Virus record (IMG/VR): IMGVR_UViG_3300025120_010645
Coordinates: 2,385 to 66,384 of that record
Length of the DNA stretch: 64,000 nucleotides
Strand: one strand, 5' to 3'
Source of the DNA: a virus
The translations under genes and the position numbers were made by a program. The number at the start of each line of letters is the position of its first letter. Positions within the stretch are counted from its first letter, which is position 1. The notes under the pieces were generated by a model, which saw only the letters and a list, made by a program, of their open reading frames with translations, ran no database searches and was not told the DNA's origin. Positions 1 through 64,000 of the stretch are shown one piece after another.

Positions 1-778
1 TTACATTAACTGAATTACCATCATTTCTATTAAGAATAATTGTGCTTCCAGAGTATGTACCACCAGTAACAAATGTATCATCTGAAACATTTACCCACGC
101 TGAACCATTATATCTTTGCAAACTATTTAAATCAGTATCAAATACCATTAAGTTGGTATCTGGCGAACTGATAGCATTCTTTTGAGCGGTTGTCAAACGT
201 GGCATTAACATTCCATCTGTTGTGGTGGATAGGTTTAATTTACCTTGTATAGTACCACCTTTTTTAAAGGTAAAATTATTTGCCTCAAATTTATATTCCT
301 CACCCCCCGAAGTTAAATCTAAAGAAATTCCACTTGCATTTTTTGCATATAAACTAAAATTATCAGTATCTGGTCTATAAAGTAATGCTCCATAATAACC
401 ATTGGATGTATCATGAAACCCCAATCCAACAAATGACTGATTATTAGAATAAACTGCAATATTACCCGTGTTACTTCGCCAATTTGCGTAAAAGTCAACG
501 TTACCACTATTAGCGACATTTAAAATAGTATTATTACTCCCATCAAAAGCCCTAAAAGCGGTTGATGTACTTGCTGTATTTATACCTTTTACTTGTAAAG
601 CACCTCCATCAAATCTTATATAATCAGTTAGAGTCGCAACTCTTCCTGTTCCTATTGTACCATTAGAGGTGTATATTGAATCACTAGTTATACCAGTTAC
701 ATTAACTGAATTACCATCATTTCTGTTAAGTATAATTGTACTTCCAGAATATGTACCACCAGTAACAAATGTATCATC
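1..778. repeat. In-frame 82-bp direct repeat (1..82 and 697..778)
   Basis: 78/82 identical by manual alignment, offset 696 nt (232 codons). All 4 mismatches are synonymous; both copies encode DDTFVTGGTYSGSTIILNRNDGNSVNV. Confidence 0.9.
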
Positions 779-2155
779 AATACCAGTTAAATTAGAACCA
801 TCACCATAATAAGTTGTACCAGAAACATACCCACTTACACTTAAATCGTCATCTATAGACCATAAATCTGTATTTTCTAACCAAAGTATTGATTTAGTAT
901 CACCACTACCCCTAAGTACTTCAAAACCAGAGTTTAATACAGGTGTGGTAGAACCAGTAACGTTAGAATTAAGAGTAATTATATTATCTTTTATTAATAC
1001 TTGTTCACTATTAATAGTAGTGGCAGAACCTATTATATTAACATCACCGTTAATTAATAAATTACCATCTACAGTTAAACCACTTAAATTATCTATTGTA
1101 GTTCCTACACTAGTACCATTATTTAGCGCTATATTTAATTGATTATTTGTAAATGTAGTACCAGTTACAAATGTATCTACTGAATTAGCTTCTCTATATT
1201 TAATCTCACCATTAGATGAATCTCTAACCAATAACTGCGTTAATGTATTATCTAATAACGGAGTTCCACTAAATATAATTTTAGTCTCTACAACTAAATC
1301 ATCTTTTACGCTAATCGGTGAGCAACCATTTATATTTGTGACATATAAGTCAGTGATACAATTACCAGAACCACCAGAAAATACTATATCACTAATATTT
1401 AAAGGAAGATTAATTCCGTCATTTCTTTCTATTGTTAATACATTCCCACTTCTAGTAAAGCCAGATACAAAAGTATCATTAGTATCAAGAGCTGATAAAT
1501 CAGCGGTATAAGCCGAAAGAGAGTCCTCTCTATCAAAATATATAATATTACCGACAAGTGTAGCGCCAGTAGTGTAGTCATCAGTGATACCACTTATCTC
1601 AAAACTGTCACCATCATTCCTTGTTATAGTTATTGTATCAGTAATATCATTATATGTACCACCAGTAGAAAATGTATCATTAACGTCAATAGTTGACAGG
1701 TCTACAGTAAATGCAGATAATTGGTCATTCCTATCAAAGGTAATAAGATTAGTATTATTATTATAAGTTCCACCAGTTGTAAAAAAATTAGTTATACCTG
1801 TAACAACAATACTATCCCCGTCATTTCTAAGAAGACTTAATGAATCCCCAATGTCATTAAAAGTACCACCAGTTACAAATGTATCGTTAGCATTAACTAT
1901 ATCTAATATATTAGTACCACCAGATAATATAATAGAAGCATCAATCGTGTTAGCACTTAAGCTATTATTTATTAAAGTATCACCATTAATAGTTACACCA
2001 CTATATAACTCTATAAAAGTATCACCACTACAAGCTAATACTTTACTGGTATAAACACCAGTACAAGCTGAAATCGTTGGGGTACCTGCAGTTAATTCAA
2101 GAGGTTCAATAATGAACGTTTTGTTTATATTTTTATTACTATCACAATTAGCCAT
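1..2155 (-). CDS. Tail-fibre-like / virion structural protein with DTFVTGGTY...RNDG repeats (3' end runs off the window)
   Basis: Manual translation from ATG at 2155 (MANCDSNKNINKTFIIEPLELTAGTPTISACTG...) stays open to the window edge, about 718 codons. It has repeated DTF(V/S)TGGT(Y/F)...RNDG units, a KDNIITLNSN module, YYGDGSNLTG, and a GMLMPRLTTAQKNAISSPDTNLMVFDTD...YNGSAW module typical of Bacteroidota surface and phage fibre proteins. Absent from the ORF track because there is no stop in the window. Confidence 0.8.
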   Translation of the reverse strand, partial: MANCDSNKNINKTFIIEPLELTAGTPTISACTGVYTSKVLACSGDTFIELYSGVTINGDTLINNSLSANTIDASIILSGGTNILDIVNANDTFVTGGTFNDIGDSLSLLRNDGDSIVVTGITNFFTTGGTYNNNTNLITFDRNDQLSAFTVDLSTIDVNDTFSTGGTYNDITDTITITRNDGDSFEISGITDDYTTGATLVGNIIYFDREDSLSAYTADLSALDTNDTFVSGFTRSGNVLTIERNDGINLPLNISDIVFSGGSGNCITDLYVTNINGCSPISVKDDLVVETKIIFSGTPLLDNTLTQLLVRDSSNGEIKYREANSVDTFVTGTTFTNNQLNIALNNGTSVGTTIDNLSGLTVDGNLLINGDVNIIGSATTINSEQVLIKDNIITLNSNVTGSTTPVLNSGFEVLRGSGDTKSILWLENTDLWSIDDDLSVSGYVSGTTYYGDGSNLTGIDDTFVTGGTYSGSTIILNRNDGNSVNVTGITSDSIYTSNGTIGTGRVATLTDYIRFDGGALQVKGINTASTSTAFRAFDGSNNTILNVANSGNVDFYANWRSNTGNIAVYSNNQSFVGLGFHDTSNGYYGALLYRPDTDNFSLYAKNASGISLDLTSGGEEYKFEANNFTFKKGGTIQGKLNLSTTTDGMLMPRLTTAQKNAISSPDTNLMVFDTDLNSLQRYNGSAWVNVSDDTFVTGGTYSGSTIILNRNDGNSVNV

Positions 2156-2170
2156 TATATAGTTATTATT

Positions 2171-3223
2171 TTAAATTATTTTACCCGTTATCGTAAACTT
2201 AGCTTCAGTTCCCAAGACCTTATTTACCTTTATATATATAGTATCACCAGCGGTAACAATAAAATCACTAGTAAGGTCTAATCCATTTAACACCCCAACA
2301 CCGTTAACGGATATAAATATATTAGACATACCCCCAGCGTTTATTATAGTGGTATATTTTGAATCATATTCAGCAACATAACTAAAATAAGAATTAGCTT
2401 GAGGTTTAAATATTATATTATAACTAAATGTACCGTCATTTTCATTAACAGCACTAGTTACCCTAGGTGTTATTGGAGTTTCTAACACCTCAGTCATAAC
2501 TAAAGCTCTATTTATTGCTGGAACAACAGTAAAATCATCCTCATCAATAATAAACCCTTCTAATACAATTTCAAATGGTTGAACATAAAACCTTCTATTT
2601 TCAAAATCATCAATATTACTTTCATCTCCAACATTATTTAATAATAAAGGCATTGGATGACCTTTAACTCTAATATAATATTGAATAGAATTAAAAGCTT
2701 TTAATACTTTAACATTAAACTTATTTAAATCCCTCATTTTATTTGAAAAGATTCTAACTTCATAAGTTATATCAACAGATGTTGGTTGAGGAACCTTATA
2801 CACGTCTATACCTTTTCTACCACCTTCAAAGGTTGGAACCTTATAGTATGTCCAACAATTCCTACCTGGTATATTATATAAACCAGATTGGTTATTACCA
2901 ACCTGTGGATTTGGTTGCCTAACTATTGTAATAAAAGGCATTTTAATATTTTTATATTTATCAGAATGTTGCCAAGTTTTACTAAATTCTGACCACCTCT
3001 GAAGAGTTAAAAATATAACCTGTACTTTTTCACCGTCAACCGTAAGAGTTAAATCTTTATCTACAAATTCTATGAATGATTTATCCATATCTTCGTACAT
3101 AACACCTCTAGGTAAAAAAGTCCCACCCTTACTGAAATCATCAATAAGTTGCTCTCTTCTAGCTAAACCAGTTTTAGGTTTTACTATTCTTATATTTTTT
3201 CTAAATCCTTTAGGTAATGCCAT
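2171..3223 (-). CDS. Putative tail terminator / tail completion protein (T4 gp15-like)
   Basis: PFITIVR...PTSVDITYEVRIFSNKMRDLNKF resembles gp15-family motifs; lies directly downstream of the gp14-like gene. Confidence 0.5.
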   Translation of the reverse strand: MALPKGFRKNIRIVKPKTGLARREQLIDDFSKGGTFLPRGVMYEDMDKSFIEFVDKDLTLTVDGEKVQVIFLTLQRWSEFSKTWQHSDKYKNIKMPFITIVRQPNPQVGNNQSGLYNIPGRNCWTYYKVPTFEGGRKGIDVYKVPQPTSVDITYEVRIFSNKMRDLNKFNVKVLKAFNSIQYYIRVKGHPMPLLLNNVGDESNIDDFENRRFYVQPFEIVLEGFIIDEDDFTVVPAINRALVMTEVLETPITPRVTSAVNENDGTFSYNIIFKPQANSYFSYVAEYDSKYTTIINAGGMSNIFISVNGVGVLNGLDLTSDFIVTAGDTIYIKVNKVLGTEAKFTITGKII

Positions 3224-3227
3224 CTAA

Positions 3228-3752
3228 TTATAATCCTCTAAATTCTTGCTCATCAACGGGAGCACACTTAATAGTTCTGTAAGCGCCTTTATACCCCATT
3301 ATTGTATGTTTATTATCGTAATTCTTAATACCGTCATTTGTTACAGAAAAATATCTAACTTCAGTTTCACTAACTGGGTAACCTATATAATCACCGTAAC
3401 TCAACTCGGCGTCAAGCTCAGCTAATTGAGAAGTATATATCCCAAATGTTAAATTACCGTCCTGTAAATACCTGAGACTACCAGCACTATTATTATAAGT
3501 TTTATTTTCAGCCTCTTCAAGATTTGGTATTACTTTTAATTCCACTGGTGGGAAAAATTTAACACCATCTTTAGGTGCCTCACCGTATAAATCATCAGAA
3601 GATGTATTTTCTCTATCAACTCTATATAATATAACAGTAAAATTACCGTCACCTTCGATAGCTTCCCTACCCATTGATATATCCAAATCAAAATCTTCAT
3701 TAGAAAAAAACTTGTTTACTCGGTTTATAGGAATTTTTCTTGGTGTTGACAT
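3228..3752 (-). CDS. Putative head-closure / neck protein (T4 gp14-like)
   Basis: VILYRVD...DDLYGE...FFPPVEL pattern, size and position beside the gp15-like gene; preceded by the late motif. Confidence 0.5.
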   Translation of the reverse strand: MSTPRKIPINRVNKFFSNEDFDLDISMGREAIEGDGNFTVILYRVDRENTSSDDLYGEAPKDGVKFFPPVELKVIPNLEEAENKTYNNSAGSLRYLQDGNLTFGIYTSQLAELDAELSYGDYIGYPVSETEVRYFSVTNDGIKNYDNKHTIMGYKGAYRTIKCAPVDEQEFRGL

Positions 3753-3762
3753 ATCTTTTTAG

Positions 3763-3770
3763 ATAAATAT
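3763..3770 (-). promoter_or_regulatory. Putative late promoter motif ATATTTAT
   Basis: 10 nt upstream of ATG 3752; the same 8-mer precedes 13 mostly structural genes/operons. Confidence 0.65.
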
Positions 3771-3798
3771 TTGAAAATAAGTAATAATTATAAAAGAC

Positions 3799-3827
3799 TT
3801 GATTTTTTATTGAAAATTACCTATATT
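3799..3827 (+). promoter_or_regulatory. Sigma70-like promoter TTGATT-N17-TATATT
   Basis: Read directly upstream of the helicase gene. Confidence 0.5.
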
Positions 3828-3857
3828 AAGACTATAAGGCTTTTAATAATTTAAAGG

Positions 3858-5723
3858 ATGGATTTAAGTAATATAAATAGTGTGAGTTCAATTTCAATAC
3901 TAAGAGAGTATAACGGAAAGAACCCTTACATTAAAAATTTAAAAAATAAACTAGAAAAAAACGGTAAAATAAGTCTGACCAATAACCAAGCTAGCTACAT
4001 TGTTAATAATCACGAATTCAAACCTAAGTTAATTAACAAAATTGTAAACATTACAGAATATCTAGGTAATGAATTAAAAAAATCTGAAAACCTAACATTT
4101 GTACCAGAAAAAATATTAATAGACTATCTATTAGCTGACAACGACAAGACATATCACATATTTGGTAAAGTAAAAAGAAATCAAAAAAATGGACAAATGT
4201 ACTTTATACCAAAGTCACAACTAATTGATGATTTTTTATTTGAAGAAAAAGAGGTTGATGTCGATTTCAAACACTATGAAAGTATTGACACAATGGTACT
4301 ACCCGACGGAACCGTAGGTAGAAAATTATATGATATACAAAAAACTGGAATTAAATTTCTATTATCTAGAGAGGGCTGCTTATTAGCTGACGATATGGGT
4401 GCTGGAAAGACTATACAGTCAGTTATATCAGCATTAGAATCTGGTGCTAAGAAAATACTTATCGTATGTCCTACAGCGGTTAAAATTAACTGGCAAAGAG
4501 AAATAAGTTACTTCGGGTGTGATGATTCAACAATTATATCTGGTAAAAAATGGGATAACAACGCTAAATTTACTATTATAAATTTTGACATCCTGAAAAA
4601 CTTTCATATGGTTCCAGGTGATAAGATAAAAGAAGAAGACATTTGTTGGGATAATCAACATCTAGTTAATTCTAATTTTGATTTAATTATTATTGACGAA
4701 GCTCATAAATTAAAAAACCATAAGAGTAACCGTGGTAGTATAATGAAAGACGTGTGTACCAACTACGGTAAAAAGAAAGTTTGGTTACTAAGTGGTACAC
4801 CAGTAGCTAATAGACCTATGGACTATTACAACCTTTTAAAACTAATCGGCTCTCCTATAGCTGACAATTGGAAACATTACGTACTAAGGTACTGTGATGG
4901 TAAACAAATAACCACAACTTTAAAAAACGGATATAGAAAGAAAGTATGGCTCACTAACGGAGCTACAAATTTAGAAGAGTTAGCTCTTAAAAGCAAAAAT
5001 GTATACTTAAGGAGGCTTAAATCAGAAATTGGTGATATGCCAGAAAAAACCATAATACCAGCTTATCGTAAACTAACCACTAAGCAATGGTCTGAGTATG
5101 AAGACCTTTGGGAAGAATATCTTGTTGAAAGAAAAAGAAAGAAAAAAAGTGGTGAACCAGAAAGGGCGCTTGTTGAATTAGGTCTTCTTAGAAAGTATAT
5201 CGCAATGCAATCTATACCTCATACTATAGAGTTAGTAGAAGATATGATAGAACAAGGTAACAAAGCTATAATCTTTACTAATTATACTGAAGAACTACAA
5301 GCACTTGTAAGTCACTTTGGAAATAGATGTGTTTTTCATTTTGGAGAAATGAATGATAAAAATAAACAAAAATCTATAGATAAGTTTCAAACAAATGATA
5401 AAGTCGAAGTATTTATTGGTAACATTATGTCAGCTGGTGTTGGTATCACCTTAACTAAAGCAACTTATGTTGTATTTAATTCTTTTGATTGGGTTCCAGG
5501 AAATAATGAACAAGCCGAAGATAGAGCTTATAGATTAGGACAAAAAAACAATGTAACGGTATACTATCAATTGTTTGAAGACACTGTATCTATTACGATG
5601 TGGCAAACACTTCATAGAAAGAAAAAAGTGATAGATATTATAATGGGTGAGCAAGAAATCAACGAAGAAGCTGCAATTGAAGTAATGCTTGAAGAAATAC
5701 TAAACGATTATGAAAAGAGTTAG
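3858..5723 (+). CDS. SNF2-family (SMARCAL1/HARP-like) helicase/translocase
   Basis: LADDMGAGKT (Walker A), IIDEAH (DEAH), LSGTP, GVGITLT, QAEDRAYRLGQ motifs. Confidence 0.92.
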   Translation: MDLSNINSVSSISILREYNGKNPYIKNLKNKLEKNGKISLTNNQASYIVNNHEFKPKLINKIVNITEYLGNELKKSENLTFVPEKILIDYLLADNDKTYHIFGKVKRNQKNGQMYFIPKSQLIDDFLFEEKEVDVDFKHYESIDTMVLPDGTVGRKLYDIQKTGIKFLLSREGCLLADDMGAGKTIQSVISALESGAKKILIVCPTAVKINWQREISYFGCDDSTIISGKKWDNNAKFTIINFDILKNFHMVPGDKIKEEDICWDNQHLVNSNFDLIIIDEAHKLKNHKSNRGSIMKDVCTNYGKKKVWLLSGTPVANRPMDYYNLLKLIGSPIADNWKHYVLRYCDGKQITTTLKNGYRKKVWLTNGATNLEELALKSKNVYLRRLKSEIGDMPEKTIIPAYRKLTTKQWSEYEDLWEEYLVERKRKKKSGEPERALVELGLLRKYIAMQSIPHTIELVEDMIEQGNKAIIFTNYTEELQALVSHFGNRCVFHFGEMNDKNKQKSIDKFQTNDKVEVFIGNIMSAGVGITLTKATYVVFNSFDWVPGNNEQAEDRAYRLGQKNNVTVYYQLFEDTVSITMWQTLHRKKKVIDIIMGEQEINEEAAIEVMLEEILNDYEKS

Positions 5724-5973
5724 ACTATACGGATATGATGAATGTCCTTACTGCCAAGAATTAAAAAAATTATACGAAAATAGTAATATAGAATTTACTT
5801 ACATTGATATTGAAGATTCTGAAAATAAAAAAGAATTTGAAAGAATTATGGAAATAGGTAAAACTGATAGCGTACCTATTATTTTAGTTAATAAAACTAT
5901 TCTAGCACCAGAAAACAGCTTTAAAACAATAAACGAAGCTCTTCAACTAACAAATAAATTTCTTAATGAATAA
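5710..5973 (+). CDS. Glutaredoxin-like protein
   Basis: CPYC active site, SVP cis-Pro motif, 87 aa. Confidence 0.88.
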   Translation: MKRVRLYGYDECPYCQELKKLYENSNIEFTYIDIEDSENKKEFERIMEIGKTDSVPIILVNKTILAPENSFKTINEALQLTNKFLNE

Positions 5974-5990
5974 GATTACTATTTTCTCAG

Positions 5991-5998
5991 ATATTTAT
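5991..5998 (+). promoter_or_regulatory. Putative late promoter motif ATATTTAT
   Basis: 15 nt upstream of the neck-protein ATG. Confidence 0.65.
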
Positions 5999-6013
5999 TA
6001 ATAAATAGATATT

Positions 6014-7156
6014 ATGAGTGTTAATAACGAAGACAAAACTAGAATATACGAACAGTTGAGAGTCTCTCTAGGTGCCCCACTAAGACAAATAGAGTTAACT
6101 GACGACATGTTGTGTACACTTCTAGGTATAGCAATAGAAGACTATTCACAATATGTTGGCGAGTGGCTTATAGAACATCAATGGCAATCATTACTAGGTA
6201 AGAGTGTTGATACGACAGACATGGCTTTTGCGTTAAGTGTTAGAGATTTTGACTTTATGACGCAATACACATACGCCTATTCTAAACAAGTTGGTCTACA
6301 AGCCAGAGGTCCATGGGAACTTAAAAAAGACTACATAGACCTAGAAGCTGGAAGACAAAACTATATAATACCAGCAGGTAGAGAAGTAAATGAAGTTCTG
6401 TGGATTACACCACCAACTACAAACATGGCTCTATTTGCAAATTACGGAGGTATAGACTACGGATTTGCTGGTGGGTTTGGACAAATGGGTAGTAGCGGTG
6501 GAGGCGGTTACGGCCTAGGTGGTAACGGTGGATATTACATATCACCAGCCTATGACATATTACTTACCGCATCAGATTTAAATTTAAAAAATAGAATACT
6601 AAGAAGTGAGTTAGTATATAAATTAACTGCTGGACCAGATGGTACAAGAATTCTACACTTATTAAGTGTGCCAGGTTCTAAATTAAGTTTTGGTCACGGT
6701 ATAGGTGGGGCTGGAAGTTCGGTAGGATTAAATGGTTGCCAAGTATGGTATCATTATTATGACACTAATAGTGATAATGTTGAAAACTGTAGAGATGAAA
6801 ACTCTGATATAATAAAGTTACCGAATGAAGTCCCGTTAGCTAAATTAGACTTCTCTAAATTTAATGAACCTACTAAAGTACTAATAAGACAATTATTTGT
6901 GGCTGAATCAAAAAGAGCTTTAGGTAGAACTAGAGGTAAATTTGGAGGTATTGTAGGTCCACCTGAAGCAGAAAGAACTATGGACTTTGACTCATTACTT
7001 TCAGAAGGTAATGAAGAAAGAAAGGCAATACTTGAACGTTTAGATACTAGATTAGAAAGACTGTCAACATCAAAACAAATTGAAAGAGCAGCTAATGAAT
7101 CTGAAAACTTAAATAAACATTTAAAATATAGACCATTAGGTTTTTACCTAAAATAA
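6014..7156 (+). CDS. gp13: Neck / head-completion protein (T4 gp13-like)
   Basis: N-terminal LGAPLRQIELTDD matches the gp13 LGAP..xELT motif; C-terminal LGRTRGKFGG...LLSEG..E is typical of the family. Confidence 0.75.
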   Translation: MSVNNEDKTRIYEQLRVSLGAPLRQIELTDDMLCTLLGIAIEDYSQYVGEWLIEHQWQSLLGKSVDTTDMAFALSVRDFDFMTQYTYAYSKQVGLQARGPWELKKDYIDLEAGRQNYIIPAGREVNEVLWITPPTTNMALFANYGGIDYGFAGGFGQMGSSGGGGYGLGGNGGYYISPAYDILLTASDLNLKNRILRSELVYKLTAGPDGTRILHLLSVPGSKLSFGHGIGGAGSSVGLNGCQVWYHYYDTNSDNVENCRDENSDIIKLPNEVPLAKLDFSKFNEPTKVLIRQLFVAESKRALGRTRGKFGGIVGPPEAERTMDFDSLLSEGNEERKAILERLDTRLERLSTSKQIERAANESENLNKHLKYRPLGFYLK

Positions 7157-7157
7157 T

Positions 7158-7182
7158 AAAGGGAGCAACGCTCCCTTTTTTT
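7158..7182. terminator. Bidirectional intrinsic terminator
   Basis: AAAGGGAGC-AAC-GCTCCCTTT hairpin plus T-run, between the convergent gp13-like and DNA polymerase genes. Confidence 0.85.
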
Positions 7183-10100
7183 TATGGTTTAATTATTAAA
7201 TCATCTGGGTTTTGATTTTTAATTGTCTCTAGGTCTTTAATACGACCTTTAATACTAGCAACGGCTCTTTCTTTAGTTGTACAAGCTTTATAGTAGTCAA
7301 CTTTACCTTCCTTAACTATATATTCCTCAACCCAATAACCATCAAGAACTTCAATCCAACCATCATCCTTCAATAACTTAATATCATTATCAATTTTTTC
7401 CATTTCACTTTCTGCATTATAAACTTCTTCTAACCACATATCGTATTTATCATTATCGTTAACATCTTCAAGGGTTTCGTAATACCTATTACGCTTTATA
7501 GCTAAATCTTCATATTTAAATATATCTTTAAAATCAGCCAATTCAACATCCCATTCATTAGAATTAAAATAAAAATTACCTATGTCATCTTTAACTAAAC
7601 TAACAAAATTAAGTTCTTTAGGTAATTTATTACTACTTCTTAATTTATCGTAATCCGAAACCTCAAGTCTTTCAAATACATCATTTAGTAGTTTAAATTC
7701 TTTATCTATAGCCTCAAGTCTTCTAATTCTTTCCCTTTCTTTCCAGTCATCCCTAAGACTAGTCCATTCACCTATTTCCATAAAGTTAGGAACTTTATTC
7801 ACAGAATCCCAGAACCTAATTTCCCTATCTTCCATTTTCATCAAGTCTTCATGATAATCATCTTGGTCTGAAGGTTCAAATGGTTTACCTGCGATTAACT
7901 CACATTGTTTTTTAGTGTATAGATTTTTCTCATCCAATTTAACAACCTTAGTCTTTTTATCTTTATATACATTTCTGATAATATCAGACCTTATTTCAGT
8001 ATCAAAACAAACCAATAAAGGTTTAATTCTTTTATTAAAATTATCTAAATATTTAGCGACATTATATTCATCGGTAGTATAATTCGGGTCCTCCTCAATA
8101 CTTTCTTTAGATAATAACTTACTATTAAATAATATTTCTATATTACCAGTTTCTTTATCAGTAACTTTTTTGATGTCACTATGAGATTTAGCCGTACCAG
8201 TGTTAACATAGTAAATTATATCACCTAAATCAACATTTAAATCATGCATCTCTATTAACTCCATATGAGCTTGTCTAGATTTATATCTACCAGCTTTATT
8301 TTTTTGTTTACAATAAACATCTACATAATTAGTTCTAGTCATCTTAACCTTAGATTTAGATGCTATTTTAACTACAGGAATTCTATAATTATATATATCC
8401 TCAACAGTTCTATGGTATAACTCTATAAATTCATACCCCTTACCGTGTAATAATAATTTAACACCTTCATTTATAAATTCTTCTATATATACAGGCATAG
8501 CTTTTGACTTAAGAGAATTACCTACAAGTTTAACCTTACCATCGATAAGGTTGCCATAATTCTTTCTAGCAAAATTAATAGTGGATTCACATATATCATC
8601 TATATCTAACCCCATTCTACCCTCCATGTATTTTTCATTAAATTCAGCTAAAACAGCATCAACACCTTTAAGTGTTTGCCCTTTTTCATAATTTTCAGTT
8701 TTCCAATGTGAAGCTTGACAAATATATTCAACATCATCAATTGAATCTGGTATAGAAAAGTTAAAACCATCCGTATCACCTACTAACGCCCTAAATTTAT
8801 ATTTATCAGTAAAATGTCTAACCATAAGTCTTAAAGACTGTCTACCTCTACACGTTGTCTCTTCAGCACAATCTGAATCACCCCAGTTAAATATATAAGG
8901 GGCACCATAAGCACCAAAAAACGAGTTAGCTAAAATCTTTAACGGTAATTGCTTTTTATCATAACCAGAAGCTAATTTCTTATTATAACCAATCATTTCT
9001 TTAGCCTTAGCTATCCTTTCTGGTGTTAACTTATGTATATTTTTATCTAAAAGACTCTGTAATTTCCTAGATTCAGCTTTATGTTTACCAGTAAGGAATT
9101 TAAACTCATCTCGTTTATCAACAACATACGTCAATAAACCCTCCATAACACCAGATATATCCAAATCTGGAAATATACCCCAAGTAAGTTGTGTTTTTGG
9201 GTATAAAGCAGCGAAATCAAGTTTAACAACCCTCTTAGCATAACCAACCTCAATCAATCTAGCAAGACCACCAACAAAGTTTCTTTTCTTTTCTAAATCA
9301 GGTACAGCCAATTCATTCTCATATGACCAAGCAGCCATAATCAACTTCCATTGTCCAGCAGTACCCATAGTAGAACTTCTCATGTAAGACGTTGGTAATA
9401 ATTTAGCTATTAAATAAGCAGCTTGATTGTATATACCGTCAATCTGTTCAGTCTCCCAAAGGTCATCTAACAAATAACGTTGAACTATATAGTCACCCCT
9501 CTTAATCCCATAACCTTCTTTTAAAGGTTTATCCTCAGTTATCTTATACCAATCACCATTACCATCGTTAAAAGCGTGGTCCGACTTATCCAACCAAGTC
9601 TTATTGATTATATTACCAGGAACATAAACCCTATTCTGCTTAGCTACACCAGAATACTCTGTAATATATTTAAGACCCCAAGATTTAATATCTGAATTTA
9701 TAGCTTGTGCTCTACGAACAGAATGTGATATATCTAGGATATTATAACCCCACATATAAGTCTGTTTGTAATACTCTTGCTCACCACCAAGCTTTATTAT
9801 AGCATCTTTCCACCTTATTTTAGCTTTAGGTTTTAAGGTCTTAGCAATCTTAGTTATATCTAACCCTAGTCTATCACATCTTTTCTGAAAGAAAGGCCAA
9901 TCAAAGTTTTCAGAGTTATAAGCAGTTATTATATCTGGAACTAACTCACTAATAATAGAGAAAAACTTTTTTATGTTATACCTTTCTGAATCTCTTTTTT
10001 CTTTAGGTGTATCACCCAAGGTTTCTAAGACAACTTCATACCCCTTATTATCTCTGATACCTATTTGAAATATAGCATCGTTATTAGCGTCTAATCCTTC

Positions 10101-10661
10101 CGTCTCAAGGTCAAACTGAAATCTATGAACATCATTATAATCGTCCATACCCTTGAACAACCTCTTACCACTTTGTATTAAAAACTGCTCATCAGGTGAA
10201 AATCTAACAAACAAACTCTTTATAGCTACTGAATTAGAATCATCTGGATAGGCTTTTTCACCGCTAAAAATATCTATACCACCTTCTTTAAAAAAATTAA
10301 GTAAAGAACCGTAACTCTCAGTACAGGTAACCATGAACTTGTAACCACTATCAATTCTCTTAGGTACATTACCGTTAGAATCTTCAACCTTTAGTTTCTT
10401 GATTTTAACCTTATGTTCCCTCATAGCCTTTTTTATTAAAGACCTGTCACCGTTGTAAATTAAATCAACAACCTCATGTTTCATCCATAAAAATGAAGTT
10501 AAAGTATGTTTTTCAATGTACTTACCTTTTTCAGGGTCATTAATGATTAAGGATACAAAATTTTCGTAATACGTAGCCTCAATCCCTACTATATATTTTT
10601 GAGGGTCTCTACCAACTAAAAAACTTTCTATTTCTTCGAAACTGACTTTTGATTCAGACAT
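7182..10661 (-). CDS. Family-B DNA polymerase with 3'-5' exonuclease
   Basis: Exonuclease motifs FDLETEG, YNSENFDWPF, YLLDD; polymerase motifs DFAALYP, KILANSFFG, GDTDG. Confidence 0.95.
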   Translation of the reverse strand: MSESKVSFEEIESFLVGRDPQKYIVGIEATYYENFVSLIINDPEKGKYIEKHTLTSFLWMKHEVVDLIYNGDRSLIKKAMREHKVKIKKLKVEDSNGNVPKRIDSGYKFMVTCTESYGSLLNFFKEGGIDIFSGEKAYPDDSNSVAIKSLFVRFSPDEQFLIQSGKRLFKGMDDYNDVHRFQFDLETEGLDANNDAIFQIGIRDNKGYEVVLETLGDTPKEKRDSERYNIKKFFSIISELVPDIITAYNSENFDWPFFQKRCDRLGLDITKIAKTLKPKAKIRWKDAIIKLGGEQEYYKQTYMWGYNILDISHSVRRAQAINSDIKSWGLKYITEYSGVAKQNRVYVPGNIINKTWLDKSDHAFNDGNGDWYKITEDKPLKEGYGIKRGDYIVQRYLLDDLWETEQIDGIYNQAAYLIAKLLPTSYMRSSTMGTAGQWKLIMAAWSYENELAVPDLEKKRNFVGGLARLIEVGYAKRVVKLDFAALYPKTQLTWGIFPDLDISGVMEGLLTYVVDKRDEFKFLTGKHKAESRKLQSLLDKNIHKLTPERIAKAKEMIGYNKKLASGYDKKQLPLKILANSFFGAYGAPYIFNWGDSDCAEETTCRGRQSLRLMVRHFTDKYKFRALVGDTDGFNFSIPDSIDDVEYICQASHWKTENYEKGQTLKGVDAVLAEFNEKYMEGRMGLDIDDICESTINFARKNYGNLIDGKVKLVGNSLKSKAMPVYIEEFINEGVKLLLHGKGYEFIELYHRTVEDIYNYRIPVVKIASKSKVKMTRTNYVDVYCKQKNKAGRYKSRQAHMELIEMHDLNVDLGDIIYYVNTGTAKSHSDIKKVTDKETGNIEILFNSKLLSKESIEEDPNYTTDEYNVAKYLDNFNKRIKPLLVCFDTEIRSDIIRNVYKDKKTKVVKLDEKNLYTKKQCELIAGKPFEPSDQDDYHEDLMKMEDREIRFWDSVNKVPNFMEIGEWTSLRDDWKERERIRRLEAIDKEFKLLNDVFERLEVSDYDKLRSSNKLPKELNFVSLVKDDIGNFYFNSNEWDVELADFKDIFKYEDLAIKRNRYYETLEDVNDNDKYDMWLEEVYNAESEMEKIDNDIKLLKDDGWIEVLDGYWVEEYIVKEGKVDYYKACTTKERAVASIKGRIKDLETIKNQNPDDLIIKP

Positions 10662-10680
10662 ACTTTAATCTTATTTTAGA

Positions 10681-10712
10681 CAAAACTACTACTAATGAAT
10701 CACTTTAACAAT
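10681..10712 (-). promoter_or_regulatory. Bacteroidota-type promoter ATTG-N20-TAGTTTTG
   Basis: Matches the TAnnTTTG (-7) element with a TTTG-like (-33) element 20 nt upstream; 19 nt before the DNA polymerase ATG. Confidence 0.6.
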
Positions 10713-10721
10713 AGGGGGGAT

Positions 10722-10759
10722 AAAAAAAACATCTTAAGCAATTTATCTAAATTGCTTAA
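10722..10759 (-). terminator. Hairpin TTAAGCAATTT-ATCT-AAATTGCTTAA followed by a T-run on the minus strand
   Basis: 11-bp perfect inverted repeat at 10734..10759; ends the minus-strand structural operon before the DNA polymerase gene. Confidence 0.55.
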
Positions 10760-10791
10760 CAAAATTACATATTTAATCTTAAATAAGCAAT
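10760..10791 (-). promoter_or_regulatory. Second Bacteroidota-type promoter ATTG-N20-TAATTTTG
   Basis: Same spacing as the 10681 and 21616 sites; abuts the hairpin. Confidence 0.5.
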
Positions 10792-10810
10792 AGTTATAAA
10801 AAATATTTTA

Positions 10811-11185
10811 TCACCTTTTAATAGAACCGTCTAATATATTTATTACTAATTCTTCTTGAATAGGTACAACTAAGGTACCCGAACCATCTAAAAACTCAAT
10901 AGTAAAACTACCTATGTAAGTCCCTGGTCTTGAAGTTTGTTTTTTAGTAAATTGGTATGTTAGATAATATTCTTCATCTTCACATCCATTATATTGTGAC
11001 TTAAGAGTTAATGTCGCAGATTTTTTACCAATCACCTTAACACCTGTATCTAAGTCAGACATAGTAAAATATATATTACTATTTTGAATCTTATCGTTAA
11101 ACTCTCTATAAGTGTATCTACCGTCTTTAATTAATTCCATATTTAAGACTGGTAATGTTGAGTTTTTATTTATATTAAAGTTCAT
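10811..11185 (-). CDS. Small beta-rich structural protein (BppU N-terminal / Ig-like fold suspected)
   Basis: IYFTM...LTYQF...PGTYIGSFTIEF..G pattern; lies in a structural operon. Confidence 0.45.
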   Translation of the reverse strand: MNFNINKNSTLPVLNMELIKDGRYTYREFNDKIQNSNIYFTMSDLDTGVKVIGKKSATLTLKSQYNGCEDEEYYLTYQFTKKQTSRPGTYIGSFTIEFLDGSGTLVVPIQEELVINILDGSIKR

Positions 11186-11187
11186 AA

Positions 11188-11643
11188 TTATTTTGTTAAA
11201 AAATCTTTTAATTTAATTACTTCTTCTGGAATACCTAAAACATTACGTTTAAAAGCATGTTTGATATATAAAACTGGGGAAGCCAACACAAGCGCTATAT
11301 ATCTCTTATAAGCCTTAGCGCCACTATAACCAGTCATAATTAACATCTCTCTATAAATAACGTCAGCTACGTTTCCAACGTAACCCATTCTATACAAGTA
11401 ATCATGTATAAAATTATCAACCCTAGGTTCTCTGTCGTCTTTAACTAAAGTAGCACCATCGTAACCTCTTTTTTCCCAAAATCTACTATTCCAAGCCAGT
11501 TTAAATACATCAATTACCTCTATAGGTAAACTAAAGAATTCAATCTCTTTAATATAACTTTTAAAAATAACTTCTTCACTTATATATGGGTATCTATCAA
11601 ACGAATATACATCCTTAACCACGTAATCATTCTCATCTATCAT
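11188..11643 (-). CDS. DUF1353-like protein
   Basis: YDGAT...IHDYLYR...AD.IYREML...G pattern; late motif at 11658..11665. Confidence 0.55.
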   Translation of the reverse strand: MIDENDYVVKDVYSFDRYPYISEEVIFKSYIKEIEFFSLPIEVIDVFKLAWNSRFWEKRGYDGATLVKDDREPRVDNFIHDYLYRMGYVGNVADVIYREMLIMTGYSGAKAYKRYIALVLASPVLYIKHAFKRNVLGIPEEVIKLKDFLTK

Positions 11644-11687
11644 TGTCTACTTTATTTATAAATATCTTATTTTTAATAAAAGTATAA

Positions 11688-13394
11688 TTAACTATTATAC
11701 CTACCCTTATCAACATTAAATCCATTATTAATGTCAACCCAATCTAAATCACAAATATAAAATTTAAACTCAGAAATATCACCAACGAATGTTCCAGCAA
11801 AATTCTTTTCAATATTAAGACCTAAATCATCAGGGTCTTGACCGTCAAACGTCATAGACTCCAACAAACCTTGACTACCACCACCTAAACTAATGTTAAA
11901 CGGAACACCTAATTGTTTATCTTTATATTCATTTAGTCTTTTATCAACAAACTCTTTAAAATCATCAACAACAAATTTAAGTCTACCATCAACATAAAAC
12001 ATAAGTCTACCTATTCTTAATGGGGCACACTTTAATTTATTAGCTGGTATATCTTCATCTAAAGAAAACCTAATAGAAACCTTATGCCATTTATTATCTG
12101 AAACCATACCACTAATAGAATAACCTTCGTTAACAGTAACGCCAGTAGTATAAACTTCGTTAACACAAGCCCCAGTCATTTGTAAAGCCCTATACCCAAT
12201 GCTACCATCATCTTTAATTCTAAAACCAAGAGCATTATCTATTATATCAATATTTTTATCTAACTCTTTTAATTCCGAAGTAAACCCAGTAAATGTACAT
12301 ACAGTCTTATCACCAAATCCAGAACCACTAGCACCACAAGTACCACAACTACCGTCATTACCCGCTCTACCATAAATTAAAAAAGGGTTTTGCTTATTAA
12401 CTACTTCTTGGGTATACCCTGTAATAGTTACTGTTTTACCAGTGTCACAAGTGGTCAATGTACCTAACCCACCCTTAGTAGCTCCACAAGTTCCACATTC
12501 ATTACCACCAGCTCTTCCATACATCAAGAATTGATTATCTATAACTGTAACGTCTAAAGGTGGTGGACTTAACCTTATTGGGTAACCACTATCGCCACTA
12601 ATTGCTATATCAGTTTCTTTAGGTACTGTACAATAAGTTGTCACCGTTCCAGTACAGGCACTAGAAGAAGTACACCCACTAGTGCAACCAGTATTTAACC
12701 CTTCAAAGATATTCCAAAACTTATTTTCAGCTCTAGTACCCATATAAAAGAAAAAACCTTTATTATCTGGGTAAGTATCGTTAAGTGTTGTGCCAGTATA
12801 ACCTGAACAGTTTAAATCTGATTTTCTAAGCCAAAATTCAGAAGTCCAACCTTTTTCAACTCTATCGGGCAATACTTGATAATTATAACCATCTAGTTTA
12901 TAATACCCTTGATAAAACCCACCACATAGTTTTGCGTAATTTCCAGTTGAACCAGAAAGTATATCTATAGGGTATTCGTATGTTTCAGTCATACCCGTAA
13001 CACGATTAAGTTTTAATCTTTTATCGCCAGATAATATCGTAGTAGTGCTACCAGTTAAAGTATTTAATAAAGTTATATTTGAAGTATCGCCAGTAGTTTT
13101 ATCAAATGTTATATATCCATTATCTATTCCAGTAAGTCCAAATGTATTAAACGTGTAGCCAGTATTAGTTGCTCCAGTCCATGTTTGTAAACTAGATATT
13201 GTATCTGCTGAAGTGGTTCCAGTCGAATATATATTAGAATCATTAAAATCATATTGAACAACAAAACAGTCACCACTTACTACACCACTGTAAGGTATTG
13301 CATTACCATTCATACCTAAATAGTAATCATGATATTGATAACTAGATAAGAACGCATCCATCTTATTGAATTTGAAATTTTTTAAATCACCCAT
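11688..13394 (-). CDS. Cys/Thr/Gly-rich virion protein, C-terminal LamG/concanavalin-like region
   Basis: DNKWHKVSIRF...MFYVDG...FVGDISEFKFY resembles LamG; duplicated YGRAG..CGTCG module. Confidence 0.55.
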   Translation of the reverse strand: MGDLKNFKFNKMDAFLSSYQYHDYYLGMNGNAIPYSGVVSGDCFVVQYDFNDSNIYSTGTTSADTISSLQTWTGATNTGYTFNTFGLTGIDNGYITFDKTTGDTSNITLLNTLTGSTTTILSGDKRLKLNRVTGMTETYEYPIDILSGSTGNYAKLCGGFYQGYYKLDGYNYQVLPDRVEKGWTSEFWLRKSDLNCSGYTGTTLNDTYPDNKGFFFYMGTRAENKFWNIFEGLNTGCTSGCTSSSACTGTVTTYCTVPKETDIAISGDSGYPIRLSPPPLDVTVIDNQFLMYGRAGGNECGTCGATKGGLGTLTTCDTGKTVTITGYTQEVVNKQNPFLIYGRAGNDGSCGTCGASGSGFGDKTVCTFTGFTSELKELDKNIDIIDNALGFRIKDDGSIGYRALQMTGACVNEVYTTGVTVNEGYSISGMVSDNKWHKVSIRFSLDEDIPANKLKCAPLRIGRLMFYVDGRLKFVVDDFKEFVDKRLNEYKDKQLGVPFNISLGGGSQGLLESMTFDGQDPDDLGLNIEKNFAGTFVGDISEFKFYICDLDWVDINNGFNVDKGRYNS

Positions 13395-13396
13395 AA

Positions 13397-14557
13397 TTAA
13401 AATGTTTCTAAGTTAGACCTTTTCCAACCATCACTTGTTTTAATATAAATATAGTCATTATCTCTAACCATCTCACCAAGCTCACCTTTATTATCTAAAC
13501 TAGATGTTGGCGTATATTCTGGTATTGTTAATCCGTATGGTTTTATGTAGTTATTAGTCACCCAATCCCCATCTGAATCTATTAGAAATTCTGAATTAGT
13601 AGTGTCATTAATACCCTTATTTACGAATATTCCCCCATCTACTGCGGAATCAACAGTACCGTTATAATTTAATTCTATATTATTATCTTCTGAAGCTACT
13701 GTTTGACTATTAATAATAACTTCTTCTTTACTAAAAATTGTAGAACCACTAGAAATTAAATCTTTAATAGTTTTATCTAATAAATCATAAACCTCTTGAT
13801 AAGTAAGTCCAACAATATTATCGTCCTTTTCTAAAGTATTTTCTATCTCAGCCTCAACAACTAAGTTGCTTTTACTTACTTCTATTTCAGGAACGATAGG
13901 GGTTATAATTTCAGCTTCACCTTTACCACTTATACCGTAATTCATCATAGCACCCCTTATTGTTGAATAATTAGGTACTGTAGTTATTAAATCAGTTATT
14001 GACGCATATGATTTACCTTTTGGGTGTATTATACGACTAGTGATACTATCAATTGGTCTATCAACCAACTCCAACCACTCTAAATATTCATCGTATATTC
14101 TTTCACTTATCATATATATTTGACATGACCAAGCACCAGTTAATCTAATTAAATCACCAAATCTTACTGGAAATCCTATGTAATTTTGAGAAGCTAAGTG
14201 AAATAGCTCCCAATCTTCTGGTAATTTGTTAAAAAGTCTTTTACCTTCCTTATATACATTATCTTTAAAGATTATATCATCCTCCATAATCATTATAGAT
14301 TTATAACCTTTTTCCTTAGCCTCTTTAATTATTTTTTTAGTTGTATATACTAGTCCAGCCGCACCTTGAGTCCATCCTTCAAATTTTGAGTTTACATTAT
14401 TATTAACCCACCCTACATTTTCAGCCTCACCATCAACAGCTTCAACCAACTCAAATTGAGTACCTATTTTATGACATTGGGCTTTTATATTAGCCCTTCT
14501 ATCAGCACTTCTTTTTAAATTTATTGCGTATACCTTATCAACTAATTTATGAAACAT
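13397..14557 (-). CDS. GT25-family glycosyltransferase fused to a virion-fibre-type C-terminal module
   Basis: N-terminus: YAINLKRSADRR, VEAVDG, IMEDD, PEDWELFHL, RPID. C-terminus: EDNNIELNYNG and PTSSLDNKGELGEMVRDNDYIYIKTSDGWKRSNLETF. Confidence 0.8.
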   Translation of the reverse strand: MFHKLVDKVYAINLKRSADRRANIKAQCHKIGTQFELVEAVDGEAENVGWVNNNVNSKFEGWTQGAAGLVYTTKKIIKEAKEKGYKSIMIMEDDIIFKDNVYKEGKRLFNKLPEDWELFHLASQNYIGFPVRFGDLIRLTGAWSCQIYMISERIYDEYLEWLELVDRPIDSITSRIIHPKGKSYASITDLITTVPNYSTIRGAMMNYGISGKGEAEIITPIVPEIEVSKSNLVVEAEIENTLEKDDNIVGLTYQEVYDLLDKTIKDLISSGSTIFSKEEVIINSQTVASEDNNIELNYNGTVDSAVDGGIFVNKGINDTTNSEFLIDSDGDWVTNNYIKPYGLTIPEYTPTSSLDNKGELGEMVRDNDYIYIKTSDGWKRSNLETF

Positions 14558-14559
14558 AA

Positions 14560-17500
14560 TTACTGTAGTTTTGTTGTAGTTGAAGCTGAAAAAACTCCTG
14601 AGTTATCAATATTAATACTCCATCTATTACCATCAGCACTTTTCTTATCAAAAACAACTCCGTTATAACTTGTTGTTGCTGTAACAGCATTACCATCAAC
14701 TAATACTCTATTACTAGCAAATGTAAACCCTGAAACAGATTTAACATTAGTAATATTATCACTAAAAGTGTTACCAGATTGACCAACACCAATTACTTTA
14801 ATATTGTCACAATTTGAACCTATCACGGTTTCATGACACAACCTACCATCAAGCACCGTTGCACCTGTAACTGTAGCCAAGTTAATAGAATTCATATAAC
14901 CACCAGTATTGCCAAGAGTGTATGAATTAGAATATGTTGTATCACAACCTATAGCGATATTAGTGGTATTATTTCCAATTACACAATCATCACTATTAAC
15001 TATAAAAATTTCTTCACAATTATTACCTATTACATTTCTATTACACGTTCTAACACCAACACCATTTCTAGTACCTAAAGAATCTACCCAATCACTACTT
15101 CCAGAAGCTGGTGCTGTTGACCCAGTTAAAAATGTAGTTGCAGTATTGTAAGAAGCCCTACCGTAAATAGCATTATCAAGCCTAAACGAGTAACTTGAAA
15201 ATGAAGGGTAACCAGGTTTAAAAACCTTACCAACATCAGCTAAAGCAATGTCACTATTATAATCACCTATCTTAGTAAAGTCAGAGCTTTCTAAAAATAT
15301 ATCAGCATTTCGATTACCTATAATAAGTTCTTTAGAATTTCTAGCTATAATATTTTCATTATAATCACCTATTTTTATCTTAGAAGCAGTACCACTAAGA
15401 TATATACCATCACAACCATTACCTATACTAAAGTCACTAACACCATTACTTATCAATATATTAGAAGACTCTTCACCAATATTTGAAATAGTAGCAGTTT
15501 GGGTACCCTGTAGAATTTTTATATCATGACTTTTATGACCTATACTAGCACTTAAAACACCATTAATTTCAACATCTTGAACAGAATTTGCTATTGTTAC
15601 ATTTTGACCATTTACATTTGTTATATTCTTACTTTTTGTACCTATTTCAGTATACGGAGAACCGTATAGTATTATATTTTCACAGCTGGCCCCAATATCA
15701 ACACCATTTGATGAAGTTATAAATATTTTTTTACAAATAGGACCTATTAAAATACCCCTATCTGTATATTCAGCTTCAGTTTCACTCGCACCAAATCCAT
15801 TGGGAAATGTCGCACTTACTAGCACATTTCCAGCTTCCGAGTTTGTAACTAAATCAATATCACTACAGTCACTACCTAAATTTACATTATTACTACTAGA
15901 AATTCTAATATTAGTCATCCAGTCACCTAGATTATTATTATTACTAAAGAATGAATAAACTAAAGTATTATAACTACCTAAAGTATTATTATTACTTAAA
16001 GCATGAAACACAACCCCAGTATTACTACTACCTATTGTCAACCTTCTAACCCCTGAAGACACTAAAACATTTCTATTATTAGAGTCTATTATAATATTTT
16101 CAGAAAAGTTCTTTGTAGACGCTGTAACGCCATTATATGTTGGCGCCGCTTCACTTGCACCTATTATAATATTTTCATTATTATCACCAATATTTACATT
16201 TCTAACTACACCACCAGTAATCATAACACCACTAGCGTTTTTACCAATTACAACATTTTCAATAGACTTAGTAAAAAACACAACATTAGCAATCTTACCA
16301 TATAAATTAGGTGTAATAGACGTACCCATAACACCACTACCCATTGTTCGTGCCTGACTTTCTGAATTATCTATATGTATATTTATAAATCTAGGTGATT
16401 CGGTTCCATAAATATTGGTACCCATACCTACAAATGTTTTGAAATCTCTAAACGTCCCCTCAGTGTGAGTATTCATAGCACCAATGTCAGCATGTCCACC
16501 TGCAGAAAAATTAGCAAACCCAGGTATTAAGTCCTTAACTAAAACAATTGGATGATTAGCATTAGTTGCTGCGGCATCGAACCCAATCATAGTTTTATAA
16601 TCTGCAGTTCTACCAGTTCCAGTATCTGAAGGGTCCATATCGAAACGCCTATGTATTACGTTTCTCCAATCGTAATGGGCTGATATATTATTTACTGTAT
16701 CTTCTCTATACGTTATGAAACCAGGTCTAGATTGAGCACCGTCTTCAGTTAAATTATCACTAACATCATAATATATTATATCATTTGGGTATTGTTCTGA
16801 GTAAACCTCAGTATGTATCTTATTACCAGCTATAGCTAAAACTAAAAGGTTTTCAGTCTCTGCTGTTAATGTACTCTTAACCCCAGTTCCATCATCATAA
16901 TGTACTGAAGTATCATTATACTCAGTGGTAGTACCACCAATTAAATGTTTAGTATTATAAGTAAACTTATAAAATTTACCAGCTATTAAAGCACTATTAG
17001 ATATCGCACTACTTAAGTTATTATACGTTGTGGCAGACATACCAGACGTTATACCACTAACAGCCTCCCAAGAACCAAGTCCTTCACCATCAACACAAGT
17101 CCAAACAAGTCCAGATGATGGGTTGTCAGTTATTATAAGTTTTTTGGTTCTACTGATTTCTTTACAATCAGACCATATAGTTCTACCTGTATAATCCAAA
17201 GAGCTGGCACTATAAACATAAAATTCATCTATTGAAGTTGCGCCAGTATAATTACCAGAACTAGTTTCAGTCATGGCAGTAACGCTAATACCAATAAGTG
17301 ATACACCACTATATGATAAAACAATAGGATTACCATCTACACTTGTAGTTTGATTTTGAACTAATACGACACCACTATCTTGAGTCTGAGCACTATTAGA
17401 AGGTGTTATTGCTGATAAATAAGTGTCAACCACACTCATTCTAGGGTCAACCCAAGTAAATACAGTTGTTGTAGCGTTACCAGAAAACGTACTACCAAAC

Positions 17501-17667
17501 ACTGACACATCATTATCAGTTATACCAGTAGTGCTATAATCCACACCGTTAGTCAACCCACTAAAAGGCACACCAAAGACCGTAGTACCACTTAAAATAG
17601 TAGAAGTTCTTTCTCTTTGCTTTATCTGTCTATTATCTGAATAATCTAATTTTGTTCTAAAGGACAT
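14560..17667 (-). CDS. Large tail fibre / tailspike-like protein with beta-solenoid repeats
   Basis: Many IGxNxxNI-type repeats over about 500 aa; Ser/Thr-rich N-terminus; late motif at 17685..17692. Confidence 0.65.
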   Translation of the reverse strand: MSFRTKLDYSDNRQIKQRERTSTILSGTTVFGVPFSGLTNGVDYSTTGITDNDVSVFGSTFSGNATTTVFTWVDPRMSVVDTYLSAITPSNSAQTQDSGVVLVQNQTTSVDGNPIVLSYSGVSLIGISVTAMTETSSGNYTGATSIDEFYVYSASSLDYTGRTIWSDCKEISRTKKLIITDNPSSGLVWTCVDGEGLGSWEAVSGITSGMSATTYNNLSSAISNSALIAGKFYKFTYNTKHLIGGTTTEYNDTSVHYDDGTGVKSTLTAETENLLVLAIAGNKIHTEVYSEQYPNDIIYYDVSDNLTEDGAQSRPGFITYREDTVNNISAHYDWRNVIHRRFDMDPSDTGTGRTADYKTMIGFDAAATNANHPIVLVKDLIPGFANFSAGGHADIGAMNTHTEGTFRDFKTFVGMGTNIYGTESPRFINIHIDNSESQARTMGSGVMGTSITPNLYGKIANVVFFTKSIENVVIGKNASGVMITGGVVRNVNIGDNNENIIIGASEAAPTYNGVTASTKNFSENIIIDSNNRNVLVSSGVRRLTIGSSNTGVVFHALSNNNTLGSYNTLVYSFFSNNNNLGDWMTNIRISSSNNVNLGSDCSDIDLVTNSEAGNVLVSATFPNGFGASETEAEYTDRGILIGPICKKIFITSSNGVDIGASCENIILYGSPYTEIGTKSKNITNVNGQNVTIANSVQDVEINGVLSASIGHKSHDIKILQGTQTATISNIGEESSNILISNGVSDFSIGNGCDGIYLSGTASKIKIGDYNENIIARNSKELIIGNRNADIFLESSDFTKIGDYNSDIALADVGKVFKPGYPSFSSYSFRLDNAIYGRASYNTATTFLTGSTAPASGSSDWVDSLGTRNGVGVRTCNRNVIGNNCEEIFIVNSDDCVIGNNTTNIAIGCDTTYSNSYTLGNTGGYMNSINLATVTGATVLDGRLCHETVIGSNCDNIKVIGVGQSGNTFSDNITNVKSVSGFTFASNRVLVDGNAVTATTSYNGVVFDKKSADGNRWSINIDNSGVFSASTTTKLQ

Positions 17668-17684
17668 ATTAAAATGGTTTTATT

Positions 17685-17714
17685 ATAAATATTACTAATT
17701 TTCATTATATTTAT
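17685..17714. promoter_or_regulatory. Back-to-back divergent late motifs (ATATTTAT on - at 17685..17692 and on + at 17707..17714)
   Basis: Each copy is oriented toward its own downstream gene in the divergent intergenic gap. Confidence 0.65.
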
Positions 17715-17730
17715 AATAAAAAGGATATTT

Positions 17731-18312
17731 ATGAAATTTAGTAAGAAATCTTTTCAAGAAAAATATAAACCTAAAGAAGTTGAAGAATTATACGACCCTA
17801 ATAAAGGTGAAATAGGAGGGGATACCGTAATTACCACAAATCAAATAGGTACAGACACACCAGTTATACCAGGTGACAATACATCTAACAGAAAAAAAGG
17901 TATACCTACCGATAGTGAGACATTTGCTAAAAACACTAAAAACACTAGTGCTGATATAGCAAGGTCTAGATTTAACATGGGCACAGCTTATGGTTATGTA
18001 AGTGAAGAAGATGAAAACATTGAAGAGTCTGCTAAAGAAAAGATGAAAAATATTATTAAGGAATTGCTTAATTCTAAAAATGATGCAGGTGAAATTGTAA
18101 AAAATAATAATTACTCTGATGTTAATAGAAATAAAATACCAGATATTGAAGAACTTAAAGATATTCACTTGAATAACTTAACGTCTGACTTTATTAAAAA
18201 ACTAGAAGATAAAACACCAGATGAAATTTCAATAGTAATAAATGATTTAACACTTAAACTAGGCAAATCAATACCATCTGATTATAAAAACATAATTAAA
18301 AGTAATTTGTAA
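17731..18312 (+). CDS. Hypothetical protein (possible internal head protein)
   Basis: 193-aa charged ORF, first gene of a late-motif operon. Confidence 0.7.
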   Translation: MKFSKKSFQEKYKPKEVEELYDPNKGEIGGDTVITTNQIGTDTPVIPGDNTSNRKKGIPTDSETFAKNTKNTSADIARSRFNMGTAYGYVSEEDENIEESAKEKMKNIIKELLNSKNDAGEIVKNNNYSDVNRNKIPDIEELKDIHLNNLTSDFIKKLEDKTPDEISIVINDLTLKLGKSIPSDYKNIIKSNL

Positions 18313-18313
18313 T

Positions 18314-18796
18314 ATGAAACAGATTAACGAAAGAAATGAAGAATATGAAAGTAGTACTTTTACAGTACCACCACAGTTTCATTCCTCGTTAGGTGAAAAA
18401 ATAAGCGGTAACAATATAACTACTAAAATTAGTAGATTAAATAAAAAAGAAAAACTAACTAGTGAAGAGCAAAAAACTCTTACATGGCTTAAAGGTAAAG
18501 ATAATGCTGAAACAAATAAAATAGATGCTCAGAAAAGAATTATAAAGAGAACTGATGGGGTTGGTAAAAAAAAAGGTGGTAACGCATTTATAGATACACA
18601 TGAAAAAGATAAAGACAATGTAAACCCAACGAAACCAGGTGGCTTAGCTGATATGAAAGTTAGAGGTAAACATTCAAAAGTTTCTGACCAAATAGAAAAC
18701 AATAAAGTACAATATTATGAATCATATAAAAAAGAAATGAAAAATATGAAATATTTAATAGAGTACATGTGTAATAACAATAATAAAACAATTTAA
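18314..18796 (+). CDS. Hypothetical basic protein
   Basis: 160-aa Lys-rich ORF, 1 nt after the previous gene. Confidence 0.7.
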   Translation: MKQINERNEEYESSTFTVPPQFHSSLGEKISGNNITTKISRLNKKEKLTSEEQKTLTWLKGKDNAETNKIDAQKRIIKRTDGVGKKKGGNAFIDTHEKDKDNVNPTKPGGLADMKVRGKHSKVSDQIENNKVQYYESYKKEMKNMKYLIEYMCNNNNKTI

Positions 18797-18798
18797 TT

Positions 18799-19134
18799 AT
18801 GAGTAACAAACTAGAAGAAATAGGAATCACTAAAAGAGATAGTCTCGTTAGTAAAAACTACTACAATAGTGAAAGTGATGCAAACAATTACGGCGCAACT
18901 CACACAAGAGCTTTAGCTGACGCAAAAACACCATTATACGGTAAAGGTACTGGTATCTTTTTAGACACATATAAAGGTGGTGGAGATTTTGACGTTAATG
19001 GTAACCCAGCTATTTCTGGTTCTGGTAGACTTGCAGCATTTGCAAATAATACATCCACATGGGGGTATGGGCCAACTAGTAATTATACCGCACCAGATAT
19101 GAGTAAAAATAAAGGTCAAGTAGTTATAGGTTAA
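18799..19134 (+). CDS. Hypothetical Gly-rich protein
   Basis: 111-aa ORF in the same operon. Confidence 0.7.
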   Translation: MSNKLEEIGITKRDSLVSKNYYNSESDANNYGATHTRALADAKTPLYGKGTGIFLDTYKGGGDFDVNGNPAISGSGRLAAFANNTSTWGYGPTSNYTAPDMSKNKGQVVIG

Positions 19135-19145
19135 AAAAAACTAAT

Positions 19146-19583
19146 ATGAAACTTTACAATATTTTCAAATCAGTTATATTAGAAGAACAAAAGCAATTGT
19201 TAACAGAAAACGTTAGGGATGAAATACTTAAAGCTATTGATTCTAAATATAACGTTTGGTTTAAATACAAAGATGACGACAACACCGTAACTGATAGATA
19301 TGTTCAAATATATGATTTGGGTATGTCTGCAAACAATAATGAAATGATAAGTGCGTACCAATTAGGAGGTAATATAAAACCAAGCAAAAAGGGTAATAAA
19401 GCTTATGGATGGAAACAATTTAGACTTGATAAGATTATAGACGGGTCAATAAAACCAGTTAGGGTCACTTATAAACAACCAGTTAGTGATTTACCATCAT
19501 ACGGTGCTGGACCCAAGTTTAACCCAAGCGGTAATAAAAATATGAGAGGTAATATAACAAAAGTAAATTTTAACGAAAAATGA
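19146..19583 (+). CDS. Stand-alone WYL-like domain protein
   Basis: AI...VWFKY....TDRYVQIY.LG...ISAYQ...WKQFRLDKI matches the WYL pattern; no HTH; N-terminal MKLYNIFKSVILEE..LLTE leader. Confidence 0.6.
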   Translation: MKLYNIFKSVILEEQKQLLTENVRDEILKAIDSKYNVWFKYKDDDNTVTDRYVQIYDLGMSANNNEMISAYQLGGNIKPSKKGNKAYGWKQFRLDKIIDGSIKPVRVTYKQPVSDLPSYGAGPKFNPSGNKNMRGNITKVNFNEK

Positions 19584-20161
19584 ATGCGATGCCACAACCT
19601 GCAGATTTAAGTAGACTAAAAGGAATTTTAGGTAAAGCTAAAAAAGTAATGAACACAGTAAATGAAGGTGGTTACCAAACTGGTAATATAGATTCTTCTT
19701 CATTAACTCAAAACACAGATAACTATACACAAACACCAGCTCAAGTGCAGTCTCAACATACTAATCAACCAACTGCTTATGCGCCAAATAATTCTGCACC
19801 AAAAGTTATTACTCAAGAAGCTATTAATAAGTCTGGAATGCCTGATGAAATAAAAAGAGCTATGATGGAAAATCAGATTCAACAACCTAATATGAATCAC
19901 TCATTCAGCCTAGATGACGTATCTGAACTTATAGAAGACAAACCAATGTCAGCTCCACCAACTAAAAGACCAGTTAATAAATCTAGTATTAGTCAACAAA
20001 ATGGTAATATTAATATTAACGAATCAAAACTTAGAGATATGATTAAAGATGTTTTAATTGAATACTTATCTGGTGATTATACTCAAAACTTAACTGAAGG
20101 TGTTATTAAAAAAACAATAAACACCTTAATTAAAGAAGGTAAAATTAAAACAAAAAGATAA
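19580..20161 (+). CDS. Hypothetical low-complexity protein
   Basis: 193-aa Gln/Asn/Pro-rich ORF, ATGA overlap with the previous gene. Confidence 0.7.
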   Translation: MNAMPQPADLSRLKGILGKAKKVMNTVNEGGYQTGNIDSSSLTQNTDNYTQTPAQVQSQHTNQPTAYAPNNSAPKVITQEAINKSGMPDEIKRAMMENQIQQPNMNHSFSLDDVSELIEDKPMSAPPTKRPVNKSSISQQNGNININESKLRDMIKDVLIEYLSGDYTQNLTEGVIKKTINTLIKEGKIKTKR

Positions 20162-20188
20162 TAAATTAATACGTTTAAAAAGATAATT

Positions 20189-20212
20189 AAGCCCATTTTT
20201 ATGGGCTTTTTT
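20189..20212 (+). terminator. Intrinsic terminator
   Basis: AAGCCCAT-TTTT-ATGGGCTT followed by a T-run. Confidence 0.8.
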
Positions 20213-20285
20213 ATTTATTAATAAATCTACTCACTATACTTTACTAATTATAATTAACACCTATTTTTATTCAAATTAAAAAGAT

Positions 20286-21599
20286 ATGGAAAGTTATAAA
20301 AAAGATAACAAAGTAACAGTAAAAACTAAATCAAAAATAAAGGTATTAGTTCACCCATCAGACAGAACAGGAGTTGGGTATTTTAGAAGTACTAAACCGC
20401 ATGTTACATTAGAAGAATTATACCCAGAAGAATTTCACATAGACATCGACTACACTCCAAGGTACAACGATGAAGGATGGCTTAAACAGTATGATATAAT
20501 TCACTACCATAGAACTTTTGGTCCATATGAAGAAATGGAAGAAACATTAAATAGATTGGATAAGTTAGGTATTGTTAGTTTCATGGATATAGATGACCAT
20601 TGGGCACCTGGACAACATCACCCAGCCTACACTATGATTAAAAATAGCGGTATGGATGTTAAAATTAAAAATAATATAAAATTAGCTAGAAACGTAATAA
20701 CAACTACTGACTTATTTGCGGACTTAATTAGAAAAACAAATCCAAATGTTTTTGTACTTCCGAACGCAATAGACCCAAAAGAATCTCAATATATTTCAAA
20801 AACAGAACCTTCAGACAGACTTAGAATAGGTTGGTTAGGAGGTTCATCTCACTTAAAAGACTTAGAGATACTTAAAGGTATATCTAGTAAATTAAAATAT
20901 GATGGACTAATAGACAAGGTACAATTTGTAATTTGCGGATTTGACCTAAGAGGTACAATTACAATGATTGACCAACAAACAGGAAATCAGACTCAAAGAC
21001 CAATCAAACCAAAGGAAAGTGTATGGTACCAGTATGAAAAAATATTTACAGACGACTACAACACAGTTAGTGAAGACTATAAAAACTTCTTACTTTCATT
21101 TAAAAAAGGAGAATATTCTGATGTAAAAAACGAACCATATAGAAGAGTTTGGACAAAACCTATTACCACATACGCTAGTAATTATAACTTATTCGATGTT
21201 TCTTTAGCGCCAATTGAAGAACACACCTTTAATAAGGTTAAATCTCAACTAAAGGTAATTGAAGCTGGTTTTCATAAAAAAGCTATGATAGCTCAAGACT
21301 ACGGACCATATCAAATCGACTTAATACCATACCTTAATAAAAGTAACGATAAAAAAATCCAAGAAAAAATTATCAACTCAGAAGGTAATGCGTTATTAGT
21401 TAAAACATCTAAAAACCACAAAGACTGGTATAAGAATATTAAAGCGTTAATAGAAAACCCAAGCATGGTTGAAGAACTAAGAAATAATTTACACAATACA
21501 GTTAAGGACACCTATAGTATAAATGCAGTTTGTAAAAGTAGAAAAGAATTATATGTTAATTCATTAATTAAAAAAGATATTTTAACTACTACCTTATAA
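20286..21599 (+). CDS. GT-B fold glycosyltransferase (GT4-like)
   Basis: DIDD, VLPNAID, RIGWLGGSSH..DL, DVSLAP...FNKVKSQLKVIEAG motifs. Confidence 0.8.
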   Translation: MESYKKDNKVTVKTKSKIKVLVHPSDRTGVGYFRSTKPHVTLEELYPEEFHIDIDYTPRYNDEGWLKQYDIIHYHRTFGPYEEMEETLNRLDKLGIVSFMDIDDHWAPGQHHPAYTMIKNSGMDVKIKNNIKLARNVITTTDLFADLIRKTNPNVFVLPNAIDPKESQYISKTEPSDRLRIGWLGGSSHLKDLEILKGISSKLKYDGLIDKVQFVICGFDLRGTITMIDQQTGNQTQRPIKPKESVWYQYEKIFTDDYNTVSEDYKNFLLSFKKGEYSDVKNEPYRRVWTKPITTYASNYNLFDVSLAPIEEHTFNKVKSQLKVIEAGFHKKAMIAQDYGPYQIDLIPYLNKSNDKKIQEKIINSEGNALLVKTSKNHKDWYKNIKALIENPSMVEELRNNLHNTVKDTYSINAVCKSRKELYVNSLIKKDILTTTL

Positions 21600-21615
21600 A
21601 ATAATATAATATTTT

Positions 21616-21647
21616 ATTGTTATTAAGTAATAAAATATGTACTTTTG
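21616..21647 (+). promoter_or_regulatory. Bacteroidota-type promoter ATTG-N20-TACTTTTG
   Basis: Upstream of the HD-like gene and dUTPase; implies the true start is ATG 21681. Confidence 0.6.
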
Positions 21648-21680
21648 AAATATATCATAAACTTAAAAAAAAGTAATAAT

Positions 21681-22235
21681 ATGTTAACAGAAGAAAAAAT
21701 TAAAAAAAACGTACAGAAATTTAACGAAACAGGTATTAAATATGGTGTTGTTAATAACGAATTAACAACACTACTTGGTATAGATTTTATTACCGCACCA
21801 TGTACTACCACAACAAAATTATATGGTGCCTATGAAGGCGGGTTAGTTCAACATATACTAAACGTGACCAAACACGCTATAATGATAAATAATTCTTTAC
21901 CTGAAAACAAACAAGTAAGTAAAGAAACTATTATTAGAGTATGCTTAATTCATCAAATAGGTAAAGTAAACATGTATTCGGAACAAACATCACAATGGCA
22001 CAAAGACAACAAGGGTGAAATGTATACATTTAATGAAGACTCTTTAAGTATGAGCACGTCTGAACGTTCAGTATTTTACGCTTTAAAATCAGGAATTAAT
22101 TTAACTGAAGATGAGGTTTACGCTATATTCAACTACAATAGTGATTTTGCTTATTGGTCATTAGATAAAGAAGGTGAGAAATTAGCGTCATTACTTAAAA
22201 CAGCTAATTTAATAGCAATAATTGAAGAAAAATAA
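21681..22235 (+). CDS. HD-domain-like (YhaM-type) protein with degenerate metal site
   Basis: AP...GAYEGGLVQHILNV and CLIHQIGK, where HD is replaced by HQ. Confidence 0.65.
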   Translation: MLTEEKIKKNVQKFNETGIKYGVVNNELTTLLGIDFITAPCTTTTKLYGAYEGGLVQHILNVTKHAIMINNSLPENKQVSKETIIRVCLIHQIGKVNMYSEQTSQWHKDNKGEMYTFNEDSLSMSTSERSVFYALKSGINLTEDEVYAIFNYNSDFAYWSLDKEGEKLASLLKTANLIAIIEEK

Positions 22236-22246
22236 AAGGACTACTT

Positions 22247-22873
22247 ATGAATGAAATAGAATCAGCTTATGAAGATATAAATGAAAAACTATCTAAAGCC
22301 ATTGACCCAACCGATAATTACACCTTGGAAGATTTTGACGAAGAATTTGGCAATGTTAATCACACGTTTGACCCGACACTTGGTGGTGGCGTAGTAACAA
22401 CACCCAAGTACGAAATTAAAATTAAAAACACATCTAAAAACGAAACACCTAAATACGAAACAGAAGGTTCGGCTGGATTTGACTTTAGAGCAAATTTGCC
22501 AAACAAGGGGGAGGTAATCATATTAGGACCTTCAGGTAGTGGTAACAATATCGCCATGGTACCAACTGGGTTACATTTTCAATTACCTCCAATTATGGAA
22601 CTTCAAGTAAGACCAAGAAGTGGTTTAGCCGCTAAGAAATCAATTACGGTTTTAAATTCTCCAGGTACTGTAGATAGTGACTACAGAGGTGAAGTTAAGG
22701 TAATTTTAATTAATCACGGAACTGAAGACTTTGTAGTAAACAACGGAGACAGAATAGCCCAAGGGGTTATCTCTTCAATATTTAGTATGGATTATATAGA
22801 TTTTAATCAAGTTAACGAGCTAGATGAAACAGAAAGAGGTTCTGATGGGTTCGGTAGTACAGGTGTAAAGTAA
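22247..22873 (+). CDS. dut: Trimeric dUTPase
   Basis: SAGFD, RPRSGLA, GTVDSDYRGE, RIAQ, RGSDGFGSTG (all five motifs). Confidence 0.97.
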   Translation: MNEIESAYEDINEKLSKAIDPTDNYTLEDFDEEFGNVNHTFDPTLGGGVVTTPKYEIKIKNTSKNETPKYETEGSAGFDFRANLPNKGEVIILGPSGSGNNIAMVPTGLHFQLPPIMELQVRPRSGLAAKKSITVLNSPGTVDSDYRGEVKVILINHGTEDFVVNNGDRIAQGVISSIFSMDYIDFNQVNELDETERGSDGFGSTGVK

Positions 22874-22879
22874 AGTTAT

Positions 22880-23026
22880 ATGTCAAAGGATAAAAAAATA
22901 AAGGAAAGTATAAAAAAAGTTGAGATTGAATTAGTTCACGAAGGTTATCTAGACGGCTGGCATATTAGATACTTAAAAGTTTTACTATATAAATTAAAAC
23001 GAAAATTAAATAGAAAAAATGATTAG
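22880..23026 (+). CDS. Small hypothetical protein (48 aa)
   Basis: MSKDKKIKESIKKVEIELVHEGYLDGWHIRYLKVLLYKLKRKLNRKND fills the gap exactly and overlaps the next start; below the ORF-track cutoff. Confidence 0.5.
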   Translation: MSKDKKIKESIKKVEIELVHEGYLDGWHIRYLKVLLYKLKRKLNRKND

Positions 23027-24107
23027 TATAGTATACTGCACAAGGGAGTCAAATCCAAAACATTCTGAACATTTGAGAAAATGTTCTGGAGAGTTGAAAA
23101 AAGTTGAAATAATTGAATACATAAATAAAGGTGAAGGGTTGACAAAGTTTTATCAAAAAGCTATTGAAGAAGCCAAGTATGATATCATTGTGTTTTGTCA
23201 CGATGATATTTTATTAGAGACCAACCAAATATGTAAAAAAATAACTAAACTATTTAACAACAATCCAGAGTATGGGATTATAGGTGTAGCTGGAACCAAA
23301 TACATGTCTGAAACTGGAAGATGGTGGGATGATAAGAAAAAGATGTATGGTAAGGTCAAACACACACATAACGGTAAATCTTGGTTATCTAGTTATAGTG
23401 GTGACTTAGGTAATGAACTAACAGAAGCAGTTATAGTTGATGGATTATTTTTTAGTGTACACAGAGCTAGAATTAAAAAGGGGTTTAATTTAGACGTTAA
23501 AGGATTTCATTTTTATGATGTAGATTTCTGTTTTAGAAACTACATTGAAGGAGTTAAAATAGGTGTACATACCAACGTCAGGGTTAACCATATGTCTATT
23601 GGTGAAACAAATCAAGAATGGGAAGAAAATAGAATTGTTTTTTCTGAAAAATATAAAGAAAATTTACCAGTTAAAATTGATAAAGAATTTAGCGGTAAAG
23701 AAAAATACAATGTTTTAGTGGCTGGTAAAACAATACTAGAAACTTTACCTTTGGTAGATAAATTAAAAGAGAAAAATTATAATATAACCGTAACTACACC
23801 TGTAGCTGAATCAGATAGAGTAAACTTAAAAAGATTAACTCAAAAAGGTGTTAAATTCACCCCAATTAATGAACCACCAGGTTACAAACTAGGTGATGGG
23901 GAATGGCAGATTAACACACCTAATGGTTTTATAAATTCAGAGACTAATAAACTATATAGAGTGTCTGAAGTTAAATTTGACTTAACCCATACAGTAGATT
24001 CAGAAATAGCTACTTACTTAAATAACTTATATCCAGATATACCTTGCGTCACATCTGAGGGTAATATAAATGAAATAGTAGAATCATATCAAAAAGAATT
24101 ATTATGA
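23019..24107 (+). CDS. GT2-like glycosyltransferase with C-terminal extension
   Basis: IIVFCHDD, GIIGVAG, VDGLF, FHFYDVDFC. Confidence 0.8.
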   Translation: MISIVYCTRESNPKHSEHLRKCSGELKKVEIIEYINKGEGLTKFYQKAIEEAKYDIIVFCHDDILLETNQICKKITKLFNNNPEYGIIGVAGTKYMSETGRWWDDKKKMYGKVKHTHNGKSWLSSYSGDLGNELTEAVIVDGLFFSVHRARIKKGFNLDVKGFHFYDVDFCFRNYIEGVKIGVHTNVRVNHMSIGETNQEWEENRIVFSEKYKENLPVKIDKEFSGKEKYNVLVAGKTILETLPLVDKLKEKNYNITVTTPVAESDRVNLKRLTQKGVKFTPINEPPGYKLGDGEWQINTPNGFINSETNKLYRVSEVKFDLTHTVDSEIATYLNNLYPDIPCVTSEGNINEIVESYQKELL

Positions 24108-24895
24108 TAAAAATACTTACGGGGTGGAGCAATAAAGGAGGGTCAACCTTTGCTTTTATGAACTTAATGAATGAATTTAACAAGGTAGGTATTAAATCAA
24201 AACTTTACGGACCACATGACTGGCACTTAGACAAATGTAACGGTGGTATGATAGGGGACTACACCCCAAAAGAAGAAGATGTGTTAATCACACACTTCTT
24301 AAACTTAGGTAATAGACCACCAGTTAAAAAAATAATACTATCTTGCCATGAAAAAGATGTTTTTGAGGTTGGTAATATAAGACCTTTTTGGGATAATGTT
24401 GTATTCTTAAATGAAAAGCAAAGAAAATATCATAAAGATTTTAGAGGAGGGTATGAGATAATACCAAATATAAAAGTACCATTTAAAAAAACCATAAAAT
24501 CAGAAAAAACATTAAAAACGGCTGGAATCATAGGTTCTTATGATGTTAATAAACGAACTCACATCTCAATTGAAAGAGCACTTGGCGATGAATTTGAAGA
24601 AGTTTTATTATTTGGTAACATATCTGACCCTAATTATTACAATGAATTCGTTAAACCTCTAGTTGATGCACATGAAAACGTTAAAGAAATGGGGTTTTTA
24701 TCTAACAAACAGGAAATGTATGATATGTTAGGTTGTGTTTATTTATCTTCTCGTAGTGAAGTAGCATCATTAGTTAAAGACGAGTGCTATTCAACTGGTA
24801 CCGAATTCAGAGGTAATCATGCAACAAATAATGACACTATAGAAATGACTAACGAAGAAGTTATTAATAAGTGGTTAAAAGTGTTAGAATTATGA
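24104..24895 (+). CDS. GT-B (GT4-like) glycosyltransferase
   Basis: GGST N-terminal loop, IIPN, GIIG...K, YLSSRSE..SLV..E. Confidence 0.7.
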   Translation: MIKILTGWSNKGGSTFAFMNLMNEFNKVGIKSKLYGPHDWHLDKCNGGMIGDYTPKEEDVLITHFLNLGNRPPVKKIILSCHEKDVFEVGNIRPFWDNVVFLNEKQRKYHKDFRGGYEIIPNIKVPFKKTIKSEKTLKTAGIIGSYDVNKRTHISIERALGDEFEEVLLFGNISDPNYYNEFVKPLVDAHENVKEMGFLSNKQEMYDMLGCVYLSSRSEVASLVKDECYSTGTEFRGNHATNNDTIEMTNEEVINKWLKVLEL

Positions 24896-25605
24896 TAATA
24901 TTAACAACGTTATACAATTCAGAAAACTATATAGAAAGGTGTATAGGTACAATGCTAATTCAAACACACAAAGACTTCAAGTGTTATATAACTGACGACA
25001 TGTCTACCGATAATTCAGTTAAATTAGCTAAAAAAATGACTGAAGGTGATGATAGATTTATTATTATAGAAAATAGTGAAAAAAAGTATCAACCAGGAAA
25101 CTATGACCAGGTTATCAGAGACAATCCAGAAATAGATGATAATGACATTTGTGTAGAACTAGACGGTGACGACTGGTTACCAGATAGAGACACGTTAAAA
25201 AGAGTCTTTAACACTTACTCAGACTCAAACGTTTGGGTGGCAAACGGTAGCTTTAAATACGCTAATGGTGCCAACGGATTTTCTCAAGAACAAAAAGACT
25301 TTGACAACTTAAGAAATGGCAGGTTTACTGCAACACACATGAGGACATGGAGAGCTTTTTTGTGGCGAAAAATAAATAAAGAAGACCTTAAGGATAGTGA
25401 TGGTGTTTTTTGGAAAATGACTGGTGATTTATCCTTTATGTTTCCCATGCTTGAAATGGCTGGGAAAAAACATTATAAATTTATGTCAGATATAAATTAT
25501 GTGTATAACGCAGACAATCCAATAAACGACCATAAAGTAGATTTAACACTAGTTAATGAAATTGCAGTTAAAATAAGAAATATGAAACCTTACAAGGAAC
25601 TATAA
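24892..25605 (+). CDS. GT2 glycosyltransferase
   Basis: TTLYNSENYIERCI, TDDMSTD, LDGDDWL; start moved to ATG 24892 (ATGA overlap). Confidence 0.9.
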   Translation: MIILTTLYNSENYIERCIGTMLIQTHKDFKCYITDDMSTDNSVKLAKKMTEGDDRFIIIENSEKKYQPGNYDQVIRDNPEIDDNDICVELDGDDWLPDRDTLKRVFNTYSDSNVWVANGSFKYANGANGFSQEQKDFDNLRNGRFTATHMRTWRAFLWRKINKEDLKDSDGVFWKMTGDLSFMFPMLEMAGKKHYKFMSDINYVYNADNPINDHKVDLTLVNEIAVKIRNMKPYKEL

Positions 25606-25606
25606 T

Positions 25607-26353
25607 ATGATTACATCTTTATTACAAGGGGGGTTAGGTAACCAAATGTTTCAAATATCAGTTGCGGTTGCAACCGCAAAAAGAATAGGTGTTGATTATG
25701 GATTTGATTTTAACTCATGTCATACACCAGGACAAGGAAACCCGTCTAACCAATATACAGAAACATTATTTAAAAATATAAAAAATAACCAAGTAAAGGG
25801 TATAACGATGAGGCATCATGAATCATCATTTAAGTACGTACCAATCCCATTAAAAGATAATACCATGCTAGTAGGTTTTTATCAAAATGAAAAATACTTT
25901 AAGGATTATGTTCATGAGATAAAAAACTTATTTAACATTCAACCAACTAAACTAGAAAAACACACGGACGGAACAACCGCAATACACGTAAGGCGTGGTG
26001 ATTTTTTAAAACACCCTAATTATCACCCAACATGTACTATTGAATATTATAAAAAAGCTATGAAAATAATAGGTAAAGGTGATTTTATATTTGTCTCAGA
26101 CGACATAGGATGGTGTAAAGACAATTTTAAGGGTGATAACATTAGATATTCAGACTTAACCAACGAAATTGATGACATGTCTTTAATTTGTTCTTGCGAT
26201 AACGCAATAATTTCAAACAGCACTTTCAGTTGGTGGGGAGCATATCTTAATAAAAATAAAAATAAAAAAATAATTGCACCTAAAAATTGGTTTGGACCCG
26301 AAGGACCTAAAGAACAGAACGATATAACACCAGAGTCTTGGATTAAAATTTAA
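25607..26353 (+). CDS. GT11 alpha-1,2-fucosyl/colitosyl-transferase-like
   Basis: GGLGNQMFQ, HVRRGD, VSDD..WC, NSTFSWWGAYL. Confidence 0.93.
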   Translation: MITSLLQGGLGNQMFQISVAVATAKRIGVDYGFDFNSCHTPGQGNPSNQYTETLFKNIKNNQVKGITMRHHESSFKYVPIPLKDNTMLVGFYQNEKYFKDYVHEIKNLFNIQPTKLEKHTDGTTAIHVRRGDFLKHPNYHPTCTIEYYKKAMKIIGKGDFIFVSDDIGWCKDNFKGDNIRYSDLTNEIDDMSLICSCDNAIISNSTFSWWGAYLNKNKNKKIIAPKNWFGPEGPKEQNDITPESWIKI

Positions 26354-26391
26354 TTTTATACACTAAAAACTTTTTTTTAAAAAAAAAGTGT

Positions 26392-26399
26392 TATATTTG
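26392..26399 (+). promoter_or_regulatory. Possible Bacteroidota -7 element TATATTTG
   Basis: In the 105-nt gap upstream of the DegT-family gene; no clear -33 element. Confidence 0.35.
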
Positions 26400-26458
26400 T
26401 TTAAGTGAATACAAATGTAAAAAAATAATCTGTTTAGTATAATTAACAACAACAACTT

Positions 26459-27607
26459 ATGAAAAAAATATGGTACGCCCCTTATAAATTTGAGTCTTAC
26501 GGTGAGGAAGAAATTAAAGCAGTTGAAGAATGCTTAAGAGATGGTTGGCTAGGAGGTCAAGGTCCTAAATCAACAGAATTTGAAAAAAAGATAGCAAAAA
26601 GGTTTGGAAAAAAACATGGTATATTTGTAAATTCAGGCTCATCAGCATGTTTACTTGCGATAGCTGCACTAGACTTACCGAAAGGTTGTAAAATAATTAC
26701 ACCTGCATGTACATTTTCCACTACATTAGCACCAATAATTCAATTAGGCTATGAACCGCTATTTGTAGATGTCGGTCTAAACACATATTGCGCTGAAGTA
26801 GAAGAAATTATAGCCGTAGTTAATGATGATGTAAAAGCAATTATGTTACCAAATTTAATAGGTAATAAACCTAATTGGAAATTACTTAAATCTAGGTTAA
26901 TAGAAATTAACCGTGACGATATTCTTCTGATAGAAGACTCAGCTGACACCATAACAACTACTGATATTACAGACGTATCTACAACAAGCTTTTACGCATC
27001 TCACGTAATAACTGCAGGTGGTGTTGGAGGTATGGTTATGTTTAATAATAAAAAACATGTAACTAAATGTTTACAATATAGAGACTGGGGTAGACTAGGT
27101 AACGATTCTGAAATAGTTGATGAAAGATTTAGTCATACAGTGGATGGTATACCATATGACCATAAGTTTCTTTATAGTGTTCTTGGATATCACATGAAGT
27201 GCAGTGAAATGAACGCAGCGTTTGGGTTAGTACAATTAAATAGATTTAAAGATTTCTCAGAAACTAGAAGAAATAATTTTGAGAGATATCTTGAAAATCT
27301 AAAAGATTTACCCGAAATAATACTACCAGACGACTCTATAAAACCGAATTGGCTAGCAATACCTCTACAAACTAACGATAGACTTGGACTGCTTACTTAT
27401 TTAGAATCACAAGACATACAAACTAGGGTGACATTTGCTGGTAACGTTACAAGACACCCAATTTATAGAAAATATCTAAAACCATTTAAGAATTCAGACA
27501 CTATTATGAAAAATGGATTTTTACTAGGGGCACATCACGGGTTATCTATCGATGACGTTGATTACGTATGTGATAAAATAAAAGAATTTTTTAAAAGAAA
27601 TAGGTAA
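26459..27607 (+). CDS. DegT/DnrJ-family PLP enzyme, RfbH(E1)/ColD-type NDP-4-keto-6-deoxyhexose 3-dehydrase
   Basis: VNSGSSA, IEDSAD, SFYASH (His at the usual Lys position), RDWGR, YDHKFLYSVLGY. Confidence 0.85.
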   Translation: MKKIWYAPYKFESYGEEEIKAVEECLRDGWLGGQGPKSTEFEKKIAKRFGKKHGIFVNSGSSACLLAIAALDLPKGCKIITPACTFSTTLAPIIQLGYEPLFVDVGLNTYCAEVEEIIAVVNDDVKAIMLPNLIGNKPNWKLLKSRLIEINRDDILLIEDSADTITTTDITDVSTTSFYASHVITAGGVGGMVMFNNKKHVTKCLQYRDWGRLGNDSEIVDERFSHTVDGIPYDHKFLYSVLGYHMKCSEMNAAFGLVQLNRFKDFSETRRNNFERYLENLKDLPEIILPDDSIKPNWLAIPLQTNDRLGLLTYLESQDIQTRVTFAGNVTRHPIYRKYLKPFKNSDTIMKNGFLLGAHHGLSIDDVDYVCDKIKEFFKRNR

Positions 27608-27624
27608 ATTAAAAATTAAACTTA

Positions 27625-28986
27625 ATGAAAGTATTAATTTTAGGTGACGGACTACTAGGCTCGGAAATACAAAAACAAACTGGATGGGATTATGTATCTA
27701 GAAAATCAAATAACTTAGACATCAACAACCTACTGGATTTACCCATAGGTTACGATGTCATAGTTAATTGTATAGCAAACACTAATACCTACTCAACAGA
27801 TAAAAAATCTCATTGGGATGTTAATTATAAATTTGTTAGTAAACTAATCGATTATTGTAATAAATCACAAATTAAAGTAGTACACATATCAACGGATTAT
27901 GTTTACGCTGGCTCTGTTAGTAATGCTTCAGAAGAAGACGTTCCAGTACACTGTAACAACTGGTACGGTTACACAAAACTACTAGGTGATGGGTTAGTTC
28001 AGTTACAATCAAACAACTACTTACTTTGTCGTTGCACTCATAAACCAAACCCTTTTCCTTACGATACAGCATGGATTGACCAAATCGGTAACTTTGATTA
28101 TGTTGATAAAATTAGTTCATTAATTATTGAATTAATTGAAAGTAAAAGTTTTGGGTTATATAATGTTGGTACTGAAACTAAAAGTATGTATGAGTTAGCT
28201 AATAAGACTAACAGTGTATCAAAAACATTCACACCAGAACACGTACCAAAGAATCAATCTATGGATATTTCTAAATTAGATAAAGTTATAAAACCTTTTT
28301 TTTCGATAGCAATACCTACGTATGGTTATAATGGTAAAGGTGCTGAATTTTTAGAATTCAGTTTAGATATTTTAACGAAACAAACATTTCAAGATTTTGA
28401 AGTAATTATTTCAGACCACAGTACTGATGATACAATTTTAGATATATTTACTAAATTTAAAGAACGTTTTAATTGTATCAAATATTTTAGAAATGATGTT
28501 GGTCGAGGAATCATATCCCCAAACATAAATAACGCAATGATAGAGTGTTCTGGTAAATATATAAAAGTTTTATTTCAAGACGATTTTTTATATGATAAAC
28601 ACTCACTACAAAATCAACATAATTTTATTATAAGTATACCGAATTTTAAATGGTTGATGACTAATTTCTACCATAGTAACACTGGTACTGATTTTTATAG
28701 GCCATACAACCCTGTTTGGAATTCAAAAATATGGACAGGTAATAACACTATGGGTTGCCCTAGTGGTATGACATTGAAAAATGAGGATTTACTTTTCTTT
28801 GATGAAGGTTTAAATTGGTTGATGGATGTTGATTATTATCAAAAGATGTTCATAAAACACGGTGAACCAAGTATCTTAGAAGAGATGACTGCGGTTAACC
28901 GAACTTGGGGTGCTAGGTTGACAGACACAATAGGACAAGACCTAAAAGATAAAGAATTTAAAATGTTATCAGAAAGATATGCTTAA
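27625..28986 (+). CDS. Fusion: RmlD-like NDP-sugar reductase + GT2 glycosyltransferase
   Basis: N-terminus GDGLLG, HISTDYVY, YGYTK; C-terminus SIAIPTY, ISDHSTD, LFQDD. Confidence 0.85.
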   Translation: MKVLILGDGLLGSEIQKQTGWDYVSRKSNNLDINNLLDLPIGYDVIVNCIANTNTYSTDKKSHWDVNYKFVSKLIDYCNKSQIKVVHISTDYVYAGSVSNASEEDVPVHCNNWYGYTKLLGDGLVQLQSNNYLLCRCTHKPNPFPYDTAWIDQIGNFDYVDKISSLIIELIESKSFGLYNVGTETKSMYELANKTNSVSKTFTPEHVPKNQSMDISKLDKVIKPFFSIAIPTYGYNGKGAEFLEFSLDILTKQTFQDFEVIISDHSTDDTILDIFTKFKERFNCIKYFRNDVGRGIISPNINNAMIECSGKYIKVLFQDDFLYDKHSLQNQHNFIISIPNFKWLMTNFYHSNTGTDFYRPYNPVWNSKIWTGNNTMGCPSGMTLKNEDLLFFDEGLNWLMDVDYYQKMFIKHGEPSILEEMTAVNRTWGARLTDTIGQDLKDKEFKMLSERYA

Positions 28987-29650
28987 GCTAGAGAATGTTA
29001 CATTAATCCTTATGACATCGATTAAATTAGAGAAAAGTGTTAAAGCTTTGATGCATAGTTCTAAGGATATCGAATGGGGTGCTATTAAACTAGTATCACA
29101 TGAAAAACCAGAAAACTTACCAAAGGAAATAACTCATGAATTCTGCCCAAAAATGTCTAATATTGATGACTGGAATTATGCAGCAATATATGAATTACCA
29201 AAACATGTTGACACAGAATTTGCTATGTTAATACATGATGATGGTTTTGTAGTTAACCCTGAGTCTTGGAGACCAGAGTTTTTGGAATATGATTATATTG
29301 GAGCCCCTTGGCCTTTACCAGCCCCTAACGACAAGGTATCATACAGAGCCATTGACGGTGAATTGATTCGAGTTGGCAATAGTGTTAGTTTGAGAAGTAA
29401 AAAGTTATTAGACCTACCAATAGAACTTGATTTAGAGTGGAAACCTTTTCACGGATTCTATAATGAAGATGGTTTTATTGCAGTAAATTACCGACATATA
29501 TACAAAGAACATGGGTGTAAATTCGCTTACATAGATGTTGCAAAACACTTTTCACATGAAGTAATGATACCAGAAACATCAGGAATAAGACCATTTGCTT
29601 TTCATAAGCACGCTGGAACAAATAATGAATACCCAAATTATGGAAAATAG
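28979..29650 (+). CDS. DUF5672-like (GT-A-related) protein
   Basis: IHDDGFV..P..W..EFLEYDYIGAPW...VGN..SLRS...NED. Confidence 0.75.
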   Translation: MLKLENVTLILMTSIKLEKSVKALMHSSKDIEWGAIKLVSHEKPENLPKEITHEFCPKMSNIDDWNYAAIYELPKHVDTEFAMLIHDDGFVVNPESWRPEFLEYDYIGAPWPLPAPNDKVSYRAIDGELIRVGNSVSLRSKKLLDLPIELDLEWKPFHGFYNEDGFIAVNYRHIYKEHGCKFAYIDVAKHFSHEVMIPETSGIRPFAFHKHAGTNNEYPNYGK

Positions 29651-30377
29651 AACTATACATCACACAATATTAAGGCCCCAGTACCAATCTGACATGGTTC
29701 ACCCACGGACTAAAGCTAATTTAGATAAATGGATTAGTTTAAATTCGGAATTAAATCTAAACCAAAAGATATGGACTCACGATGAGTGTATAAGCTTTTT
29801 AGAGACATTTAGTAACAAATATAATAAGAATATGTTACATTGGTTCAATCACGAACCTGATGGGCGTTACAAATCAGATATTGTAAGATTATGTTTACTG
29901 TATGAATTCGGTGGTATCTATGTGGATGTTGACCAAGAACCAACTGTAGCTTTAGGTGAATATTTAGATTTGGAAAAATATGATTTTTGTGGGTGCTCTA
30001 ACATGGGGTTACACAATATTTCAAATGGTTTCATATATGCTAAGAAAGGTTCTGAAATCATCAAAGAAAATATTGATGAAATCATAAAACTGTACGAAAG
30101 GAATGGACCTAAAGGTGGTTGTCATATAATGGGAATTGTAATTACTAAACTTACAGGTAGAGAACCACTCAAAATGCCACTAGGGGAAGTTCAGATTGGT
30201 AATGAGAAATGTTTATTTTTACATGAGATTGGTAACGAGAGCTTAATGGACGGTACGCAAGACTTTTACAATAGTTTTGGTGTTTATGCAATCAATGATA
30301 CACTTAGAGTTATGAATTCTAGATACAACACCTACCATCAAGACAAACACAGGCAAAATGAATTTATAAAAATTTAA
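29640..30377 (+). CDS. GT32 (Och1/capsular-synthesis type) glycosyltransferase
   Basis: KSDIVRLCLLYEFGGIYVDVD; start set to ATG 29640. Confidence 0.85.
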   Translation: MENRTIHHTILRPQYQSDMVHPRTKANLDKWISLNSELNLNQKIWTHDECISFLETFSNKYNKNMLHWFNHEPDGRYKSDIVRLCLLYEFGGIYVDVDQEPTVALGEYLDLEKYDFCGCSNMGLHNISNGFIYAKKGSEIIKENIDEIIKLYERNGPKGGCHIMGIVITKLTGREPLKMPLGEVQIGNEKCLFLHEIGNESLMDGTQDFYNSFGVYAINDTLRVMNSRYNTYHQDKHRQNEFIKI

Positions 30378-30380
30378 AAT

Positions 30381-31130
30381 ATGAAAAAAATACCAGTGTT
30401 AGGAACACAAACATTAAACTCGACAACTAACCTAAAAAGGTTGATAAATTCAATTGATTATCCAGTTGAAGTATTATCTATAATCGTTAATAATGAAAAT
30501 TTTGATGTGTTATTAGATATTAAAAAAATATGCGACAAAATAGATAGCAACTTTATTGATAAAATCGATATTAGTTTTCACCCAACAAATCTAGGATGTC
30601 CACCAAGCTGGAATTATCACTTTAAACAATATCCATACGCCAACTTCTTTATAAAAGCCGACGACGATATCGAATTCTCTAACGGCAACTTAAAGGCTAT
30701 GGTTGAGTTAATTGAAAGTGGTCAAAACATGGTGTTTAATCAAAGAAATACGAAATACGCTTGTTTTGGGATTACAAAACACACTTTAAAAACTGTTGGT
30801 TTGTTTGACGAAAACTTTTGGCCTTGCAATTACGAAGATGATGACTATGAGATAAGACTAAATTTATGCGAAATCAATCAGTCATACACCAACATACCTA
30901 TTACCCATAGGTCATCAGGAACTTCTGGAAACTTATCAAAAGATAAAGATAATCGTGATTACAAACTTGGTGAATTTATCAAAAAGACTGAAGAATATTT
31001 TTACAGTAAATGGGGTGTTAATAGAGAGTATAAATTTCCGTTTAACAACCCATCAAATAAGATAACGAATATTGATTATAAATTCGAATATAGAGAAGAT
31101 AAGATTTTAAGGTGTAATTTTACTATTTAA
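30381..31130 (+). CDS. GT2-like glycosyltransferase
   Basis: NLG...SWN, ADDD, VGLFDENFWPCNYEDDDY. Confidence 0.8.
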   Translation: MKKIPVLGTQTLNSTTNLKRLINSIDYPVEVLSIIVNNENFDVLLDIKKICDKIDSNFIDKIDISFHPTNLGCPPSWNYHFKQYPYANFFIKADDDIEFSNGNLKAMVELIESGQNMVFNQRNTKYACFGITKHTLKTVGLFDENFWPCNYEDDDYEIRLNLCEINQSYTNIPITHRSSGTSGNLSKDKDNRDYKLGEFIKKTEEYFYSKWGVNREYKFPFNNPSNKITNIDYKFEYREDKILRCNFTI

Positions 31131-31132
31131 TT

Positions 31133-32041
31133 ATGGAAAAGATAATAATTTGGGGACATAAAAATAACGGACACACTCACGGATACATTCATAGTTCGTA
31201 TTATAAAGCATTTAAACACTTAGGTTACGACACCTACTGGTTTGATGATAATGAAGATGTATCTAATTTTAATTTTGATAATTGTATTTTCTTAACGGAA
31301 GACCAAGTTCAAAAAAATATTCCTTTAAATAAAACCTGTAAATACATTCTACATCACACTAATTTAGACAAATATGATGCTAATGGTTTAACTTACATAA
31401 ACTTAGCCAATTACTTAAAACTATGTAGTGAAGGGGTTTCAGCGTATCACAAAGAAAATAAAGTGGTAAAGATAGGTGAGTGTTGTTATTGGGACGAAAC
31501 AACTAAGACAATATATCAGCCTTGGGCAACAGACTTAATGCCAGATGAAATAAATCCAGAGAACGCAATAAAAGGTAATATAAACGAAAGAAATATCTAT
31601 TACATCGGAACCTCACATGACAATGTTAATCAAATAAAAGAATTTAACTCAGCTGCAATTACCAACGGTAAGCAAGTTATTATAGGAAAAACAAATACTG
31701 ACAATGAAAACATGGACTTAATCAGACAGTCATACTTATCAGTTGATATCAGAGGTGATTGGCACGTTGAATGTGGTTATTTACCATGTCGTGTTTTTAA
31801 AAATATAAGCTATGGTAGGATAACAGGTACAAACTCCAAACACGTTAAAGACATCTTTGGGGAACATGTAGTATATGATAAGAATCCTCGTATATTGTTT
31901 GATAAGTTGGTTGAAGCTGAAAAAACTAAAAGTGTTGATGAAATTAAGAAATCTATGTTATTTGTTAAAGAAAAGCATACCTTTGCGAATAGAATAAATA
32001 ATCTAATGAAATGTCTTGAATTAATTATCCCAAGTAATTAA
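31133..32041 (+). CDS. GT-B-like glycosyltransferase (CgeB-type C-terminus)
   Basis: YYIG, CRVFKNISYG, VKEKHTFANRINNL. Confidence 0.6.
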   Translation: MEKIIIWGHKNNGHTHGYIHSSYYKAFKHLGYDTYWFDDNEDVSNFNFDNCIFLTEDQVQKNIPLNKTCKYILHHTNLDKYDANGLTYINLANYLKLCSEGVSAYHKENKVVKIGECCYWDETTKTIYQPWATDLMPDEINPENAIKGNINERNIYYIGTSHDNVNQIKEFNSAAITNGKQVIIGKTNTDNENMDLIRQSYLSVDIRGDWHVECGYLPCRVFKNISYGRITGTNSKHVKDIFGEHVVYDKNPRILFDKLVEAEKTKSVDEIKKSMLFVKEKHTFANRINNLMKCLELIIPSN

Positions 32042-32064
32042 GAAACACAATATATACCCAAACT

Positions 32065-32775
32065 ATGGAAAATAAGATAATTAAATCTGGTGCTTTTTTA
32101 GTCATAACTGACTATAACTTTTTACCATTAAACTTAGAAACATCTTGGGTTAATGAATATAGTGATAATTATTTAATCTATGACAGAGCGCATAGATTTG
32201 AAGAAAACGATAAAATTAAGCATCAAGTTAATGTGGGCGCTAATATATATGATATATTTGATTTTATAGTTGAAAATTACAACAACTTACCTGAAACAAC
32301 AATTTTTTGTAAAGGTAATGTAATACCCAGACATTGTGGATTTGATAAATTTAAAAAAATAATTAATAATACTGAATTTACTACAATAGAAAATTATATT
32401 AGAGAAGCCCCTAAGTACAGTCCTAATTGTTATGCTTTTGTTGATGAAACCGATGCGTATCACGAGAAACCAATAGAGGTTAACGCTACTGTTGCTAGAA
32501 TACACCATGGTAGAGATGTATTTTCATTACAACAAATGTTAGATATAATATATGAAAACGGGGTTATTGGTGAATATATTAGATTTGCACCAGGTGGTAA
32601 CCACATAATACCTAAAAAAGATATTCTAAAATATAACAAACACTTTTACGAAACCATGAGAGAGTATGTGTCATGGCACGTACAACCTGGAGAAGCCTAT
32701 TTACTAGAGAGATTAATGTTTACTTTATTCAGAAATTCCTTTATAATTAATAAAAAATATAAAAATAAAGCCTAA
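32065..32775 (+). CDS. DUF3431-like protein (GT-associated)
   Basis: NVG...FIVENYNNLPETTIFCKG, FAPGG, YLLER. Confidence 0.65.
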   Translation: MENKIIKSGAFLVITDYNFLPLNLETSWVNEYSDNYLIYDRAHRFEENDKIKHQVNVGANIYDIFDFIVENYNNLPETTIFCKGNVIPRHCGFDKFKKIINNTEFTTIENYIREAPKYSPNCYAFVDETDAYHEKPIEVNATVARIHHGRDVFSLQQMLDIIYENGVIGEYIRFAPGGNHIIPKKDILKYNKHFYETMREYVSWHVQPGEAYLLERLMFTLFRNSFIINKKYKNKA

Positions 32776-32828
32776 TCTTTACTTTATTCAGAAATACCCT
32801 TATAATTAGCTATAAATATAAAATTAAA
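32719..32828 (+). repeat. Tandem 51-bp duplication (period 59) of a sigma70-like promoter
   Basis: 32719..32769 vs 32778..32828, 44/51 identical; each copy contains TTTACT-N17-TATAAT. Confidence 0.85.
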
Positions 32829-32832
32829 TAAT

Positions 32833-33591
32833 ATGAAACCCGAATTTGTAAAACGAATGATAGTTGACTCTGTGAATTTAACAGAAGTTAGAAAAAAATT
32901 CTTCGATGGTGTAGAAATTTCAGAAAAAGAAATATCAGAAACTATCGCTGAAACACCACATCACCCAGAAATAAATTGGGGTCAGGATAGGTTAACGTTA
33001 TTACCGTGGACAGCACTAGAACACCTACACTTTGCTATAAAAGACACAATTGAAAGAGGAGTTGAAGGTGACTTCATTGAAACTGGTGCTTGGAAAGGAG
33101 GGGCTTGTATACTTGCTAAATCAATATATAACGAATTATCGCCAGATAGAAAAGTTTATGTCGCTGATTCATTTGAAGGTCTACCAAAACCTGATGTTGA
33201 AACATATCCACATGATGTTGGTGACACGCATTACCTAGACCCTATGTTGTCTGTTTCAGTTGAACAAGTGACAGATAATTTTAATAAATTTAATTTAGTT
33301 GATGATAAAGTTGTATTCGTTAAGGGGTGGTTTAAAGACACCATGCCTACGTTAAACGTTGAAAAACTATCAATACTAAGGTTAGATGGTGACATGTATG
33401 AATCAACAATTCAAGTATTAGATTCTATGTATAACAAATTATCACCAGGTGGTTATTGTATAATTGATGATTTTCATCATAAAGGATGTGCGTTGGCTGT
33501 ACATGACTTTAGAGCAAAACACAATATAACCTCTAACATTTTAAAAGTTGACCAAGACCCACTTAACGAAGTTCATTTTTGGATTAAATAA
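32833..33591 (+). CDS. TylF/MycF/NovP-family sugar O-methyltransferase
   Basis: GDFIETGAWKGG, DSFEGLP, KGWFKDT, LRLDGDMYEST, IIDDF. Confidence 0.93.
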   Translation: MKPEFVKRMIVDSVNLTEVRKKFFDGVEISEKEISETIAETPHHPEINWGQDRLTLLPWTALEHLHFAIKDTIERGVEGDFIETGAWKGGACILAKSIYNELSPDRKVYVADSFEGLPKPDVETYPHDVGDTHYLDPMLSVSVEQVTDNFNKFNLVDDKVVFVKGWFKDTMPTLNVEKLSILRLDGDMYESTIQVLDSMYNKLSPGGYCIIDDFHHKGCALAVHDFRAKHNITSNILKVDQDPLNEVHFWIK

Positions 33592-33601
33592 TATAAATAA
33601 T

Positions 33602-34375
33602 ATGAAAAAGAAAGTAGCACTTATCTGCATAGCAAAGAATGAAGGTTTATATCTTCAAGAGTGGATTGACTACCACCTTAAATTAGGTTTTGATGATATA
33701 CATATATTTCAGAACGATTGGAGGTGGGGTAACTATACTGAACACGAACAAGTATACAGGCATGAGTATGATGGTAAAACATACGAGAGCAATGAACCAC
33801 TCCACGTAAGGAATGTGCAAGCTAGATGTTATAATGACTTTTGTAGAAACTACCACGAACAATACGAATGGGTTGCCACTTTTGACGTTGATGAGTTCCT
33901 TGTACTTAAACAAACCAATGATGTTAAGGAGTTTATTACTAGATATGACGCACACAATAATGTGGTTATAGACTGGGTAACATTCGGTGATAGTAATATT
34001 AATACTTTTGACGAAAACAACACTAGCGTTGTAAATAGATTTACAATGAGACGAGCTAAACCAGATAACCAATTTAAGAGTTTCTGTAAGTTAGGTCCCA
34101 ATGTAAATCATGAAATACATATGACACAAGGCCCCTGGGTTACCACTGAATTCATAGAAAGTATGGGGCCATATAATTACAACCCATCCACTGCCGTTGC
34201 GCAATTGAACCACTACTTCACTAAGACTTATCCTGAATTCCTACAAAAGGTGGAAAGAGGTAACGCTTGTGGTCGTGGCGAGGACGGTAAAAGAGCAGTT
34301 AGCGACTTTACAGAAAACAATTATAACCAAGTGGAAGATACTCACGCTAAAGACTTCTTTAACAAAAAAGATTAA
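33602..34375 (+). CDS. GT2/GT92-like glycosyltransferase
   Basis: AKNEGLYLQEWIDYHLKLGFD, FDVDEFL, LNHYFTK; start set to ATG 33602. Confidence 0.85.
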   Translation: MKKKVALICIAKNEGLYLQEWIDYHLKLGFDDIHIFQNDWRWGNYTEHEQVYRHEYDGKTYESNEPLHVRNVQARCYNDFCRNYHEQYEWVATFDVDEFLVLKQTNDVKEFITRYDAHNNVVIDWVTFGDSNINTFDENNTSVVNRFTMRRAKPDNQFKSFCKLGPNVNHEIHMTQGPWVTTEFIESMGPYNYNPSTAVAQLNHYFTKTYPEFLQKVERGNACGRGEDGKRAVSDFTENNYNQVEDTHAKDFFNKKD

Positions 34376-34376
34376 C

Positions 34377-35147
34377 ATGGAACGAAAAAAGAAAATATTA
34401 TACATACACTTTGGTGGACTTGGAGACCATTTATCTTTCTCCACACTACCAGAGACATGTCATAATAATGGTTTTGACTTCTACCTAAGTAATAAATCAG
34501 TACTTAGAAGCCCGCAAACATTCGAATTAATTTGGAAATGTAACCCATTCTTCAAAGGAATGACTGATGAAGAACCTAACTGTGGGCATAATAACTACAC
34601 TAACTTAGAGGGTTATAATGATGAATTATCACTCAATAAGAATATGGAAGAGAAAATAGGGTTCTCACAATCAGATTTACCTCATAATAGTAAATACCCA
34701 ATCATATATAGGCAGCCTAACACAATAGAGAATTTTAAAGACTGTCTACTAATTGATTTAAATGGTACACATTTTGCCAATCACGGGTACACTTACAACT
34801 GGACTACAATTAAAGAGTTAATCGAAGCCGATATATCTGAGAATAAATATAAGAATATTTACTTCATTAAACCAAGTGCTGTTAACTATTCTAACGCTAG
34901 TTTTGACTTTACTATAGGTGAATCAATTGACGTAAAAGATATTTTCGAGTACTCCGATATGATATACTCAGCTAAGAGAATGTATACAATATGGTCTGGT
35001 GGTTCACACTTAGGTTCAGCCATTAAATGGAAGTATAAACCAGAATTAGAAATAAAGACATTTTCAAATAACACATCTAAGAGTTGTTTCTGGTATGATA
35101 ACGTTGATTACTTAAGAGGTTATATGATTAACGCCCCATTTAAATAA
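34377..35147 (+). CDS. Putative GT-B glycosyltransferase (GT9-like N-terminus)
   Basis: GGLGDHL...LP, NPF, WSGGSHL; start set to ATG 34377. Confidence 0.5.
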   Translation: MERKKKILYIHFGGLGDHLSFSTLPETCHNNGFDFYLSNKSVLRSPQTFELIWKCNPFFKGMTDEEPNCGHNNYTNLEGYNDELSLNKNMEEKIGFSQSDLPHNSKYPIIYRQPNTIENFKDCLLIDLNGTHFANHGYTYNWTTIKELIEADISENKYKNIYFIKPSAVNYSNASFDFTIGESIDVKDIFEYSDMIYSAKRMYTIWSGGSHLGSAIKWKYKPELEIKTFSNNTSKSCFWYDNVDYLRGYMINAPFK

Positions 35148-35165
35148 ATAAATAAATAAATAAAC

Positions 35166-36164
35166 ATGAAAAAGAAGTTTTTAATTACAGGTATTACAGG
35201 GTTCGCAGGACCTAATTTAGCTAAATTACTATTAGCCGAAGGTCACGAAGTTCACGGCGTAATCAGATGTCCTAACGGGAGACAAGCTGACTTATTAGAT
35301 ATATTAACACTAGAAGAATATAAAGCAATTGATTTTAAAGTTTGTGACCTTAAACACTTTATCGGTGTCCAAAAGTTGCTAGTTGAAGGTAAGTACGACG
35401 GCGTGTTTCATTTAGCAGCACAATCACACCCACCAACTAGTTTTAACGACCCAATATTAACATGGGAAGAAAACGTTACCGCAACTATGAATATTATCAC
35501 TTGCCTTGAAAAGTCTGATACGAAATTAATGTTCTGTTCCACCTCAGAGGTTTACGGTGACACATGCAAGGACAATGGAATGTTATCAATTGACACTCCA
35601 CTAGCACCAAGCAACCCTTACGGAGCCTCTAAAGCAGCTATTGATTTATATTTACAAGAGAGAATGAATAACGGATTTATTAAAGGGTTTATAACTAGAG
35701 CATTTTCACACACAGGACCAAGAAGAGGATTTAACTTCTCCATCTCGTCAGACGCATATCAAATCGCTAAAATGATGATTGGTAAACAAGAAAAGGTGTT
35801 AGCTATTGGTAATTTACAAACTGAAAGAGTCGTGATTGACGTTAGAGATTGCGTTAATGCATACTACTTGTTAATGATGACCGACGATTCAAATGGAGGT
35901 GTATTTAATGTTTGTGGAGAAGACGTTCACAAGATGCAGTACTTCACAGATAAACTCATAGAAGCGTCTGGAATTCCTTATAATGAGATTGAACAAAAAA
36001 TTAATCCAGCATTTTACAGAGACATAGATATCCAAATCCAAATTGGAGACTCTAAGGAACTGAAAGATATTACTGAATGGGAGCCAACGATAACAATTGA
36101 AAAGACTATGGAAGATTTATTATCCTATTGGGTTAATAAATTAAACGCGAGTTCAAAATTATAA
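35166..36164 (+). CDS. GDP-mannose dehydratase / Rmd-like extended SDR
   Basis: ITGITGFAG, HLAAQSH, STSEVYG, PYGASK, RAFSHTGP, GNL..R...DVRD.V.AY. Closer in pattern to GDP-4-keto-6-deoxymannose reductase (Rmd) than the canonical Gmd at 38880. Confidence 0.8.
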   Translation: MKKKFLITGITGFAGPNLAKLLLAEGHEVHGVIRCPNGRQADLLDILTLEEYKAIDFKVCDLKHFIGVQKLLVEGKYDGVFHLAAQSHPPTSFNDPILTWEENVTATMNIITCLEKSDTKLMFCSTSEVYGDTCKDNGMLSIDTPLAPSNPYGASKAAIDLYLQERMNNGFIKGFITRAFSHTGPRRGFNFSISSDAYQIAKMMIGKQEKVLAIGNLQTERVVIDVRDCVNAYYLLMMTDDSNGGVFNVCGEDVHKMQYFTDKLIEASGIPYNEIEQKINPAFYRDIDIQIQIGDSKELKDITEWEPTITIEKTMEDLLSYWVNKLNASSKL

Positions 36165-36167
36165 TAT

Positions 36168-37055
36168 ATGCCGATAGAACTGTATGGGTCAAGTGATAGA
36201 ATAGGCGGGAACATCATTGATATGATTGCCCAACTTACCTACGCACATAAGACCTCTAACTCTATACACTATAATAGGGAGAGATTAAGAGTTTACAATA
36301 CTTATAATCAAAATTATAATAAAACCATATTTATGGAGATGTTATTTGACCTTATAGATGTACACAACATATTGACTACTGAAGAGACTACGGATTGGAC
36401 GGACTTAGCCGCTCCGTCACACTTTGAAGTGTTAACAAAAACGTTATTAACGTTAGATATGGATATTATTTCGTACTTCAAAGGTAATAATATATACACC
36501 GATAAAATGAGAGCTTTGTTCTTAGAAAAAGGTAAAGCTAGAGGTTACGACATTCCTTTTAACCCTGAAAAAACTATACTTGTTCATCTTAGAATGGAAG
36601 ACGTAAAAGACAGAGGAGATTATGACGGGAGTGTTTGTGCTAACTATATGAGAGATAGAATTGAATCTGGAGACATACCAGGAACTGAAGTCCTAACTCC
36701 TACAGCAACCCCAGACCCATGGTGTCAAATGCAAGGACCGCTAGACGTAGACAAAGTTCAGAGACAAATTGATATTGCTATCAAAAAAAATCCTAACCAT
36801 GAAGTAATATTAATAACTAATCCAAATGAGGATACATCAAGACTACCCTATAGAGTTATTTCTAATCCCGACGAATGTTATGATTTATTCTTATTATGTA
36901 ATGCTAAGACATTAATACTATCAAGAAGCAATTTTGCGTTAGTATCATTATTCTTTGGAATAGGTGAGGAAGTATACACCCCACTTTGGGGACACTTACC
37001 ATGTTATGGACTTTATACTAAGTACGATGAATGTAAATTTAATTATTTTAAATAA
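36168..37055 (+). CDS. Fucosyltransferase-like GT-B protein (GT11-related)
   Basis: DRIGGNI, VHLRMED, DLFLL..A..LILSRSNF. Confidence 0.6.
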   Translation: MPIELYGSSDRIGGNIIDMIAQLTYAHKTSNSIHYNRERLRVYNTYNQNYNKTIFMEMLFDLIDVHNILTTEETTDWTDLAAPSHFEVLTKTLLTLDMDIISYFKGNNIYTDKMRALFLEKGKARGYDIPFNPEKTILVHLRMEDVKDRGDYDGSVCANYMRDRIESGDIPGTEVLTPTATPDPWCQMQGPLDVDKVQRQIDIAIKKNPNHEVILITNPNEDTSRLPYRVISNPDECYDLFLLCNAKTLILSRSNFALVSLFFGIGEEVYTPLWGHLPCYGLYTKYDECKFNYFK

Positions 37056-37966
37056 TGATAACAACAAACTTAACAGGAAACCTAGGAAATCACATGTGGC
37101 AATATGCTGTATGTAGGACTATCGCAGAAAAACTAGGTTACGAATGGGGAATAAACCCATCACCAAGTCATGACTATTTTAACGGTCAAAGTCAAATGAC
37201 ATTTATGAATGTAAATTTCGGAAAGGAAGTAGAGGGTATTAACAACGAATTTCATGAGAAGTGGGTAACCCATCAACATGTTGACGCAGTTAATATTACT
37301 ATGTTAAATAAATCTTTGTACGAGATTGCTGACAACAGTATTATGTTAGGTGACAAGGGAGCTAAGGGTGGTATATATCAATCAGAGGATTACCTTATTG
37401 ACAGAAAGGATGACATTAAGAAATGGTTTGAGATTAAGACTGAGTCAGCTGCTCATTATGATAAATTATTAGTTGACTACGGGGTTGTTCTTGATAAGGA
37501 TACGTGCGTCATCAACTTTAGAGGAGGTGAGTATAGGTCAATACCTAACGTTATATTAAAACCTGAATACTGGAAGAACGCAATAGAACACATGTTGGAA
37601 ATTAACCCTAATATGAAATTTGTTCTTATCACAGACGACCCACACACAGCGAATGCGTACATGCCATTTCCAATACAAACAATACACGTCGATGTAGGTT
37701 TTGATTTTTACGTAGTCAACAAAGCTAAATTTAATATTATATCAAATTCAACATTTGGGTGGTGGGCTGTGTGGTTAAATGAGGTGACAAATAAAATAAT
37801 AGCTCCGAAGTACTGGGCTAGACACAATGTTAGTGATGGCTACTGGGCAACTGGCGACGCATACACTAGAGGGTTTACCTACATGGACAGAGAGGGTAAC
37901 TTATCTGACTTCGACACCTGTAAATCTGAGGCTGAAAAATATTATAAAGAAAGAAATTTAATTTAA
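37055..37966 (+). CDS. Second GT11 alpha-1,2-fucosyltransferase-like protein
   Basis: GNLGNHMWQY, YQSE.Y, NFRGGEY, ITDD, NSTFGWW. Confidence 0.88.
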   Translation: MITTNLTGNLGNHMWQYAVCRTIAEKLGYEWGINPSPSHDYFNGQSQMTFMNVNFGKEVEGINNEFHEKWVTHQHVDAVNITMLNKSLYEIADNSIMLGDKGAKGGIYQSEDYLIDRKDDIKKWFEIKTESAAHYDKLLVDYGVVLDKDTCVINFRGGEYRSIPNVILKPEYWKNAIEHMLEINPNMKFVLITDDPHTANAYMPFPIQTIHVDVGFDFYVVNKAKFNIISNSTFGWWAVWLNEVTNKIIAPKYWARHNVSDGYWATGDAYTRGFTYMDREGNLSDFDTCKSEAEKYYKERNLI

Positions 37967-38833
37967 ATGAGAAAAATATACGACTGCTTCTGTTTTTTTA
38001 ATGAATTAGATTTATTAGAACTTAGATTAAACATATTAGGTGACTATGTGGATTACTTTGTAATCTCAGAATCATCAGTAACACATACTGGACAACCTAA
38101 ACCTTATTACTATGAGGAAAATAAAGAACGTTTCAGTAAGTGGAAAGATAAAATCATACATCTAAAGATTGAAGACACCCCTAATGATTTCTTAAACCTA
38201 CCATTAATTGATGATAGTAATAATTTTGACAATAGATGTGTATCACAAATACACAACTTTATTTGTACTCAAACAAACAGGTTTAATCGAGCTACTGAAA
38301 TACACTACGGTAGAGATTTTTACCAAAAAGAATGTATTAGAAGAGGTTTAGAACATTGTAACGATGAAGACATTATCATTTCTTCAGACTGTGACGAAAT
38401 ACCAAACCCAGAAGTACTTAAAAATATAGATAAAATACTTAACGCTGGAACTTATTTCACCCTTAACCAAGACACTTATTACTATTATTTAAACTTACTT
38501 AAGGAGCGCGAATGGAAAGGTTCTAGGATTGGACTTTATGCTGATTTAAAAGATTATTCGTACAATGAATTAAGAGGAAATTCAAACACCACAGTACCAA
38601 ATGGTGGGTGGCACTTTAGTTTTATGGGTGGACCTGAAAAAGTTAAAACTAAAATAAATTCATATTCAGCTCAAGAAATGAACAATACCCACGTAATTAA
38701 TAGTATTGAGTCAAATATAAAAAATGGTATTGACCCATTCTTTAGAGGAAATTTAACTAAAGTAAATATTGACTCATCTTATCCAGAATACTTAGTAAAA
38801 AATATTAACAAGTATAAACATATGATTAAATAA
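37967..38833 (+). CDS. GT17 (GnT-III-like) glycosyltransferase
   Basis: IYDCFCFFNELDLLELRL, ES..THTG.PKP, SDCDEIP, GGWHFSF. Confidence 0.9.
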   Translation: MRKIYDCFCFFNELDLLELRLNILGDYVDYFVISESSVTHTGQPKPYYYEENKERFSKWKDKIIHLKIEDTPNDFLNLPLIDDSNNFDNRCVSQIHNFICTQTNRFNRATEIHYGRDFYQKECIRRGLEHCNDEDIIISSDCDEIPNPEVLKNIDKILNAGTYFTLNQDTYYYYLNLLKEREWKGSRIGLYADLKDYSYNELRGNSNTTVPNGGWHFSFMGGPEKVKTKINSYSAQEMNNTHVINSIESNIKNGIDPFFRGNLTKVNIDSSYPEYLVKNINKYKHMIK

Positions 38834-38842
38834 TCATTCTTA

Positions 38843-38870
38843 TTCACTTTTTTTAATATTTTACTATACT
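38843..38870 (+). promoter_or_regulatory. Sigma70-like promoter TTCACT-N16-TATACT
   Basis: Upstream of gmd. Confidence 0.5.
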
Positions 38871-38879
38871 TAAACAACT

Positions 38880-39875
38880 ATGAGTAAAACGGCATTAATC
38901 ACTGGTATAAACGGACAAGACGGTAGCTATTTAGCTGAACTTTTAATTGAGAAAGGTTATGAAGTTTGGGGGACTGTAAAAAGAAATTCAGTATCTGAAA
39001 CACAAACTAGTAGAATCGAACACCTACGACAAAAAAAGTTAATAAACCTAGAATACGCTGACTTAACCGACATGGCATCACTAATTAGAGTGTTAAGTAA
39101 ATTACAACCAGACGAAATATATAACCTAGCCGCACAATCTCATGTTAGAGTTAGTTTCGACCAACCAGTATACACAGCCAATGTAACAGGTATTGGGACA
39201 CTAAATCTATTAGAATCTATCAGAATGGTATCACCTAATTCAAAGGTATATCAAGCATCATCTTCAGAAATGTTTGGAAACAACATCGATAAAGACGGTT
39301 ATCAAAGAGAAACAACACCCATGACACCAGTATCACCATACGGATGCGCTAAAGTATTTTCTTATAATATTTGCAATAATTACCGTAATTCATATAATAT
39401 GAAAATATGGAACGGAATACTATTTAATCATGAATCACCTAGAAGGGGAACTAATTTTGTTACTAATAAAGTAGTAAAGGGTGCAGTAAGAATTAAATTA
39501 GGGTTACAAAATGAATTACACTTAGGTAATTTAGAAGCTACTAGAGACTGGGGACACGCTAAAGATTACTGTGAAGCAATGTGGCTTATGTTGCAAACTG
39601 ACGAACCAGGTGACTATGTATGCTCTACAGGGGTTTCACATTCTGTTAGAGATTTATGTTTTTACACATTTAAAAAATTAGGATTAAAATGGCAAGAACA
39701 TATCAAAATTGACTCAAAATTCCTAAGACCAGAAGAGTTAAAAGACTTAAAAGGTGACTCAAGTAAACTTAGAAATAAAGTAGGGTGGAAACCTAAATAT
39801 ACTTTTGAAACTATGCTTGACGAAATGGTTGAATATTGGTTAGAATATTATAAAGTTAAAAAAGAATTAATTTAA
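38880..39875 (+). CDS. gmd: GDP-mannose 4,6-dehydratase
   Basis: ALITGINGQDGSYLAE, LAAQSHVRVSF, QASSSEMFG, SPYGCAK, NHESPRRG, RDWGHAKDY. Confidence 0.97.
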   Translation: MSKTALITGINGQDGSYLAELLIEKGYEVWGTVKRNSVSETQTSRIEHLRQKKLINLEYADLTDMASLIRVLSKLQPDEIYNLAAQSHVRVSFDQPVYTANVTGIGTLNLLESIRMVSPNSKVYQASSSEMFGNNIDKDGYQRETTPMTPVSPYGCAKVFSYNICNNYRNSYNMKIWNGILFNHESPRRGTNFVTNKVVKGAVRIKLGLQNELHLGNLEATRDWGHAKDYCEAMWLMLQTDEPGDYVCSTGVSHSVRDLCFYTFKKLGLKWQEHIKIDSKFLRPEELKDLKGDSSKLRNKVGWKPKYTFETMLDEMVEYWLEYYKVKKELI

Positions 39876-40783
39876 TGGATAGAATTTTAGTTACTGGTGG
39901 AGATGGTCTTGTTGGTTCACAATTCAAAGGTGGGGATTATCAAAAAATAAACTCAAAAGATTATAACTTAATAAACCAAAGAGAAACCTACCATATAATA
40001 AAAAGAGATTGGGACGCAGTGATACACACTGCAGCTAAAGTTGGAGGTTTAGGTGAAAACATGGTAAAAAAAGGTGAGTTTTTTTATCAAAACATAATGA
40101 TGAATACAAATGTTATAGAATCATGTAGGATATCTGAAGTTAAAAACTTAGTTGTATTCCTATCTACCTGTGTGTTTCCAGATAATATAGAATATCCACT
40201 AACTGAAGATAAAATTCATCTAGGTCCACCTCACCCTAGTAATGACGCTTACGCATACTCAAAGAGAATGGCAGAAGTTCAAATAAGAGCGTATAGAGAA
40301 CAATACGGTTTAAATTATAAATCTGTAATACCAACAAACATATACGGACCAAATGATAACTTTAATATTGCAAACGGACACGTAGTACCAAGCTTAATAC
40401 ACAAGTGCTTTATAGCTAGAGAAACTAACTCAGATTTTGAAGTATGGGGTAGCGGTAAGCCTCTTAGAGAGTTTATTTTCAATAAAGATGTTGCTGAATT
40501 AACTAGATGGGTTTTAGAAAACTATGATGAAGACGAACCTATTATATTGTCAACTTCAGAAGAAATTTCAATAAAAGACTTGGTAGATATAATTACAAGT
40601 GAAATGAACTATAAAGGTAACGTTAAATGGCTTTCAGATAAACCAGATGGGCAATTAAGAAAACCAAGTGATAATAAAAAAATTAAAAACTATTTACCAA
40701 ATTACAAATTCACACCAATTGAAATTGGTATAAGAGAAACCGTTAAATGGTTTGAAGAAAAATACCCTAATATTAGAAAATAA
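39875..40783 (+). CDS. fcl: GDP-L-fucose synthase (Fcl/WcaG/ColC-type epimerase-reductase)
   Basis: TGGDGLVGS, AAKVGG, STCVFP, YAYSKR, PTNIYGPNDNF, WGSGKPLREF, KPDGQ. Confidence 0.95.
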   Translation: MDRILVTGGDGLVGSQFKGGDYQKINSKDYNLINQRETYHIIKRDWDAVIHTAAKVGGLGENMVKKGEFFYQNIMMNTNVIESCRISEVKNLVVFLSTCVFPDNIEYPLTEDKIHLGPPHPSNDAYAYSKRMAEVQIRAYREQYGLNYKSVIPTNIYGPNDNFNIANGHVVPSLIHKCFIARETNSDFEVWGSGKPLREFIFNKDVAELTRWVLENYDEDEPIILSTSEEISIKDLVDIITSEMNYKGNVKWLSDKPDGQLRKPSDNKKIKNYLPNYKFTPIEIGIRETVKWFEEKYPNIRK

Positions 40784-41769
40784 TGATAAAATGGTTTAAA
40801 AAAAATTTAGCAGCTTTTTCTTTAGCTATGTCTAGTGTAGAGAAAAACACACTAACTCAGGACGGGTTAACATTTGACATAGGGGAACGTGAGGAACAAA
40901 GTTATAAAAAAGGCACATTGGAATATGCCTTAGTAAATGGTGAGGTAACACAGGAAGTTAAAGACCTCAGATGGCGAATGTACAAAATGTTAAAAACTTC
41001 AGAAGGTTTAACTACTATAATAGTTGGTTACGATGATGACGGATTACCAATTACCGAAACAATTAAAACTAGTAAAAGCGCTGACAGGAGAAAATTAGAA
41101 AAAATAAAACTAGATTCCGAAGACAACTACCCTTTAGAAATGGTCCAAAGTAATCTACCAATAGTTATGGGTGCAGCAGAAGCTGGATTAAACGGTAATA
41201 TTACAGGGTATACTGACGAAGAAATAATAAACAAAACTAACACTAGTGGAAAATACACTGATTCAAATTACGAATCAGGCACAACATTAGGTGAAATAAA
41301 CAATAATGATTATAATTCGTTTATTAAATCAGAAAGACCAGTTAAAATTACTAGAGAGTTCAAACCAAAGTTTGAGATAGAACAATTTACAAAAAAATTA
41401 AATATAAGAGCTATTGATGATGAGAATAAATTATTAGAATTTTACATTAGTATATATCCTGATAAATATGATAGAAAAACAAATCTATTATTATCAGAAA
41501 TAAAAAGAGCTATTAAAAACCCAAGAGGAACTAGCATTTTAGATGTTAATAAAGTAAATTTTATTACTTATAAAACTATGGGTAGTAAAGATTTTTACGA
41601 ATACGAATATGATGTATTATCATTTGATAAAATAGTTAAATTTGATGGTTTTTATGTTATTAAATTTAAATGTAAAGCAATTTTAAATGGAAGATATTTA
41701 TTAGAAGAATATAGAGAAGTTGAGTTAGATAAAAAATATAAAAACAAAGAAAGAAAACACATTAAATGA
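40783..41769 (+). CDS. Hypothetical protein
   Basis: 328-aa ORF translationally coupled to fcl and phoH. Confidence 0.75.
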   Translation: MIKWFKKNLAAFSLAMSSVEKNTLTQDGLTFDIGEREEQSYKKGTLEYALVNGEVTQEVKDLRWRMYKMLKTSEGLTTIIVGYDDDGLPITETIKTSKSADRRKLEKIKLDSEDNYPLEMVQSNLPIVMGAAEAGLNGNITGYTDEEIINKTNTSGKYTDSNYESGTTLGEINNNDYNSFIKSERPVKITREFKPKFEIEQFTKKLNIRAIDDENKLLEFYISIYPDKYDRKTNLLLSEIKRAIKNPRGTSILDVNKVNFITYKTMGSKDFYEYEYDVLSFDKIVKFDGFYVIKFKCKAILNGRYLLEEYREVELDKKYKNKERKHIK

Positions 41770-42578
41770 AAATTAAAACTAAAAATGTGACCAATGAAGA
41801 CTTCGAAGAAATTCAAGACTACATGGATAAAAAAAATAAAAATAAAAAGAACATGACTAGAAACCCTATTAATGAATTCACAAACTCTTACAGTGTAAGA
41901 GACTTCACATGTAAGTCTGAAAATCAAAAAAAGATTATAAAGTCCATATGTAATAAAGACACCATTATAACAGTAGTTCATGGCCAAGCTGGTACGGGTA
42001 AAACATTTTCTGCAATACAAGGAATGTTAAAACAATTTAAATCAGCTTATAAATCAGGTGAAGGGTATAATAAAATATATTTATTAAAATCAGTTAAGAC
42101 CCTTGACAATAAGTCAGAAGATATTGGGTTTTTAAAAGGTACAATGGAAGAAAAAATTGCACCATTTATGTTTTCATATGACTTTAACTTTGCTCAAATC
42201 GTAGATAAAGTAGCGTATGGGGTAGCTAGAGAAACACAACTTATAGAATTCTTACCATTAGCCTATATAAGAGGTATTGGACTAAGTGATTGTATTATTA
42301 TACTAGATGAAGCTCAAAATGTAAATAATTCAATACTAAGAACCGTATTGTCTCGAATAGGAAAAAACTGTAAATTAATAATACTTGGTGACACTAAACA
42401 AAAAGACAGTTCAAACGGACATACGTCTGGATTAAATTTAATGGTAAAACATTTTGGTGGAATTAAAGGAATAGACTTTATCGAAATGGGTCCAGAAGAC
42501 CAATCAAGAGCTAACATAATTAGCGTTATTGAAGACAAATATGATGACCTTGAAAACCAAGGAATAAATATAAGTTAA
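41766..42578 (+). CDS. phoH: PhoH-family ATPase
   Basis: GQAGTGKT, IGFLKG, PLAYIRG, ILDEAQN, LSRIG, LGD.KQ.D. Confidence 0.93.
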   Translation: MKIKTKNVTNEDFEEIQDYMDKKNKNKKNMTRNPINEFTNSYSVRDFTCKSENQKKIIKSICNKDTIITVVHGQAGTGKTFSAIQGMLKQFKSAYKSGEGYNKIYLLKSVKTLDNKSEDIGFLKGTMEEKIAPFMFSYDFNFAQIVDKVAYGVARETQLIEFLPLAYIRGIGLSDCIIILDEAQNVNNSILRTVLSRIGKNCKLIILGDTKQKDSSNGHTSGLNLMVKHFGGIKGIDFIEMGPEDQSRANIISVIEDKYDDLENQGINIS

Positions 42579-42601
42579 TTATTATTTTTTTATATATATA
42601 G

Positions 42602-42629
42602 TTTACTTTATCAGTATCTAACTTATAAT
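42602..42629 (+). promoter_or_regulatory. Sigma70-like promoter TTTACT-N16-TATAAT
   Basis: Immediately upstream of ATG 42637. Confidence 0.55.
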
Positions 42630-42636
42630 TGTTATT

Positions 42637-43248
42637 ATGAGAATAGGTATTACACTTGATGAAGTATTAAGAGACACGTTAACACAATTTTTATACACGT
42701 ATGAAAAATACTATAACGTTGAAACAGATTTAAAAATCGATGACATAACATCTAAAAACTTTAGTGATTTTGTAGACTTTAAGTCTTTAGATGATATGAA
42801 TAAGTTTCTATACGAAGAAGCTTCATTAGAAATTTTTGGACATGCAGACCAAAAACTCAATAATCTAATGAGTAAATTCAACACCTTTTTAATTGATATT
42901 AAAGATGAAGAAGAGCACTCAATAGAAATAATCTCAAGGGAGATACACAGTAGTATCCCATCAAGCCTATTCTTTTTATCTAAATTGTCATGTAGGGCTG
43001 AAAACATAAGGTTTGTTCAAGACCATGAAAAATACTGGGAAGGTATCGATATTCTAGTTACCGCAGACCCAAAAGCCTTAGACACTAAACCAGACGATAA
43101 ATTATCAGTTAAAATAAAGGCACCATATAACAGTGGTTCCTCAGCTGATTTTGAACTGGAGTCAATATTACCATTTATTCGTTATGAAAGTTTAAGAGAT
43201 AAAATTTTAAATACAAAAATAACAAATTACGAAAATATAGAAGAATAA
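42637..43248 (+). CDS. HAD-fold 5'(3')-deoxyribonucleotidase-like protein, degenerate motif I
   Basis: MRIGITLDEVLRD (canonical pattern IGIDxDGVLxD), IISR, APYN. Confidence 0.65.
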   Translation: MRIGITLDEVLRDTLTQFLYTYEKYYNVETDLKIDDITSKNFSDFVDFKSLDDMNKFLYEEASLEIFGHADQKLNNLMSKFNTFLIDIKDEEEHSIEIISREIHSSIPSSLFFLSKLSCRAENIRFVQDHEKYWEGIDILVTADPKALDTKPDDKLSVKIKAPYNSGSSADFELESILPFIRYESLRDKILNTKITNYENIEE

Positions 43249-43249
43249 T

Positions 43250-43603
43250 ATGATTGAAATTGGAGGAGTAGAATACTACATAGACCTTGACAACCTTGAC
43301 AAGGTAATAATAAGCAAAACAAATAAAGGTAAAACCGTTATAGAAACTGAAACAAAAACTATTGTTGACAGTGATGGTAAAATAATAAGTACCGAAATAA
43401 TCGAAAGAGCGTCTGAACGTCATAGAGAAATAAACATGGCTAAATATGAAACAATAAGAGCACTTATCGAAATTATATTAACAACAATGGATGAAATTGA
43501 CGATGAATTAGGTATTGATAGAGCATTAGGTGATTTACCATTACCATTTAAATTAAGCTTTAACACACTAATTGGTCACGGAATAATAAGTGAAAGAAAA
43601 TAA
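43250..43603 (+). CDS. Hypothetical protein
   Basis: 117-aa ORF within the operon. Confidence 0.7.
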   Translation: MIEIGGVEYYIDLDNLDKVIISKTNKGKTVIETETKTIVDSDGKIISTEIIERASERHREINMAKYETIRALIEIILTTMDEIDDELGIDRALGDLPLPFKLSFNTLIGHGIISERK

Positions 43604-43625
43604 TAAATAATAAATTAAATTAAAT

Positions 43626-44744
43626 ATGGAAGAAAAAGAAAAAGTAGAAAAAGAACTTGTTGAAGGTATTTTAACAAAGTTAGATAATAAAGATTTTGGG
43701 TTATATTTTTTTACCCTAGACACTAAAGGTAATCCAGCTGCTGGTATCGCCAATATATATGAGCATGTTAAACTATTAACTGAATTAGGTCATACAGCGT
43801 ACATTTTACATGAAAAAAATGATTACAAATTAAGAGGTGACGCAGAAGGTATGGGGGTAGCAGATTGGCTAGGTGAGGAATATGCAAAACTACCTCATAT
43901 TTCAATTGAAAGTCAGGGCATTCAAATTAAACCTGAAGACTTTCTAATTGTTCCAGAGATTTTTTCAAACGTTATGGACCAAGCTAAAAAATTTCCATGT
44001 AAAAAAATAGTCTTATCACAAAATTATGATTATTTACTTGAATTATTACCACTTGGTAGAAGATGGTCTGATTACGGTTTTAACGATGTAATAACAACGA
44101 GTCAAAAACAGGCAGATTACGTAACCTCACTTTTTCCTTCAACTAGAAGTAAAGTAATTCCTGTTAGTATTCCTGAATATTTCAAACCATCTGATAAACC
44201 AAAAATACCAGTAGTATCTATATCAGCAAGAGAACAGGGTACTGCAGCTAAGATAGCAAAGATGTTTTATTTACAATACCCACTTTACAAATGGATTACT
44301 TTTAAAGAACTAAAAGGTTTAAGTAGAAAAGATTTTGCTGAAGACTTAGGTAAATCTTGTTTAAGTGTATGGATAGATGACCAGTCTGGTTTTGGTACAT
44401 TCCCACTAGAAGCTATGGAGTCTAACACACCTATAATTGGTAAAATGCCGAATATGATTCCAGAATGGATGGAAGATGTCAATGAGGAAGGGCAAGCTGC
44501 AATAAAAAATAACGGAATCTGGACAAACACACATCTAAATATACCTGAATTAATCGCAACATATTTAAAAGTTTGGCTTGAAGACTCAGTACCTCAAGAC
44601 TTACTTGATGGTATTGAAGAAAGTAAGGGTAAATACACTTCTAGTAACCAAAAAACAATACTAGAAGAAGTATATACCTCACTAATTCAAGACAGAAAAG
44701 ATGAATTAAATAACACTATTAAAGTATTAGAAAATCAAAAATAA
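43626..44744 (+). CDS. GT-B (GT4-like) glycosyltransferase
   Basis: GIANIYEHV..L...G, IVPE, SGFGTFPLEAM. Confidence 0.75.
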   Translation: MEEKEKVEKELVEGILTKLDNKDFGLYFFTLDTKGNPAAGIANIYEHVKLLTELGHTAYILHEKNDYKLRGDAEGMGVADWLGEEYAKLPHISIESQGIQIKPEDFLIVPEIFSNVMDQAKKFPCKKIVLSQNYDYLLELLPLGRRWSDYGFNDVITTSQKQADYVTSLFPSTRSKVIPVSIPEYFKPSDKPKIPVVSISAREQGTAAKIAKMFYLQYPLYKWITFKELKGLSRKDFAEDLGKSCLSVWIDDQSGFGTFPLEAMESNTPIIGKMPNMIPEWMEDVNEEGQAAIKNNGIWTNTHLNIPELIATYLKVWLEDSVPQDLLDGIEESKGKYTSSNQKTILEEVYTSLIQDRKDELNNTIKVLENQK

Positions 44745-44749
44745 TTTAT

Positions 44750-45568
44750 ATGGACAAGAATAAAAAAATAAAAACAGACATAAGTGTAGTTTTACCTATT
44801 CATGAATTAAATAATGAAAAAGAGGTTGCACTGTTTAAAACAGCAATTGAAAGTGTTGTAAATCAAGAATCAAAACCAGAAGAACTACTAATTGTAGTTC
44901 CAATCGGTTCAAAAGTAGAAGAAACTATGAAAACTTTTGACTTTGGTGAGGCAAAAGACATCGTAAAAGTTGTTGTTAATCCAGATGGAGCTGGTTTTCA
45001 AGCTCAAATTAATTACGGAGTAAGCCAAGTAAAAAGCAAATGGTTCAGTTTTTTAGAATTTGATGATGAGTATTCAAATAAGTGGTTTAAGAATGTTGTT
45101 GAGTACAGAGAAGCTCACACAGATGTTGAAATGTTTATGCCCATCATCGTTGATACAGACTCTAACAGTGGAGCCTTTATGGGGTTGACTAATGAAGCTG
45201 TTTGGGCCAATTCATTTTCAGATGAATTAGGTATACTTGACGAAAACGGATTATTAACATTTCAAAACTTCAACATAGACGGTCTTGTTATGCAGAAAGA
45301 AGCATTTGACAACTGGGGTGGTTTTAAGAAAAATATAAAACTAACCTTTATTTATGAATTCTTATTAAGAATGGTAACTAATGGGGTTAAATCCATGGTA
45401 ATTCCTAGATTTGGTTACAAACACCAAAACAAAAGAGAGGGTTCTTTATTCGAACAATATGCAAACGAAATGGACACACTAGAAGCTAAATGGTGGTTAG
45501 ACCAAGCTAAAAAAGAATATTTCCATAAAAAAGAACGAGACATAAGCTACGACAAAAGTATATCTTAA
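44750..45568 (+). CDS. GT2 glycosyltransferase
   Basis: ISVVLPIH, AIESV.NQ, QINYG, FLEFDD, GGF, EFLLR. Confidence 0.85.
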   Translation: MDKNKKIKTDISVVLPIHELNNEKEVALFKTAIESVVNQESKPEELLIVVPIGSKVEETMKTFDFGEAKDIVKVVVNPDGAGFQAQINYGVSQVKSKWFSFLEFDDEYSNKWFKNVVEYREAHTDVEMFMPIIVDTDSNSGAFMGLTNEAVWANSFSDELGILDENGLLTFQNFNIDGLVMQKEAFDNWGGFKKNIKLTFIYEFLLRMVTNGVKSMVIPRFGYKHQNKREGSLFEQYANEMDTLEAKWWLDQAKKEYFHKKERDISYDKSIS

Positions 45569-45569
45569 A

Positions 45570-46313
45570 ATGGCTAAAAAAAGAGGACGTAAAAGAAAAA
45601 ACGATTTATACTTTGGTCCCGAACAAGAGAAAGCTGTTTTAAAATATTTAGATACAGAGAACGAAAAAGAAAGGAATGCAGTCTATAATGAGTGGCTTAA
45701 AGAACCACTCAATAAGATGATTGAATCAATAATTAGGAAATACAAACTGTATAGAAAGATAGAGTCATTTGAACATTTACATTCAGATACTCTTTCATTC
45801 CTAATCACAAAAGCTCATAAATTTGAAAATTCTAAAGGTAAGAAAGCTTATTCTTATTACGGAACAATATGTAAAAATTATATTCTAGGGTTACTAATTG
45901 CTGATGAGAAAAAAATAAAGCAAGTGGAATCATATGAAAATGTAAGTGTTGTGGTCGAACATAAACCAGACCAACAATACGAACTTGATGACAATGAATT
46001 TACTATGAGTAAATTCATAAACAGGTTAATTGATAACATCAATGATGAAATAAACGGAAACTGTAAGGGCAGTAAAAAAAAGTTAAATGAAAATGAACTT
46101 AAGGTTGGTTACGCTTTAATCGACATACTTAAAGACTGGGAGGTGACTCTAGACCTTATGAGTGGAGGCACTAAGTTTAACAAAAACTCAATACTTGAAA
46201 GTATGAGAAGATATACTGGCTTAACAACCAAAGATATTAGATTAGGTATGAAGAGATATAAGATTCTATATGACCTGGTTAAAATAGATGGAATGGAAAA
46301 CGGTATAAAATAA
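45570..46313 (+). CDS. Sigma-70 region-2 protein, T4 gp55-like late sigma factor candidate
   Basis: KF..SKGKKAYSYYGTICKNY resembles sigma region 2.3-2.4 as in gp55-type factors; no obvious canonical region 4. Confidence 0.65.
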   Translation: MAKKRGRKRKNDLYFGPEQEKAVLKYLDTENEKERNAVYNEWLKEPLNKMIESIIRKYKLYRKIESFEHLHSDTLSFLITKAHKFENSKGKKAYSYYGTICKNYILGLLIADEKKIKQVESYENVSVVVEHKPDQQYELDDNEFTMSKFINRLIDNINDEINGNCKGSKKKLNENELKVGYALIDILKDWEVTLDLMSGGTKFNKNSILESMRRYTGLTTKDIRLGMKRYKILYDLVKIDGMENGIK

Positions 46314-46326
46314 AAGGTATTATTAG

Positions 46327-46334
46327 ATATTTAT
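46327..46334 (+). promoter_or_regulatory. Putative late promoter motif ATATTTAT
   Basis: 16 nt upstream of ATG 46351. Confidence 0.65.
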
Positions 46335-46350
46335 TTATAAACACTTTACC

Positions 46351-46743
46351 ATGCCAAGAAAAAAAAAACAACAGATAAAACTTAACGATTCTTCGGCTAT
46401 AGAGGGATTACTTCAAGAAATCTATAACGATGCTTGTGGAAATATAGTAGCAGCTCAAAATAATATAAACGAAATGAGTAACGCTGCAGAACCTGAAGAC
46501 GTAGACGATTTAACTAAAATAGCCAAAGAAAAAACTAGTGCGTTGAAAATTAAAGATTCAGCCATGAGGATGAAACTAGAGGTAGCTAAATTACAAACTG
46601 ACGTTTTAAAACACGGAGGTGATACTGAAAAAGCTGTGAATGAAAAAGCTGGTGGAAAGGTATCAATAAATGACTTTAAAGCTGTTAGAAGAATGATGGA
46701 GGAAAACTCCAAAAATGATAACTCTGATAAAAGTGAAAACTAA
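46351..46743 (+). CDS. Hypothetical helical protein
   Basis: 130-aa ORF, first gene of a late operon. Confidence 0.75.
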   Translation: MPRKKKQQIKLNDSSAIEGLLQEIYNDACGNIVAAQNNINEMSNAAEPEDVDDLTKIAKEKTSALKIKDSAMRMKLEVAKLQTDVLKHGGDTEKAVNEKAGGKVSINDFKAVRRMMEENSKNDNSDKSEN

Positions 46744-46745
46744 TT

Positions 46746-48230
46746 ATGGGTGTTGTAGATAAAAAAAGAGATTTACTAGCAAAAATAGCTTCAGTTAAAG
46801 CACTAGCTAATGTAAAAAAAGATAAGATTAATAGCTCTTATTCTTCCATAAATAATAAATTAAATAGTACTAATTTTTTAATAGATTTAACAACGGCTCT
46901 AGTCGGTGCTAAAGCGTTAAGAGATTATGTAATTGATACTATATCATATAAATTACCAGAAATAGAAGAAGCAGTTAAAGAAGGGTTAAAATTAGAATTA
47001 AAAAAATTATGCTCATGTAATATAAATCCATCAATACCTGACTGGTTAAAACACCCTACCAAGGGTGGAACAGGTGTTGACTTAAAAGTTACTGAGATAG
47101 ATTTTTTTGACATAATGAAAGTAAACCCAGTTAGTTTTGAAGGTCGTTTAATTTATACCGATAACAAAACTGGTGTAAATAGTAAGGATTTTAATACTTA
47201 TCTATACAGCACAATACAAACCCCAGGTACAGCTACACAATGGGGTAATTCAGTCGGAAGTAGCGATATAATAACAGCTACATTCATACCTGATGGTACA
47301 TCAACTGGAAAACCAAACAATATAATTAATTATACAGCCAGTGTAGATTATTCTGATAAAAAATTATCAGATTTCAACAATGATTATATTGATAGCTTAT
47401 CAATGTTTGGTAATCCTGGTTCAAAAAGTTCTAGCAAAATAATAGCTTCAATAATGGAAGAGTTATTCGGGTCAATATCCTCTATAACTAACAAGAGTAA
47501 AAAACAACTTATATCCGAAATAGGATTTAAAAAAGTTTTAGACTCTGTATTAGAAACAGAAACTCCCAAAGTACCAGACGATTTGTTTAAATTTGACAAG
47601 TCAACCTTAGCTAAAATAGATAGAGAATCCAACGATAGAAAAAAAGGGGTTAGAGAATTAAAGACACAGGTAATAACTAAAGTATCAGTAGGTGCTGCAG
47701 TTGTTAGTGATTCAATGGCGGCTATAGACTCAGCCTCAACCAAAGTTGAAGAAGTTTCAGCTATAAAAGACTCATTAAAAAGTGCAGCCAAGGCTCAAAC
47801 TAACTCTGCCTCAAATCTGGCAGATGAAGAAACAATAAAAACTAATTTTTTTACCGAAATAATTAAAAAATTAAAAAGAATTATTATGTCCTCAATAATG
47901 GGACCAGAATTTATAACTATTTTTGCTATAAACTATAAAATAGTTCACGGTCAAGATAGTGGCTATGACGACCCTTTAGATTTTATTAAGAAAAATAGAA
48001 CATTAGTTAAAAGTATAGGTAAAGTAATACTTAATATACTTTTAAATTTATTACTTAACATAGTATTATCCTACATAGCTAAATTACTTAAAGAAAAATT
48101 TATTGATGATAAAATAGAAAAAGCTAAAAATCATGTGAGTGTTTTATTAAGTTACTCAGGTGTTCCACCAAATGTAATTGCACAAATAAGAAAATTATCC
48201 GCAAGGGCAATACCAGATTTTAAAATTTAA
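46746..48230 (+). CDS. Hypothetical protein (baseplate-region)
   Basis: 494-aa ORF upstream of the spike gene; hydrophobic stretch VILNILLNLLLNIVLSYIA near the C-terminus. Confidence 0.7.
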   Translation: MGVVDKKRDLLAKIASVKALANVKKDKINSSYSSINNKLNSTNFLIDLTTALVGAKALRDYVIDTISYKLPEIEEAVKEGLKLELKKLCSCNINPSIPDWLKHPTKGGTGVDLKVTEIDFFDIMKVNPVSFEGRLIYTDNKTGVNSKDFNTYLYSTIQTPGTATQWGNSVGSSDIITATFIPDGTSTGKPNNIINYTASVDYSDKKLSDFNNDYIDSLSMFGNPGSKSSSKIIASIMEELFGSISSITNKSKKQLISEIGFKKVLDSVLETETPKVPDDLFKFDKSTLAKIDRESNDRKKGVRELKTQVITKVSVGAAVVSDSMAAIDSASTKVEEVSAIKDSLKSAAKAQTNSASNLADEETIKTNFFTEIIKKLKRIIMSSIMGPEFITIFAINYKIVHGQDSGYDDPLDFIKKNRTLVKSIGKVILNILLNLLLNIVLSYIAKLLKEKFIDDKIEKAKNHVSVLLSYSGVPPNVIAQIRKLSARAIPDFKI

Positions 48231-48234
48231 ATTT

Positions 48235-48681
48235 ATGGCAAACGAAAATTCTTCAGAAAAAACTCCAACAGATGAAGTTGACTTAACGTCAGTAAGCTCA
48301 ATACTTGATGTATTGGCAGCCTCATTTAACGTAATTCAAAAACCAGCTAAAATTATACCACCACCTCTTTTATTAATAGGTAAAAGATTAAGACCAGGTA
48401 TGAGTGCTAGGAATCTAGCAGCTAGAACTATAGCAAGATTAGAATCAGAGGGTGGATTACCAATGGGTGATGTATTTTCAGATGGACCAAATAAAGAAGC
48501 GTTAAAAGTAAAAATAATGGCTGAAGAATTAATAACAATGATACAAACAGAAGCTAAGGTTGATATAGCAATAGACCCAGGCGCAATACAAATAACAGCA
48601 GCGGGTTCTGCTGGACCAATACCAGTCGTAGTTCAAGGGTCTAACATACTTTTTGTTAGTGGAGGTGGCGGCGTTCGTTAA
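48235..48681 (+). CDS. Hypothetical protein (baseplate-region)
   Basis: 148-aa ORF in the same operon. Confidence 0.7.
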   Translation: MANENSSEKTPTDEVDLTSVSSILDVLAASFNVIQKPAKIIPPPLLLIGKRLRPGMSARNLAARTIARLESEGGLPMGDVFSDGPNKEALKVKIMAEELITMIQTEAKVDIAIDPGAIQITAAGSAGPIPVVVQGSNILFVSGGGGVR

Positions 48682-48691
48682 ATATATTAAT

Positions 48692-48874
48692 ATGGATAAT
48701 TTAGAAGATAAAAGTACTGATGAATTGAAAAAATACTTTGAGGAATTAAATAATAATCACCTTGATTTAAAAAAAAGAATGTTAAACGCATTCGATTTAA
48801 TGAAAAGTATGGAAGAAAAAGGTAAAGAAGTTTATAACATGTTACTTAAAAGAACAGGAGACACCAATGGATAA
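48692..48874 (+). CDS. Small coiled-coil protein
   Basis: 60 aa from ATG 48692; overlaps the next start. Confidence 0.6.
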   Translation: MDNLEDKSTDELKKYFEELNNNHLDLKKRMLNAFDLMKSMEEKGKEVYNMLLKRTGDTNG

Positions 48875-49937
48875 GTATAATAGTGGAAGAATAAATAAAG
48901 GTAATATTATTAATAATATACCCAATATATTTATAGCAGAAGTTAAACACGTAGGTAAACTTAGAATATCTAATAAAGAATTAACTGACCACTTAGACAT
49001 TAAGGGTGCCCCTGAAAAATTTCAAATAAGTAAAAAAAGTTTAGAAAGATATAACGCAGATGAATACGCAATAAAAATTAGCTTACCTGGGTCTAAATAT
49101 GATGGAAGTGTAGTAGGTAACGAATACACTAAAATAGACTTGATGAATTTACCAAATTGTTTTCCCTTAACACCAAAACACATTAGCTTTGTACCTAAGA
49201 TAGGTGAATTAGTTTTGGTAATGGTACAAAGTGAAACTGATTTATTTAGTGACAGATTCTATATAGGTCCAATTACATCTAGTTTAACTAAGATGAATAA
49301 AGACTTAAGTACAACTGCCTTATCCAATTTTTCAATAGGAGCGACTGATGCCACTGAAGAAATTAGTAAAATACCCTTAGCTAAAGGTATTTATGAAGAC
49401 CCGCAAAATGTAACAATAAACGGTAGAGGTAATACTGATATAATTCAAAGAAATGAAGAAATATTACTAAGATGTGGTAAATTTGTATCTGACAACCCTT
49501 TACAATTTAATTCACTTAACCCAGGATTTATTCAAATAAAAAGTGACTTTAATACAAGTATTGAAAATAGTGAACAAACTAAAAAAATAACTGTTACTAA
49601 TATCGTGTCAGACAAGATAAACTTACTAACATATAATGGTTCACCAACCCTAACTTCTAAAAAGGGTTTAACCAGTGTTAAAAAAGATACGAATATCGCA
49701 GAATATATTAATGATGATAAGCTTGAAGAAATATTAAGCGATGCTCACCCATTAGTTTTTGGTGACACTTTAATAGCATATTTAAAATTATTAAGAACCG
49801 CATTACTAAATCATGTACATAATGGAAACGGTAATATAGCGTGTGATATCAGTCCTGGTATTGCAGTAAAAGATTATACAGATAAAGCAGAAAAATTAGA
49901 GAATGCAATGTTATCTAAAAATATTAGAATTAATTAA
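48867..49937 (+). CDS. Baseplate central spike (gp5/gpV/VgrG-like)
   Basis: OB-fold motif PKIGELVLV...YIG and C-terminal HxH (NHVH) metal-binding tip. Confidence 0.7.
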   Translation: MDKYNSGRINKGNIINNIPNIFIAEVKHVGKLRISNKELTDHLDIKGAPEKFQISKKSLERYNADEYAIKISLPGSKYDGSVVGNEYTKIDLMNLPNCFPLTPKHISFVPKIGELVLVMVQSETDLFSDRFYIGPITSSLTKMNKDLSTTALSNFSIGATDATEEISKIPLAKGIYEDPQNVTINGRGNTDIIQRNEEILLRCGKFVSDNPLQFNSLNPGFIQIKSDFNTSIENSEQTKKITVTNIVSDKINLLTYNGSPTLTSKKGLTSVKKDTNIAEYINDDKLEEILSDAHPLVFGDTLIAYLKLLRTALLNHVHNGNGNIACDISPGIAVKDYTDKAEKLENAMLSKNIRIN

Positions 49938-49946
49938 AATTTCCAG

Positions 49947-49954
49947 ATATTTAT
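49947..49954 (+). promoter_or_regulatory. Putative late promoter motif ATATTTAT
   Basis: 13 nt upstream of ATG 49968. Confidence 0.65.
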
Positions 49955-49967
49955 TAATAAAGGAAAA

Positions 49968-51368
49968 ATGGTAATTAGGTCTTATTTTGATAAAAACAAT
50001 ACGTTATTACATAATAACAATACAAACGTAGGTAGAAATCCTATAACTGAATTGTATTATGGAGGTTCTGCTACCGCACAATCATTTACTAGATTTATTT
50101 TTTATTTTGATGAAACAAGATTAAAAACCCTATATAATGACAAGACATATGCTGACATATCAAAATTAAAACACACATTAAGACTAACCAACACTGGTTC
50201 ATTTGATACTGAATTACTAGGTAAACCTAAATGTAAAACAAAACAAAGAACATCTTCATTTGACTTAATAGTATTTCCAATAACTCAAGAATGGGACGAA
50301 GGGTATGGATATGATTATGATAACTGTACATATATTGGAGAGGCTTCTCAAGCAACTTGTGCATCAAACTGGATTGAAGCTAAAACACTATCTAATTGGA
50401 CAGAACCTGGAGTTTATTCTGGTTCGCCAACAACTATAAATACACAACACTTTTCTCAGGGTAATGAAAATCTAGAAATAGATATTACCGATACTGTTAA
50501 TGCGTACATAACTGGTAGCACCAATTACGGCTTAGGTATTGCATTCCCAAGAACTCTTGAAGTATTAGAAACAACCAAAAAACAATATGTTGGTTTCTTT
50601 ACTAGACATACACAAACTTTTTACGAACCGTTTGTAGAAACAACATATAGCGAAACCATTAGTGATGATAGAAGTGATTTTTATTTAGATAAAAATAATA
50701 AATTATACTTATACTCTAATCTAGGTGGTGTACCAACTAACTTAGACACATTACCTGGTGCTGTTATTAGAGATGGAGATGGTGATATATATAAAACAAT
50801 AGTACCAAGCGATGTTACACACGTAACTAAAGGAGTTTACTCTATAGACGTTAATGTTACTGGAACCACAAAAAATGTAGACTCAGTAGGGTTTACAGAC
50901 ACTTGGAGTAATATCATAATTAATGGTATTACTAGACCAAATATAGAATTAGACTTTATATTAAAGGATAGTAACAAATACTACAACATAGGGGATAGTT
51001 ATTCACAACCTAAGAAATTCGGGTTAAATGTTACTGGTATTAAATTAGAAGAGAGGTTGTATAGAGGCGATGTAAGGAGAGTAAACGTTTCAGTTAACAT
51101 TCCATACACTGTAAACCAAAAACAACTAGTAGATAGTATTAAATACCGTCTATATGTTAAGGAAGGTAGAAACGAATTTACAGTAATTAACTTCCAAGAT
51201 GTACATATGGCAAATAATGCAAATTATTTCTTATTAGATACTCAAAGTCTACTACCAGGAACTTATTATTTAGATGTAAAAGTTGCATCTAATTTAGAAG
51301 TAACTACAACTAAAGAAGTGATTAGCTTTGATATAGTTAGTCAAAGTAATTCAAGAATATCACAATAA
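49968..51368 (+). CDS. Virion structural protein (beta-rich)
   Basis: WDEG.G...NW...W..PG, IDITD.V, NYGLGI, FFTRHT.T.YEP pattern; preceded by the late motif. Confidence 0.65.
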   Translation: MVIRSYFDKNNTLLHNNNTNVGRNPITELYYGGSATAQSFTRFIFYFDETRLKTLYNDKTYADISKLKHTLRLTNTGSFDTELLGKPKCKTKQRTSSFDLIVFPITQEWDEGYGYDYDNCTYIGEASQATCASNWIEAKTLSNWTEPGVYSGSPTTINTQHFSQGNENLEIDITDTVNAYITGSTNYGLGIAFPRTLEVLETTKKQYVGFFTRHTQTFYEPFVETTYSETISDDRSDFYLDKNNKLYLYSNLGGVPTNLDTLPGAVIRDGDGDIYKTIVPSDVTHVTKGVYSIDVNVTGTTKNVDSVGFTDTWSNIIINGITRPNIELDFILKDSNKYYNIGDSYSQPKKFGLNVTGIKLEERLYRGDVRRVNVSVNIPYTVNQKQLVDSIKYRLYVKEGRNEFTVINFQDVHMANNANYFLLDTQSLLPGTYYLDVKVASNLEVTTTKEVISFDIVSQSNSRISQ

Positions 51369-51382
51369 TTGTATATTAAATA

Positions 51383-51390
51383 ATATTTAT
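51383..51390 (+). promoter_or_regulatory. Putative late promoter motif ATATTTAT
   Basis: 14 nt upstream of ATG 51405. Confidence 0.65.
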
Positions 51391-51404
51391 ATAAAAAAAA
51401 CAAA

Positions 51405-52739
51405 ATGGCTAATAAATTTTTATTCTTAAGGACAGAAAACAGTCCATTTGTTGGCAACGCTGCTGACATAACAAAAAACTCTGTTTTAACTCACAGTGAT
51501 GTTGATAATAACTTTATATTTCTTAAAGGTGAAGATATATTAACAGGTGAAGTTTCAGGAAATGATTTAGTATTAAATAAAGTAAATAACGACACAATAG
51601 CAATAGATTTATCATCAATTGCTGGTGGTGGTGGAACAAATACATTTACGACTGGATTTACATATGATAATTCTAATAATTTCACTATATTAAGAAATAG
51701 CGGTAAACCTGATTTGAATGTTAATGTTAGTACTATGACTGGTCTTACTATTAATGGCGCACTTAGCGCTACGACTATTAGCTCGACATCTATATCAGCT
51801 ACAACAATTGACGCTGGTGATATACTTTCTGGTGGTACAAACCTTAATAGTATATTTCAAACAATTTCTGGTGGTGGTGGTAGTCATACTTCTATTAATA
51901 GTTTATCTGGCGCTATAAGTTTAATTGGTGGTACTAATATTACGTTAGCTACCGTTGGTAACGCTATAACTATTAATTCCTCTGCTGGTGGAGGAACTGT
52001 ATCTTCAGTTGCGGCTAGTTTCGGAGGTGATGCTTTTTCATTAGCTGGTTCTCCAATAACTACATCTGGTACATTGGCGATAACTGCATCTGGGAATGCT
52101 ACACAATATGTAAACGGATTGGGTAATTTAGCCTTACTAAGTACAATACCTACTTCTTTAACATTAACTACAACAGGGACCAACGGTGCTGCAACTCTTG
52201 TTGGTAATACATTAAATATTCCTCAGTACGTTAGTGGTAGTGGTGGTGGTGCTACAGGTATCTCTGCTTTTCCAATAAGTACTTCTAACTCTTCTACCGT
52301 TACTTTTGGCGGTTATACGGAGGGTGTAACTGTTATACCTGATTCCGATATAACTGTTAGTAAAATGAGTTTTTTTATAAAGAACAACACAGGTTCTAAT
52401 ATTTCTAAACCAAAAGTTGGAATATACTTGAAATCAACCAAAGCTAGATTGGCTTATGGTAAAGATAACGCTGCTACCGCAGGTACTGTACAAGGTATAA
52501 ATACCATTAACTTAAATACTTCTATTACACTGTCAGCAGGTGTTGAGTATTATTTTGCGATGTACGTCACCAATAGCTCACTAAATCTTTTAGGTAAAAC
52601 TGCGATAGCACAAGGTGGAATTAATTCGGAAGCCATTGCTTTCAGATATGTTCTTAATGTAGCGGATGGTGATGAAATACCAAACCCCGTAGTCGCCACT
52701 AATAGTGGGACATCCCCTTGGCTTAGAGCACATTCTTAG
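51405..52739 (+). CDS. Gly/Thr-rich fibre-like virion protein
   Basis: N-terminal LTHSDVDNNFIFL anchor motif, TFTTGFTY...LRNSG unit related to the 1..2155 repeat, GTVSSV and GSPITTSGTL fibre motifs. Confidence 0.7.
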   Translation: MANKFLFLRTENSPFVGNAADITKNSVLTHSDVDNNFIFLKGEDILTGEVSGNDLVLNKVNNDTIAIDLSSIAGGGGTNTFTTGFTYDNSNNFTILRNSGKPDLNVNVSTMTGLTINGALSATTISSTSISATTIDAGDILSGGTNLNSIFQTISGGGGSHTSINSLSGAISLIGGTNITLATVGNAITINSSAGGGTVSSVAASFGGDAFSLAGSPITTSGTLAITASGNATQYVNGLGNLALLSTIPTSLTLTTTGTNGAATLVGNTLNIPQYVSGSGGGATGISAFPISTSNSSTVTFGGYTEGVTVIPDSDITVSKMSFFIKNNTGSNISKPKVGIYLKSTKARLAYGKDNAATAGTVQGINTINLNTSITLSAGVEYYFAMYVTNSSLNLLGKTAIAQGGINSEAIAFRYVLNVADGDEIPNPVVATNSGTSPWLRAHS

Positions 52740-52794
52740 AAAATTAAATAATAAAATAAAAACTACTTTAATAAAAAATTAAATATTTACAATT

Positions 52795-53217
52795 ATGAAC
52801 GCAAATATATATGAATACGGAACAGACCCAGAAACAGGTCTTAAAAGAAGATTAATAAGGGACACTGTCGTAGTTCAAGAAGAAATGGACTCAAATGCAA
52901 AACCTAAAGCAGTTGTACATTTACGATTACAAACTTACGTTGAAAACGAAGGTGTCGTAGCTGTAGTTACAGACGTAACGGCAGGTTATGAAGTTGTTAA
53001 GGGTGAAATTTCTTATAATATAGACGGTGAGACTTTGCCAAAATATACTATCAACACAGAAACTGGTGAAAAAACTTTAGATATTGACCCAGAAACTGGT
53101 GAACCTTTCGCAAGAGACAACGGTTATGAAAATACTATAATCTTATCCAAGTGTCCAATACCTTTTGATGTAGTATTAGATAATAGTATTAAAGAATATT
53201 ATAAAATTGTAGATTAA
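52795..53217 (+). CDS. Hypothetical protein (possible fibre chaperone)
   Basis: 140 aa with DPETG/NTETG/DPETG turns; follows the fibre gene. Confidence 0.65.
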   Translation: MNANIYEYGTDPETGLKRRLIRDTVVVQEEMDSNAKPKAVVHLRLQTYVENEGVVAVVTDVTAGYEVVKGEISYNIDGETLPKYTINTETGEKTLDIDPETGEPFARDNGYENTIILSKCPIPFDVVLDNSIKEYYKIVD

Positions 53218-53255
53218 TTTACATTTTATTGTAAAATCATTTAATTATTTTACGT

Positions 53256-53290
53256 GCCCCTTATATATATTAATATAAGGGGCTTACTTC
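53256..53290 (+). terminator. Hairpin / probable terminator
   Basis: GCCCCTTATAT-ATATTA-ATATAAGGGGC (11-bp stem) followed by TTACTTC. Confidence 0.65.
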
Positions 53291-53313
53291 TGTCCAAAAA
53301 AACAAAACAATAA

Positions 53314-53442
53314 ATGATAGCAACACTACTAATTGTAGCAATAATAGTAACTAGTATAGACTTATATACTAATAGACTAGGCAACCCAATAGAAATTGAA
53401 AATAAAGAAGATTCTGAAGAAAATGAAAAAAAAGGGCTTTAA
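53314..53442 (+). CDS. Small membrane peptide (42 aa)
   Basis: MIATLLIVAIIVTSIDLYTNRLGNPIEIENKEDSEENEKKGL: hydrophobic N-terminus and charged tail; A-rich leader; below the ORF-track cutoff. Confidence 0.45.
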   Translation: MIATLLIVAIIVTSIDLYTNRLGNPIEIENKEDSEENEKKGL

Positions 53443-53545
53443 TAGCTCTAATTTAATAAACTTTCTAATGATACCTGGTGTGATACGATACCACACCTAT
53501 TAAAAGTCTATTAAACAATCTTAAAATAAGTTTTGGTTGCTAAAA

Positions 53546-53779
53546 TTAGCTTTTAGGACTATACATACTTGGTTTTGGACCACCTTTTTTAATATCTAAT
53601 AATAATTGGTGTTGCTTAGGACTTAACTTAACAAAATCCCCACCATCAGATATCCATTGTTTAAGAATTTTAATTCCACTATTATTTGTTGTATTTTTAA
53701 GAACACCCTTTAAGTGTTTTACAGATATTGATTTGTAATCTACACCCTCTGTAAGTATTTTCTTTATTAAGTCTTTCAT
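53546..53779 (-). CDS. Small protein with MKDLIKKILTE leader (possible internal head protein)
   Basis: Late motif at 53784..53791; leader ends in an L-x-E site. Confidence 0.65.
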   Translation of the reverse strand: MKDLIKKILTEGVDYKSISVKHLKGVLKNTTNNSGIKILKQWISDGGDFVKLSPKQHQLLLDIKKGGPKPSMYSPKS

Positions 53780-53800
53780 GTATATAAATATATAAATTAA

Positions 53801-54022
53801 TTAATTACAATCCTCTTTTTTACCCCTTTTTAAATTTAATAGTATATATTCACCAACTATAGTAGTTATAGAACCTAATATAAAAGCTATTAACTCTTCA
53901 ATCCTTCCGTTGGTATCATGTTCTAAGAACACTATACTAATAGTAGATATAACTAATATAGTACATAACGTTACGGTTAGCAATAACACAGCAATATCTT
54001 TTGGTTTTAAGTCTCTAAACAT
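53801..54022 (-). CDS. Two-TM small membrane protein (holin-like topology)
   Basis: Two hydrophobic segments and a basic C-terminus; late motif at 54029..54036. Confidence 0.6.
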   Translation of the reverse strand: MFRDLKPKDIAVLLLTVTLCTILVISTISIVFLEHDTNGRIEELIAFILGSITTIVGEYILLNLKRGKKEDCN

Positions 54023-54063
54023 ATATCTATAAATATCTGTGATTATTATAAAAGTTAAGACAT

Positions 54064-54094
54064 AAAAAAAAGGTGAACATAAATGCTCACCTTT
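54064..54094 (-). terminator. Intrinsic terminator after the major capsid gene
   Basis: AAAGGTGA...TCACCTTT stem; A8 on + reads as a U-run on -. Confidence 0.8.
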
Positions 54095-54121
54095 CTTAAG
54101 TATGTAAAGATTATATTTCTA

Positions 54122-55945
54122 TTATCTCAATTCAGCAACGTTGAATGTTGGTACACCGTCAACTTTAACATGTCCGTAGAAACGGTTGTTCACCATTTTC
54201 TTAGCATATCTTGTCATAATCCCTTTTACAGGAGCGAAGTTGAACGGGTTGTACATTGTTGGAGTAAGTTGCATTGGCACGTATGGTGCGTAGATGTAAC
54301 CAGTATCCAATAATGATTTACCTTTATGTCCAATAATCATAGAGTGTGCTGGAGCATATGGGTCTCTATAAATTTGGTATCTTCCCGAAAGAGAACCAAC
54401 TTTTTCAATACCCATGTTATATTGGTCTTGCTCTGGGTTAGCGTCAGAAACGTGGAAGTATTCTAAATCATCAAAAATAGCTGAGATTTCAGAAGATACA
54501 ACTACGAAGTTTGCACCACCTCTTAGAGTAGACTTATGAATTTGTGCAGAAATTTGGTTAACTTTAGTAATTAAAGTTTGATTCCAATCTTTTTGCGTAT
54601 AAGCATTAGATGCAGTAGAAGATTTTCTCCATCCCTGGTAATCCCATCTTGAAGCAACACCTGCAACTCTTAAATCTCTTAAGATTTCTCTATCGATTTC
54701 AGCAGCAACTTGTTCAGACAACATAGAAGTTAATTCAGCTTCAGCGTCAATGTTGTGGAATGCACTAACATCTTGCGCTAATTCTGGAGACCATGTAGCT
54801 CTTAATTTTCTTTCTTCAACAGCAACAACAACTTCATCCAATTTGAAAGAAACTTCACCAAGTTCAGTCTCTAATTCAAGAGAAGCATATTGTGTCCAAG
54901 AAATAACAAATTGATTTTCTGTATGTGCAGATTGAGTTGCATTCATTACAGCTCCGATATAACCATCATAAGTAGAAGTTGCAGCACCTTGAGCAACTGG
55001 ATGAGTCAAATCTACCTCAATAAATAAGTTACCACCAGCATCACAAATCTCACCGTATTCAACGATTCCTTTTCCGTACTTCTGAGTAACTAATCTAAAT
55101 GGTAATTCACCACCAGCAGCAACAATTTGATTAGCATCCACATCAACTAATGCATCAGTTGCACTAACCTTTAAAGAAGCTAAAAACGCTTCAGTATCCA
55201 CTTCGTTTCCGTCTGGACCAGTTAATTGTCCTTTTTGTCTAGTAGCATTTGCTGTAAATCCTTCTACTTTAACAATAACACTTCTAAGTGAACCATCAGT
55301 AGCAGTTGGAAGGTTACCAAATACAGTTGAAGAAAGTCCAGAGAATGCTCCAGCAGAGTTCAATGTTTGTAATGTCTTTGTAGGACTAGTGTACATAGTT
55401 ACAGTACCTTTTGAATTATCAAATAATCCATCATTGTAATATAAGTCATATAAAGATTTAGCTTGCATTGTAGTAGCAGCACATCCACCAGAAACATCAA
55501 CACAGTCAGGTAAAGCAACCCCGTTCTTATCAGAAAGACCAGTGTGTGCAGAATACTGAGCACCATTAGCTCCGTAAAAATCACCTGCTACACCAGCGGC
55601 GTTAACTCTGTTTGACGTTTGTGGTACGAAGTAGAACAATTTACCAATTGGCATGTTCATAGCTTGTACAGACACGATGTCATTAGCTAATAATTTTGAG
55701 AATACTCTTCTCACGATAGGAAATACTACCGTTTCAAAAGAACCTGAAGACGTAGCATCAGTTGCTTCTGTTAATAAAGAAGTCGCTTGGTTCTCAAATA
55801 ATTGAGCAACGTTTTCTTTAACGTGACCTTTAAGTCCTTCTAAGAATCCTAAAGAATCCCATTTTTGTTGAGTTTGTTCACGAATAACCTTCATGTGGTT
55901 TAATCCGATGTTCCCAACTTGTCCAGAATTTAATAAATGTGACAT
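54122..55945 (-). CDS. gp23: Major capsid protein (T4 gp23-like) with a large insertion domain
   Basis: IVRRVF..LLANDIVSVQAM..P.G..F, RKLRATWSPELAQD, IDAEAELT..LSEQVAAEIDREI, YAPYVP, TRYA. Confidence 0.95.
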   Translation of the reverse strand: MSHLLNSGQVGNIGLNHMKVIREQTQQKWDSLGFLEGLKGHVKENVAQLFENQATSLLTEATDATSSGSFETVVFPIVRRVFSKLLANDIVSVQAMNMPIGKLFYFVPQTSNRVNAAGVAGDFYGANGAQYSAHTGLSDKNGVALPDCVDVSGGCAATTMQAKSLYDLYYNDGLFDNSKGTVTMYTSPTKTLQTLNSAGAFSGLSSTVFGNLPTATDGSLRSVIVKVEGFTANATRQKGQLTGPDGNEVDTEAFLASLKVSATDALVDVDANQIVAAGGELPFRLVTQKYGKGIVEYGEICDAGGNLFIEVDLTHPVAQGAATSTYDGYIGAVMNATQSAHTENQFVISWTQYASLELETELGEVSFKLDEVVVAVEERKLRATWSPELAQDVSAFHNIDAEAELTSMLSEQVAAEIDREILRDLRVAGVASRWDYQGWRKSSTASNAYTQKDWNQTLITKVNQISAQIHKSTLRGGANFVVVSSEISAIFDDLEYFHVSDANPEQDQYNMGIEKVGSLSGRYQIYRDPYAPAHSMIIGHKGKSLLDTGYIYAPYVPMQLTPTMYNPFNFAPVKGIMTRYAKKMVNNRFYGHVKVDGVPTFNVAELR

Positions 55946-55984
55946 AATTGTTTAATTTTAAATTTAATTGTATTATTATTATTA

Positions 55985-57316
55985 TTATTTTTTATCGACT
56001 CTCTTAATTAAGTCCATAATTCTAGAAGTTTCAGTATCAACATAAACAGTACTTTCGTTTAATTGTTTAGATGTACCAGAATTAACTTCCTTTTCAATCT
56101 TATTATTGATTGACTCGTTCATTGGTTTTCTTGAACCTAATTCACTAGCAATCGCTTTATAAAGTTTTTTCGATTCCTTAAGAGTTGAAACTTCATTATC
56201 AAATCTTTTAAAGATTCCTTCTTTTTCAGTCTTAGTTGTCGAGTGTTCCATAAATAACTTAGTTACATAAGTTAAGTTTGAGTTAAAAACCACAGTTTCT
56301 GCTAACATTGTTCTAAATTGTTTAAGAGCTTGTTTGTATTCACCATTCTTACCCTTTAATTCTTTAGCTTCAGTTAACAAAGCATTATATTTTTTAGTTG
56401 TTTCAGATACAGGTGCCGTTACATTTGGAGCTTTAACGTTGTTAGCTTTTCCACCAGCACCTTTGATATCAGTTAATGTATTAGCTACAGTACGTCCTTT
56501 TCCAACTTGTATTTTTTCTTCGATTGGCTCTTCACCTTCTTCACAAGTTTCCTTTTCAGAGATTTCTTCCTCAGTAAGTTTTTCCTCATCATCAGAATCT
56601 TCTTCTTCAGTAAGTTTTTCCTCATCATCACAATCTTCTTCCTCAGTAAGTTTTTCCTCACCTTCTTCACAGTACTCGTCTTCGTCTAAGTCAATTTCGT
56701 ACATAACTTCATCCATAACTTCGTCTTCGATTTCTGAATCAATTTCTATATCTTCTACAGAACCCTCATCGTCCATCTTAATAACAAATTCACCAGGCTC
56801 GCTAACGTTTAATTTAACTTCACCAGCTTCATCATCAACCACAACTTCGATTTCATCATCACCAGTTAACTTTTTGTAAACCGCAATAACGTCATCATCT
56901 GATGCCGTTGTCATATCCATCTCTATCTCATCATCTGATGCTACTGCATCCATTCCAGTTTCGTAGTCACCTTCAAGGTCACCACCTACGTCTGAGTTAT
57001 CGATGTCACCAACTTCGATTTCGTCTTCTTCTTCACCAGCCTCTATCTCTTCTTCTTCACCAGCTTCGTCATCACCCTCGATATCATCAAGTTCGATTTC
57101 TTCACCAGCGTCATCAGAAGCATCAGCTACTTCAGTTTCATCTTCATCAACATCTTCTTCCATGTAATCTTCTTCTATAGATTCTTTCACTAAACTTTCA
57201 ATTTCTTCTTTCGCTACCGAACGAAGTATTTCTTTTGTGTTGGCATTAAGAGCTTCTTGTATTCTTTTTGCGTCCAAGATAGCTTCTTCTAAAATTGATT
57301 TCTTTTTATCAGCCAT
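55985..57316 (-). CDS. Acidic prohead core / scaffold protein (T4 gp22-like position)
   Basis: Very Glu/Asp-rich, coiled-coil C-terminus, between protease and capsid genes; start set to ATG 57316 (MADKKKS); late motif at 57371..57378. Confidence 0.75.
   Translation of the reverse strand: MADKKKSILEEAILDAKRIQEALNANTKEILRSVAKEEIESLVKESIEEDYMEEDVDEDETEVADASDDAGEEIELDDIEGDDEAGEEEEIEAGEEEDEIEVGDIDNSDVGGDLEGDYETGMDAVASDDEIEMDMTTASDDDVIAVYKKLTGDDEIEVVVDDEAGEVKLNVSEPGEFVIKMDDEGSVEDIEIDSEIEDEVMDEVMYEIDLDEDEYCEEGEEKLTEEEDCDDEEKLTEEEDSDDEEKLTEEEISEKETCEEGEEPIEEKIQVGKGRTVANTLTDIKGAGGKANNVKAPNVTAPVSETTKKYNALLTEAKELKGKNGEYKQALKQFRTMLAETVVFNSNLTYVTKLFMEHSTTKTEKEGIFKRFDNEVSTLKESKKLYKAIASELGSRKPMNESINNKIEKEVNSGTSKQLNESTVYVDTETSRIMDLIKRVDKK
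56565..56660. repeat. Three 36-bp-period repeats encoding EEKLTEEE
   Basis: tcttcYtcagtaagtttttcctca at 56565, 56601 and 56637. Confidence 0.9.
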
Positions 57317-57417
57317 TTTTTTTAATTTTTTAAAAAATTTTATAGCGAGCATATGTATACCCACTTGTTTATAAATATGTCCTTTTTATATAAAAAGACA
57401 AGTTTTTGTATTTTTTT

Positions 57418-58116
57418 TTAATCCAATAGAAATTTATTAATTTTATCTATTAGCAAATCTTTTGATTTTTCTTTTGATTCGGTAAATGGTTTAGCTTCAG
57501 CTGCGTTCTTAAACATCCAAGAACCTGGGGTACTTGGGGACGTTACGACATCCCAACAAATTAATTCAAAGTCATCTTGAACTATGTTTTGTCCAGCAAT
57601 TTCTTTAAGAGAACCAACACCTCTAGATGACACACCAATCATAATATTATTTCTAATAAGGTTGGCAACTTCATCACCTTTAGTTGATACAATACCATAA
57701 TTAACATACCCAGGAGACATCAAAACTTCCATCTTACCCATAAGGGTTTTACCTTCCCACCAAGTCTCAGTAATATTATGTGAAATTCTATCACCAGCAA
57801 TAATAGAAGATTCTGGGTGGTCTAATTCACCAATAGCTCTTCGTTCTTTAATTAATTGTTGATAATTATTAACTTCTCTTTCTAGAATTTCTTTTGGGTA
57901 TATTCTACCATTTCTATTTTTAACTCCCCACTTTTGTAATACTACATATAATATTAATGGAGATGCGATAATTGCAGCACCTTTATCTAAACTCTTTATT
58001 TCATTAACAAATGGTTTATTTCTGGAATCATTTGGGTCAACATAACCAGCGTCACTTTCAATTAGTACACCTAACCCTTGTTGACCTGGTTTTAATATTT
58101 TTAAATCTCCTGACAT
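57418..58116 (-). CDS. gp21: Prohead protease (T4 gp21-like)
   Basis: NRNGRIYP, GELDHP, GVSSRGVGS, WDVVTSPSTPGS; late motif at 58132..58139. Confidence 0.93.
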   Translation of the reverse strand: MSGDLKILKPGQQGLGVLIESDAGYVDPNDSRNKPFVNEIKSLDKGAAIIASPLILYVVLQKWGVKNRNGRIYPKEILEREVNNYQQLIKERRAIGELDHPESSIIAGDRISHNITETWWEGKTLMGKMEVLMSPGYVNYGIVSTKGDEVANLIRNNIMIGVSSRGVGSLKEIAGQNIVQDDFELICWDVVTSPSTPGSWMFKNAAEAKPFTESKEKSKDLLIDKINKFLLD

Positions 58117-58150
58117 GATTACTATTTATTAATAAATATGAGTGAGAAAT

Positions 58151-58179
58151 AAAAAAACCCAGAAATAAATTCTGGGTTT
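58151..58179 (-). terminator. Intrinsic terminator
   Basis: AAACCCAGAA-ATAAA-TTCTGGGTTT with an A-run on + (U-run on -). Confidence 0.8.
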
Positions 58180-58204
58180 AGTAAAAAGTATGTTTTTATT
58201 TATA

Positions 58205-58648
58205 TTATTTTTTTCTTTTTTTAAATTTAAAATATTTAAATTCTTCCAATACCTCATCAATAATTACCTCGCCAATGAACTTTAACTCTTTTTGAATACT
58301 TTTTTCTTGTAACTTAAATAATTTTTTTTGAAAGATAGTTATTTCACAATTCATAAATGATTTCTTACCATAAGATATTCCAGACTCACGCATATCAAAG
58401 TCAACAATACACCTATCAATATAAAATAAATCGGGATTTAAAGAAGATTTTAATTTCATTTTAATCTTTTTAGTTACAGCTCTTAAAATTGGCCCGTAAT
58501 TTACTTCACCACTAACTATTGATTCTCCCCAAGCTGATATATTTAGATATAATGCTTTTGGGTTCTTATTGTCTACTGTACCAGATAATACTCTATAATT
58601 TTCGTGACCTTCAGAAATTAATTGTTTACCATTTTTACTTATAATCAT
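58205..58648 (-). CDS. Hypothetical protein
   Basis: 147 aa, with its own TTGACT-N16-TATACT promoter (58666..58693) and terminator. Confidence 0.75.
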   Translation of the reverse strand: MIISKNGKQLISEGHENYRVLSGTVDNKNPKALYLNISAWGESIVSGEVNYGPILRAVTKKIKMKLKSSLNPDLFYIDRCIVDFDMRESGISYGKKSFMNCEITIFQKKLFKLQEKSIQKELKFIGEVIIDEVLEEFKYFKFKKRKK

Positions 58649-58694
58649 GTATTTTAGTTTTTACAAGTATAAGTTAAAAAAATAAAAAGTCAAG

Positions 58695-59036
58695 TTAATC
58701 CTTTACTTTCAATAATGCGATAAAAACCCCGAACGCTATTTGCACAACAGCCCAAACAGTAATAGCGACTGTTCTAAAGGTATTAAGCGTTGCAACATCT
58801 TTTTTAACTTCCTTAAGTGTAGCTGGACTTGCAACATCATCCATATAACGTTTCCATTTTGTAAACCCTTCAATCTCTTTTTCTATACTATCTATCTTGG
58901 TTAACTTTTGATTTATTTCGGTAAGTATTAATTGAATTTTTTCATCATTTTCATTTAACCTTTCCAACTCATTTAAAACCAACTTAGAATATTCATTCCA
59001 TCCGTTTTGAGGAATTCCTTTACTATTCTTTTCCAT
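58695..59036 (-). CDS. Coiled-coil protein with a C-terminal transmembrane anchor
   Basis: WNEYSKLVLNELERL... coiled coil, then AITVWAVVQIAFGVFIALL. Confidence 0.75.
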   Translation of the reverse strand: MEKNSKGIPQNGWNEYSKLVLNELERLNENDEKIQLILTEINQKLTKIDSIEKEIEGFTKWKRYMDDVASPATLKEVKKDVATLNTFRTVAITVWAVVQIAFGVFIALLKVKD

Positions 59037-59040
59037 TTTG

Positions 59041-59604
59041 TTATAAATTTGTAATATCTATGTGGGTACCCACCATTCTAACAGGGTTATGATTAACGTC
59101 CCACTCTATAACGCTTCCCCTAGATAGAATTTTAACAGTATGTCCATCCTTATGTTTGTATCTTGCAATACTTTTAAACTTATACTCTCCTTTGCTATCA
59201 AAATGCTTACTTATTTCTGAGTTTAACTCATTTAAGTCATCTTCATAAACTAACTTTTTATAATGTTGAAAATCAGAATTTAACTCATTATTATCAAAAC
59301 CTAAATGTTTTATTAATTCAGGACTTGAGATAAATGATTCAAAAAATAAATCAAAATTAAATTCATTACTATCTTTGTCAACCGTATAAGTTTTAAAGTT
59401 ATCAATAGATTCATTAATATTAACTAATCTATTAATAATACTTTCATTTTTTTTATCATTTATATTCCAATCCCAATAACCGTCAGTACTATAACCTAAA
59501 GTTAGTTTTAATATCTCTAACCTCTTAAACGCCTCAGTATCTCTTATACAAAGTTGGTCAACTAATTCACGTATCTTTTTTATGTTGCTGGAACTATTAA
59601 ACAT
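59041..59604 (-). CDS. Stand-alone PAS (PAS_3/PAC) domain protein
   Basis: STDGYWDWNI...SP....LGF...LVYEDD...RYKHKDGHTVKILSRG......PVRMVGTHIDIT; ends right after the DIT motif. Confidence 0.88.
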   Translation of the reverse strand: MFNSSSNIKKIRELVDQLCIRDTEAFKRLEILKLTLGYSTDGYWDWNINDKKNESIINRLVNINESIDNFKTYTVDKDSNEFNFDLFFESFISSPELIKHLGFDNNELNSDFQHYKKLVYEDDLNELNSEISKHFDSKGEYKFKSIARYKHKDGHTVKILSRGSVIEWDVNHNPVRMVGTHIDITNL

Positions 59605-59607
59605 CCT

Positions 59608-60483
59608 TTATTTTAAACTGTCTTTTAATGTGTTTAACTTTAAAATGTCAACTTCAAAACTATTGTTATTATATTTTTTATCTAATAGGTTCTCTTTAAG
59701 GTCTAATAGACTCATTTTTAAATCTACATCAGCAATCTTTAATTTACCATTAACTAAAGATAAACACTCGTTAATTGATTTCTTAAACATTACATTCTTT
59801 TTATCCTCATCTGAACTAGTCGTTAAAATACTCTTTAACAAAGATGCTTCAGACTCACTAAGAGACTTACTATATTCTTTATTAAATCTACTGACCATTA
59901 ACTTTGATAAATCTTTACTTGATAATACAGTGTCATCTAACCCTTCAACTATTTCTTTTTTATCTTCTTTATTATTTAAAATGTAATCAACTATTTTATG
60001 ATTCGTTTCCAAAATAACACTTATCGTGTTACCCATTTTTTTAGTGTTAATTAAAGTTGATATATCTTCATGTAGTTCTTTTACTGAATCATTTACATTA
60101 TAATACCCATCTAACTTAGAAGAAGGTATATCATTTAATATATTACCAATAATCTTGTTAGTTTCTGTTATCTCTTTTTTTGAAAACTTATCCATTAAAG
60201 ATAAATTTTCTTTAACAAATTCTAAAGCCTTATCTTTATCTGACTCAATCTTTGATTCTATGTTAGAGTAAATATGGTACTGAGTTTTAAGTACTTTATT
60301 TTCTTTTAGTAAGTTAATATATTTATTAAACACACCTTTTACATCATTTGATGAACTGGGCTTACTATTTTTGTTAACCCCAACTTTCTTACCACTTGAA
60401 ATTATTTCACTTAAAAAGTTAGTATATGCTGTGTTACATTTACCAAAGTTAACAACTAACTTATTTATTTTTTCATTTTTCAT
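59608..60483 (-). CDS. Hypothetical helical head-morphogenesis protein
   Basis: 291 aa, between portal and protease; late motif at 60500..60507. Confidence 0.7.
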   Translation of the reverse strand: MKNEKINKLVVNFGKCNTAYTNFLSEIISSGKKVGVNKNSKPSSSNDVKGVFNKYINLLKENKVLKTQYHIYSNIESKIESDKDKALEFVKENLSLMDKFSKKEITETNKIIGNILNDIPSSKLDGYYNVNDSVKELHEDISTLINTKKMGNTISVILETNHKIVDYILNNKEDKKEIVEGLDDTVLSSKDLSKLMVSRFNKEYSKSLSESEASLLKSILTTSSDEDKKNVMFKKSINECLSLVNGKLKIADVDLKMSLLDLKENLLDKKYNNNSFEVDILKLNTLKDSLK

Positions 60484-60528
60484 TGTAAGTCTTTATTAAA
60501 TAAATATTGTAATTATCATTAAAAACAG

Positions 60529-62556
60529 TTATTCATTAATCATTTTATCAATTCCACCTATCATGTCATTAATAGTTTCATTAACTCTAATACTCTTATC
60601 CACAACTTTAACCCTTTCATTAATTATTTTATCACTATCTTTTTTAACTGATTTAAGTAATTTATCAAAATAATTATCTGAATGTTTTTTTATTTTTTTC
60701 TTGTGGTTAAGTTTAGTTTCAGTTAACAAATTATTTATATTTTTAAAAGACTCCTCTGTAGCTTCTGAATCACCACCTTCATCTCCTCCAAAATCTAAAC
60801 CTTCATCATCACCGCCTTCATCACCGCCTTCATCACCGCCTTCATCACCGCCGAAGTCATCACCGCCTTCATCACTGCCGAAGTCTAAACCGCCACCGCC
60901 GAAGCCGCCGCCACCGCCGCCACCACCGCCGAAGTCATCACCACCACCTTCGTCACCGCCACCGTCATCGTCAGAAGAACCACCATTTTTAGCTGCGTCT
61001 ATATCGCCGTAAAGCCTATCCACCTCGTCAAATGTTCCAGTATGTTTAATAATATTAGATGTGTTTTCCATTTCAGCTGCTGCTGCTTTCTCAAGTCGCT
61101 GTTCAAGTAAATCTTGTTTTATTTCGTCATCAGACCATTCTAATATATCTCTTTTACCTCTAGTCATAGACATAACACCAAACCCGTTACCCGCATCAGA
61201 TGTTGCATCTTTATAAAGGGTAATCTTAGATTGCATTTGTTCAATCTTAAGCATTTGAGCTTGAGTTGATGGATTATTAAGTGTTAACGTAAAGTTATCC
61301 AATTCATCTTCCAATCCTAGTAAGAATAAATGTAAGATAGCAATCTTATTTAATTCCATAATCATGGACTGCTGTATTAAATTGATAGTTCTAGTAAATC
61401 TAATGTCCTGTAAAGCTAAATTCTTACCATCACCAAAAGCATCCTCAAATCCTAAGAAGGATTTAGGTACCCTTAAGGCTGTAAATAACTTTCTTTGTAA
61501 GTATTCTATATCTGCAATCTGGTCTAAGTTACTAGCTCCAGGTAAAGTATCTATAGGGTTAGGAGCGTCTTCACTTCTAACAGGTATAAAGAAATCCTGG
61601 TCATTAGCCATTTGATTGTACTGTAAGTCAACCTGACCTGTCTTAGGGTCTGTTATAGGCGTTCTTTTAAATCTATTGGCTATTTCATCTACGTAAGACG
61701 GCACATCCTCATCATCAATATTACCTACGAAAATCTTATAAACCCTTCTCTCTGGCGCCCTAGTAACTCTATATATTAACATAGCATCTTCAGAAAGAAT
61801 TAATTGTTTCCAGATTCTTCTAGCTTTTTCTAATACAGAAGTTCCATAAGGTAACCTCCTGTCATCACCAAGTAATCTAAAATGAGCAATTTGCCAAGAA
61901 TTAAACTCGTAGTCCTTACCTCTCCATATAAATTTAACCTTAGAATCTTTTTCATCTTTAATATCAGAAGTACTCATAACCCTACCAAAAACATCACCCT
62001 CTCTTCTTTCTATTTCAAAGTTAGGTAACTGCCTAGCACCCATAATTCCAGCATTATCATCAATGTTAAGAAATACAAAATTATCACCATATTTACATGT
62101 ATTTCTGGTCCACATTGGTAATGATGTATGAATATCTAATCTATTAAAGAATAAATCTTCTAGTATTGTTTTAACCCTCTTTGAATTAGAAAATATATTT
62201 AAAACCCTACCCTTATCATTAACGGTAGTAGATTCCTCTCTCATTATATCTAACGTGGCAGCTATTTCTGGGTAATGTTCCATACTCTCAAAATCAGAGT
62301 AAGAACCTATACGAGTTGTTTCATAATGAATTGTTTTTTGAAACATCTCATTATCAACCTTTCTCCATAAACCGCTAACATATTTATTTTGCTGCGCTTG
62401 TAATTTAGCAGTCTCAAACTCTGATTTATCAGTGGTTTTAAACATTGATTCATTATCTATAGAGTATCTATTAGCTTGATTAATTGAAGACTGAACACCA
62501 GTAGGTCCAAATATATTATTTAATTTTTGGAATACTGTTAATTTTCTTTTAGCCAT
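60529..62556 (-). CDS. gp20: Portal protein (T4 gp20-like) with Gly/Asp-rich C-terminal tract
   Basis: YGTSVLE.ARRIWKQL.L.EDAMLIYRVTRAPERRVYKI.VGN, DFFIPVR, IDTLPG, DIEY...KLFTALRVP. Confidence 0.95.
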   Translation of the reverse strand: MAKRKLTVFQKLNNIFGPTGVQSSINQANRYSIDNESMFKTTDKSEFETAKLQAQQNKYVSGLWRKVDNEMFQKTIHYETTRIGSYSDFESMEHYPEIAATLDIMREESTTVNDKGRVLNIFSNSKRVKTILEDLFFNRLDIHTSLPMWTRNTCKYGDNFVFLNIDDNAGIMGARQLPNFEIERREGDVFGRVMSTSDIKDEKDSKVKFIWRGKDYEFNSWQIAHFRLLGDDRRLPYGTSVLEKARRIWKQLILSEDAMLIYRVTRAPERRVYKIFVGNIDDEDVPSYVDEIANRFKRTPITDPKTGQVDLQYNQMANDQDFFIPVRSEDAPNPIDTLPGASNLDQIADIEYLQRKLFTALRVPKSFLGFEDAFGDGKNLALQDIRFTRTINLIQQSMIMELNKIAILHLFLLGLEDELDNFTLTLNNPSTQAQMLKIEQMQSKITLYKDATSDAGNGFGVMSMTRGKRDILEWSDDEIKQDLLEQRLEKAAAAEMENTSNIIKHTGTFDEVDRLYGDIDAAKNGGSSDDDGGGDEGGGDDFGGGGGGGGGFGGGGLDFGSDEGGDDFGGDEGGDEGGDEGGDDEGLDFGGDEGGDSEATEESFKNINNLLTETKLNHKKKIKKHSDNYFDKLLKSVKKDSDKIINERVKVVDKSIRVNETINDMIGGIDKMINE
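60771..60972. repeat. GC-rich low-complexity repeat (atcaccgccttc units; GGDE/GGGG codons)
   Basis: 12-bp units in tandem around 60808..60843 and ccg/cca triplet runs, inside the portal gene. Confidence 0.85.
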
Positions 62557-62573
62557 TTTAAATTATTTTTTTT

Positions 62574-62601
62574 AATATAGTATTTTTTATAAAAAATTCA
62601 A
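62574..62601 (-). promoter_or_regulatory. Sigma70-like promoter TTGAAT-N16-TATATT
   Basis: Upstream of the portal gene. Confidence 0.45.
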
Positions 62602-62604
62602 TAG

Positions 62605-62847
62605 TTACACAACGTAATTACACTGAACATAAGCTGTTCTAATTGGCAACCCAAGAACAATAACTGTATTGAAGACATACGTTACAGCATTATCCTCACC
62701 TTGACTACCTGGAGGGGTACTACAAAAGTACCTACTACCAACATTATCATCTACTTTTTTATCTATAGAAGTATCTGGTGACCACTTGTATAATCCAGCA
62801 CCATTTCCTCCAGTTTTTCTTATAAATGTTTTTTTATTTGACGCCAT
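62605..62847 (-). CDS. Small hypothetical protein (80 aa)
   Basis: ATG 62847 (MASNKKTF...), 7 nt after the terminase stop. Confidence 0.6.
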   Translation of the reverse strand: MASNKKTFIRKTGGNGAGLYKWSPDTSIDKKVDDNVGSRYFCSTPPGSQGEDNAVTYVFNTVIVLGLPIRTAYVQCNYVV

Positions 62848-62854
62848 ATCTTTT

Positions 62855-64000
62855 TTATTTTGAACCACTTAATAACCATAAATAATCACCATTAGGGTCT
62901 TGCATATTTTTAGAAACCCCTTTTGAAAATTTTGGCTTAGGTAACGAATTTTTACCTCTCATATTTTTAGGCACAAATCCGCTATTATTGTTATTATTTT
63001 CAGAAGAACCACCAACTTGCCAACTAGACAGTATAGCTTTTGTTTTCTCCTTCATTTTATGTAATTTTTTAAATGAAAACTCTAAAACATATATTGGCAT
63101 TGCGAGTGACATTAATAAATCATCGTGATACCCCTCCATGTGGTCAGCTCTTCCATTTTTATATATAAAAGTTTTCATCTCAGAAACCATTCTTCTAGAT
63201 TTAATATTTATAGTTCTATTTCTGATAGACTCTTCAAGTCTTTGAAGCATTACTACCCTAACACCATTAGCATTAAACCCAGGTATCTTTTCATCTCTAC
63301 TATACATATCTAACTGACTCTTTTTACTATTAAGAATCCTACCTCTAGGCTCATCATAATATAAATATTTATAATCTAGTTCAATTAACTTAAGCACTGT
63401 AGAAACACCCATACCACCAGCAACATCAACTACAGTAAGAGCTTTATACATATTACCATACTCATAAACATACTCAGCAAGTATGTCTGGCTGAACTTTA
63501 CCTTGATATTCCATAACTTGAGTCATTGTAGCAACGTCAACTATAACTATCGTAGACGAATCCTTACCGTCACCCCTACTAACATCAACTCCCATTATGT
63601 ATTCATGTCCCTTCTCTGGCTTTTCCCAAATCCAAAACTCTTTTTCTCTGCCATCCACCCACTTAGGCTCTTCTACTTTATTATCTTCGTAGTGTTTTAT
63701 ATCTATATCAGCTATAACATTACCACCAGAACCTAAAAAAGAAACGTCTAATTCTTGAGCTATTTTTTTAGTGTTATTATTAAGTGTGGCACACATATTT
63801 TCATACCAACTACTCGTGGGCTTATAACCTTCTTTTATTTTTTTAGAATAATTGTCAATTATAAATTCAGTTTCTTTTATCTTTTCAAGTATATCACCCT
63901 TATCATCTTTTTTAATCCAAAAAAGGTCTTTATTGCCATACTCATCTTTAATGTACCTAGGGTCTTCATACCACCTCATCTCTATTACATTATAATTATT
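62855..64000 (-). CDS. gp17: Terminase large subunit, C-terminal part (T4 gp17-like); 5' end outside the window
   Basis: AQELDVSFLGSG, YIMGVDVSRGDG.DSST, HDDLLMS; the frame stays open from 63979 to the edge. Confidence 0.93.
   Translation of the reverse strand, partial: NNYNVIEMRWYEDPRYIKDEYGNKDLFWIKKDDKGDILEKIKETEFIIDNYSKKIKEGYKPTSSWYENMCATLNNNTKKIAQELDVSFLGSGGNVIADIDIKHYEDNKVEEPKWVDGREKEFWIWEKPEKGHEYIMGVDVSRGDGKDSSTIVIVDVATMTQVMEYQGKVQPDILAEYVYEYGNMYKALTVVDVAGGMGVSTVLKLIELDYKYLYYDEPRGRILNSKKSQLDMYSRDEKIPGFNANGVRVVMLQRLEESIRNRTINIKSRRMVSEMKTFIYKNGRADHMEGYHDDLLMSLAMPIYVLEFSFKKLHKMKEKTKAILSSWQVGGSSENNNNNSGFVPKNMRGKNSLPKPKFSKGVSKNMQDPNGDYLWLLSGSK

Follow-up and report, generated by a model that had tools for sequence, protein, structure and literature searches.

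A conserved, cassette-variable island of soluble glycan-building enzymes in a large uncultured T4-like phage

Our analysis of a 64-kb window of viral DNA (the whole stretch of 64,000 nucleotides) suggests that positions 20286-45568 form a conserved, cassette-variable gene set for the assembly of a glycan in the cytoplasm, and we tentatively propose virion proteins as its most likely acceptor. The contig comes from a distant, uncultured, large T4-like phage (Gp23, Portal_T4, the S77 protease and PolB were all found on it), within a widespread clade of uncultured T4-like jumbo phages. The island spans about 25 kb and contains 29 ORFs, all on the + strand, that overlap or are separated by short gaps. 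Pfam and PHROG typing, together with a scan for membrane segments, confirm what the initial annotation had described, a soluble glycan-building locus in a T4-like phage: set against its 15-17 or so glycosyltransferase-like genes, we count 13 supported and two probable ones within the island, a GT25 gene outside adding one more, and the NDP-sugar enzymes and the methyltransferase it listed were matched as well (Gmd, an Fcl-like and a Gmd-like SDR, an RmlD-like part, an RfbH/ColD-type enzyme and TylF). Four of the 29 ORFs are not glycan genes (HD phosphohydrolase, dUTPase, PhoH and an NT5C-like protein) and five have no functional call. Clusters of this kind have been described before in large marine phages and in T4-like cyanophages; the one described here is new and unusually large.

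The premise that the locus encodes no multi-pass membrane protein now stands on a broader base. A Kyte-Doolittle scan of the 29 island ORFs found zero transmembrane helices, two borderline hydrophobic segments lying inside the DegT and PhoH folds. In the same scan, ORFs with at least six transmembrane segments appeared in none of 40 related viral loci (887 ORFs) versus 14 of 25 bacterial loci with GT17 homologues (458 ORFs), a contrast with a nominal Fisher p of 7e-8 between loci that are not independent. Also, none of the 502 ORFs of a complete 345-kb relative (G002) has five or more such segments, and the Bac_transf phosphoglycosyltransferase was found in zero of five relatives, with a control that was positive in 9 of 14 genomes. 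Neither a flippase nor a phosphoglycosyltransferase was found in the island, the 40 related viral loci or the complete relative.

Synteny across related phages had been pointed to as a check on the locus, and the island is indeed collinear in relatives of the clade (G001, G002, G004 and further loci), of which it is a fixed syntenic feature. The transferases at its ends are about as well conserved as portal and polymerase: identity to G002 is 63% for the leftmost gene, U1, and 65% and 54% for the GT-B and GT2 of the right end, compared with 70% for MCP, 60% for portal and 55% for PolB. In G001 the three transferases share 70%, 71% and 60%, and U1 still has 54% in G004. The middle 10-19 kb exchanges cassettes between phages, and GT17 homologues reach 67% identity among viral copies and at most 41% to any bacterial one.

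Immediately 5' of the island, an intrinsic-terminator-like hairpin (20189..20208, +) with 8 base pairs in its stem and a T-run ends the upstream unit; just one other strong terminator lies on the + strand in 17000-56000. The island opens with U1 (20286..21599, +), a conserved core GT-B (GT4-like) glycosyltransferase (PHROG 7162, 5.8e-40) whose predicted structure has a GT-B/GT4-like fold (AF2 pLDDT 75), with PglA (2e-9), GlgM, MshA and BshA (about 1e-9) as Foldseek neighbours; it has more than 7716 homologues, the best 120 of which are at 64-95% identity. Two nucleotide genes of the conserved left flank, which are not glycan enzymes, adjoin it here and in G001, G002 and G004, namely an HD phosphohydrolase (21645-22235, +) and a dUTPase (22247-22873, +). 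The conserved pair of the left end consists of a GT2_5 glycosyltransferase (23019-24107, +; PF13712, 4.5e-29) and a partner ORF (24104-24895, +), which are also split in G001 and G004 and are fused as one ORF of 620-621 aa in two other loci (L024 and L029); the version in G002 has 551 aa and joins GT2_5 to Glyco_transf_4.

Further in, always on the + strand, lie a GT2 (24871-25605; PF00535, 3.5e-16) and a GT11 fucosyltransferase-family protein (25607-26353; PF01531, 9.4e-27; PHROG 2644, 9.8e-50). The ORF at 26459..27607 (DegT, 3.5e-69) is typed as a ColD/E1-type PMP-dependent NDP-4-keto-6-deoxyhexose 3-dehydratase: RfbH is its top NCBIfam match (259 bits, cut-off 423), it matches E1 (3bcx, 1e-56) and ColD (2gms, 1.8e-38) in the PDB, and it carries a His aligned to E1 His220 and lacks the Cys-rich Fe-S segment of E1. 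It is followed by a fusion (27625..28986) of an RmlD-like SDR N-terminal part (PF04321, residues 1-137) to a GT2 (PF00535, residues 227-370), with full-length homologues in relatives at 54-68% identity, and by a DUF5672 protein (28979..29650; PF18922, 4.5e-10) with homologues in 47 of 140 loci. The AF2 model of the latter (pLDDT 91.9, pTM 0.90) predicts a GT-A transferase with a GT6-like fold, similar to blood-group transferases, and its Foldseek matches include BoGT6a (4cj8, 2e-6, TM 0.5-0.6), alpha-1,3-GalT and human GTA/GTB. A variable cassette (29595..32775) then holds a GT32-type DXD transferase (29595; 3.9e-9), a PHROG 'galactosyl transferase' match (30381; 3.2e-25), an ORF (31133) with zero matches in a PDB sequence search and a DUF3431 protein (32065; 1.4e-7), which is a candidate GT. 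Downstream are a TylF-family sugar O-methyltransferase (32833..33591; PF05711, 5e-71), a GT2_4/GT92-like transferase (33548-34375; 2.6e-13), an ORF probably at 34377-35147, whose family profile had zero matches in the PDB, a Gmd-like SDR (35166-36164; a Gmd paralogue, phmmer 4.8e-40) and an ORF without functional call (36168-37055). A weakly matched GT11-like gene (37055; Pfam 1.6e-6; PHROG 2644, 1.4e-26) and a GT17-like gene (37967; 1.5e-28) form a pair (37055..38833), and such genes are neighbours in the majority of the long GT17-anchored viral loci that we mapped and in Synechococcus phages RB11-B and RN05-S; some viral loci have tandem GT17 copies, or no GT11-like match beside the anchor. 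The following pair (38880..40783) is made of Gmd, GDP-mannose 4,6-dehydratase (38880; PF16363, 9e-124; TIGR01472, 401.8 bits, cut-off 415), and a GDP-fucose-synthase-like (Fcl-like) SDR (39875; Fcl model, 218.6 bits, cut-off 500).

The right flank (40783..43603, +) is conserved in synteny and comprises an ORF at 40783, PhoH (41766), an NT5C-like gene (42637) and an ORF at 43250, to which we assign no glycan role. The core pair that closes the island (43626..45568, +), found in all 10 collinear MCP loci that extend this far, is formed by a GT-B (43626), whose profile A1 matches AmGGT (PDB 8xsg) at 2e-17 with the next match at 0.13, and a GT2 (44750; PF00535, 9.5e-10). The first gene past the island, a non-glycan gene at 45570..46313 (+), is a probable, weakly matched gp55-like late sigma factor by sequence: its profile A2 hits SigA region 2 at 0.017 and T4 gp55 at 0.63, and in hhalign it aligns to T4 gp55 across 102 columns with E 0.0034. 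Beyond it (46327..46334, +), 17 nt 5' of gene 46351, stands the first post-island copy of ATATTTAT, which we infer to be a late-type promoter motif of the clade. This motif is enriched (35 copies observed versus 18.9 +/- 3.6 expected), is kept upstream of 35 of 38 homologues of gene 49968 and 46 of 61 protease homologues, and is seen in only 2 of 320 regions upstream of island genes versus 110 of 191 upstream of structural genes. Another copy (17685-17692, -) lies upstream of the GT25-family glycosyltransferase outside the island (13397..14557, -; PF01755, 3.9e-14; PHROG 2835). This gene, missing from G001 and G002, sits amid two large S/T-rich putative fibre-like genes, and its neighbour at 11688-13394 is similar to phage ConA/Laminin_G_3 proteins in the Atlas.

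Virion proteins as the acceptor are supported by the soluble-only nature of the island, its clade-wide synteny and the core-like conservation of its end transferases, by the number of U1 homologues and the closeness of the GT17 copies to viral rather than bacterial ones, and by the position of the GT25 gene between fibre-like genes, 3' of a late-type motif. The kinship of the conserved GT-B points the same way: AmGGT, its nearest solved relative, is in one family with ApAgt, which is soluble and extends the glucose of adhesins N-glycosylated in the cytoplasm. An analogy is offered by PBCV-1, which encodes GMD and GMER along with methyltransferases for sugars and early-expressed transferases that are for the most part soluble (PMC9614988); since these transferases are likewise early, the lack of late-type motifs in the island is neutral for virion glycosylation. 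We recognised no transferase that would initiate protein glycosylation (GT41/NGT in zero of five relatives and none in the 64-kb window), none of the structural proteins has S/T-rich tails like those of glycosylated mycobacteriophages, and none of our literature searches turned up a T4-like phage with reported virion glycosylation.

The initial annotation had gone from soluble enzymes to a cytoplasmic, virion acceptor; its premise stands and virion proteins remain the leading candidate by a narrow margin, but solubility does not force the acceptor. O-antigen, capsule and LOS transferases are soluble or peripheral, without transmembrane helices, and their substrates are Und-PP- or lipid A-linked acceptors on the inner side of the membrane. 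Soluble transferases being the norm for lipid-linked glycans, the missing membrane genes are compatible with a host acceptor, and the remaining export steps could be carried out by host PGT, Wzx/MsbA and ligase. It is possible, if somewhat doubtful, that the phage transferases extend a host lipid-linked acceptor (Und-PP-sugar, lipid A-core) on the cytoplasmic side of the inner membrane, and that the flippase/MsbA, ligase and export machinery of the host would place the glycan on the cell surface. GT2, GT11, GT25, GT32/Caps_synth and the RfbH/ColD 3-dehydratase belong to the usual repertoire of LPS, LOS and capsule loci, and the multi-pass membrane proteins beside bacterial GT17 homologues indicate surface-polysaccharide-type contexts; however, the phages encode zero initiating transferase, flippase, polymerase or ligase, even in the complete genome of G002. 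Likewise, cassette exchange resembles O-antigen diversity, but the cassette genes pass among phages, and the end transferases behave as core genes and not as sporadic accessories. The early expression suggested by the absence of late-type motifs is compatible with a host-envelope role, although the gain for a strictly lytic T4-like phage seems uncertain and we know of no demonstrated case in which a phage makes a host glycan de novo by means of soluble transferases. Such a role matches the published interpretation of homologous clusters, those of T4-like cyanophages and jumbo phages being read as host-surface genes in three reports (PMC12801897, PMC9602691, PMC7824862).

We consider it very unlikely that the island makes a free or secreted oligosaccharide or a glycolipid, or glycosylates host or non-virion phage proteins during takeover. 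Its enzymes are all soluble, as this would have it, and AmGGT extends free glucosides in vitro, but specific pointers toward such a product number zero and a clade-conserved investment of 25 kb seems ill-suited to a by-product; the short TcdA/TcdB-type DXD match in one ORF (PF12919, 7.9e-7, 25 residues) is limited to the generic DXD region, where Gly_transf_sug matches better. DNA hypermodification, initially ranked as the main alternative, appears the most improbable of all. Here some or all transferases would add sugars to modified phage DNA bases against restriction, in T-even style, with the conserved GT-Bs as best candidates. Early-type expression is compatible with this, and so is gene order, as U1 adjoins the HD phosphohydrolase and dUTPase, and the second conserved GT-B lies near the NT5C-like and PhoH genes and adjoins the gp55-like sigma gene, T4 a-gt being near gene 55 and b-gt beside gene 42. 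However, while the T4 DNA glucosyltransferases are likewise GT-B and a BFVD neighbour of U1 (rank 11, TM 0.50) is named 'DNA alpha-glucosyltransferase', hhalign comparisons with T4 a-gt/b-gt show no relationship (E 0.44, 0.05, 0.23; 16-28 columns), and profiles A1 and A3 match zero DNA glucosyltransferases in the PDB. Moreover, the single ThyA of G002 (314.8 bits, DHFR nearby) shows canonical TS motifs, with the uracil-type Asn in PFNIAS, and this relative is therefore without the hmC signature; a Tet_JBP search, run without positive control, was empty. We know of no DNA glycan approaching one built with 15 transferases, GDP-fucose, a dideoxyhexose and O-methylation.

Under the virion-protein proposal that we favour, island transcription would precede that of the late genes, as one unit with the gp55-like sigma gene. 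Judging from the family assignments, phage Gmd would convert host GDP-mannose to GDP-4-keto-6-deoxymannose, the Fcl-like reductase would then make GDP-L-fucose, and the ColD-type 3-dehydratase with a reductase would yield a colitose-type 3,6-dideoxyhexose. A branched oligosaccharide would be assembled by some 15 soluble transferases, which represent 10 or more unrelated GT-A/GT-B families, and would be methylated by the TylF O-methyltransferase; together, the GT11 and GT6-like proteins suggest a motif that is fucosylated and resembles blood-group antigens. The conserved transferases at both island ends would build a common inner part of the glycan and the swappable middle cassettes a strain-specific outer part. 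Virion proteins would then receive the glycan in the cytoplasm, either ahead of assembly or in its course, much as happens in chloroviruses, mimiviruses and certain mycobacteriophages. Were the glycan instead placed on the host envelope, superinfection would be blocked, or progeny would be kept off infected cells and debris.

The island between 20286 and 45568 consists of 29 tightly packed ORFs, all on the + strand and named here by their start coordinates, which divide into 13 supported glycosyltransferases (GTs), two probable ones, five sugar-nucleotide or tailoring enzymes, five unknowns and four non-glycan genes (HD, dUTPase, PhoH and NT5C-like). The inventory of GT, NDP-sugar and TylF genes drawn up in the initial annotation is backed by Pfam, NCBIfam and PHROG scans, which recognize GT2_5, three plain GT2 domains, GT17, a GT32-type DXD enzyme, GT2_4/GT92, DUF5672 and DUF3431 among the transferases. 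Two GT11 paralogues (phmmer 1.9e-15) are also present, and ORF 30381 matches a PHROG 'galactosyl transferase'. The SDRs are Gmd (401.8 bits, slightly below the NCBIfam equivalog cut-off of 415), an Fcl-like SDR, a second Gmd-like SDR and an RmlD-like part fused to a GT2, and they are accompanied by an RfbH/ColD-type enzyme at 26459 and a TylF methyltransferase (5e-71). The two probable GTs are the DUF3431 protein and 24104. In the window the latter (24104-24895) shares 4 nt with the preceding GT2_5 gene (23019-24107); the two are likewise separate in the relative genomes G001 and G004 but fused into one ORF of 620-621 aa in two related viral loci, L024 (1948-3813) and L029 (1727-3589), so that both split and fused forms occur.

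Structural comparisons give some of these enzymes a more precise placement. The product of 20286 (U1) is predicted to have a GT-B fold (AF2 pLDDT 75), with PglA, GlgM, MshA and BshA as Foldseek neighbors and only generic GT-B neighbors in a BFVD fold search. The family profile of the GT-B at 43626 matches one solved GT-B specifically, AmGGT (8xsg, 2e-17; next PDB match 0.13), and the DUF5672 protein yields a confident GT-A model (pLDDT 91.9) whose best neighbors are GT6 blood-group-type transferases (BoGT6a, 2e-6). PDB sequence searches returned no usable match for 20286, its profile, 40783, 31133, 14560 or the 34377 family profile, and 40783 gave no result against Atlas. A GT9-like N-terminal motif considered for 34377 is unsupported.

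The nearest 3-dehydrases to 26459 are E1 (1e-56) and ColD (1.8e-38). The enzyme has a His at the position of the PLP lysine of aminotransferases, aligned with His220 of E1, and misses the Cys-rich Fe-S segment of E1. Because Gmd occurs together with this ColD-type enzyme, the pair suggests a route from GDP-4-keto-6-deoxymannose to a 3,6-dideoxyhexose, beside GDP-fucose. ORF 39875 scores 218.6 bits against the Fcl model (cut-off 500), and ColC and Fcl are not separable from sequence alone. A Pfam scan found no sugar-1-phosphate nucleotidyltransferase in the window; the pathway would therefore draw on GDP-mannose supplied by the host and used by the phage Gmd pathway. In the island of G002, a complete 345-kb relative genome, a UDP-GlcNAc 2-epimerase, a HAD-nucleotidyltransferase fusion and an FkbM methyltransferase (L156:10599-13988, - strand) replace the GDP-fucose genes, so its sugar chemistry differs; its other transferases differ as well, and a weak GT-D-like match (E 8.5e-4) falls below the cut-off.

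The initial annotation had seen no multi-pass membrane protein among these genes, and a Kyte-Doolittle hydropathy scan, used here rather than a trained predictor, leaves every island ORF without a transmembrane (TM) helix; two segments are borderline and fall in the DegT and PhoH folds. The soluble-only feature of the island is real. With the identical scan, an ORF with at least six TM segments was found in 14 of 25 bacterial loci with a GT17 homologue (at least 14 kb each) versus none of 40 related viral loci, a contrast with a nominal Fisher p of 7e-8 that, the loci being related, is not a true probability. The same holds at the scale of a whole genome: G002 is complete (345,454 bases, with terminal repeats), collinear with the whole window, and none of its 502 ORFs has five or more TM segments. 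No flippase, polymerase, ligase or ABC transporter of the Wzx/Wzy or ABC type was found in the island or in G002, and the Bac_transf phosphoglycosyltransferase PF02397 is missing from the window and from the records of five relatives (the control was found in 9 of 14 known genomes). As for the set used by temperate phages in serotype conversion, the island has no GtrA or GT-C Pfam match and no TM protein.

The window covers 64 kb of a single viral contig of 66,384 bases with a G+C content of about 31% throughout. Its T4-like character, claimed from the start, is confirmed by a Gp23-type major capsid protein (MCP; PF07068, 3.8e-74), a gp20-type portal (PF07230, 1.8e-72) and a gp21-type (S77) prohead protease (PF03420, 8e-28), head genes that are also matched in PHROG, together with a family-B DNA polymerase and an SNF2 helicase. 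Judging from these genes, the source is a distant T4-like (Straboviridae-related) myovirus. Among named phages, the best MCP matches are Microcystis phage Mel-JY01 (42.5% identity), the Flavobacterium 'immuto' phages (39%) and Rhodothermus phage RM378 (33.5%). Against deposited phages, megablast gave zero nucleotide matches to the island and tblastn none to 49968 or 43626. A search for tRNA genes found none. The possibility that the island is a mis-assembled host segment, which would have overturned the first interpretation, can be put aside: GC is even (0.28-0.35 in the island versus 0.27-0.36 in the whole window), and this gene order is found again in numerous independent viral contigs, one of them the complete genome with terminal repeats.

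Some features of the surrounding genome deserve a word of their own. The MCP (54122-55945, - strand) has 607 aa and, since its best Gp23 stretch covers only residues 337-596, much of its N-terminal half may be extra or strongly diverged sequence; a second stretch is also matched. Inside the head-morphogenesis module, between portal and protease, lies a PAS_3 protein (59041-59604, - strand; PF08447, 1.1e-13), which is unusual for a phage head block. One gene (46351) past the sigma-like gene that follows the island, 46746-48230 (+ strand) belongs to a conserved family of 470-650 aa proteins (for instance L024:16369-18327) with one to three hydrophobic segments towards the C-terminal part, and the ORFs with at least two TM-like segments in the syntenic loci are its homologues (L017, L024, L025, L027, L036, L037 and L041). 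This protein may be a tape-measure or ejection protein.

Relatives of this phage are numerous. Viral contigs contain at least 598 relatives of the MCP; in the 80 loci retained, identity reaches 78%, and the contigs are as long as 363 kb. The GT17-like gene has 60 viral relatives and U1 more than 7716 homologues at E ≤1e-5. The comparison with related jumbo phages proposed at the outset reveals the same gene order throughout the clade: U1, HD, dUTPase and GT2_5 at the left end, then a variable middle, and PhoH, NT5C-like, 43250, GT-B (43626), GT2 (44750) and sigma at the right end, beyond which lie the capsid gene and late-type genes. In conservation the end transferases roughly equal core phage genes, as their identities to G002 (63% for U1, 65% for the GT-B and 54% for the GT2) compare with 70% for the capsid, 60% for the portal and 55% for the polymerase. 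The distance between dUTPase and PhoH, on the other hand, varies from 18.9 kb in the window to 14.7 kb in G004, 11.8 kb in G002 and 10.4 kb in G001.

That phages exchange cassettes is indicated by several results. Genes of a cassette may be more similar than its flanks: in G004 the DUF3431 and Gmd proteins are 78% and 73% identical to those of the window, versus 45% for sigma and 37% for the core GT-B. Recombination breakpoints can be located within the island in two pairs of viral loci. In L021 and L023 the sequences flanking a replaced segment (2.0 kb versus 3.3 kb; Gmd and Fcl lie on it in L021) are 85.5-86.2% identical, and identity between L037 and L040 drops from 97% in the island's left 10.9 kb to 74% further right. 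Bacterial homologues of GT17 are at most 41% identical and spread over many phyla, and these genes have therefore long resided in phages. In the more distant viral contigs L050, L052, L054 and L060, two or three GT17-like genes stand in tandem.

The regulatory signals would place the island apart from the late genes. The motif ATATTTAT occurs 35 times in the window versus 18.9 ± 3.6 in shuffled sequences, none of 100 shuffles reaching 35. It is found in sense, 5-20 nt upstream of the protease and scaffold genes and of 59608, 53801, 53546, 14560, 11188, 3228, 6014, 17731, 46351, 49968 and 51405, with examples at 58132-58139 (-), 57371-57378 (-), 49947-49954 (+), 46327-46334 (+), 17685-17692 (-) and 17707-17714 (+). 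In relatives it lies at most 45 nt upstream of 35 of 38 homologues of 49968, 46 of 61 of the protease and 10 of 23 of 46351, versus only 2 of 320 distinct upstream regions of island genes and the sigma gene together. From its position and conservation, ATATTTAT is probably the late promoter of the clade, unlike the TATAAATA of T4, which is not enriched (27 versus 21.25 ± 4.74 expected) and is absent upstream of the MCP and portal genes. A generic sigma-70 scan did not rise above chance (122 versus 103 ± 10 and 100 versus 94 ± 8), so that the impression of TATAAT-like -10 boxes before 20286, 26459, 38880 and 42637 is unsupported. A strong terminator precedes the island (20189-20208), and the next strong one on the + strand is at 53256-53283. 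We infer that the island is a pre-late unit reading through into the sigma-like gene that directly follows it (45570-46313, + strand), which is not a glycan gene. The profile of this last family gives weak matches to SigA (0.017) and gp55 (0.63), and hhalign against T4 gp55 is weak too (E 0.0034, probability 9.5%, residues 52-154); it is probably, on this slender resemblance, a gp55-like late sigma factor. The timing of the island does not discriminate between acceptors, because the transferases that glycosylate the capsid of PBCV-1 are early too, T4 DNA glucosyltransferases are expressed early, and any host-surface function would be early as well.

Outside the island, a further transferase of the GT25 family (13397-14557, - strand) sits between two large S/T-rich, putatively fibre-like proteins. 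It lies directly downstream (2-nt gap) of 14560-17667, which encodes an S/T-rich protein of 1035 residues behind a late-type motif, and just upstream of 11688-13394, whose Atlas neighbors are phage ConA/Laminin_G_3 proteins. Neither G001 nor G002 has a homologue of GT25, and the 1035-aa neighbor is matched in part (209 aa) in G002 and not at all in G001, so GT25 and its neighbors look like a variable module. A scan of 66 window proteins, structural proteins included, found no S/T-rich C-terminal acceptor tails, the S/T-rich stretches being internal and in fibre-like proteins.

Big marine T4-like phages have long been known to carry large glycan clusters, which the literature consulted classes as 'LPS' or 'cell-wall' accessory genes, and the island is a larger example of this known kind of cluster, in a different, uncultured clade. 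In the cyanomyoviruses P-SSM2, S-SCSM1, S-SCSM2R and S-B05/RB11-B, as in the 'capsular polysaccharide modification systems' of jumbo phages, contiguous GTs of several families are likewise combined with NDP-sugar SDRs, a DegT-type enzyme and methyltransferases in a T4-like myovirus. According to the portions available of PMC12801897, PMC9602691 and PMC7824862, S-SCSM1 carries Gmd and Fcl, and polymorphic clusters that draw on eight or more transferase families were recorded in a jumbo-phage survey; those portions report no acceptor test for the cyanophage clusters. The cluster of RB11-B (~18 kb) contains adjacent GT17 and fucosyltransferase genes, DegT, several GT2, GT11, GT25 and six SDRs, with membrane export genes not annotated, as in the island. 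By tblastn our GT17 is 35% identical to that of five Synechococcus phages (S-B05, S-B43, S-H68, RB11-B and RN05-S), and in RB11-B and RN05-S its neighbor is a fucosyltransferase. The clade studied here is nonetheless a different one, with MCPs only 33.5-42.5% identical to those of its best named matches and a GT17 with only 35% identity to the cyanophage copy. The island has 13-15 transferases plus GT25, against the 13 that the accessible part of the cited literature calls possibly the highest number in a marine phage. Its content varies between related phages like that of the cyanophage clusters; in contrast to them, it has a fixed position between dUTPase and PhoH/sigma, and its end transferases are conserved core genes.

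Other systems, too, invite comparison with the island. The chlorovirus/Mimiviridae type combines soluble transferases, NDP-sugar synthesis and a sugar methyltransferase, all of which the island matches, but these are giant viruses of eukaryotes whose glycans have been demonstrated on capsid or fibril proteins, whereas the glycan of our phage is a predicted one. As described in the part of PMC9614988 available, PBCV-1 has mostly soluble cytoplasmic transferases, a GDP-mannose dehydratase, a GDP-fucose synthase, sugar O-methyltransferases and early expression, and giant viruses carry large glycogene clusters such as the 38-kb one of CroV; that account also gives PBCV-1 two multi-pass membrane transferases, while this clade has none. 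Mycobacteriophages modify their own capsid and tail-tube proteins with their own soluble transferases (Freeman et al. 2023, as cited in the accessible text of PMC12619734), although in what is available on these systems the transferases are few (one paper reports two) and the glycans sit on C-terminal tails; the island has about 15 transferases and sugar-nucleotide synthesis, with no such S/T-rich tails on structural proteins. Bacterial O-antigen, LOS and capsule loci, including the GDP-colitose pathway (Gmd, ColD and ColC), share the transferase families and the mosaic cassette build of the island, and also Gmd with a ColD-type enzyme whose PLP lysine is replaced by His and which has no Fe-S cysteines. 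Unlike them, the island has no initiating phosphoglycosyltransferase, flippase, polymerase, ligase or ABC transporter and resides in a lytic phage genome.

We tentatively favor virion proteins as the acceptor of the glycan, with a confidence that stays somewhat short of even. This reading would fit the lack of a membrane step anywhere in the clade, the core-gene status of the end transferases, the circulation of cassettes among phages, the GT25 gene beside fibre-like genes behind a late-type motif, and the close parallel with the glycosylation gene sets of giant viruses. It would also be consistent with the specific relationship of core GT-B 43626 to AmGGT, a homologue of the chain-extending ApAgt of the NGT/Agt system (Actinobacillus, Haemophilus), both of which are soluble and lengthen glycans on proteins glycosylated in the cytoplasm or on free glucosides. 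Three observations count against it: no initiating protein transferase was found, that of the NGT/Agt system, GT41 (HMW1C/NGT-type, PF13844), being absent from the window and five relatives (the control was found in 2 of 14 genomes), structural proteins have no S/T-rich acceptor tail, and the literature searched holds no direct report of virion glycosylation in T4-like phages or cyanophages. The initial annotation had reasoned from a soluble-only gene set to a virion acceptor; the gene set is indeed soluble-only, but the step to the acceptor is just partly supported, since the transferases of lipid-linked pathways are soluble in any case. A phosphoglycosyltransferase, a flippase or MsbA, and a ligase of the host could finish such a route, and a glycan of the host envelope, which is how the homologous cyanophage clusters are read in the available portions of PMC12801897, PMC9602691 and PMC7824862, is a possible acceptor that we regard as doubtful yet worth serious consideration.

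DNA had been named as the main alternative, a place that the host envelope now takes. The sole support for DNA is the position of the island beside nucleotide genes and near the sigma gene, like a-gt in T4; T-even DNA glucosylation likewise relies on early soluble GT-B enzymes beside nucleotide genes, near gene 55. However, hhalign against a-gt (GT72) and b-gt (GT63) gives E values of 0.44, 0.05 and 0.23 over short stretches, that is, no homology. The signature of a dCMP hydroxymethylase, looked for in relatives as the window is without a ThyA gene, is lacking too: the ThyA of G002 is canonical (Asn in PFNIAS, 314.8 bits), with DHFR nearby. A Tet_JBP search, run without a positive control, was blank. 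Moreover, the enzyme set is very large and diverse, with far more enzymes and sugar types than DNA needs, and we consider DNA a very improbable acceptor. Some other cytoplasmic product is scarcely better placed, and we deem it improbable as well; a small remainder of the odds goes to no named acceptor.

Taking virion proteins as the acceptor, the glycan would be assembled wholly in the cytoplasm and would coat the phage's own virions, its inner part being built by the core transferases, conserved about as portal and polymerase are, and its outer part by the cassettes that recombine between phages. That a very abundant, uncultured clade of T4-like jumbo phages bears such a complex, cytoplasmically assembled fucose/dideoxyhexose/O-methyl coat, with a core inner and a cassette outer part, is a more detailed proposal, which we hold with some hesitation and a little less firmly than the choice of acceptor itself.

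What is new here is the architecture of core flanks and swappable cassettes, the quantified contrast with bacterial loci, the inferred pre-late regulatory class and the residue-level ColD assignment. Glycan clusters can be a fixed, core-flanked and cassette-swapping trait of a whole abundant clade, in which phages systematically omit every membrane step found in bacterial loci with the same enzymes and in which the cluster genes circulate among phages rather than being recent borrowings from hosts. If the acceptor were the host surface, no lytic phage would be known to remodel that surface more elaborately. If the virion coat proposed here is true, it would amount to a system of 'glycotypes' in viruses, comparable to the O-serotypes of bacteria, and the T4 lineage would have its first known case of virion glycosylation. 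The glycan coats of giant viruses and mycobacteriophages would then extend to that lineage, and the stability, adsorption and recognition of phages at sea would need rethinking.

Follow-up and report, generated by a model that had tools for sequence, protein, structure and literature searches.

VqmA-Phi of vibriophage VP882, a temperate plasmid-like phage, is a transcription factor that combines a PAS-type sensor with a helix-turn-helix (HTH) domain, and is thought to time lysis in response to a small-molecule cue. To our knowledge, few phages encode sensors of host state, and most of those described act as transcription factors in temperate phages. XhlA is a product of the Bacillus PBSX lysis cassette, holin/antiholin pairs include T4 T with RI and RIII, and holins are typically diverse. 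PAS domains commonly dimerise via N-cap helices. Initiation of the T4 prohead is membrane-bound and requires gp40, and T4 proheads are assembled on the membrane and released following maturation cleavages, according to an excerpt of one account (PMC9958956); an excerpt of another describes prohead proteases of the S77 type as cleaving after Glu within x-X-E motifs (PMC5694885).

Here we describe two adjacent viral genes which very probably form a two-gene module, with the N-terminal helix of the first as the conserved partner element. The module appears to be a mobile and accessory possession of uncultured T4-like jumbo phages, a large and wholly uncultured group whose complete relatives measure 288-362 kb. 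As a whole we read it, tentatively, as a membrane-tethered sensor module with a late membrane output, lysis timing being the likeliest. Literature searches, judged by titles and opening lines of abstracts, listed no work on T4-like phages in which a PAS protein stands alone and has a membrane protein as its partner; for XhlA and holins they listed only general papers on lysis. The genes and their parts lie as follows in the window, by which we mean the whole 64,000-nucleotide stretch of DNA analysed.

59608..60483, minus strand: p291, conserved upstream flank of a variable slot (75 of 76 protease-seeded loci, the exception being L181)
59041..59604, minus strand: gene A, open reading frame for a 187-aa stand-alone PAS protein with an N-terminal adaptor helix and a PAS domain bearing an insert
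59500..59595, minus strand: N-terminal helix of gene A, residues 4-35 (AlphaFold2 model), with motif NIKKIRELVDQLCIRD..., a conserved adaptor element
59326..59460, minus strand: clade-specific insert of gene A, residues 49-93, separating strand A-beta of the PAS from the remainder of the domain
59062..59325, minus strand: PAS_3 core of gene A, residues 94-181 (Pfam)
58695..59036, minus strand: gene B, here CCTM, open reading frame for a 113-aa, putatively tail-anchored coiled-coil membrane protein
58950..59009, minus strand: most conserved CCTM motif in the alignment, QNGWNEYSKLVLNELERLNE, residues 10-29
58710..58772, minus strand: probable C-terminal membrane helix of CCTM, hydrophobic stretch T89-L109 with Gln99 at mid-helix
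58205..58648, minus strand: p147, conserved gene flanking the slot on its downstream side (every protease-seeded locus)

The open reading frames and their tight spacing, first described in a sequence-only reading of this DNA, hold when the junctions are read: 3 nt separate the stop of p291 from gene A, and 4 nt separate the stop of gene A from CCTM. These junctions suggest co-transcription of the pair with p291 and the portal gene. The same reading had taken p291 for a late head gene; its place beside gene A stands, and the label of head gene is positional only, there being no match in Pfam or PHROG and no usable one in ESM Atlas. Nor does p147 match any family in Pfam or PHROG. From its position, the pair would be expressed late. 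The T4 late-promoter word TATAAATA shows no enrichment (27 occurrences vs 21 expected) and does not occur upstream of the pair, and a scan for sigma-70-like promoters gave no more sites than shuffled sequence (34 vs 29.8). One further feature may close the transcription unit:

58155..58179, minus strand: terminator-like hairpin past p147, possible end of a portal-p291-PAS-CCTM-p147 unit

Terminator-like sites are as frequent as in shuffles (1 found vs 1.1 expected), and the hairpin is suggestive at most, because only its intergenic position speaks for it.

That gene A encodes a stand-alone PAS protein of 187 aa, with no kinase, GGDEF or HTH output, is confirmed by its reading frame, Pfam, AlphaFold2 and Foldseek together. 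Residues 94-181 match PAS_3 (PF08447) with E 1.1e-13 and 51.7 bits, where the curated cut-off is 25.6; this is the sole Pfam match, no output, enzymatic or DNA-binding domain being detected, and the protein ends (...HIDITNL) six residues past it. The AlphaFold2 model has helices at residues 4-35, 95-100, 115-118 and 121-136 and strands at 42-47, 143-150, 156-168 and 174-183, predicting the antiparallel beta-sheet, flanking helices and N-cap helix of a PAS fold. The core is modelled confidently (block pLDDT means of 69-89 from residue 91 onward); B-beta is not built as a strand, and residues 84-92 of the insert region form a helix instead. All 37 Foldseek matches in the PDB at E<=1e-3 are PAS or LOV structures, led by 3mr0 (rank 1, E 1.9e-7). 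The core contains no cysteine, which excludes LOV-type photochemistry and adduct formation; the invariant His134, on a long F-alpha-like helix in the 30-sequence alignment, offers a lead toward a cofactor or ligand.

Since gene A has no output domain and carries a long, poorly conserved, predicted disordered insert, it could be taken for a functionless, decaying fragment of a captured kinase gene. Its dN/dS is not near 1: values of 0.10-0.33 over the whole gene, and 0.05-0.28 over the PAS core, indicate purifying selection. The 58 homologues found at E<=1e-3 comprise 55 proteins of 135-198 aa and three of 269-305 aa (P0046, P0057 and P0058) that resemble fragments of multi-PAS proteins; among 30 aligned sequences, 12 residues are invariant at identities down to 32% and frames are intact, and synteny with CCTM is conserved. 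Selection and conservation refute decay as far as sequence data allow, and we regard it as exceedingly improbable.

The product of gene B is modelled as a helix over residues 10-68, a kink at S70-P71 and a second helix over 71-112 (AlphaFold2, pLDDT 80.6). T89-L109 is uniformly hydrophobic with R88 and K110 on either side; the alignment of 34 members keeps the C-terminus hydrophobic throughout, with Q99 almost invariant. Model and alignment bear out the topology first proposed, a coiled coil followed by a C-terminal membrane helix, and the orientation in the membrane would place the coiled coil in the cytoplasm. We considered a capsid-internal helix as a reading of the hydrophobic end and set it aside for a membrane helix, because the alternative cassettes described below also bear a single hydrophobic helix, at their N-terminus. 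Residues G12, W13, E15, V20, E23, L24 and L27 are invariant in 34 sequences from all clades. The family counts 293 homologues, none bearing a Pfam domain, and 246 related stretches in IMG/VR; no fused form longer than 198 aa occurs among 271 candidates, itself weak evidence.

The sequence-only reading had also likened CCTM to holins and XhlA, a likeness that survives in topology; homology to either could not be shown. The XhlA model (PF10779) had no match at E<=10 in a six-frame search of the contig (two candidates scored), and XhlA is absent both among the Pfam matches of five CCTM members at E<=0.1 and from the best 25 of the 172 families matched at E<=1 by 34 members. These 172 are generic coiled-coil families, all far below their cut-offs, and include weak matches to DivIC, ZapB and DivIVA. 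CCTM is flanked by p291/PAS and p147, not by a lysis cassette, and XhlA membership was rejected at the sequence level. PF00959 lysozyme, the single endolysin family searched (five records), is found neither in the contig itself nor adjoining the pair; in two relatives it lies about 27-35 kb from the pair (G003) or inside a 2,133-aa reading frame (G004). Weak, non-independent leads toward lysis proteins come from phrog_689 'holin', matched weakly by 5 of 34 CCTM members (best E 1.3e-4), from phrog_1193 'hemolysin', matched by 1 of 34, and from the nearest named ESM Atlas cluster, 'putative holin' (score 0.92), 22% of whose members carry the XhlA Pfam domain. Foldseek of the CCTM model against BFVD gave three matches, none at E<=0.001.

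A gene-neighbourhood survey upheld the conservation of a PAS and transmembrane pair as a two-gene unit across clades, gene orders and contexts. CCTM adjoins the PAS gene in 33 of 34 PAS-seeded viral loci, the remaining one being cut by a contig end. Seen from the other side, 71 of 85 unique CCTM sequences have a partner detected by hidden Markov model (HMM), at a median gap of 2 nt: 29 belong to the PAS family (23 upstream, 6 downstream), 14 are long and divergent, and 28 are short. Twelve with adequate flanks have no HMM-detected partner; five of these (L068, L074, L094, L165 and L190) are false negatives, as judged by eye or other searches, and about seven seem truly solitary. Its genomic settings comprise the portal-protease interval, the protease-scaffold interval (L201), a site past the major capsid protein beside a head-tail adaptor gene, a site past a tail-fibre gene, and a place among baseplate/replication genes, there in either gene order.

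What stays constant beside CCTM is the helix at the N-terminus of gene A rather than its PAS domain. The PAS-less 72-86-aa proteins that precede CCTM share the gene A helix (hhalign against the PAS family: probability 91%, E 1e-6), and the motif xLxKL(R/K)xLVxxLxxRD is present in the gene upstream of CCTM at all 11 other-clade loci inspected. An iterated helix HMM matched 146 of 7,252 reading frames from 195 loci, and 144 of these have CCTM within 600 nt on the same strand, the other two being the contig-end case noted above. The C-terminal part joined to the helix varies among a PAS domain, a divergent PAS-like domain and the short 72-86-aa stub, which contains Cys. Helix and CCTM are the most constrained parts of the module, with dN/dS of 0.00-0.09 for gene A residues 1-48 and 0.007-0.07 for CCTM. 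Complex prediction for PAS with CCTM residues 1-90 scored 0.00 in both runs, made without controls, and supports neither side.

These data also bear on the earlier suggestion of a dominant-negative decoy, in which helix and PAS would heterodimerise with a host sensor histidine kinase at the N-terminal PAS of the latter, blocking or hijacking its signalling. The homologue P0046 (305 aa, from an 8.97-kb metagenome contig) lends this some substance, as it runs helix-PAS-PAS into a HisKA-type H-box, and its first helix and PAS are 43-48% identical to the phage stand-alone proteins over 145-150 residues, helix included. Such identity does not, however, indicate recent capture; gene A was never seen apart from CCTM in the helix HMM survey, the PAS is lost and the helix kept in 28 of 85 partners, and the helix rather than the PAS core is most constrained. 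With the helix and not the PAS as the constant partner of CCTM, the decoy idea is weakened, and we consider it rather improbable.

The family appears to be confined to viruses. Among 50,697 records of cultured phages, tblastn with the PAS of the window and five CCTM variants returned nothing relevant; the sole CCTM match at E<=1, in one such search, had E 0.1 and fell on an exonuclease gene, and a distant PAS (L036) matched only three unrelated PAS-bearing records. The top 30 ESM Atlas clusters of the family are 100% viral, and about 185,579 species genomes hold only two copies, both on phage-like contigs (L201 by its head genes, L200 by our own reading). Of the relatives of the pair, one is carried by a contig from a single-cell assembly of Prochlorococcus, and a second by a contig that was binned with a bacterium of a candidate phylum.

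To place the pair among its alternatives, we took a census of 76 protease-seeded loci with both portal and protease in view. The slot between them holds PAS and CCTM in 21, CCTM without an A1-type PAS in 28, and no CCTM in 27. These last comprise 10 empty slots, 12 with an alternative pair, 3 with an N-terminal-TM protein of 194-218 aa, 1 with a cupin pair and 1 unclear case. The alternative pair joins an N-terminal-TM coiled coil (98-103 aa) to a PAS-like protein of 129-131 aa, which matches PAS_3 at E 5e-5 and 24.0 bits, below the cut-off, and the PAS family by hhalign with a probability of 55% (E 1e-4). The cupin cassette joins an N-terminal-TM coiled coil (97 aa) to a 166-aa cupin with Cupin_2 (30.1 bits) and Cupin_7 (28.3 bits) matches, each above its own cut-off. 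One complete relative of 288 kb with an alternative cassette has no CCTM anywhere in its genome. The portal-protease interval is a variable cargo slot, and because it can stand empty or hold analogous cassettes, the pair is accessory and not a part of the head. Its placement within the head-assembly module, as originally described, is correct; membership in the head machinery does not follow, with CCTM missing from 27 of 76 slots. Accessory status fits a timing regulator.

The same evidence can be weighed for a tether in head assembly, by which CCTM would anchor the nascent prohead (portal/core) to the inner membrane, a role for which T4 relies on gp20, gp40 and YidC, with gene A as the bridge. 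The module sits in head clusters at three positions according to lineage (portal-protease, protease-scaffold, and capsid protein/head-tail adaptor), CCTM is as constrained as portal (dN/dS 0.04-0.10) and protease (0.04), and the T4 precedent of proheads built on the membrane and freed after cleavages (PMC9958956, in the excerpt cited above) is in keeping with the idea. Against it stand the accessory nature of the module, with 10 of 76 slots empty, 16 of 76 filled by other cassettes and the complete 288-kb relative devoid of CCTM, as well as its occurrence away from head genes. Comparison with T4 yields no homologues: hhalign gave CCTM probabilities of 0.13% with gp40, 0.10% with gp67 and 0.07% with gp68, BLASTP of p147 against gp68 gave E 19, and all three T4 proteins were rejected as homologues of CCTM or p147. 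No hydrophobic membrane helix is visible in the T4 gp40 sequence.

Variability of the slot would also fit an accessory arms-race or host-takeover function at the membrane, tuned by the sensor head, such as superinfection exclusion, counter-defence or manipulation of a membrane process of the host, for instance division or respiration. Cassette swapping at hypervariable cargo sites is typical of conflict loci, and this slot behaves like such a site; the seemingly virus-only distribution and a tandem duplication of the PAS gene in two contigs point the same way, as do automatic JGI names such as 'DivIVA' on a few CCTM homologues and the weak division-protein matches in Pfam. Those matches, however, belong to the generic coiled-coil background, and a position in a late structural operon with 3-4 nt junctions disfavours an early role in exclusion or takeover. 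We hold an arms-race function to be doubtful.

The insert of gene A bears on the tether from another side. Its length of about 45 aa between WDWNI and SPEL, reported at the outset, is real; measured against the 20 aligned homologues without an insert, the net gain amounts to about 38 aa, and 10 of the 30 PAS family members in the alignment carry the insert. The loop 51-80 has pLDDT below 50, and the insert is predicted to be disordered; it is the least constrained part of gene A (dN/dS 0.28-0.50). The KNES and INES strings noted in it, and the MNES and LNES strings of the scaffold, are indeed present:

59407..59418, minus strand: INES motif of the insert, residues 63-66, candidate prohead-protease site or scaffold-like short linear motif
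56051..56122, minus strand: scaffold C-terminal MNES (residues 415-418) and LNES (residues 435-438), compared with the insert motif

In 20,064 aa from 70 crude reading frames of the window, [LIMV]NES occurs four times (twice at the scaffold C-terminus, once in the PAS insert and once in an unrelated 193-aa reading frame) against a rough chance expectation of about two, a count that is not significant alone. The weight of the likeness rests instead on conservation, in the insert and in the clade's scaffolds. All 10 insert-bearing PAS proteins keep (I/L/M)(N/T)ES, no equivalent was seen in those without an insert among the 30 aligned, and the scaffold motifs P(M/I/L)NESI and QLNEST are conserved in the clade's complete C-termini, with LSES and INET as single variants. 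The insert motif also matches the cleavage site predicted in the capsid propeptide, S(L/I)L(T/N)E(A/S)T, where some relatives have LLNES.

A conserved candidate motif of the x-X-E type lies within a predicted disordered loop and is identical to scaffold C-terminal motifs, and S77-type proteases cleave after Glu in such motifs (PMC5694885, as excerpted). In the insert clade, a tether could be cut by the prohead protease (S77 type, encoded at 57418-58116 of the window) at (I/L/M)NE|S, so that the finished prohead leaves the membrane. The restriction of the insert to 10 of 30 aligned PAS proteins, the lack of an equivalent motif in the rest and the insignificant motif count tell against this, and overall we judge the tether unlikely. 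A protease-gated checkpoint, by which an event at the membrane would be coupled to capsid maturation and to a signal from the cytoplasm, is very improbable. In it, the gene A helix would keep CCTM inactive or prohead-bound; in the insert clade the activated prohead protease would cleave the disordered loop at (I/L/M)NE|S, as in the scaffold or capsid protein, parting the helix from the PAS head and freeing CCTM for lysis or for release of the prohead from the membrane. Swappable heads (PAS, PAS-like or cupin) would supply metabolic or redox input. If true, such a checkpoint would represent a class of timing device new to phages, with a membrane anchor, a helix as adaptor and an exchangeable sensor as its parts.

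We return to the membrane-tethered sensor with a late membrane output as the preferred reading. CCTM would be tail-anchored in the inner membrane with its coiled coil of about 85 residues toward the cytoplasm, and cytoplasmic gene A would dock on that coiled coil through its conserved N-terminal helix. The C-terminal part of gene A would act as an exchangeable head, PAS here and divergent PAS-like or a Cys-containing stub elsewhere; the PAS head may bind or sense a cytoplasmic cue and, via the helix, alter the oligomeric state or availability of CCTM. Since both proteins lack enzymatic and DNA-binding domains, the output should consist in a protein-protein interaction or in an event at the membrane, at a late stage of infection. 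The likeliest such output would be lysis timing by holin/antiholin-like or XhlA-like logic, an assignment that we make tentatively. Constraint on CCTM equals that on portal and protease, an unusual state for a holin, and speaks against lysis; three of the pair's contexts are head-morphogenesis clusters, which a head-linked role fits equally well.

Here, a sensor-type domain without output is genetically locked to a small membrane protein. From lineage to lineage the head is exchanged (PAS, divergent PAS, cupin or none), whereas adaptor helix and membrane anchor do not change; this pattern suggests a modular decision device, tethered to the membrane, that would act late in infection. Should it set the time of lysis or the release of proheads in response to host physiology, the module would bear on burst size and timing in these uncultured aquatic phages. 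CCTM and the adaptor helix constitute two new protein families with a clear binding hypothesis.

Among described systems, gene A is most readily compared with the short stand-alone PAS/LOV proteins of bacteria, represented by SBW25-LOV (7yx0; Foldseek against the PDB, E 4.8e-4, rank 15), with which it shares an N-cap helix and a single PAS core with no effector; PAS domains from sensor kinases, 3mr0 among them, are likewise close. The absence of a fused effector, in these proteins as in gene A, implies output via protein-protein contacts. Gene A differs in its cysteine-free core, which rules out a LOV photoreceptor, in its origin from a T4-like jumbo phage of lytic type, in a predicted disordered insert of 38-45 aa between A-beta and B-beta, and in the dedicated, putatively membrane-anchored partner that is always encoded beside it. 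With T4 genes 67 and 68 the pair shares a location between portal (gp20) and protease (gp21); unlike gp40, gp67 and gp68, it is accessory in relatives. CCTM resembles XhlA in being small, with a predicted N-terminal cytoplasmic coiled coil and a single C-terminal membrane helix, and differs from it in being highly conserved and in residing in head-gene clusters of Gram-negative-type T4-like phages; by analogy with the cytoplasmic antiholin RIII, gene A could act as its cytoplasmic partner. Finally, gene A is, by description, a phage-borne PAS-type sensor like VqmA-Phi, but it lacks a DNA-binding domain, and its genetic partner is a membrane protein.

The interval between the genes p291 and p147, in the portal-protease region, is a slot that gathers cassettes built to a common plan, a coiled-coil protein with a single membrane pass together with a small domain of ligand-binding type. 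The pair formed by gene A, a 187-aa PAS protein, and CCTM, a 113-aa coiled-coil protein with a C-terminal membrane helix, is one such cassette, an accessory cargo in the head operon and not a head component. Pfam and PHROGs matches identify the surrounding T4-type head module on the minus strand of the window:

62855-63979, minus strand, large terminase, cut by the window end
between large terminase and portal, minus strand, 87-aa ORF
60529-62556, minus strand, portal (Portal_T4, E 1.8e-72)
59608-60483, minus strand, p291
59041-59604, minus strand, PAS protein, 187 aa (gene A)
58695-59036, minus strand, CCTM, 113 aa
58205-58648, minus strand, p147
57418-58116, minus strand, prohead protease (Peptidase_S77, E 8e-28)
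55985-57364, minus strand, scaffold
54122-55945, minus strand, major capsid protein (Gp23, E 3.8e-74)

The p291/PAS gene junction reads TAA-agg-ATG and the PAS gene/CCTM junction TAA-caaa-ATG. The source record, a virus contig of 66.4 kb from IMG/VR, has a CheckV completeness of 20%, and because its full-length relatives measure 288, 353, and 362 kb, it represents a piece of a T4-like jumbo phage. The nearest cultured phages, such as Microcystis phage Mel-JY01 and the Flavobacterium "immuto" phages, share ~40% capsid protein identity over roughly 55-60% of the protein.

Several further features of this genome and its relatives were observed. A long low-complexity tract rich in Gly and Asp (GGGGGGGGFGGGG..., DEGGD repeats) lies towards the C-terminal end of the portal, and the scaffold has acidic EEKLTEEE-type repeats. 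Among close relatives, the major capsid gene shows a pairwise dS of 0.16-0.22, far below the 0.4-1.2 of neighbouring genes, and a dN/dS of 0.27-0.40, above theirs, which may reflect recombination or mosaicism, or else a variable insertion domain. In the gap separating p147 from the protease gene, TATAAATA (58197-58204, minus strand) and a terminator-like hairpin with a 10-bp stem (58155-58179, minus strand) may mark a boundary of transcription units; neither type of signal is enriched relative to shuffled sequences. One relative encodes a 1,734-aa portal ORF (L010:899-6103) with intein splicing domains (135 bits, three stretches) and an HNH_3 match of 21.7 bits, under the cut-off of 24.8, and another a 606-aa protease ORF (L023:7342-9162) with an intein-like match of 31.9 bits, under the cut-off of 35.8; on these matches, inteins reside in head genes of this phage group. 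Over-long portal ORFs of at least 1,032 aa, extending past the locus start, occur in L069-L071, and L070 and L071 have 614-aa protease ORFs. Elsewhere in the window, two paralogous gene pairs on the plus strand (35166-36164/38880-39875 and 25607-26353/37055-37966; 28% identity, E 5e-41 and 2e-18) lie within a long plus-strand series of 250-330-aa ORFs without assigned function.

Loci were surveyed with our own simple longest-ORF calls; loci from separate seeds overlap, so each count refers either to one seed set or to unique sequences. With the protease as a seed independent of the pair, 80 loci were obtained, 76 of them with both portal and protease in view; all 76 contain p147, and p291 was detected in 75. 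The slot holds PAS plus CCTM in 21 of the 76 loci, CCTM without an A1-type PAS (one belonging to the gene A alignment), either solo or after a 72-86-aa helix protein, in 28, and no CCTM in 27. Ten of these 27 slots are empty. In 12, a 98-103-aa coiled-coil protein whose membrane helix is N-terminal precedes a 129-131-aa protein; three contain just one protein, of 194-218 aa and with a membrane helix at its N-terminus; in one, a 97-aa N-TM coiled coil precedes a 166-aa protein; and one is of unclear content. The 131-aa protein has PAS-like features (PAS_3, E 4.9e-5, 24.0 bits, under the cut-off; hhalign against the PAS family, probability 55%, E 1.2e-4, helix included), and the 166-aa protein is a cupin (Cupin_2, 30.1 bits; Cupin_7, 28.3 bits; both over cut-off). 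The N-TM anchor has no detectable relationship to CCTM. The single 194-218-aa protein (L167:3759-4415; L189:3831-4415) joins its membrane helix to an uncharacterised globular part with no Pfam match and may be anchor and sensor in fused form. In G005, a relative whose 288-kb genome is complete and has direct terminal repeats, the slot holds a 98-aa N-TM coiled coil and a 129-aa PAS-like protein, and CCTM is absent from the whole genome. It is this variation in slot content, together with the absence of CCTM from a complete relative, that identifies the slot as a cassette collector and the pair as accessory; the sequence-only reading had already placed the pair within the head-assembly module.

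The same reading would have been refuted by a pair not conserved together; the pair is conserved, and more broadly than the sequence alone could reveal. CCTM adjoins the PAS gene in 33 of 34 distinct PAS-seeded viral loci, the last ending at a contig edge. Distant pairs (PAS 23-31% identical) neighbour baseplate-hub, DNA-polymerase, topoisomerase, and helicase genes, not head genes, with CCTM either after or before the PAS gene, and two contigs have two tandem PAS genes ahead of CCTM. Many CCTM-seeded loci lack an A1-type PAS, and in 11 of 11 such cases inspected the upstream gene has the N-terminal motif xLxKL(R/K)xLVxxLxxRD, followed by a divergent PAS-like domain or by just 30-50 more residues. 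Among eight long divergent partners, Pfam finds PAS_9 in four (23.6-26.7 bits, slightly below the cut-off of 27), a weak PAS_4 match in one, and nothing PAS-like in three. Thirteen short partners align with the PAS family across the helix (hhalign, probability 91%, E 1e-6). When 7,252 ORFs from 195 loci were searched in two iterations with an HMM of this helix, 146 matched; 144 of them share their strand with a CCTM gene at most 600 nt away, and the other two are the contig-end case above. Across 85 unique CCTM sequences, the partner is of the PAS family in 29 (upstream in 23, downstream in six), long and divergent in 14, and short in 28; 12 have no HMM-detected partner despite adequate flanks, five of these being false negatives on other evidence, which leaves ~7 apparently solitary, and two have flanks too short for a call. 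Here the median gap is 2 nt. The PAS-less partners would be reduced forms of the helix+PAS unit. Those of 72-86 aa (for example L162:3845-4078) have cysteines at mostly conserved positions (EKxC ... KCYExMC), which may form a metal or redox site in place of the PAS head.

Gene A is indeed a stand-alone PAS protein, its sole Pfam match being PAS_3 (residues 94-181, 51.7 bits, cut-off 25.6). In the AlphaFold2 model (30-sequence alignment, mean pLDDT 68.5), helix 4-35 and strand 42-47 lead to loop 51-80 (pLDDT <50), beyond which come a short helix at 84-92 and a PAS core modelled with confidence (block means 69-89). All 37 PDB matches in Foldseek at E<=1e-3 are PAS/LOV domains, the best being 3mr0, the PAS of a sensory-box kinase (E 1.9e-7); the single cysteine, C19, lies in the helix, so gene A is not a LOV domain. 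Gene A is functional, with the adaptor helix under the strongest constraint, since in pairwise comparisons of five close relatives its dN/dS lies at 0.10-0.33 overall, not the value near 1 of a decaying fragment, and by region at 0.00-0.09 (residues 1-48), 0.28-0.50 (insert), and 0.05-0.28 (PAS core). Of 58 homologues at E<=1e-3, 55 measure 135-198 aa and three (269-305 aa) are fragments of multi-PAS proteins. One homologue, P0046, is laid out as helix-PAS-PAS followed by a HisKA H-box, and its first module is 43-48% identical to the phage PAS proteins, helix included, so the helix+PAS unit resembles the N-terminus of cellular sensor kinases. That gene A acts as a kinase decoy is nevertheless our last-ranked and a quite improbable reading.

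The insert between WDWNI and SPEL, correctly noted from the sequence, occurs in 10 of 30 aligned PAS-family members, the other 20 being shorter (~149 aa). Its length and sequence vary, apart from (I/L/M)(N/T)ES(I/V/T) and FNFDLFF(E/D)SF, and the (I/L/M)NES motif is confined to the insert clade of PAS proteins. The proposed likeness to scaffold MNES/LNES strings stands as a conserved motif in both proteins and not as an enrichment, the raw count in the window being four in 20,064 aa against a roughly estimated ~2 (not significant). RKP(M/I/L)NESI and QLNEST are kept clade-wide at the scaffold C-terminus, where a sister clade shows L-x-E-G at the equivalent position, and the N-terminal propeptide of the capsid protein has S(L/I)L(T/N)E(A/S)T as its conserved end, with LLNES in some relatives. 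Prohead protease sites in T4 follow the rule L/I-X-E. Given these similar motifs, and cleavage by S77-family proteases after Glu in x-X-E motifs, as described in PMC5694885, the conserved (I/L/M)NES in the predicted disordered loop of gene A looks like a putative protease site or scaffold-mimicking motif, and counts as a lead and not as a result.

No Pfam domain matches CCTM, and PHROGs give no hit better than E 1e-3. In agreement with the coiled-coil plus TM architecture first proposed, its AlphaFold2 model (pLDDT 80.6) shows helices 10-68 and 71-112 separated by a kink at S70-P71, with hydrophobic T89-L109 set between R88 and K110; as only four residues follow this stretch, the predicted topology is tail-anchored. 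There are 293 CCTM homologues, and 246 related stretches in IMG/VR. In 34 sequences from all clades, invariant positions fall within QNGWNEYSKLVLxELERLN and at W61, and Q99 in the membrane helix is almost invariant; dN/dS is 0.007-0.07, a range as for portal and protease. Neither family was found in the cultured phages searched, and among ~185,579 prokaryote species (one genome each) CCTM occurs on two contigs only. L200, a 32-kb contig from a Prochlorococcus single-cell assembly without head genes, has a helix+PAS-like gene of 138 aa that overlaps CCTM by 4 nt, and is read as phage from its 31% G+C and a nucleotidyltransferase-like ORF. L201 is 5.8 kb long and binned as Candidatus Woesebacteria; its genes include protease, scaffold, and capsid, with a 79-aa helix protein and CCTM between protease and scaffold. 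Both are possibly host leads at most, or mis-binned phage contigs.

These observations fit a membrane-tethered complex that the adaptor helix and the CCTM coiled coil would hold together and whose sensor head would be exchangeable. Since both proteins lack catalytic and DNA-binding domains, the output is expected to be a protein-protein or membrane event. T4 proheads stay membrane-bound until the maturation cleavages, according to PMC9958956, which favours a prohead-membrane tether freed by the protease; we consider this unlikely, and give some other accessory membrane role the same low standing, second in rank. Control of lysis timing by the pair ranks first, as a tentative choice. It has to accommodate unusually strong conservation and a recurrent location in head clusters, as in L201; no endolysin of the one family searched adjoins the pair, and for CCTM, whose topology was earlier called holin/XhlA-like, there are weak holin/XhlA leads, with no homology to XhlA or any holin found. 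These leads, the accessory status of the pair, and the topology of CCTM nonetheless point towards lysis timing. Lysis by T4 is under holin-antiholin control, and the pair may, by analogy, resemble that arrangement.
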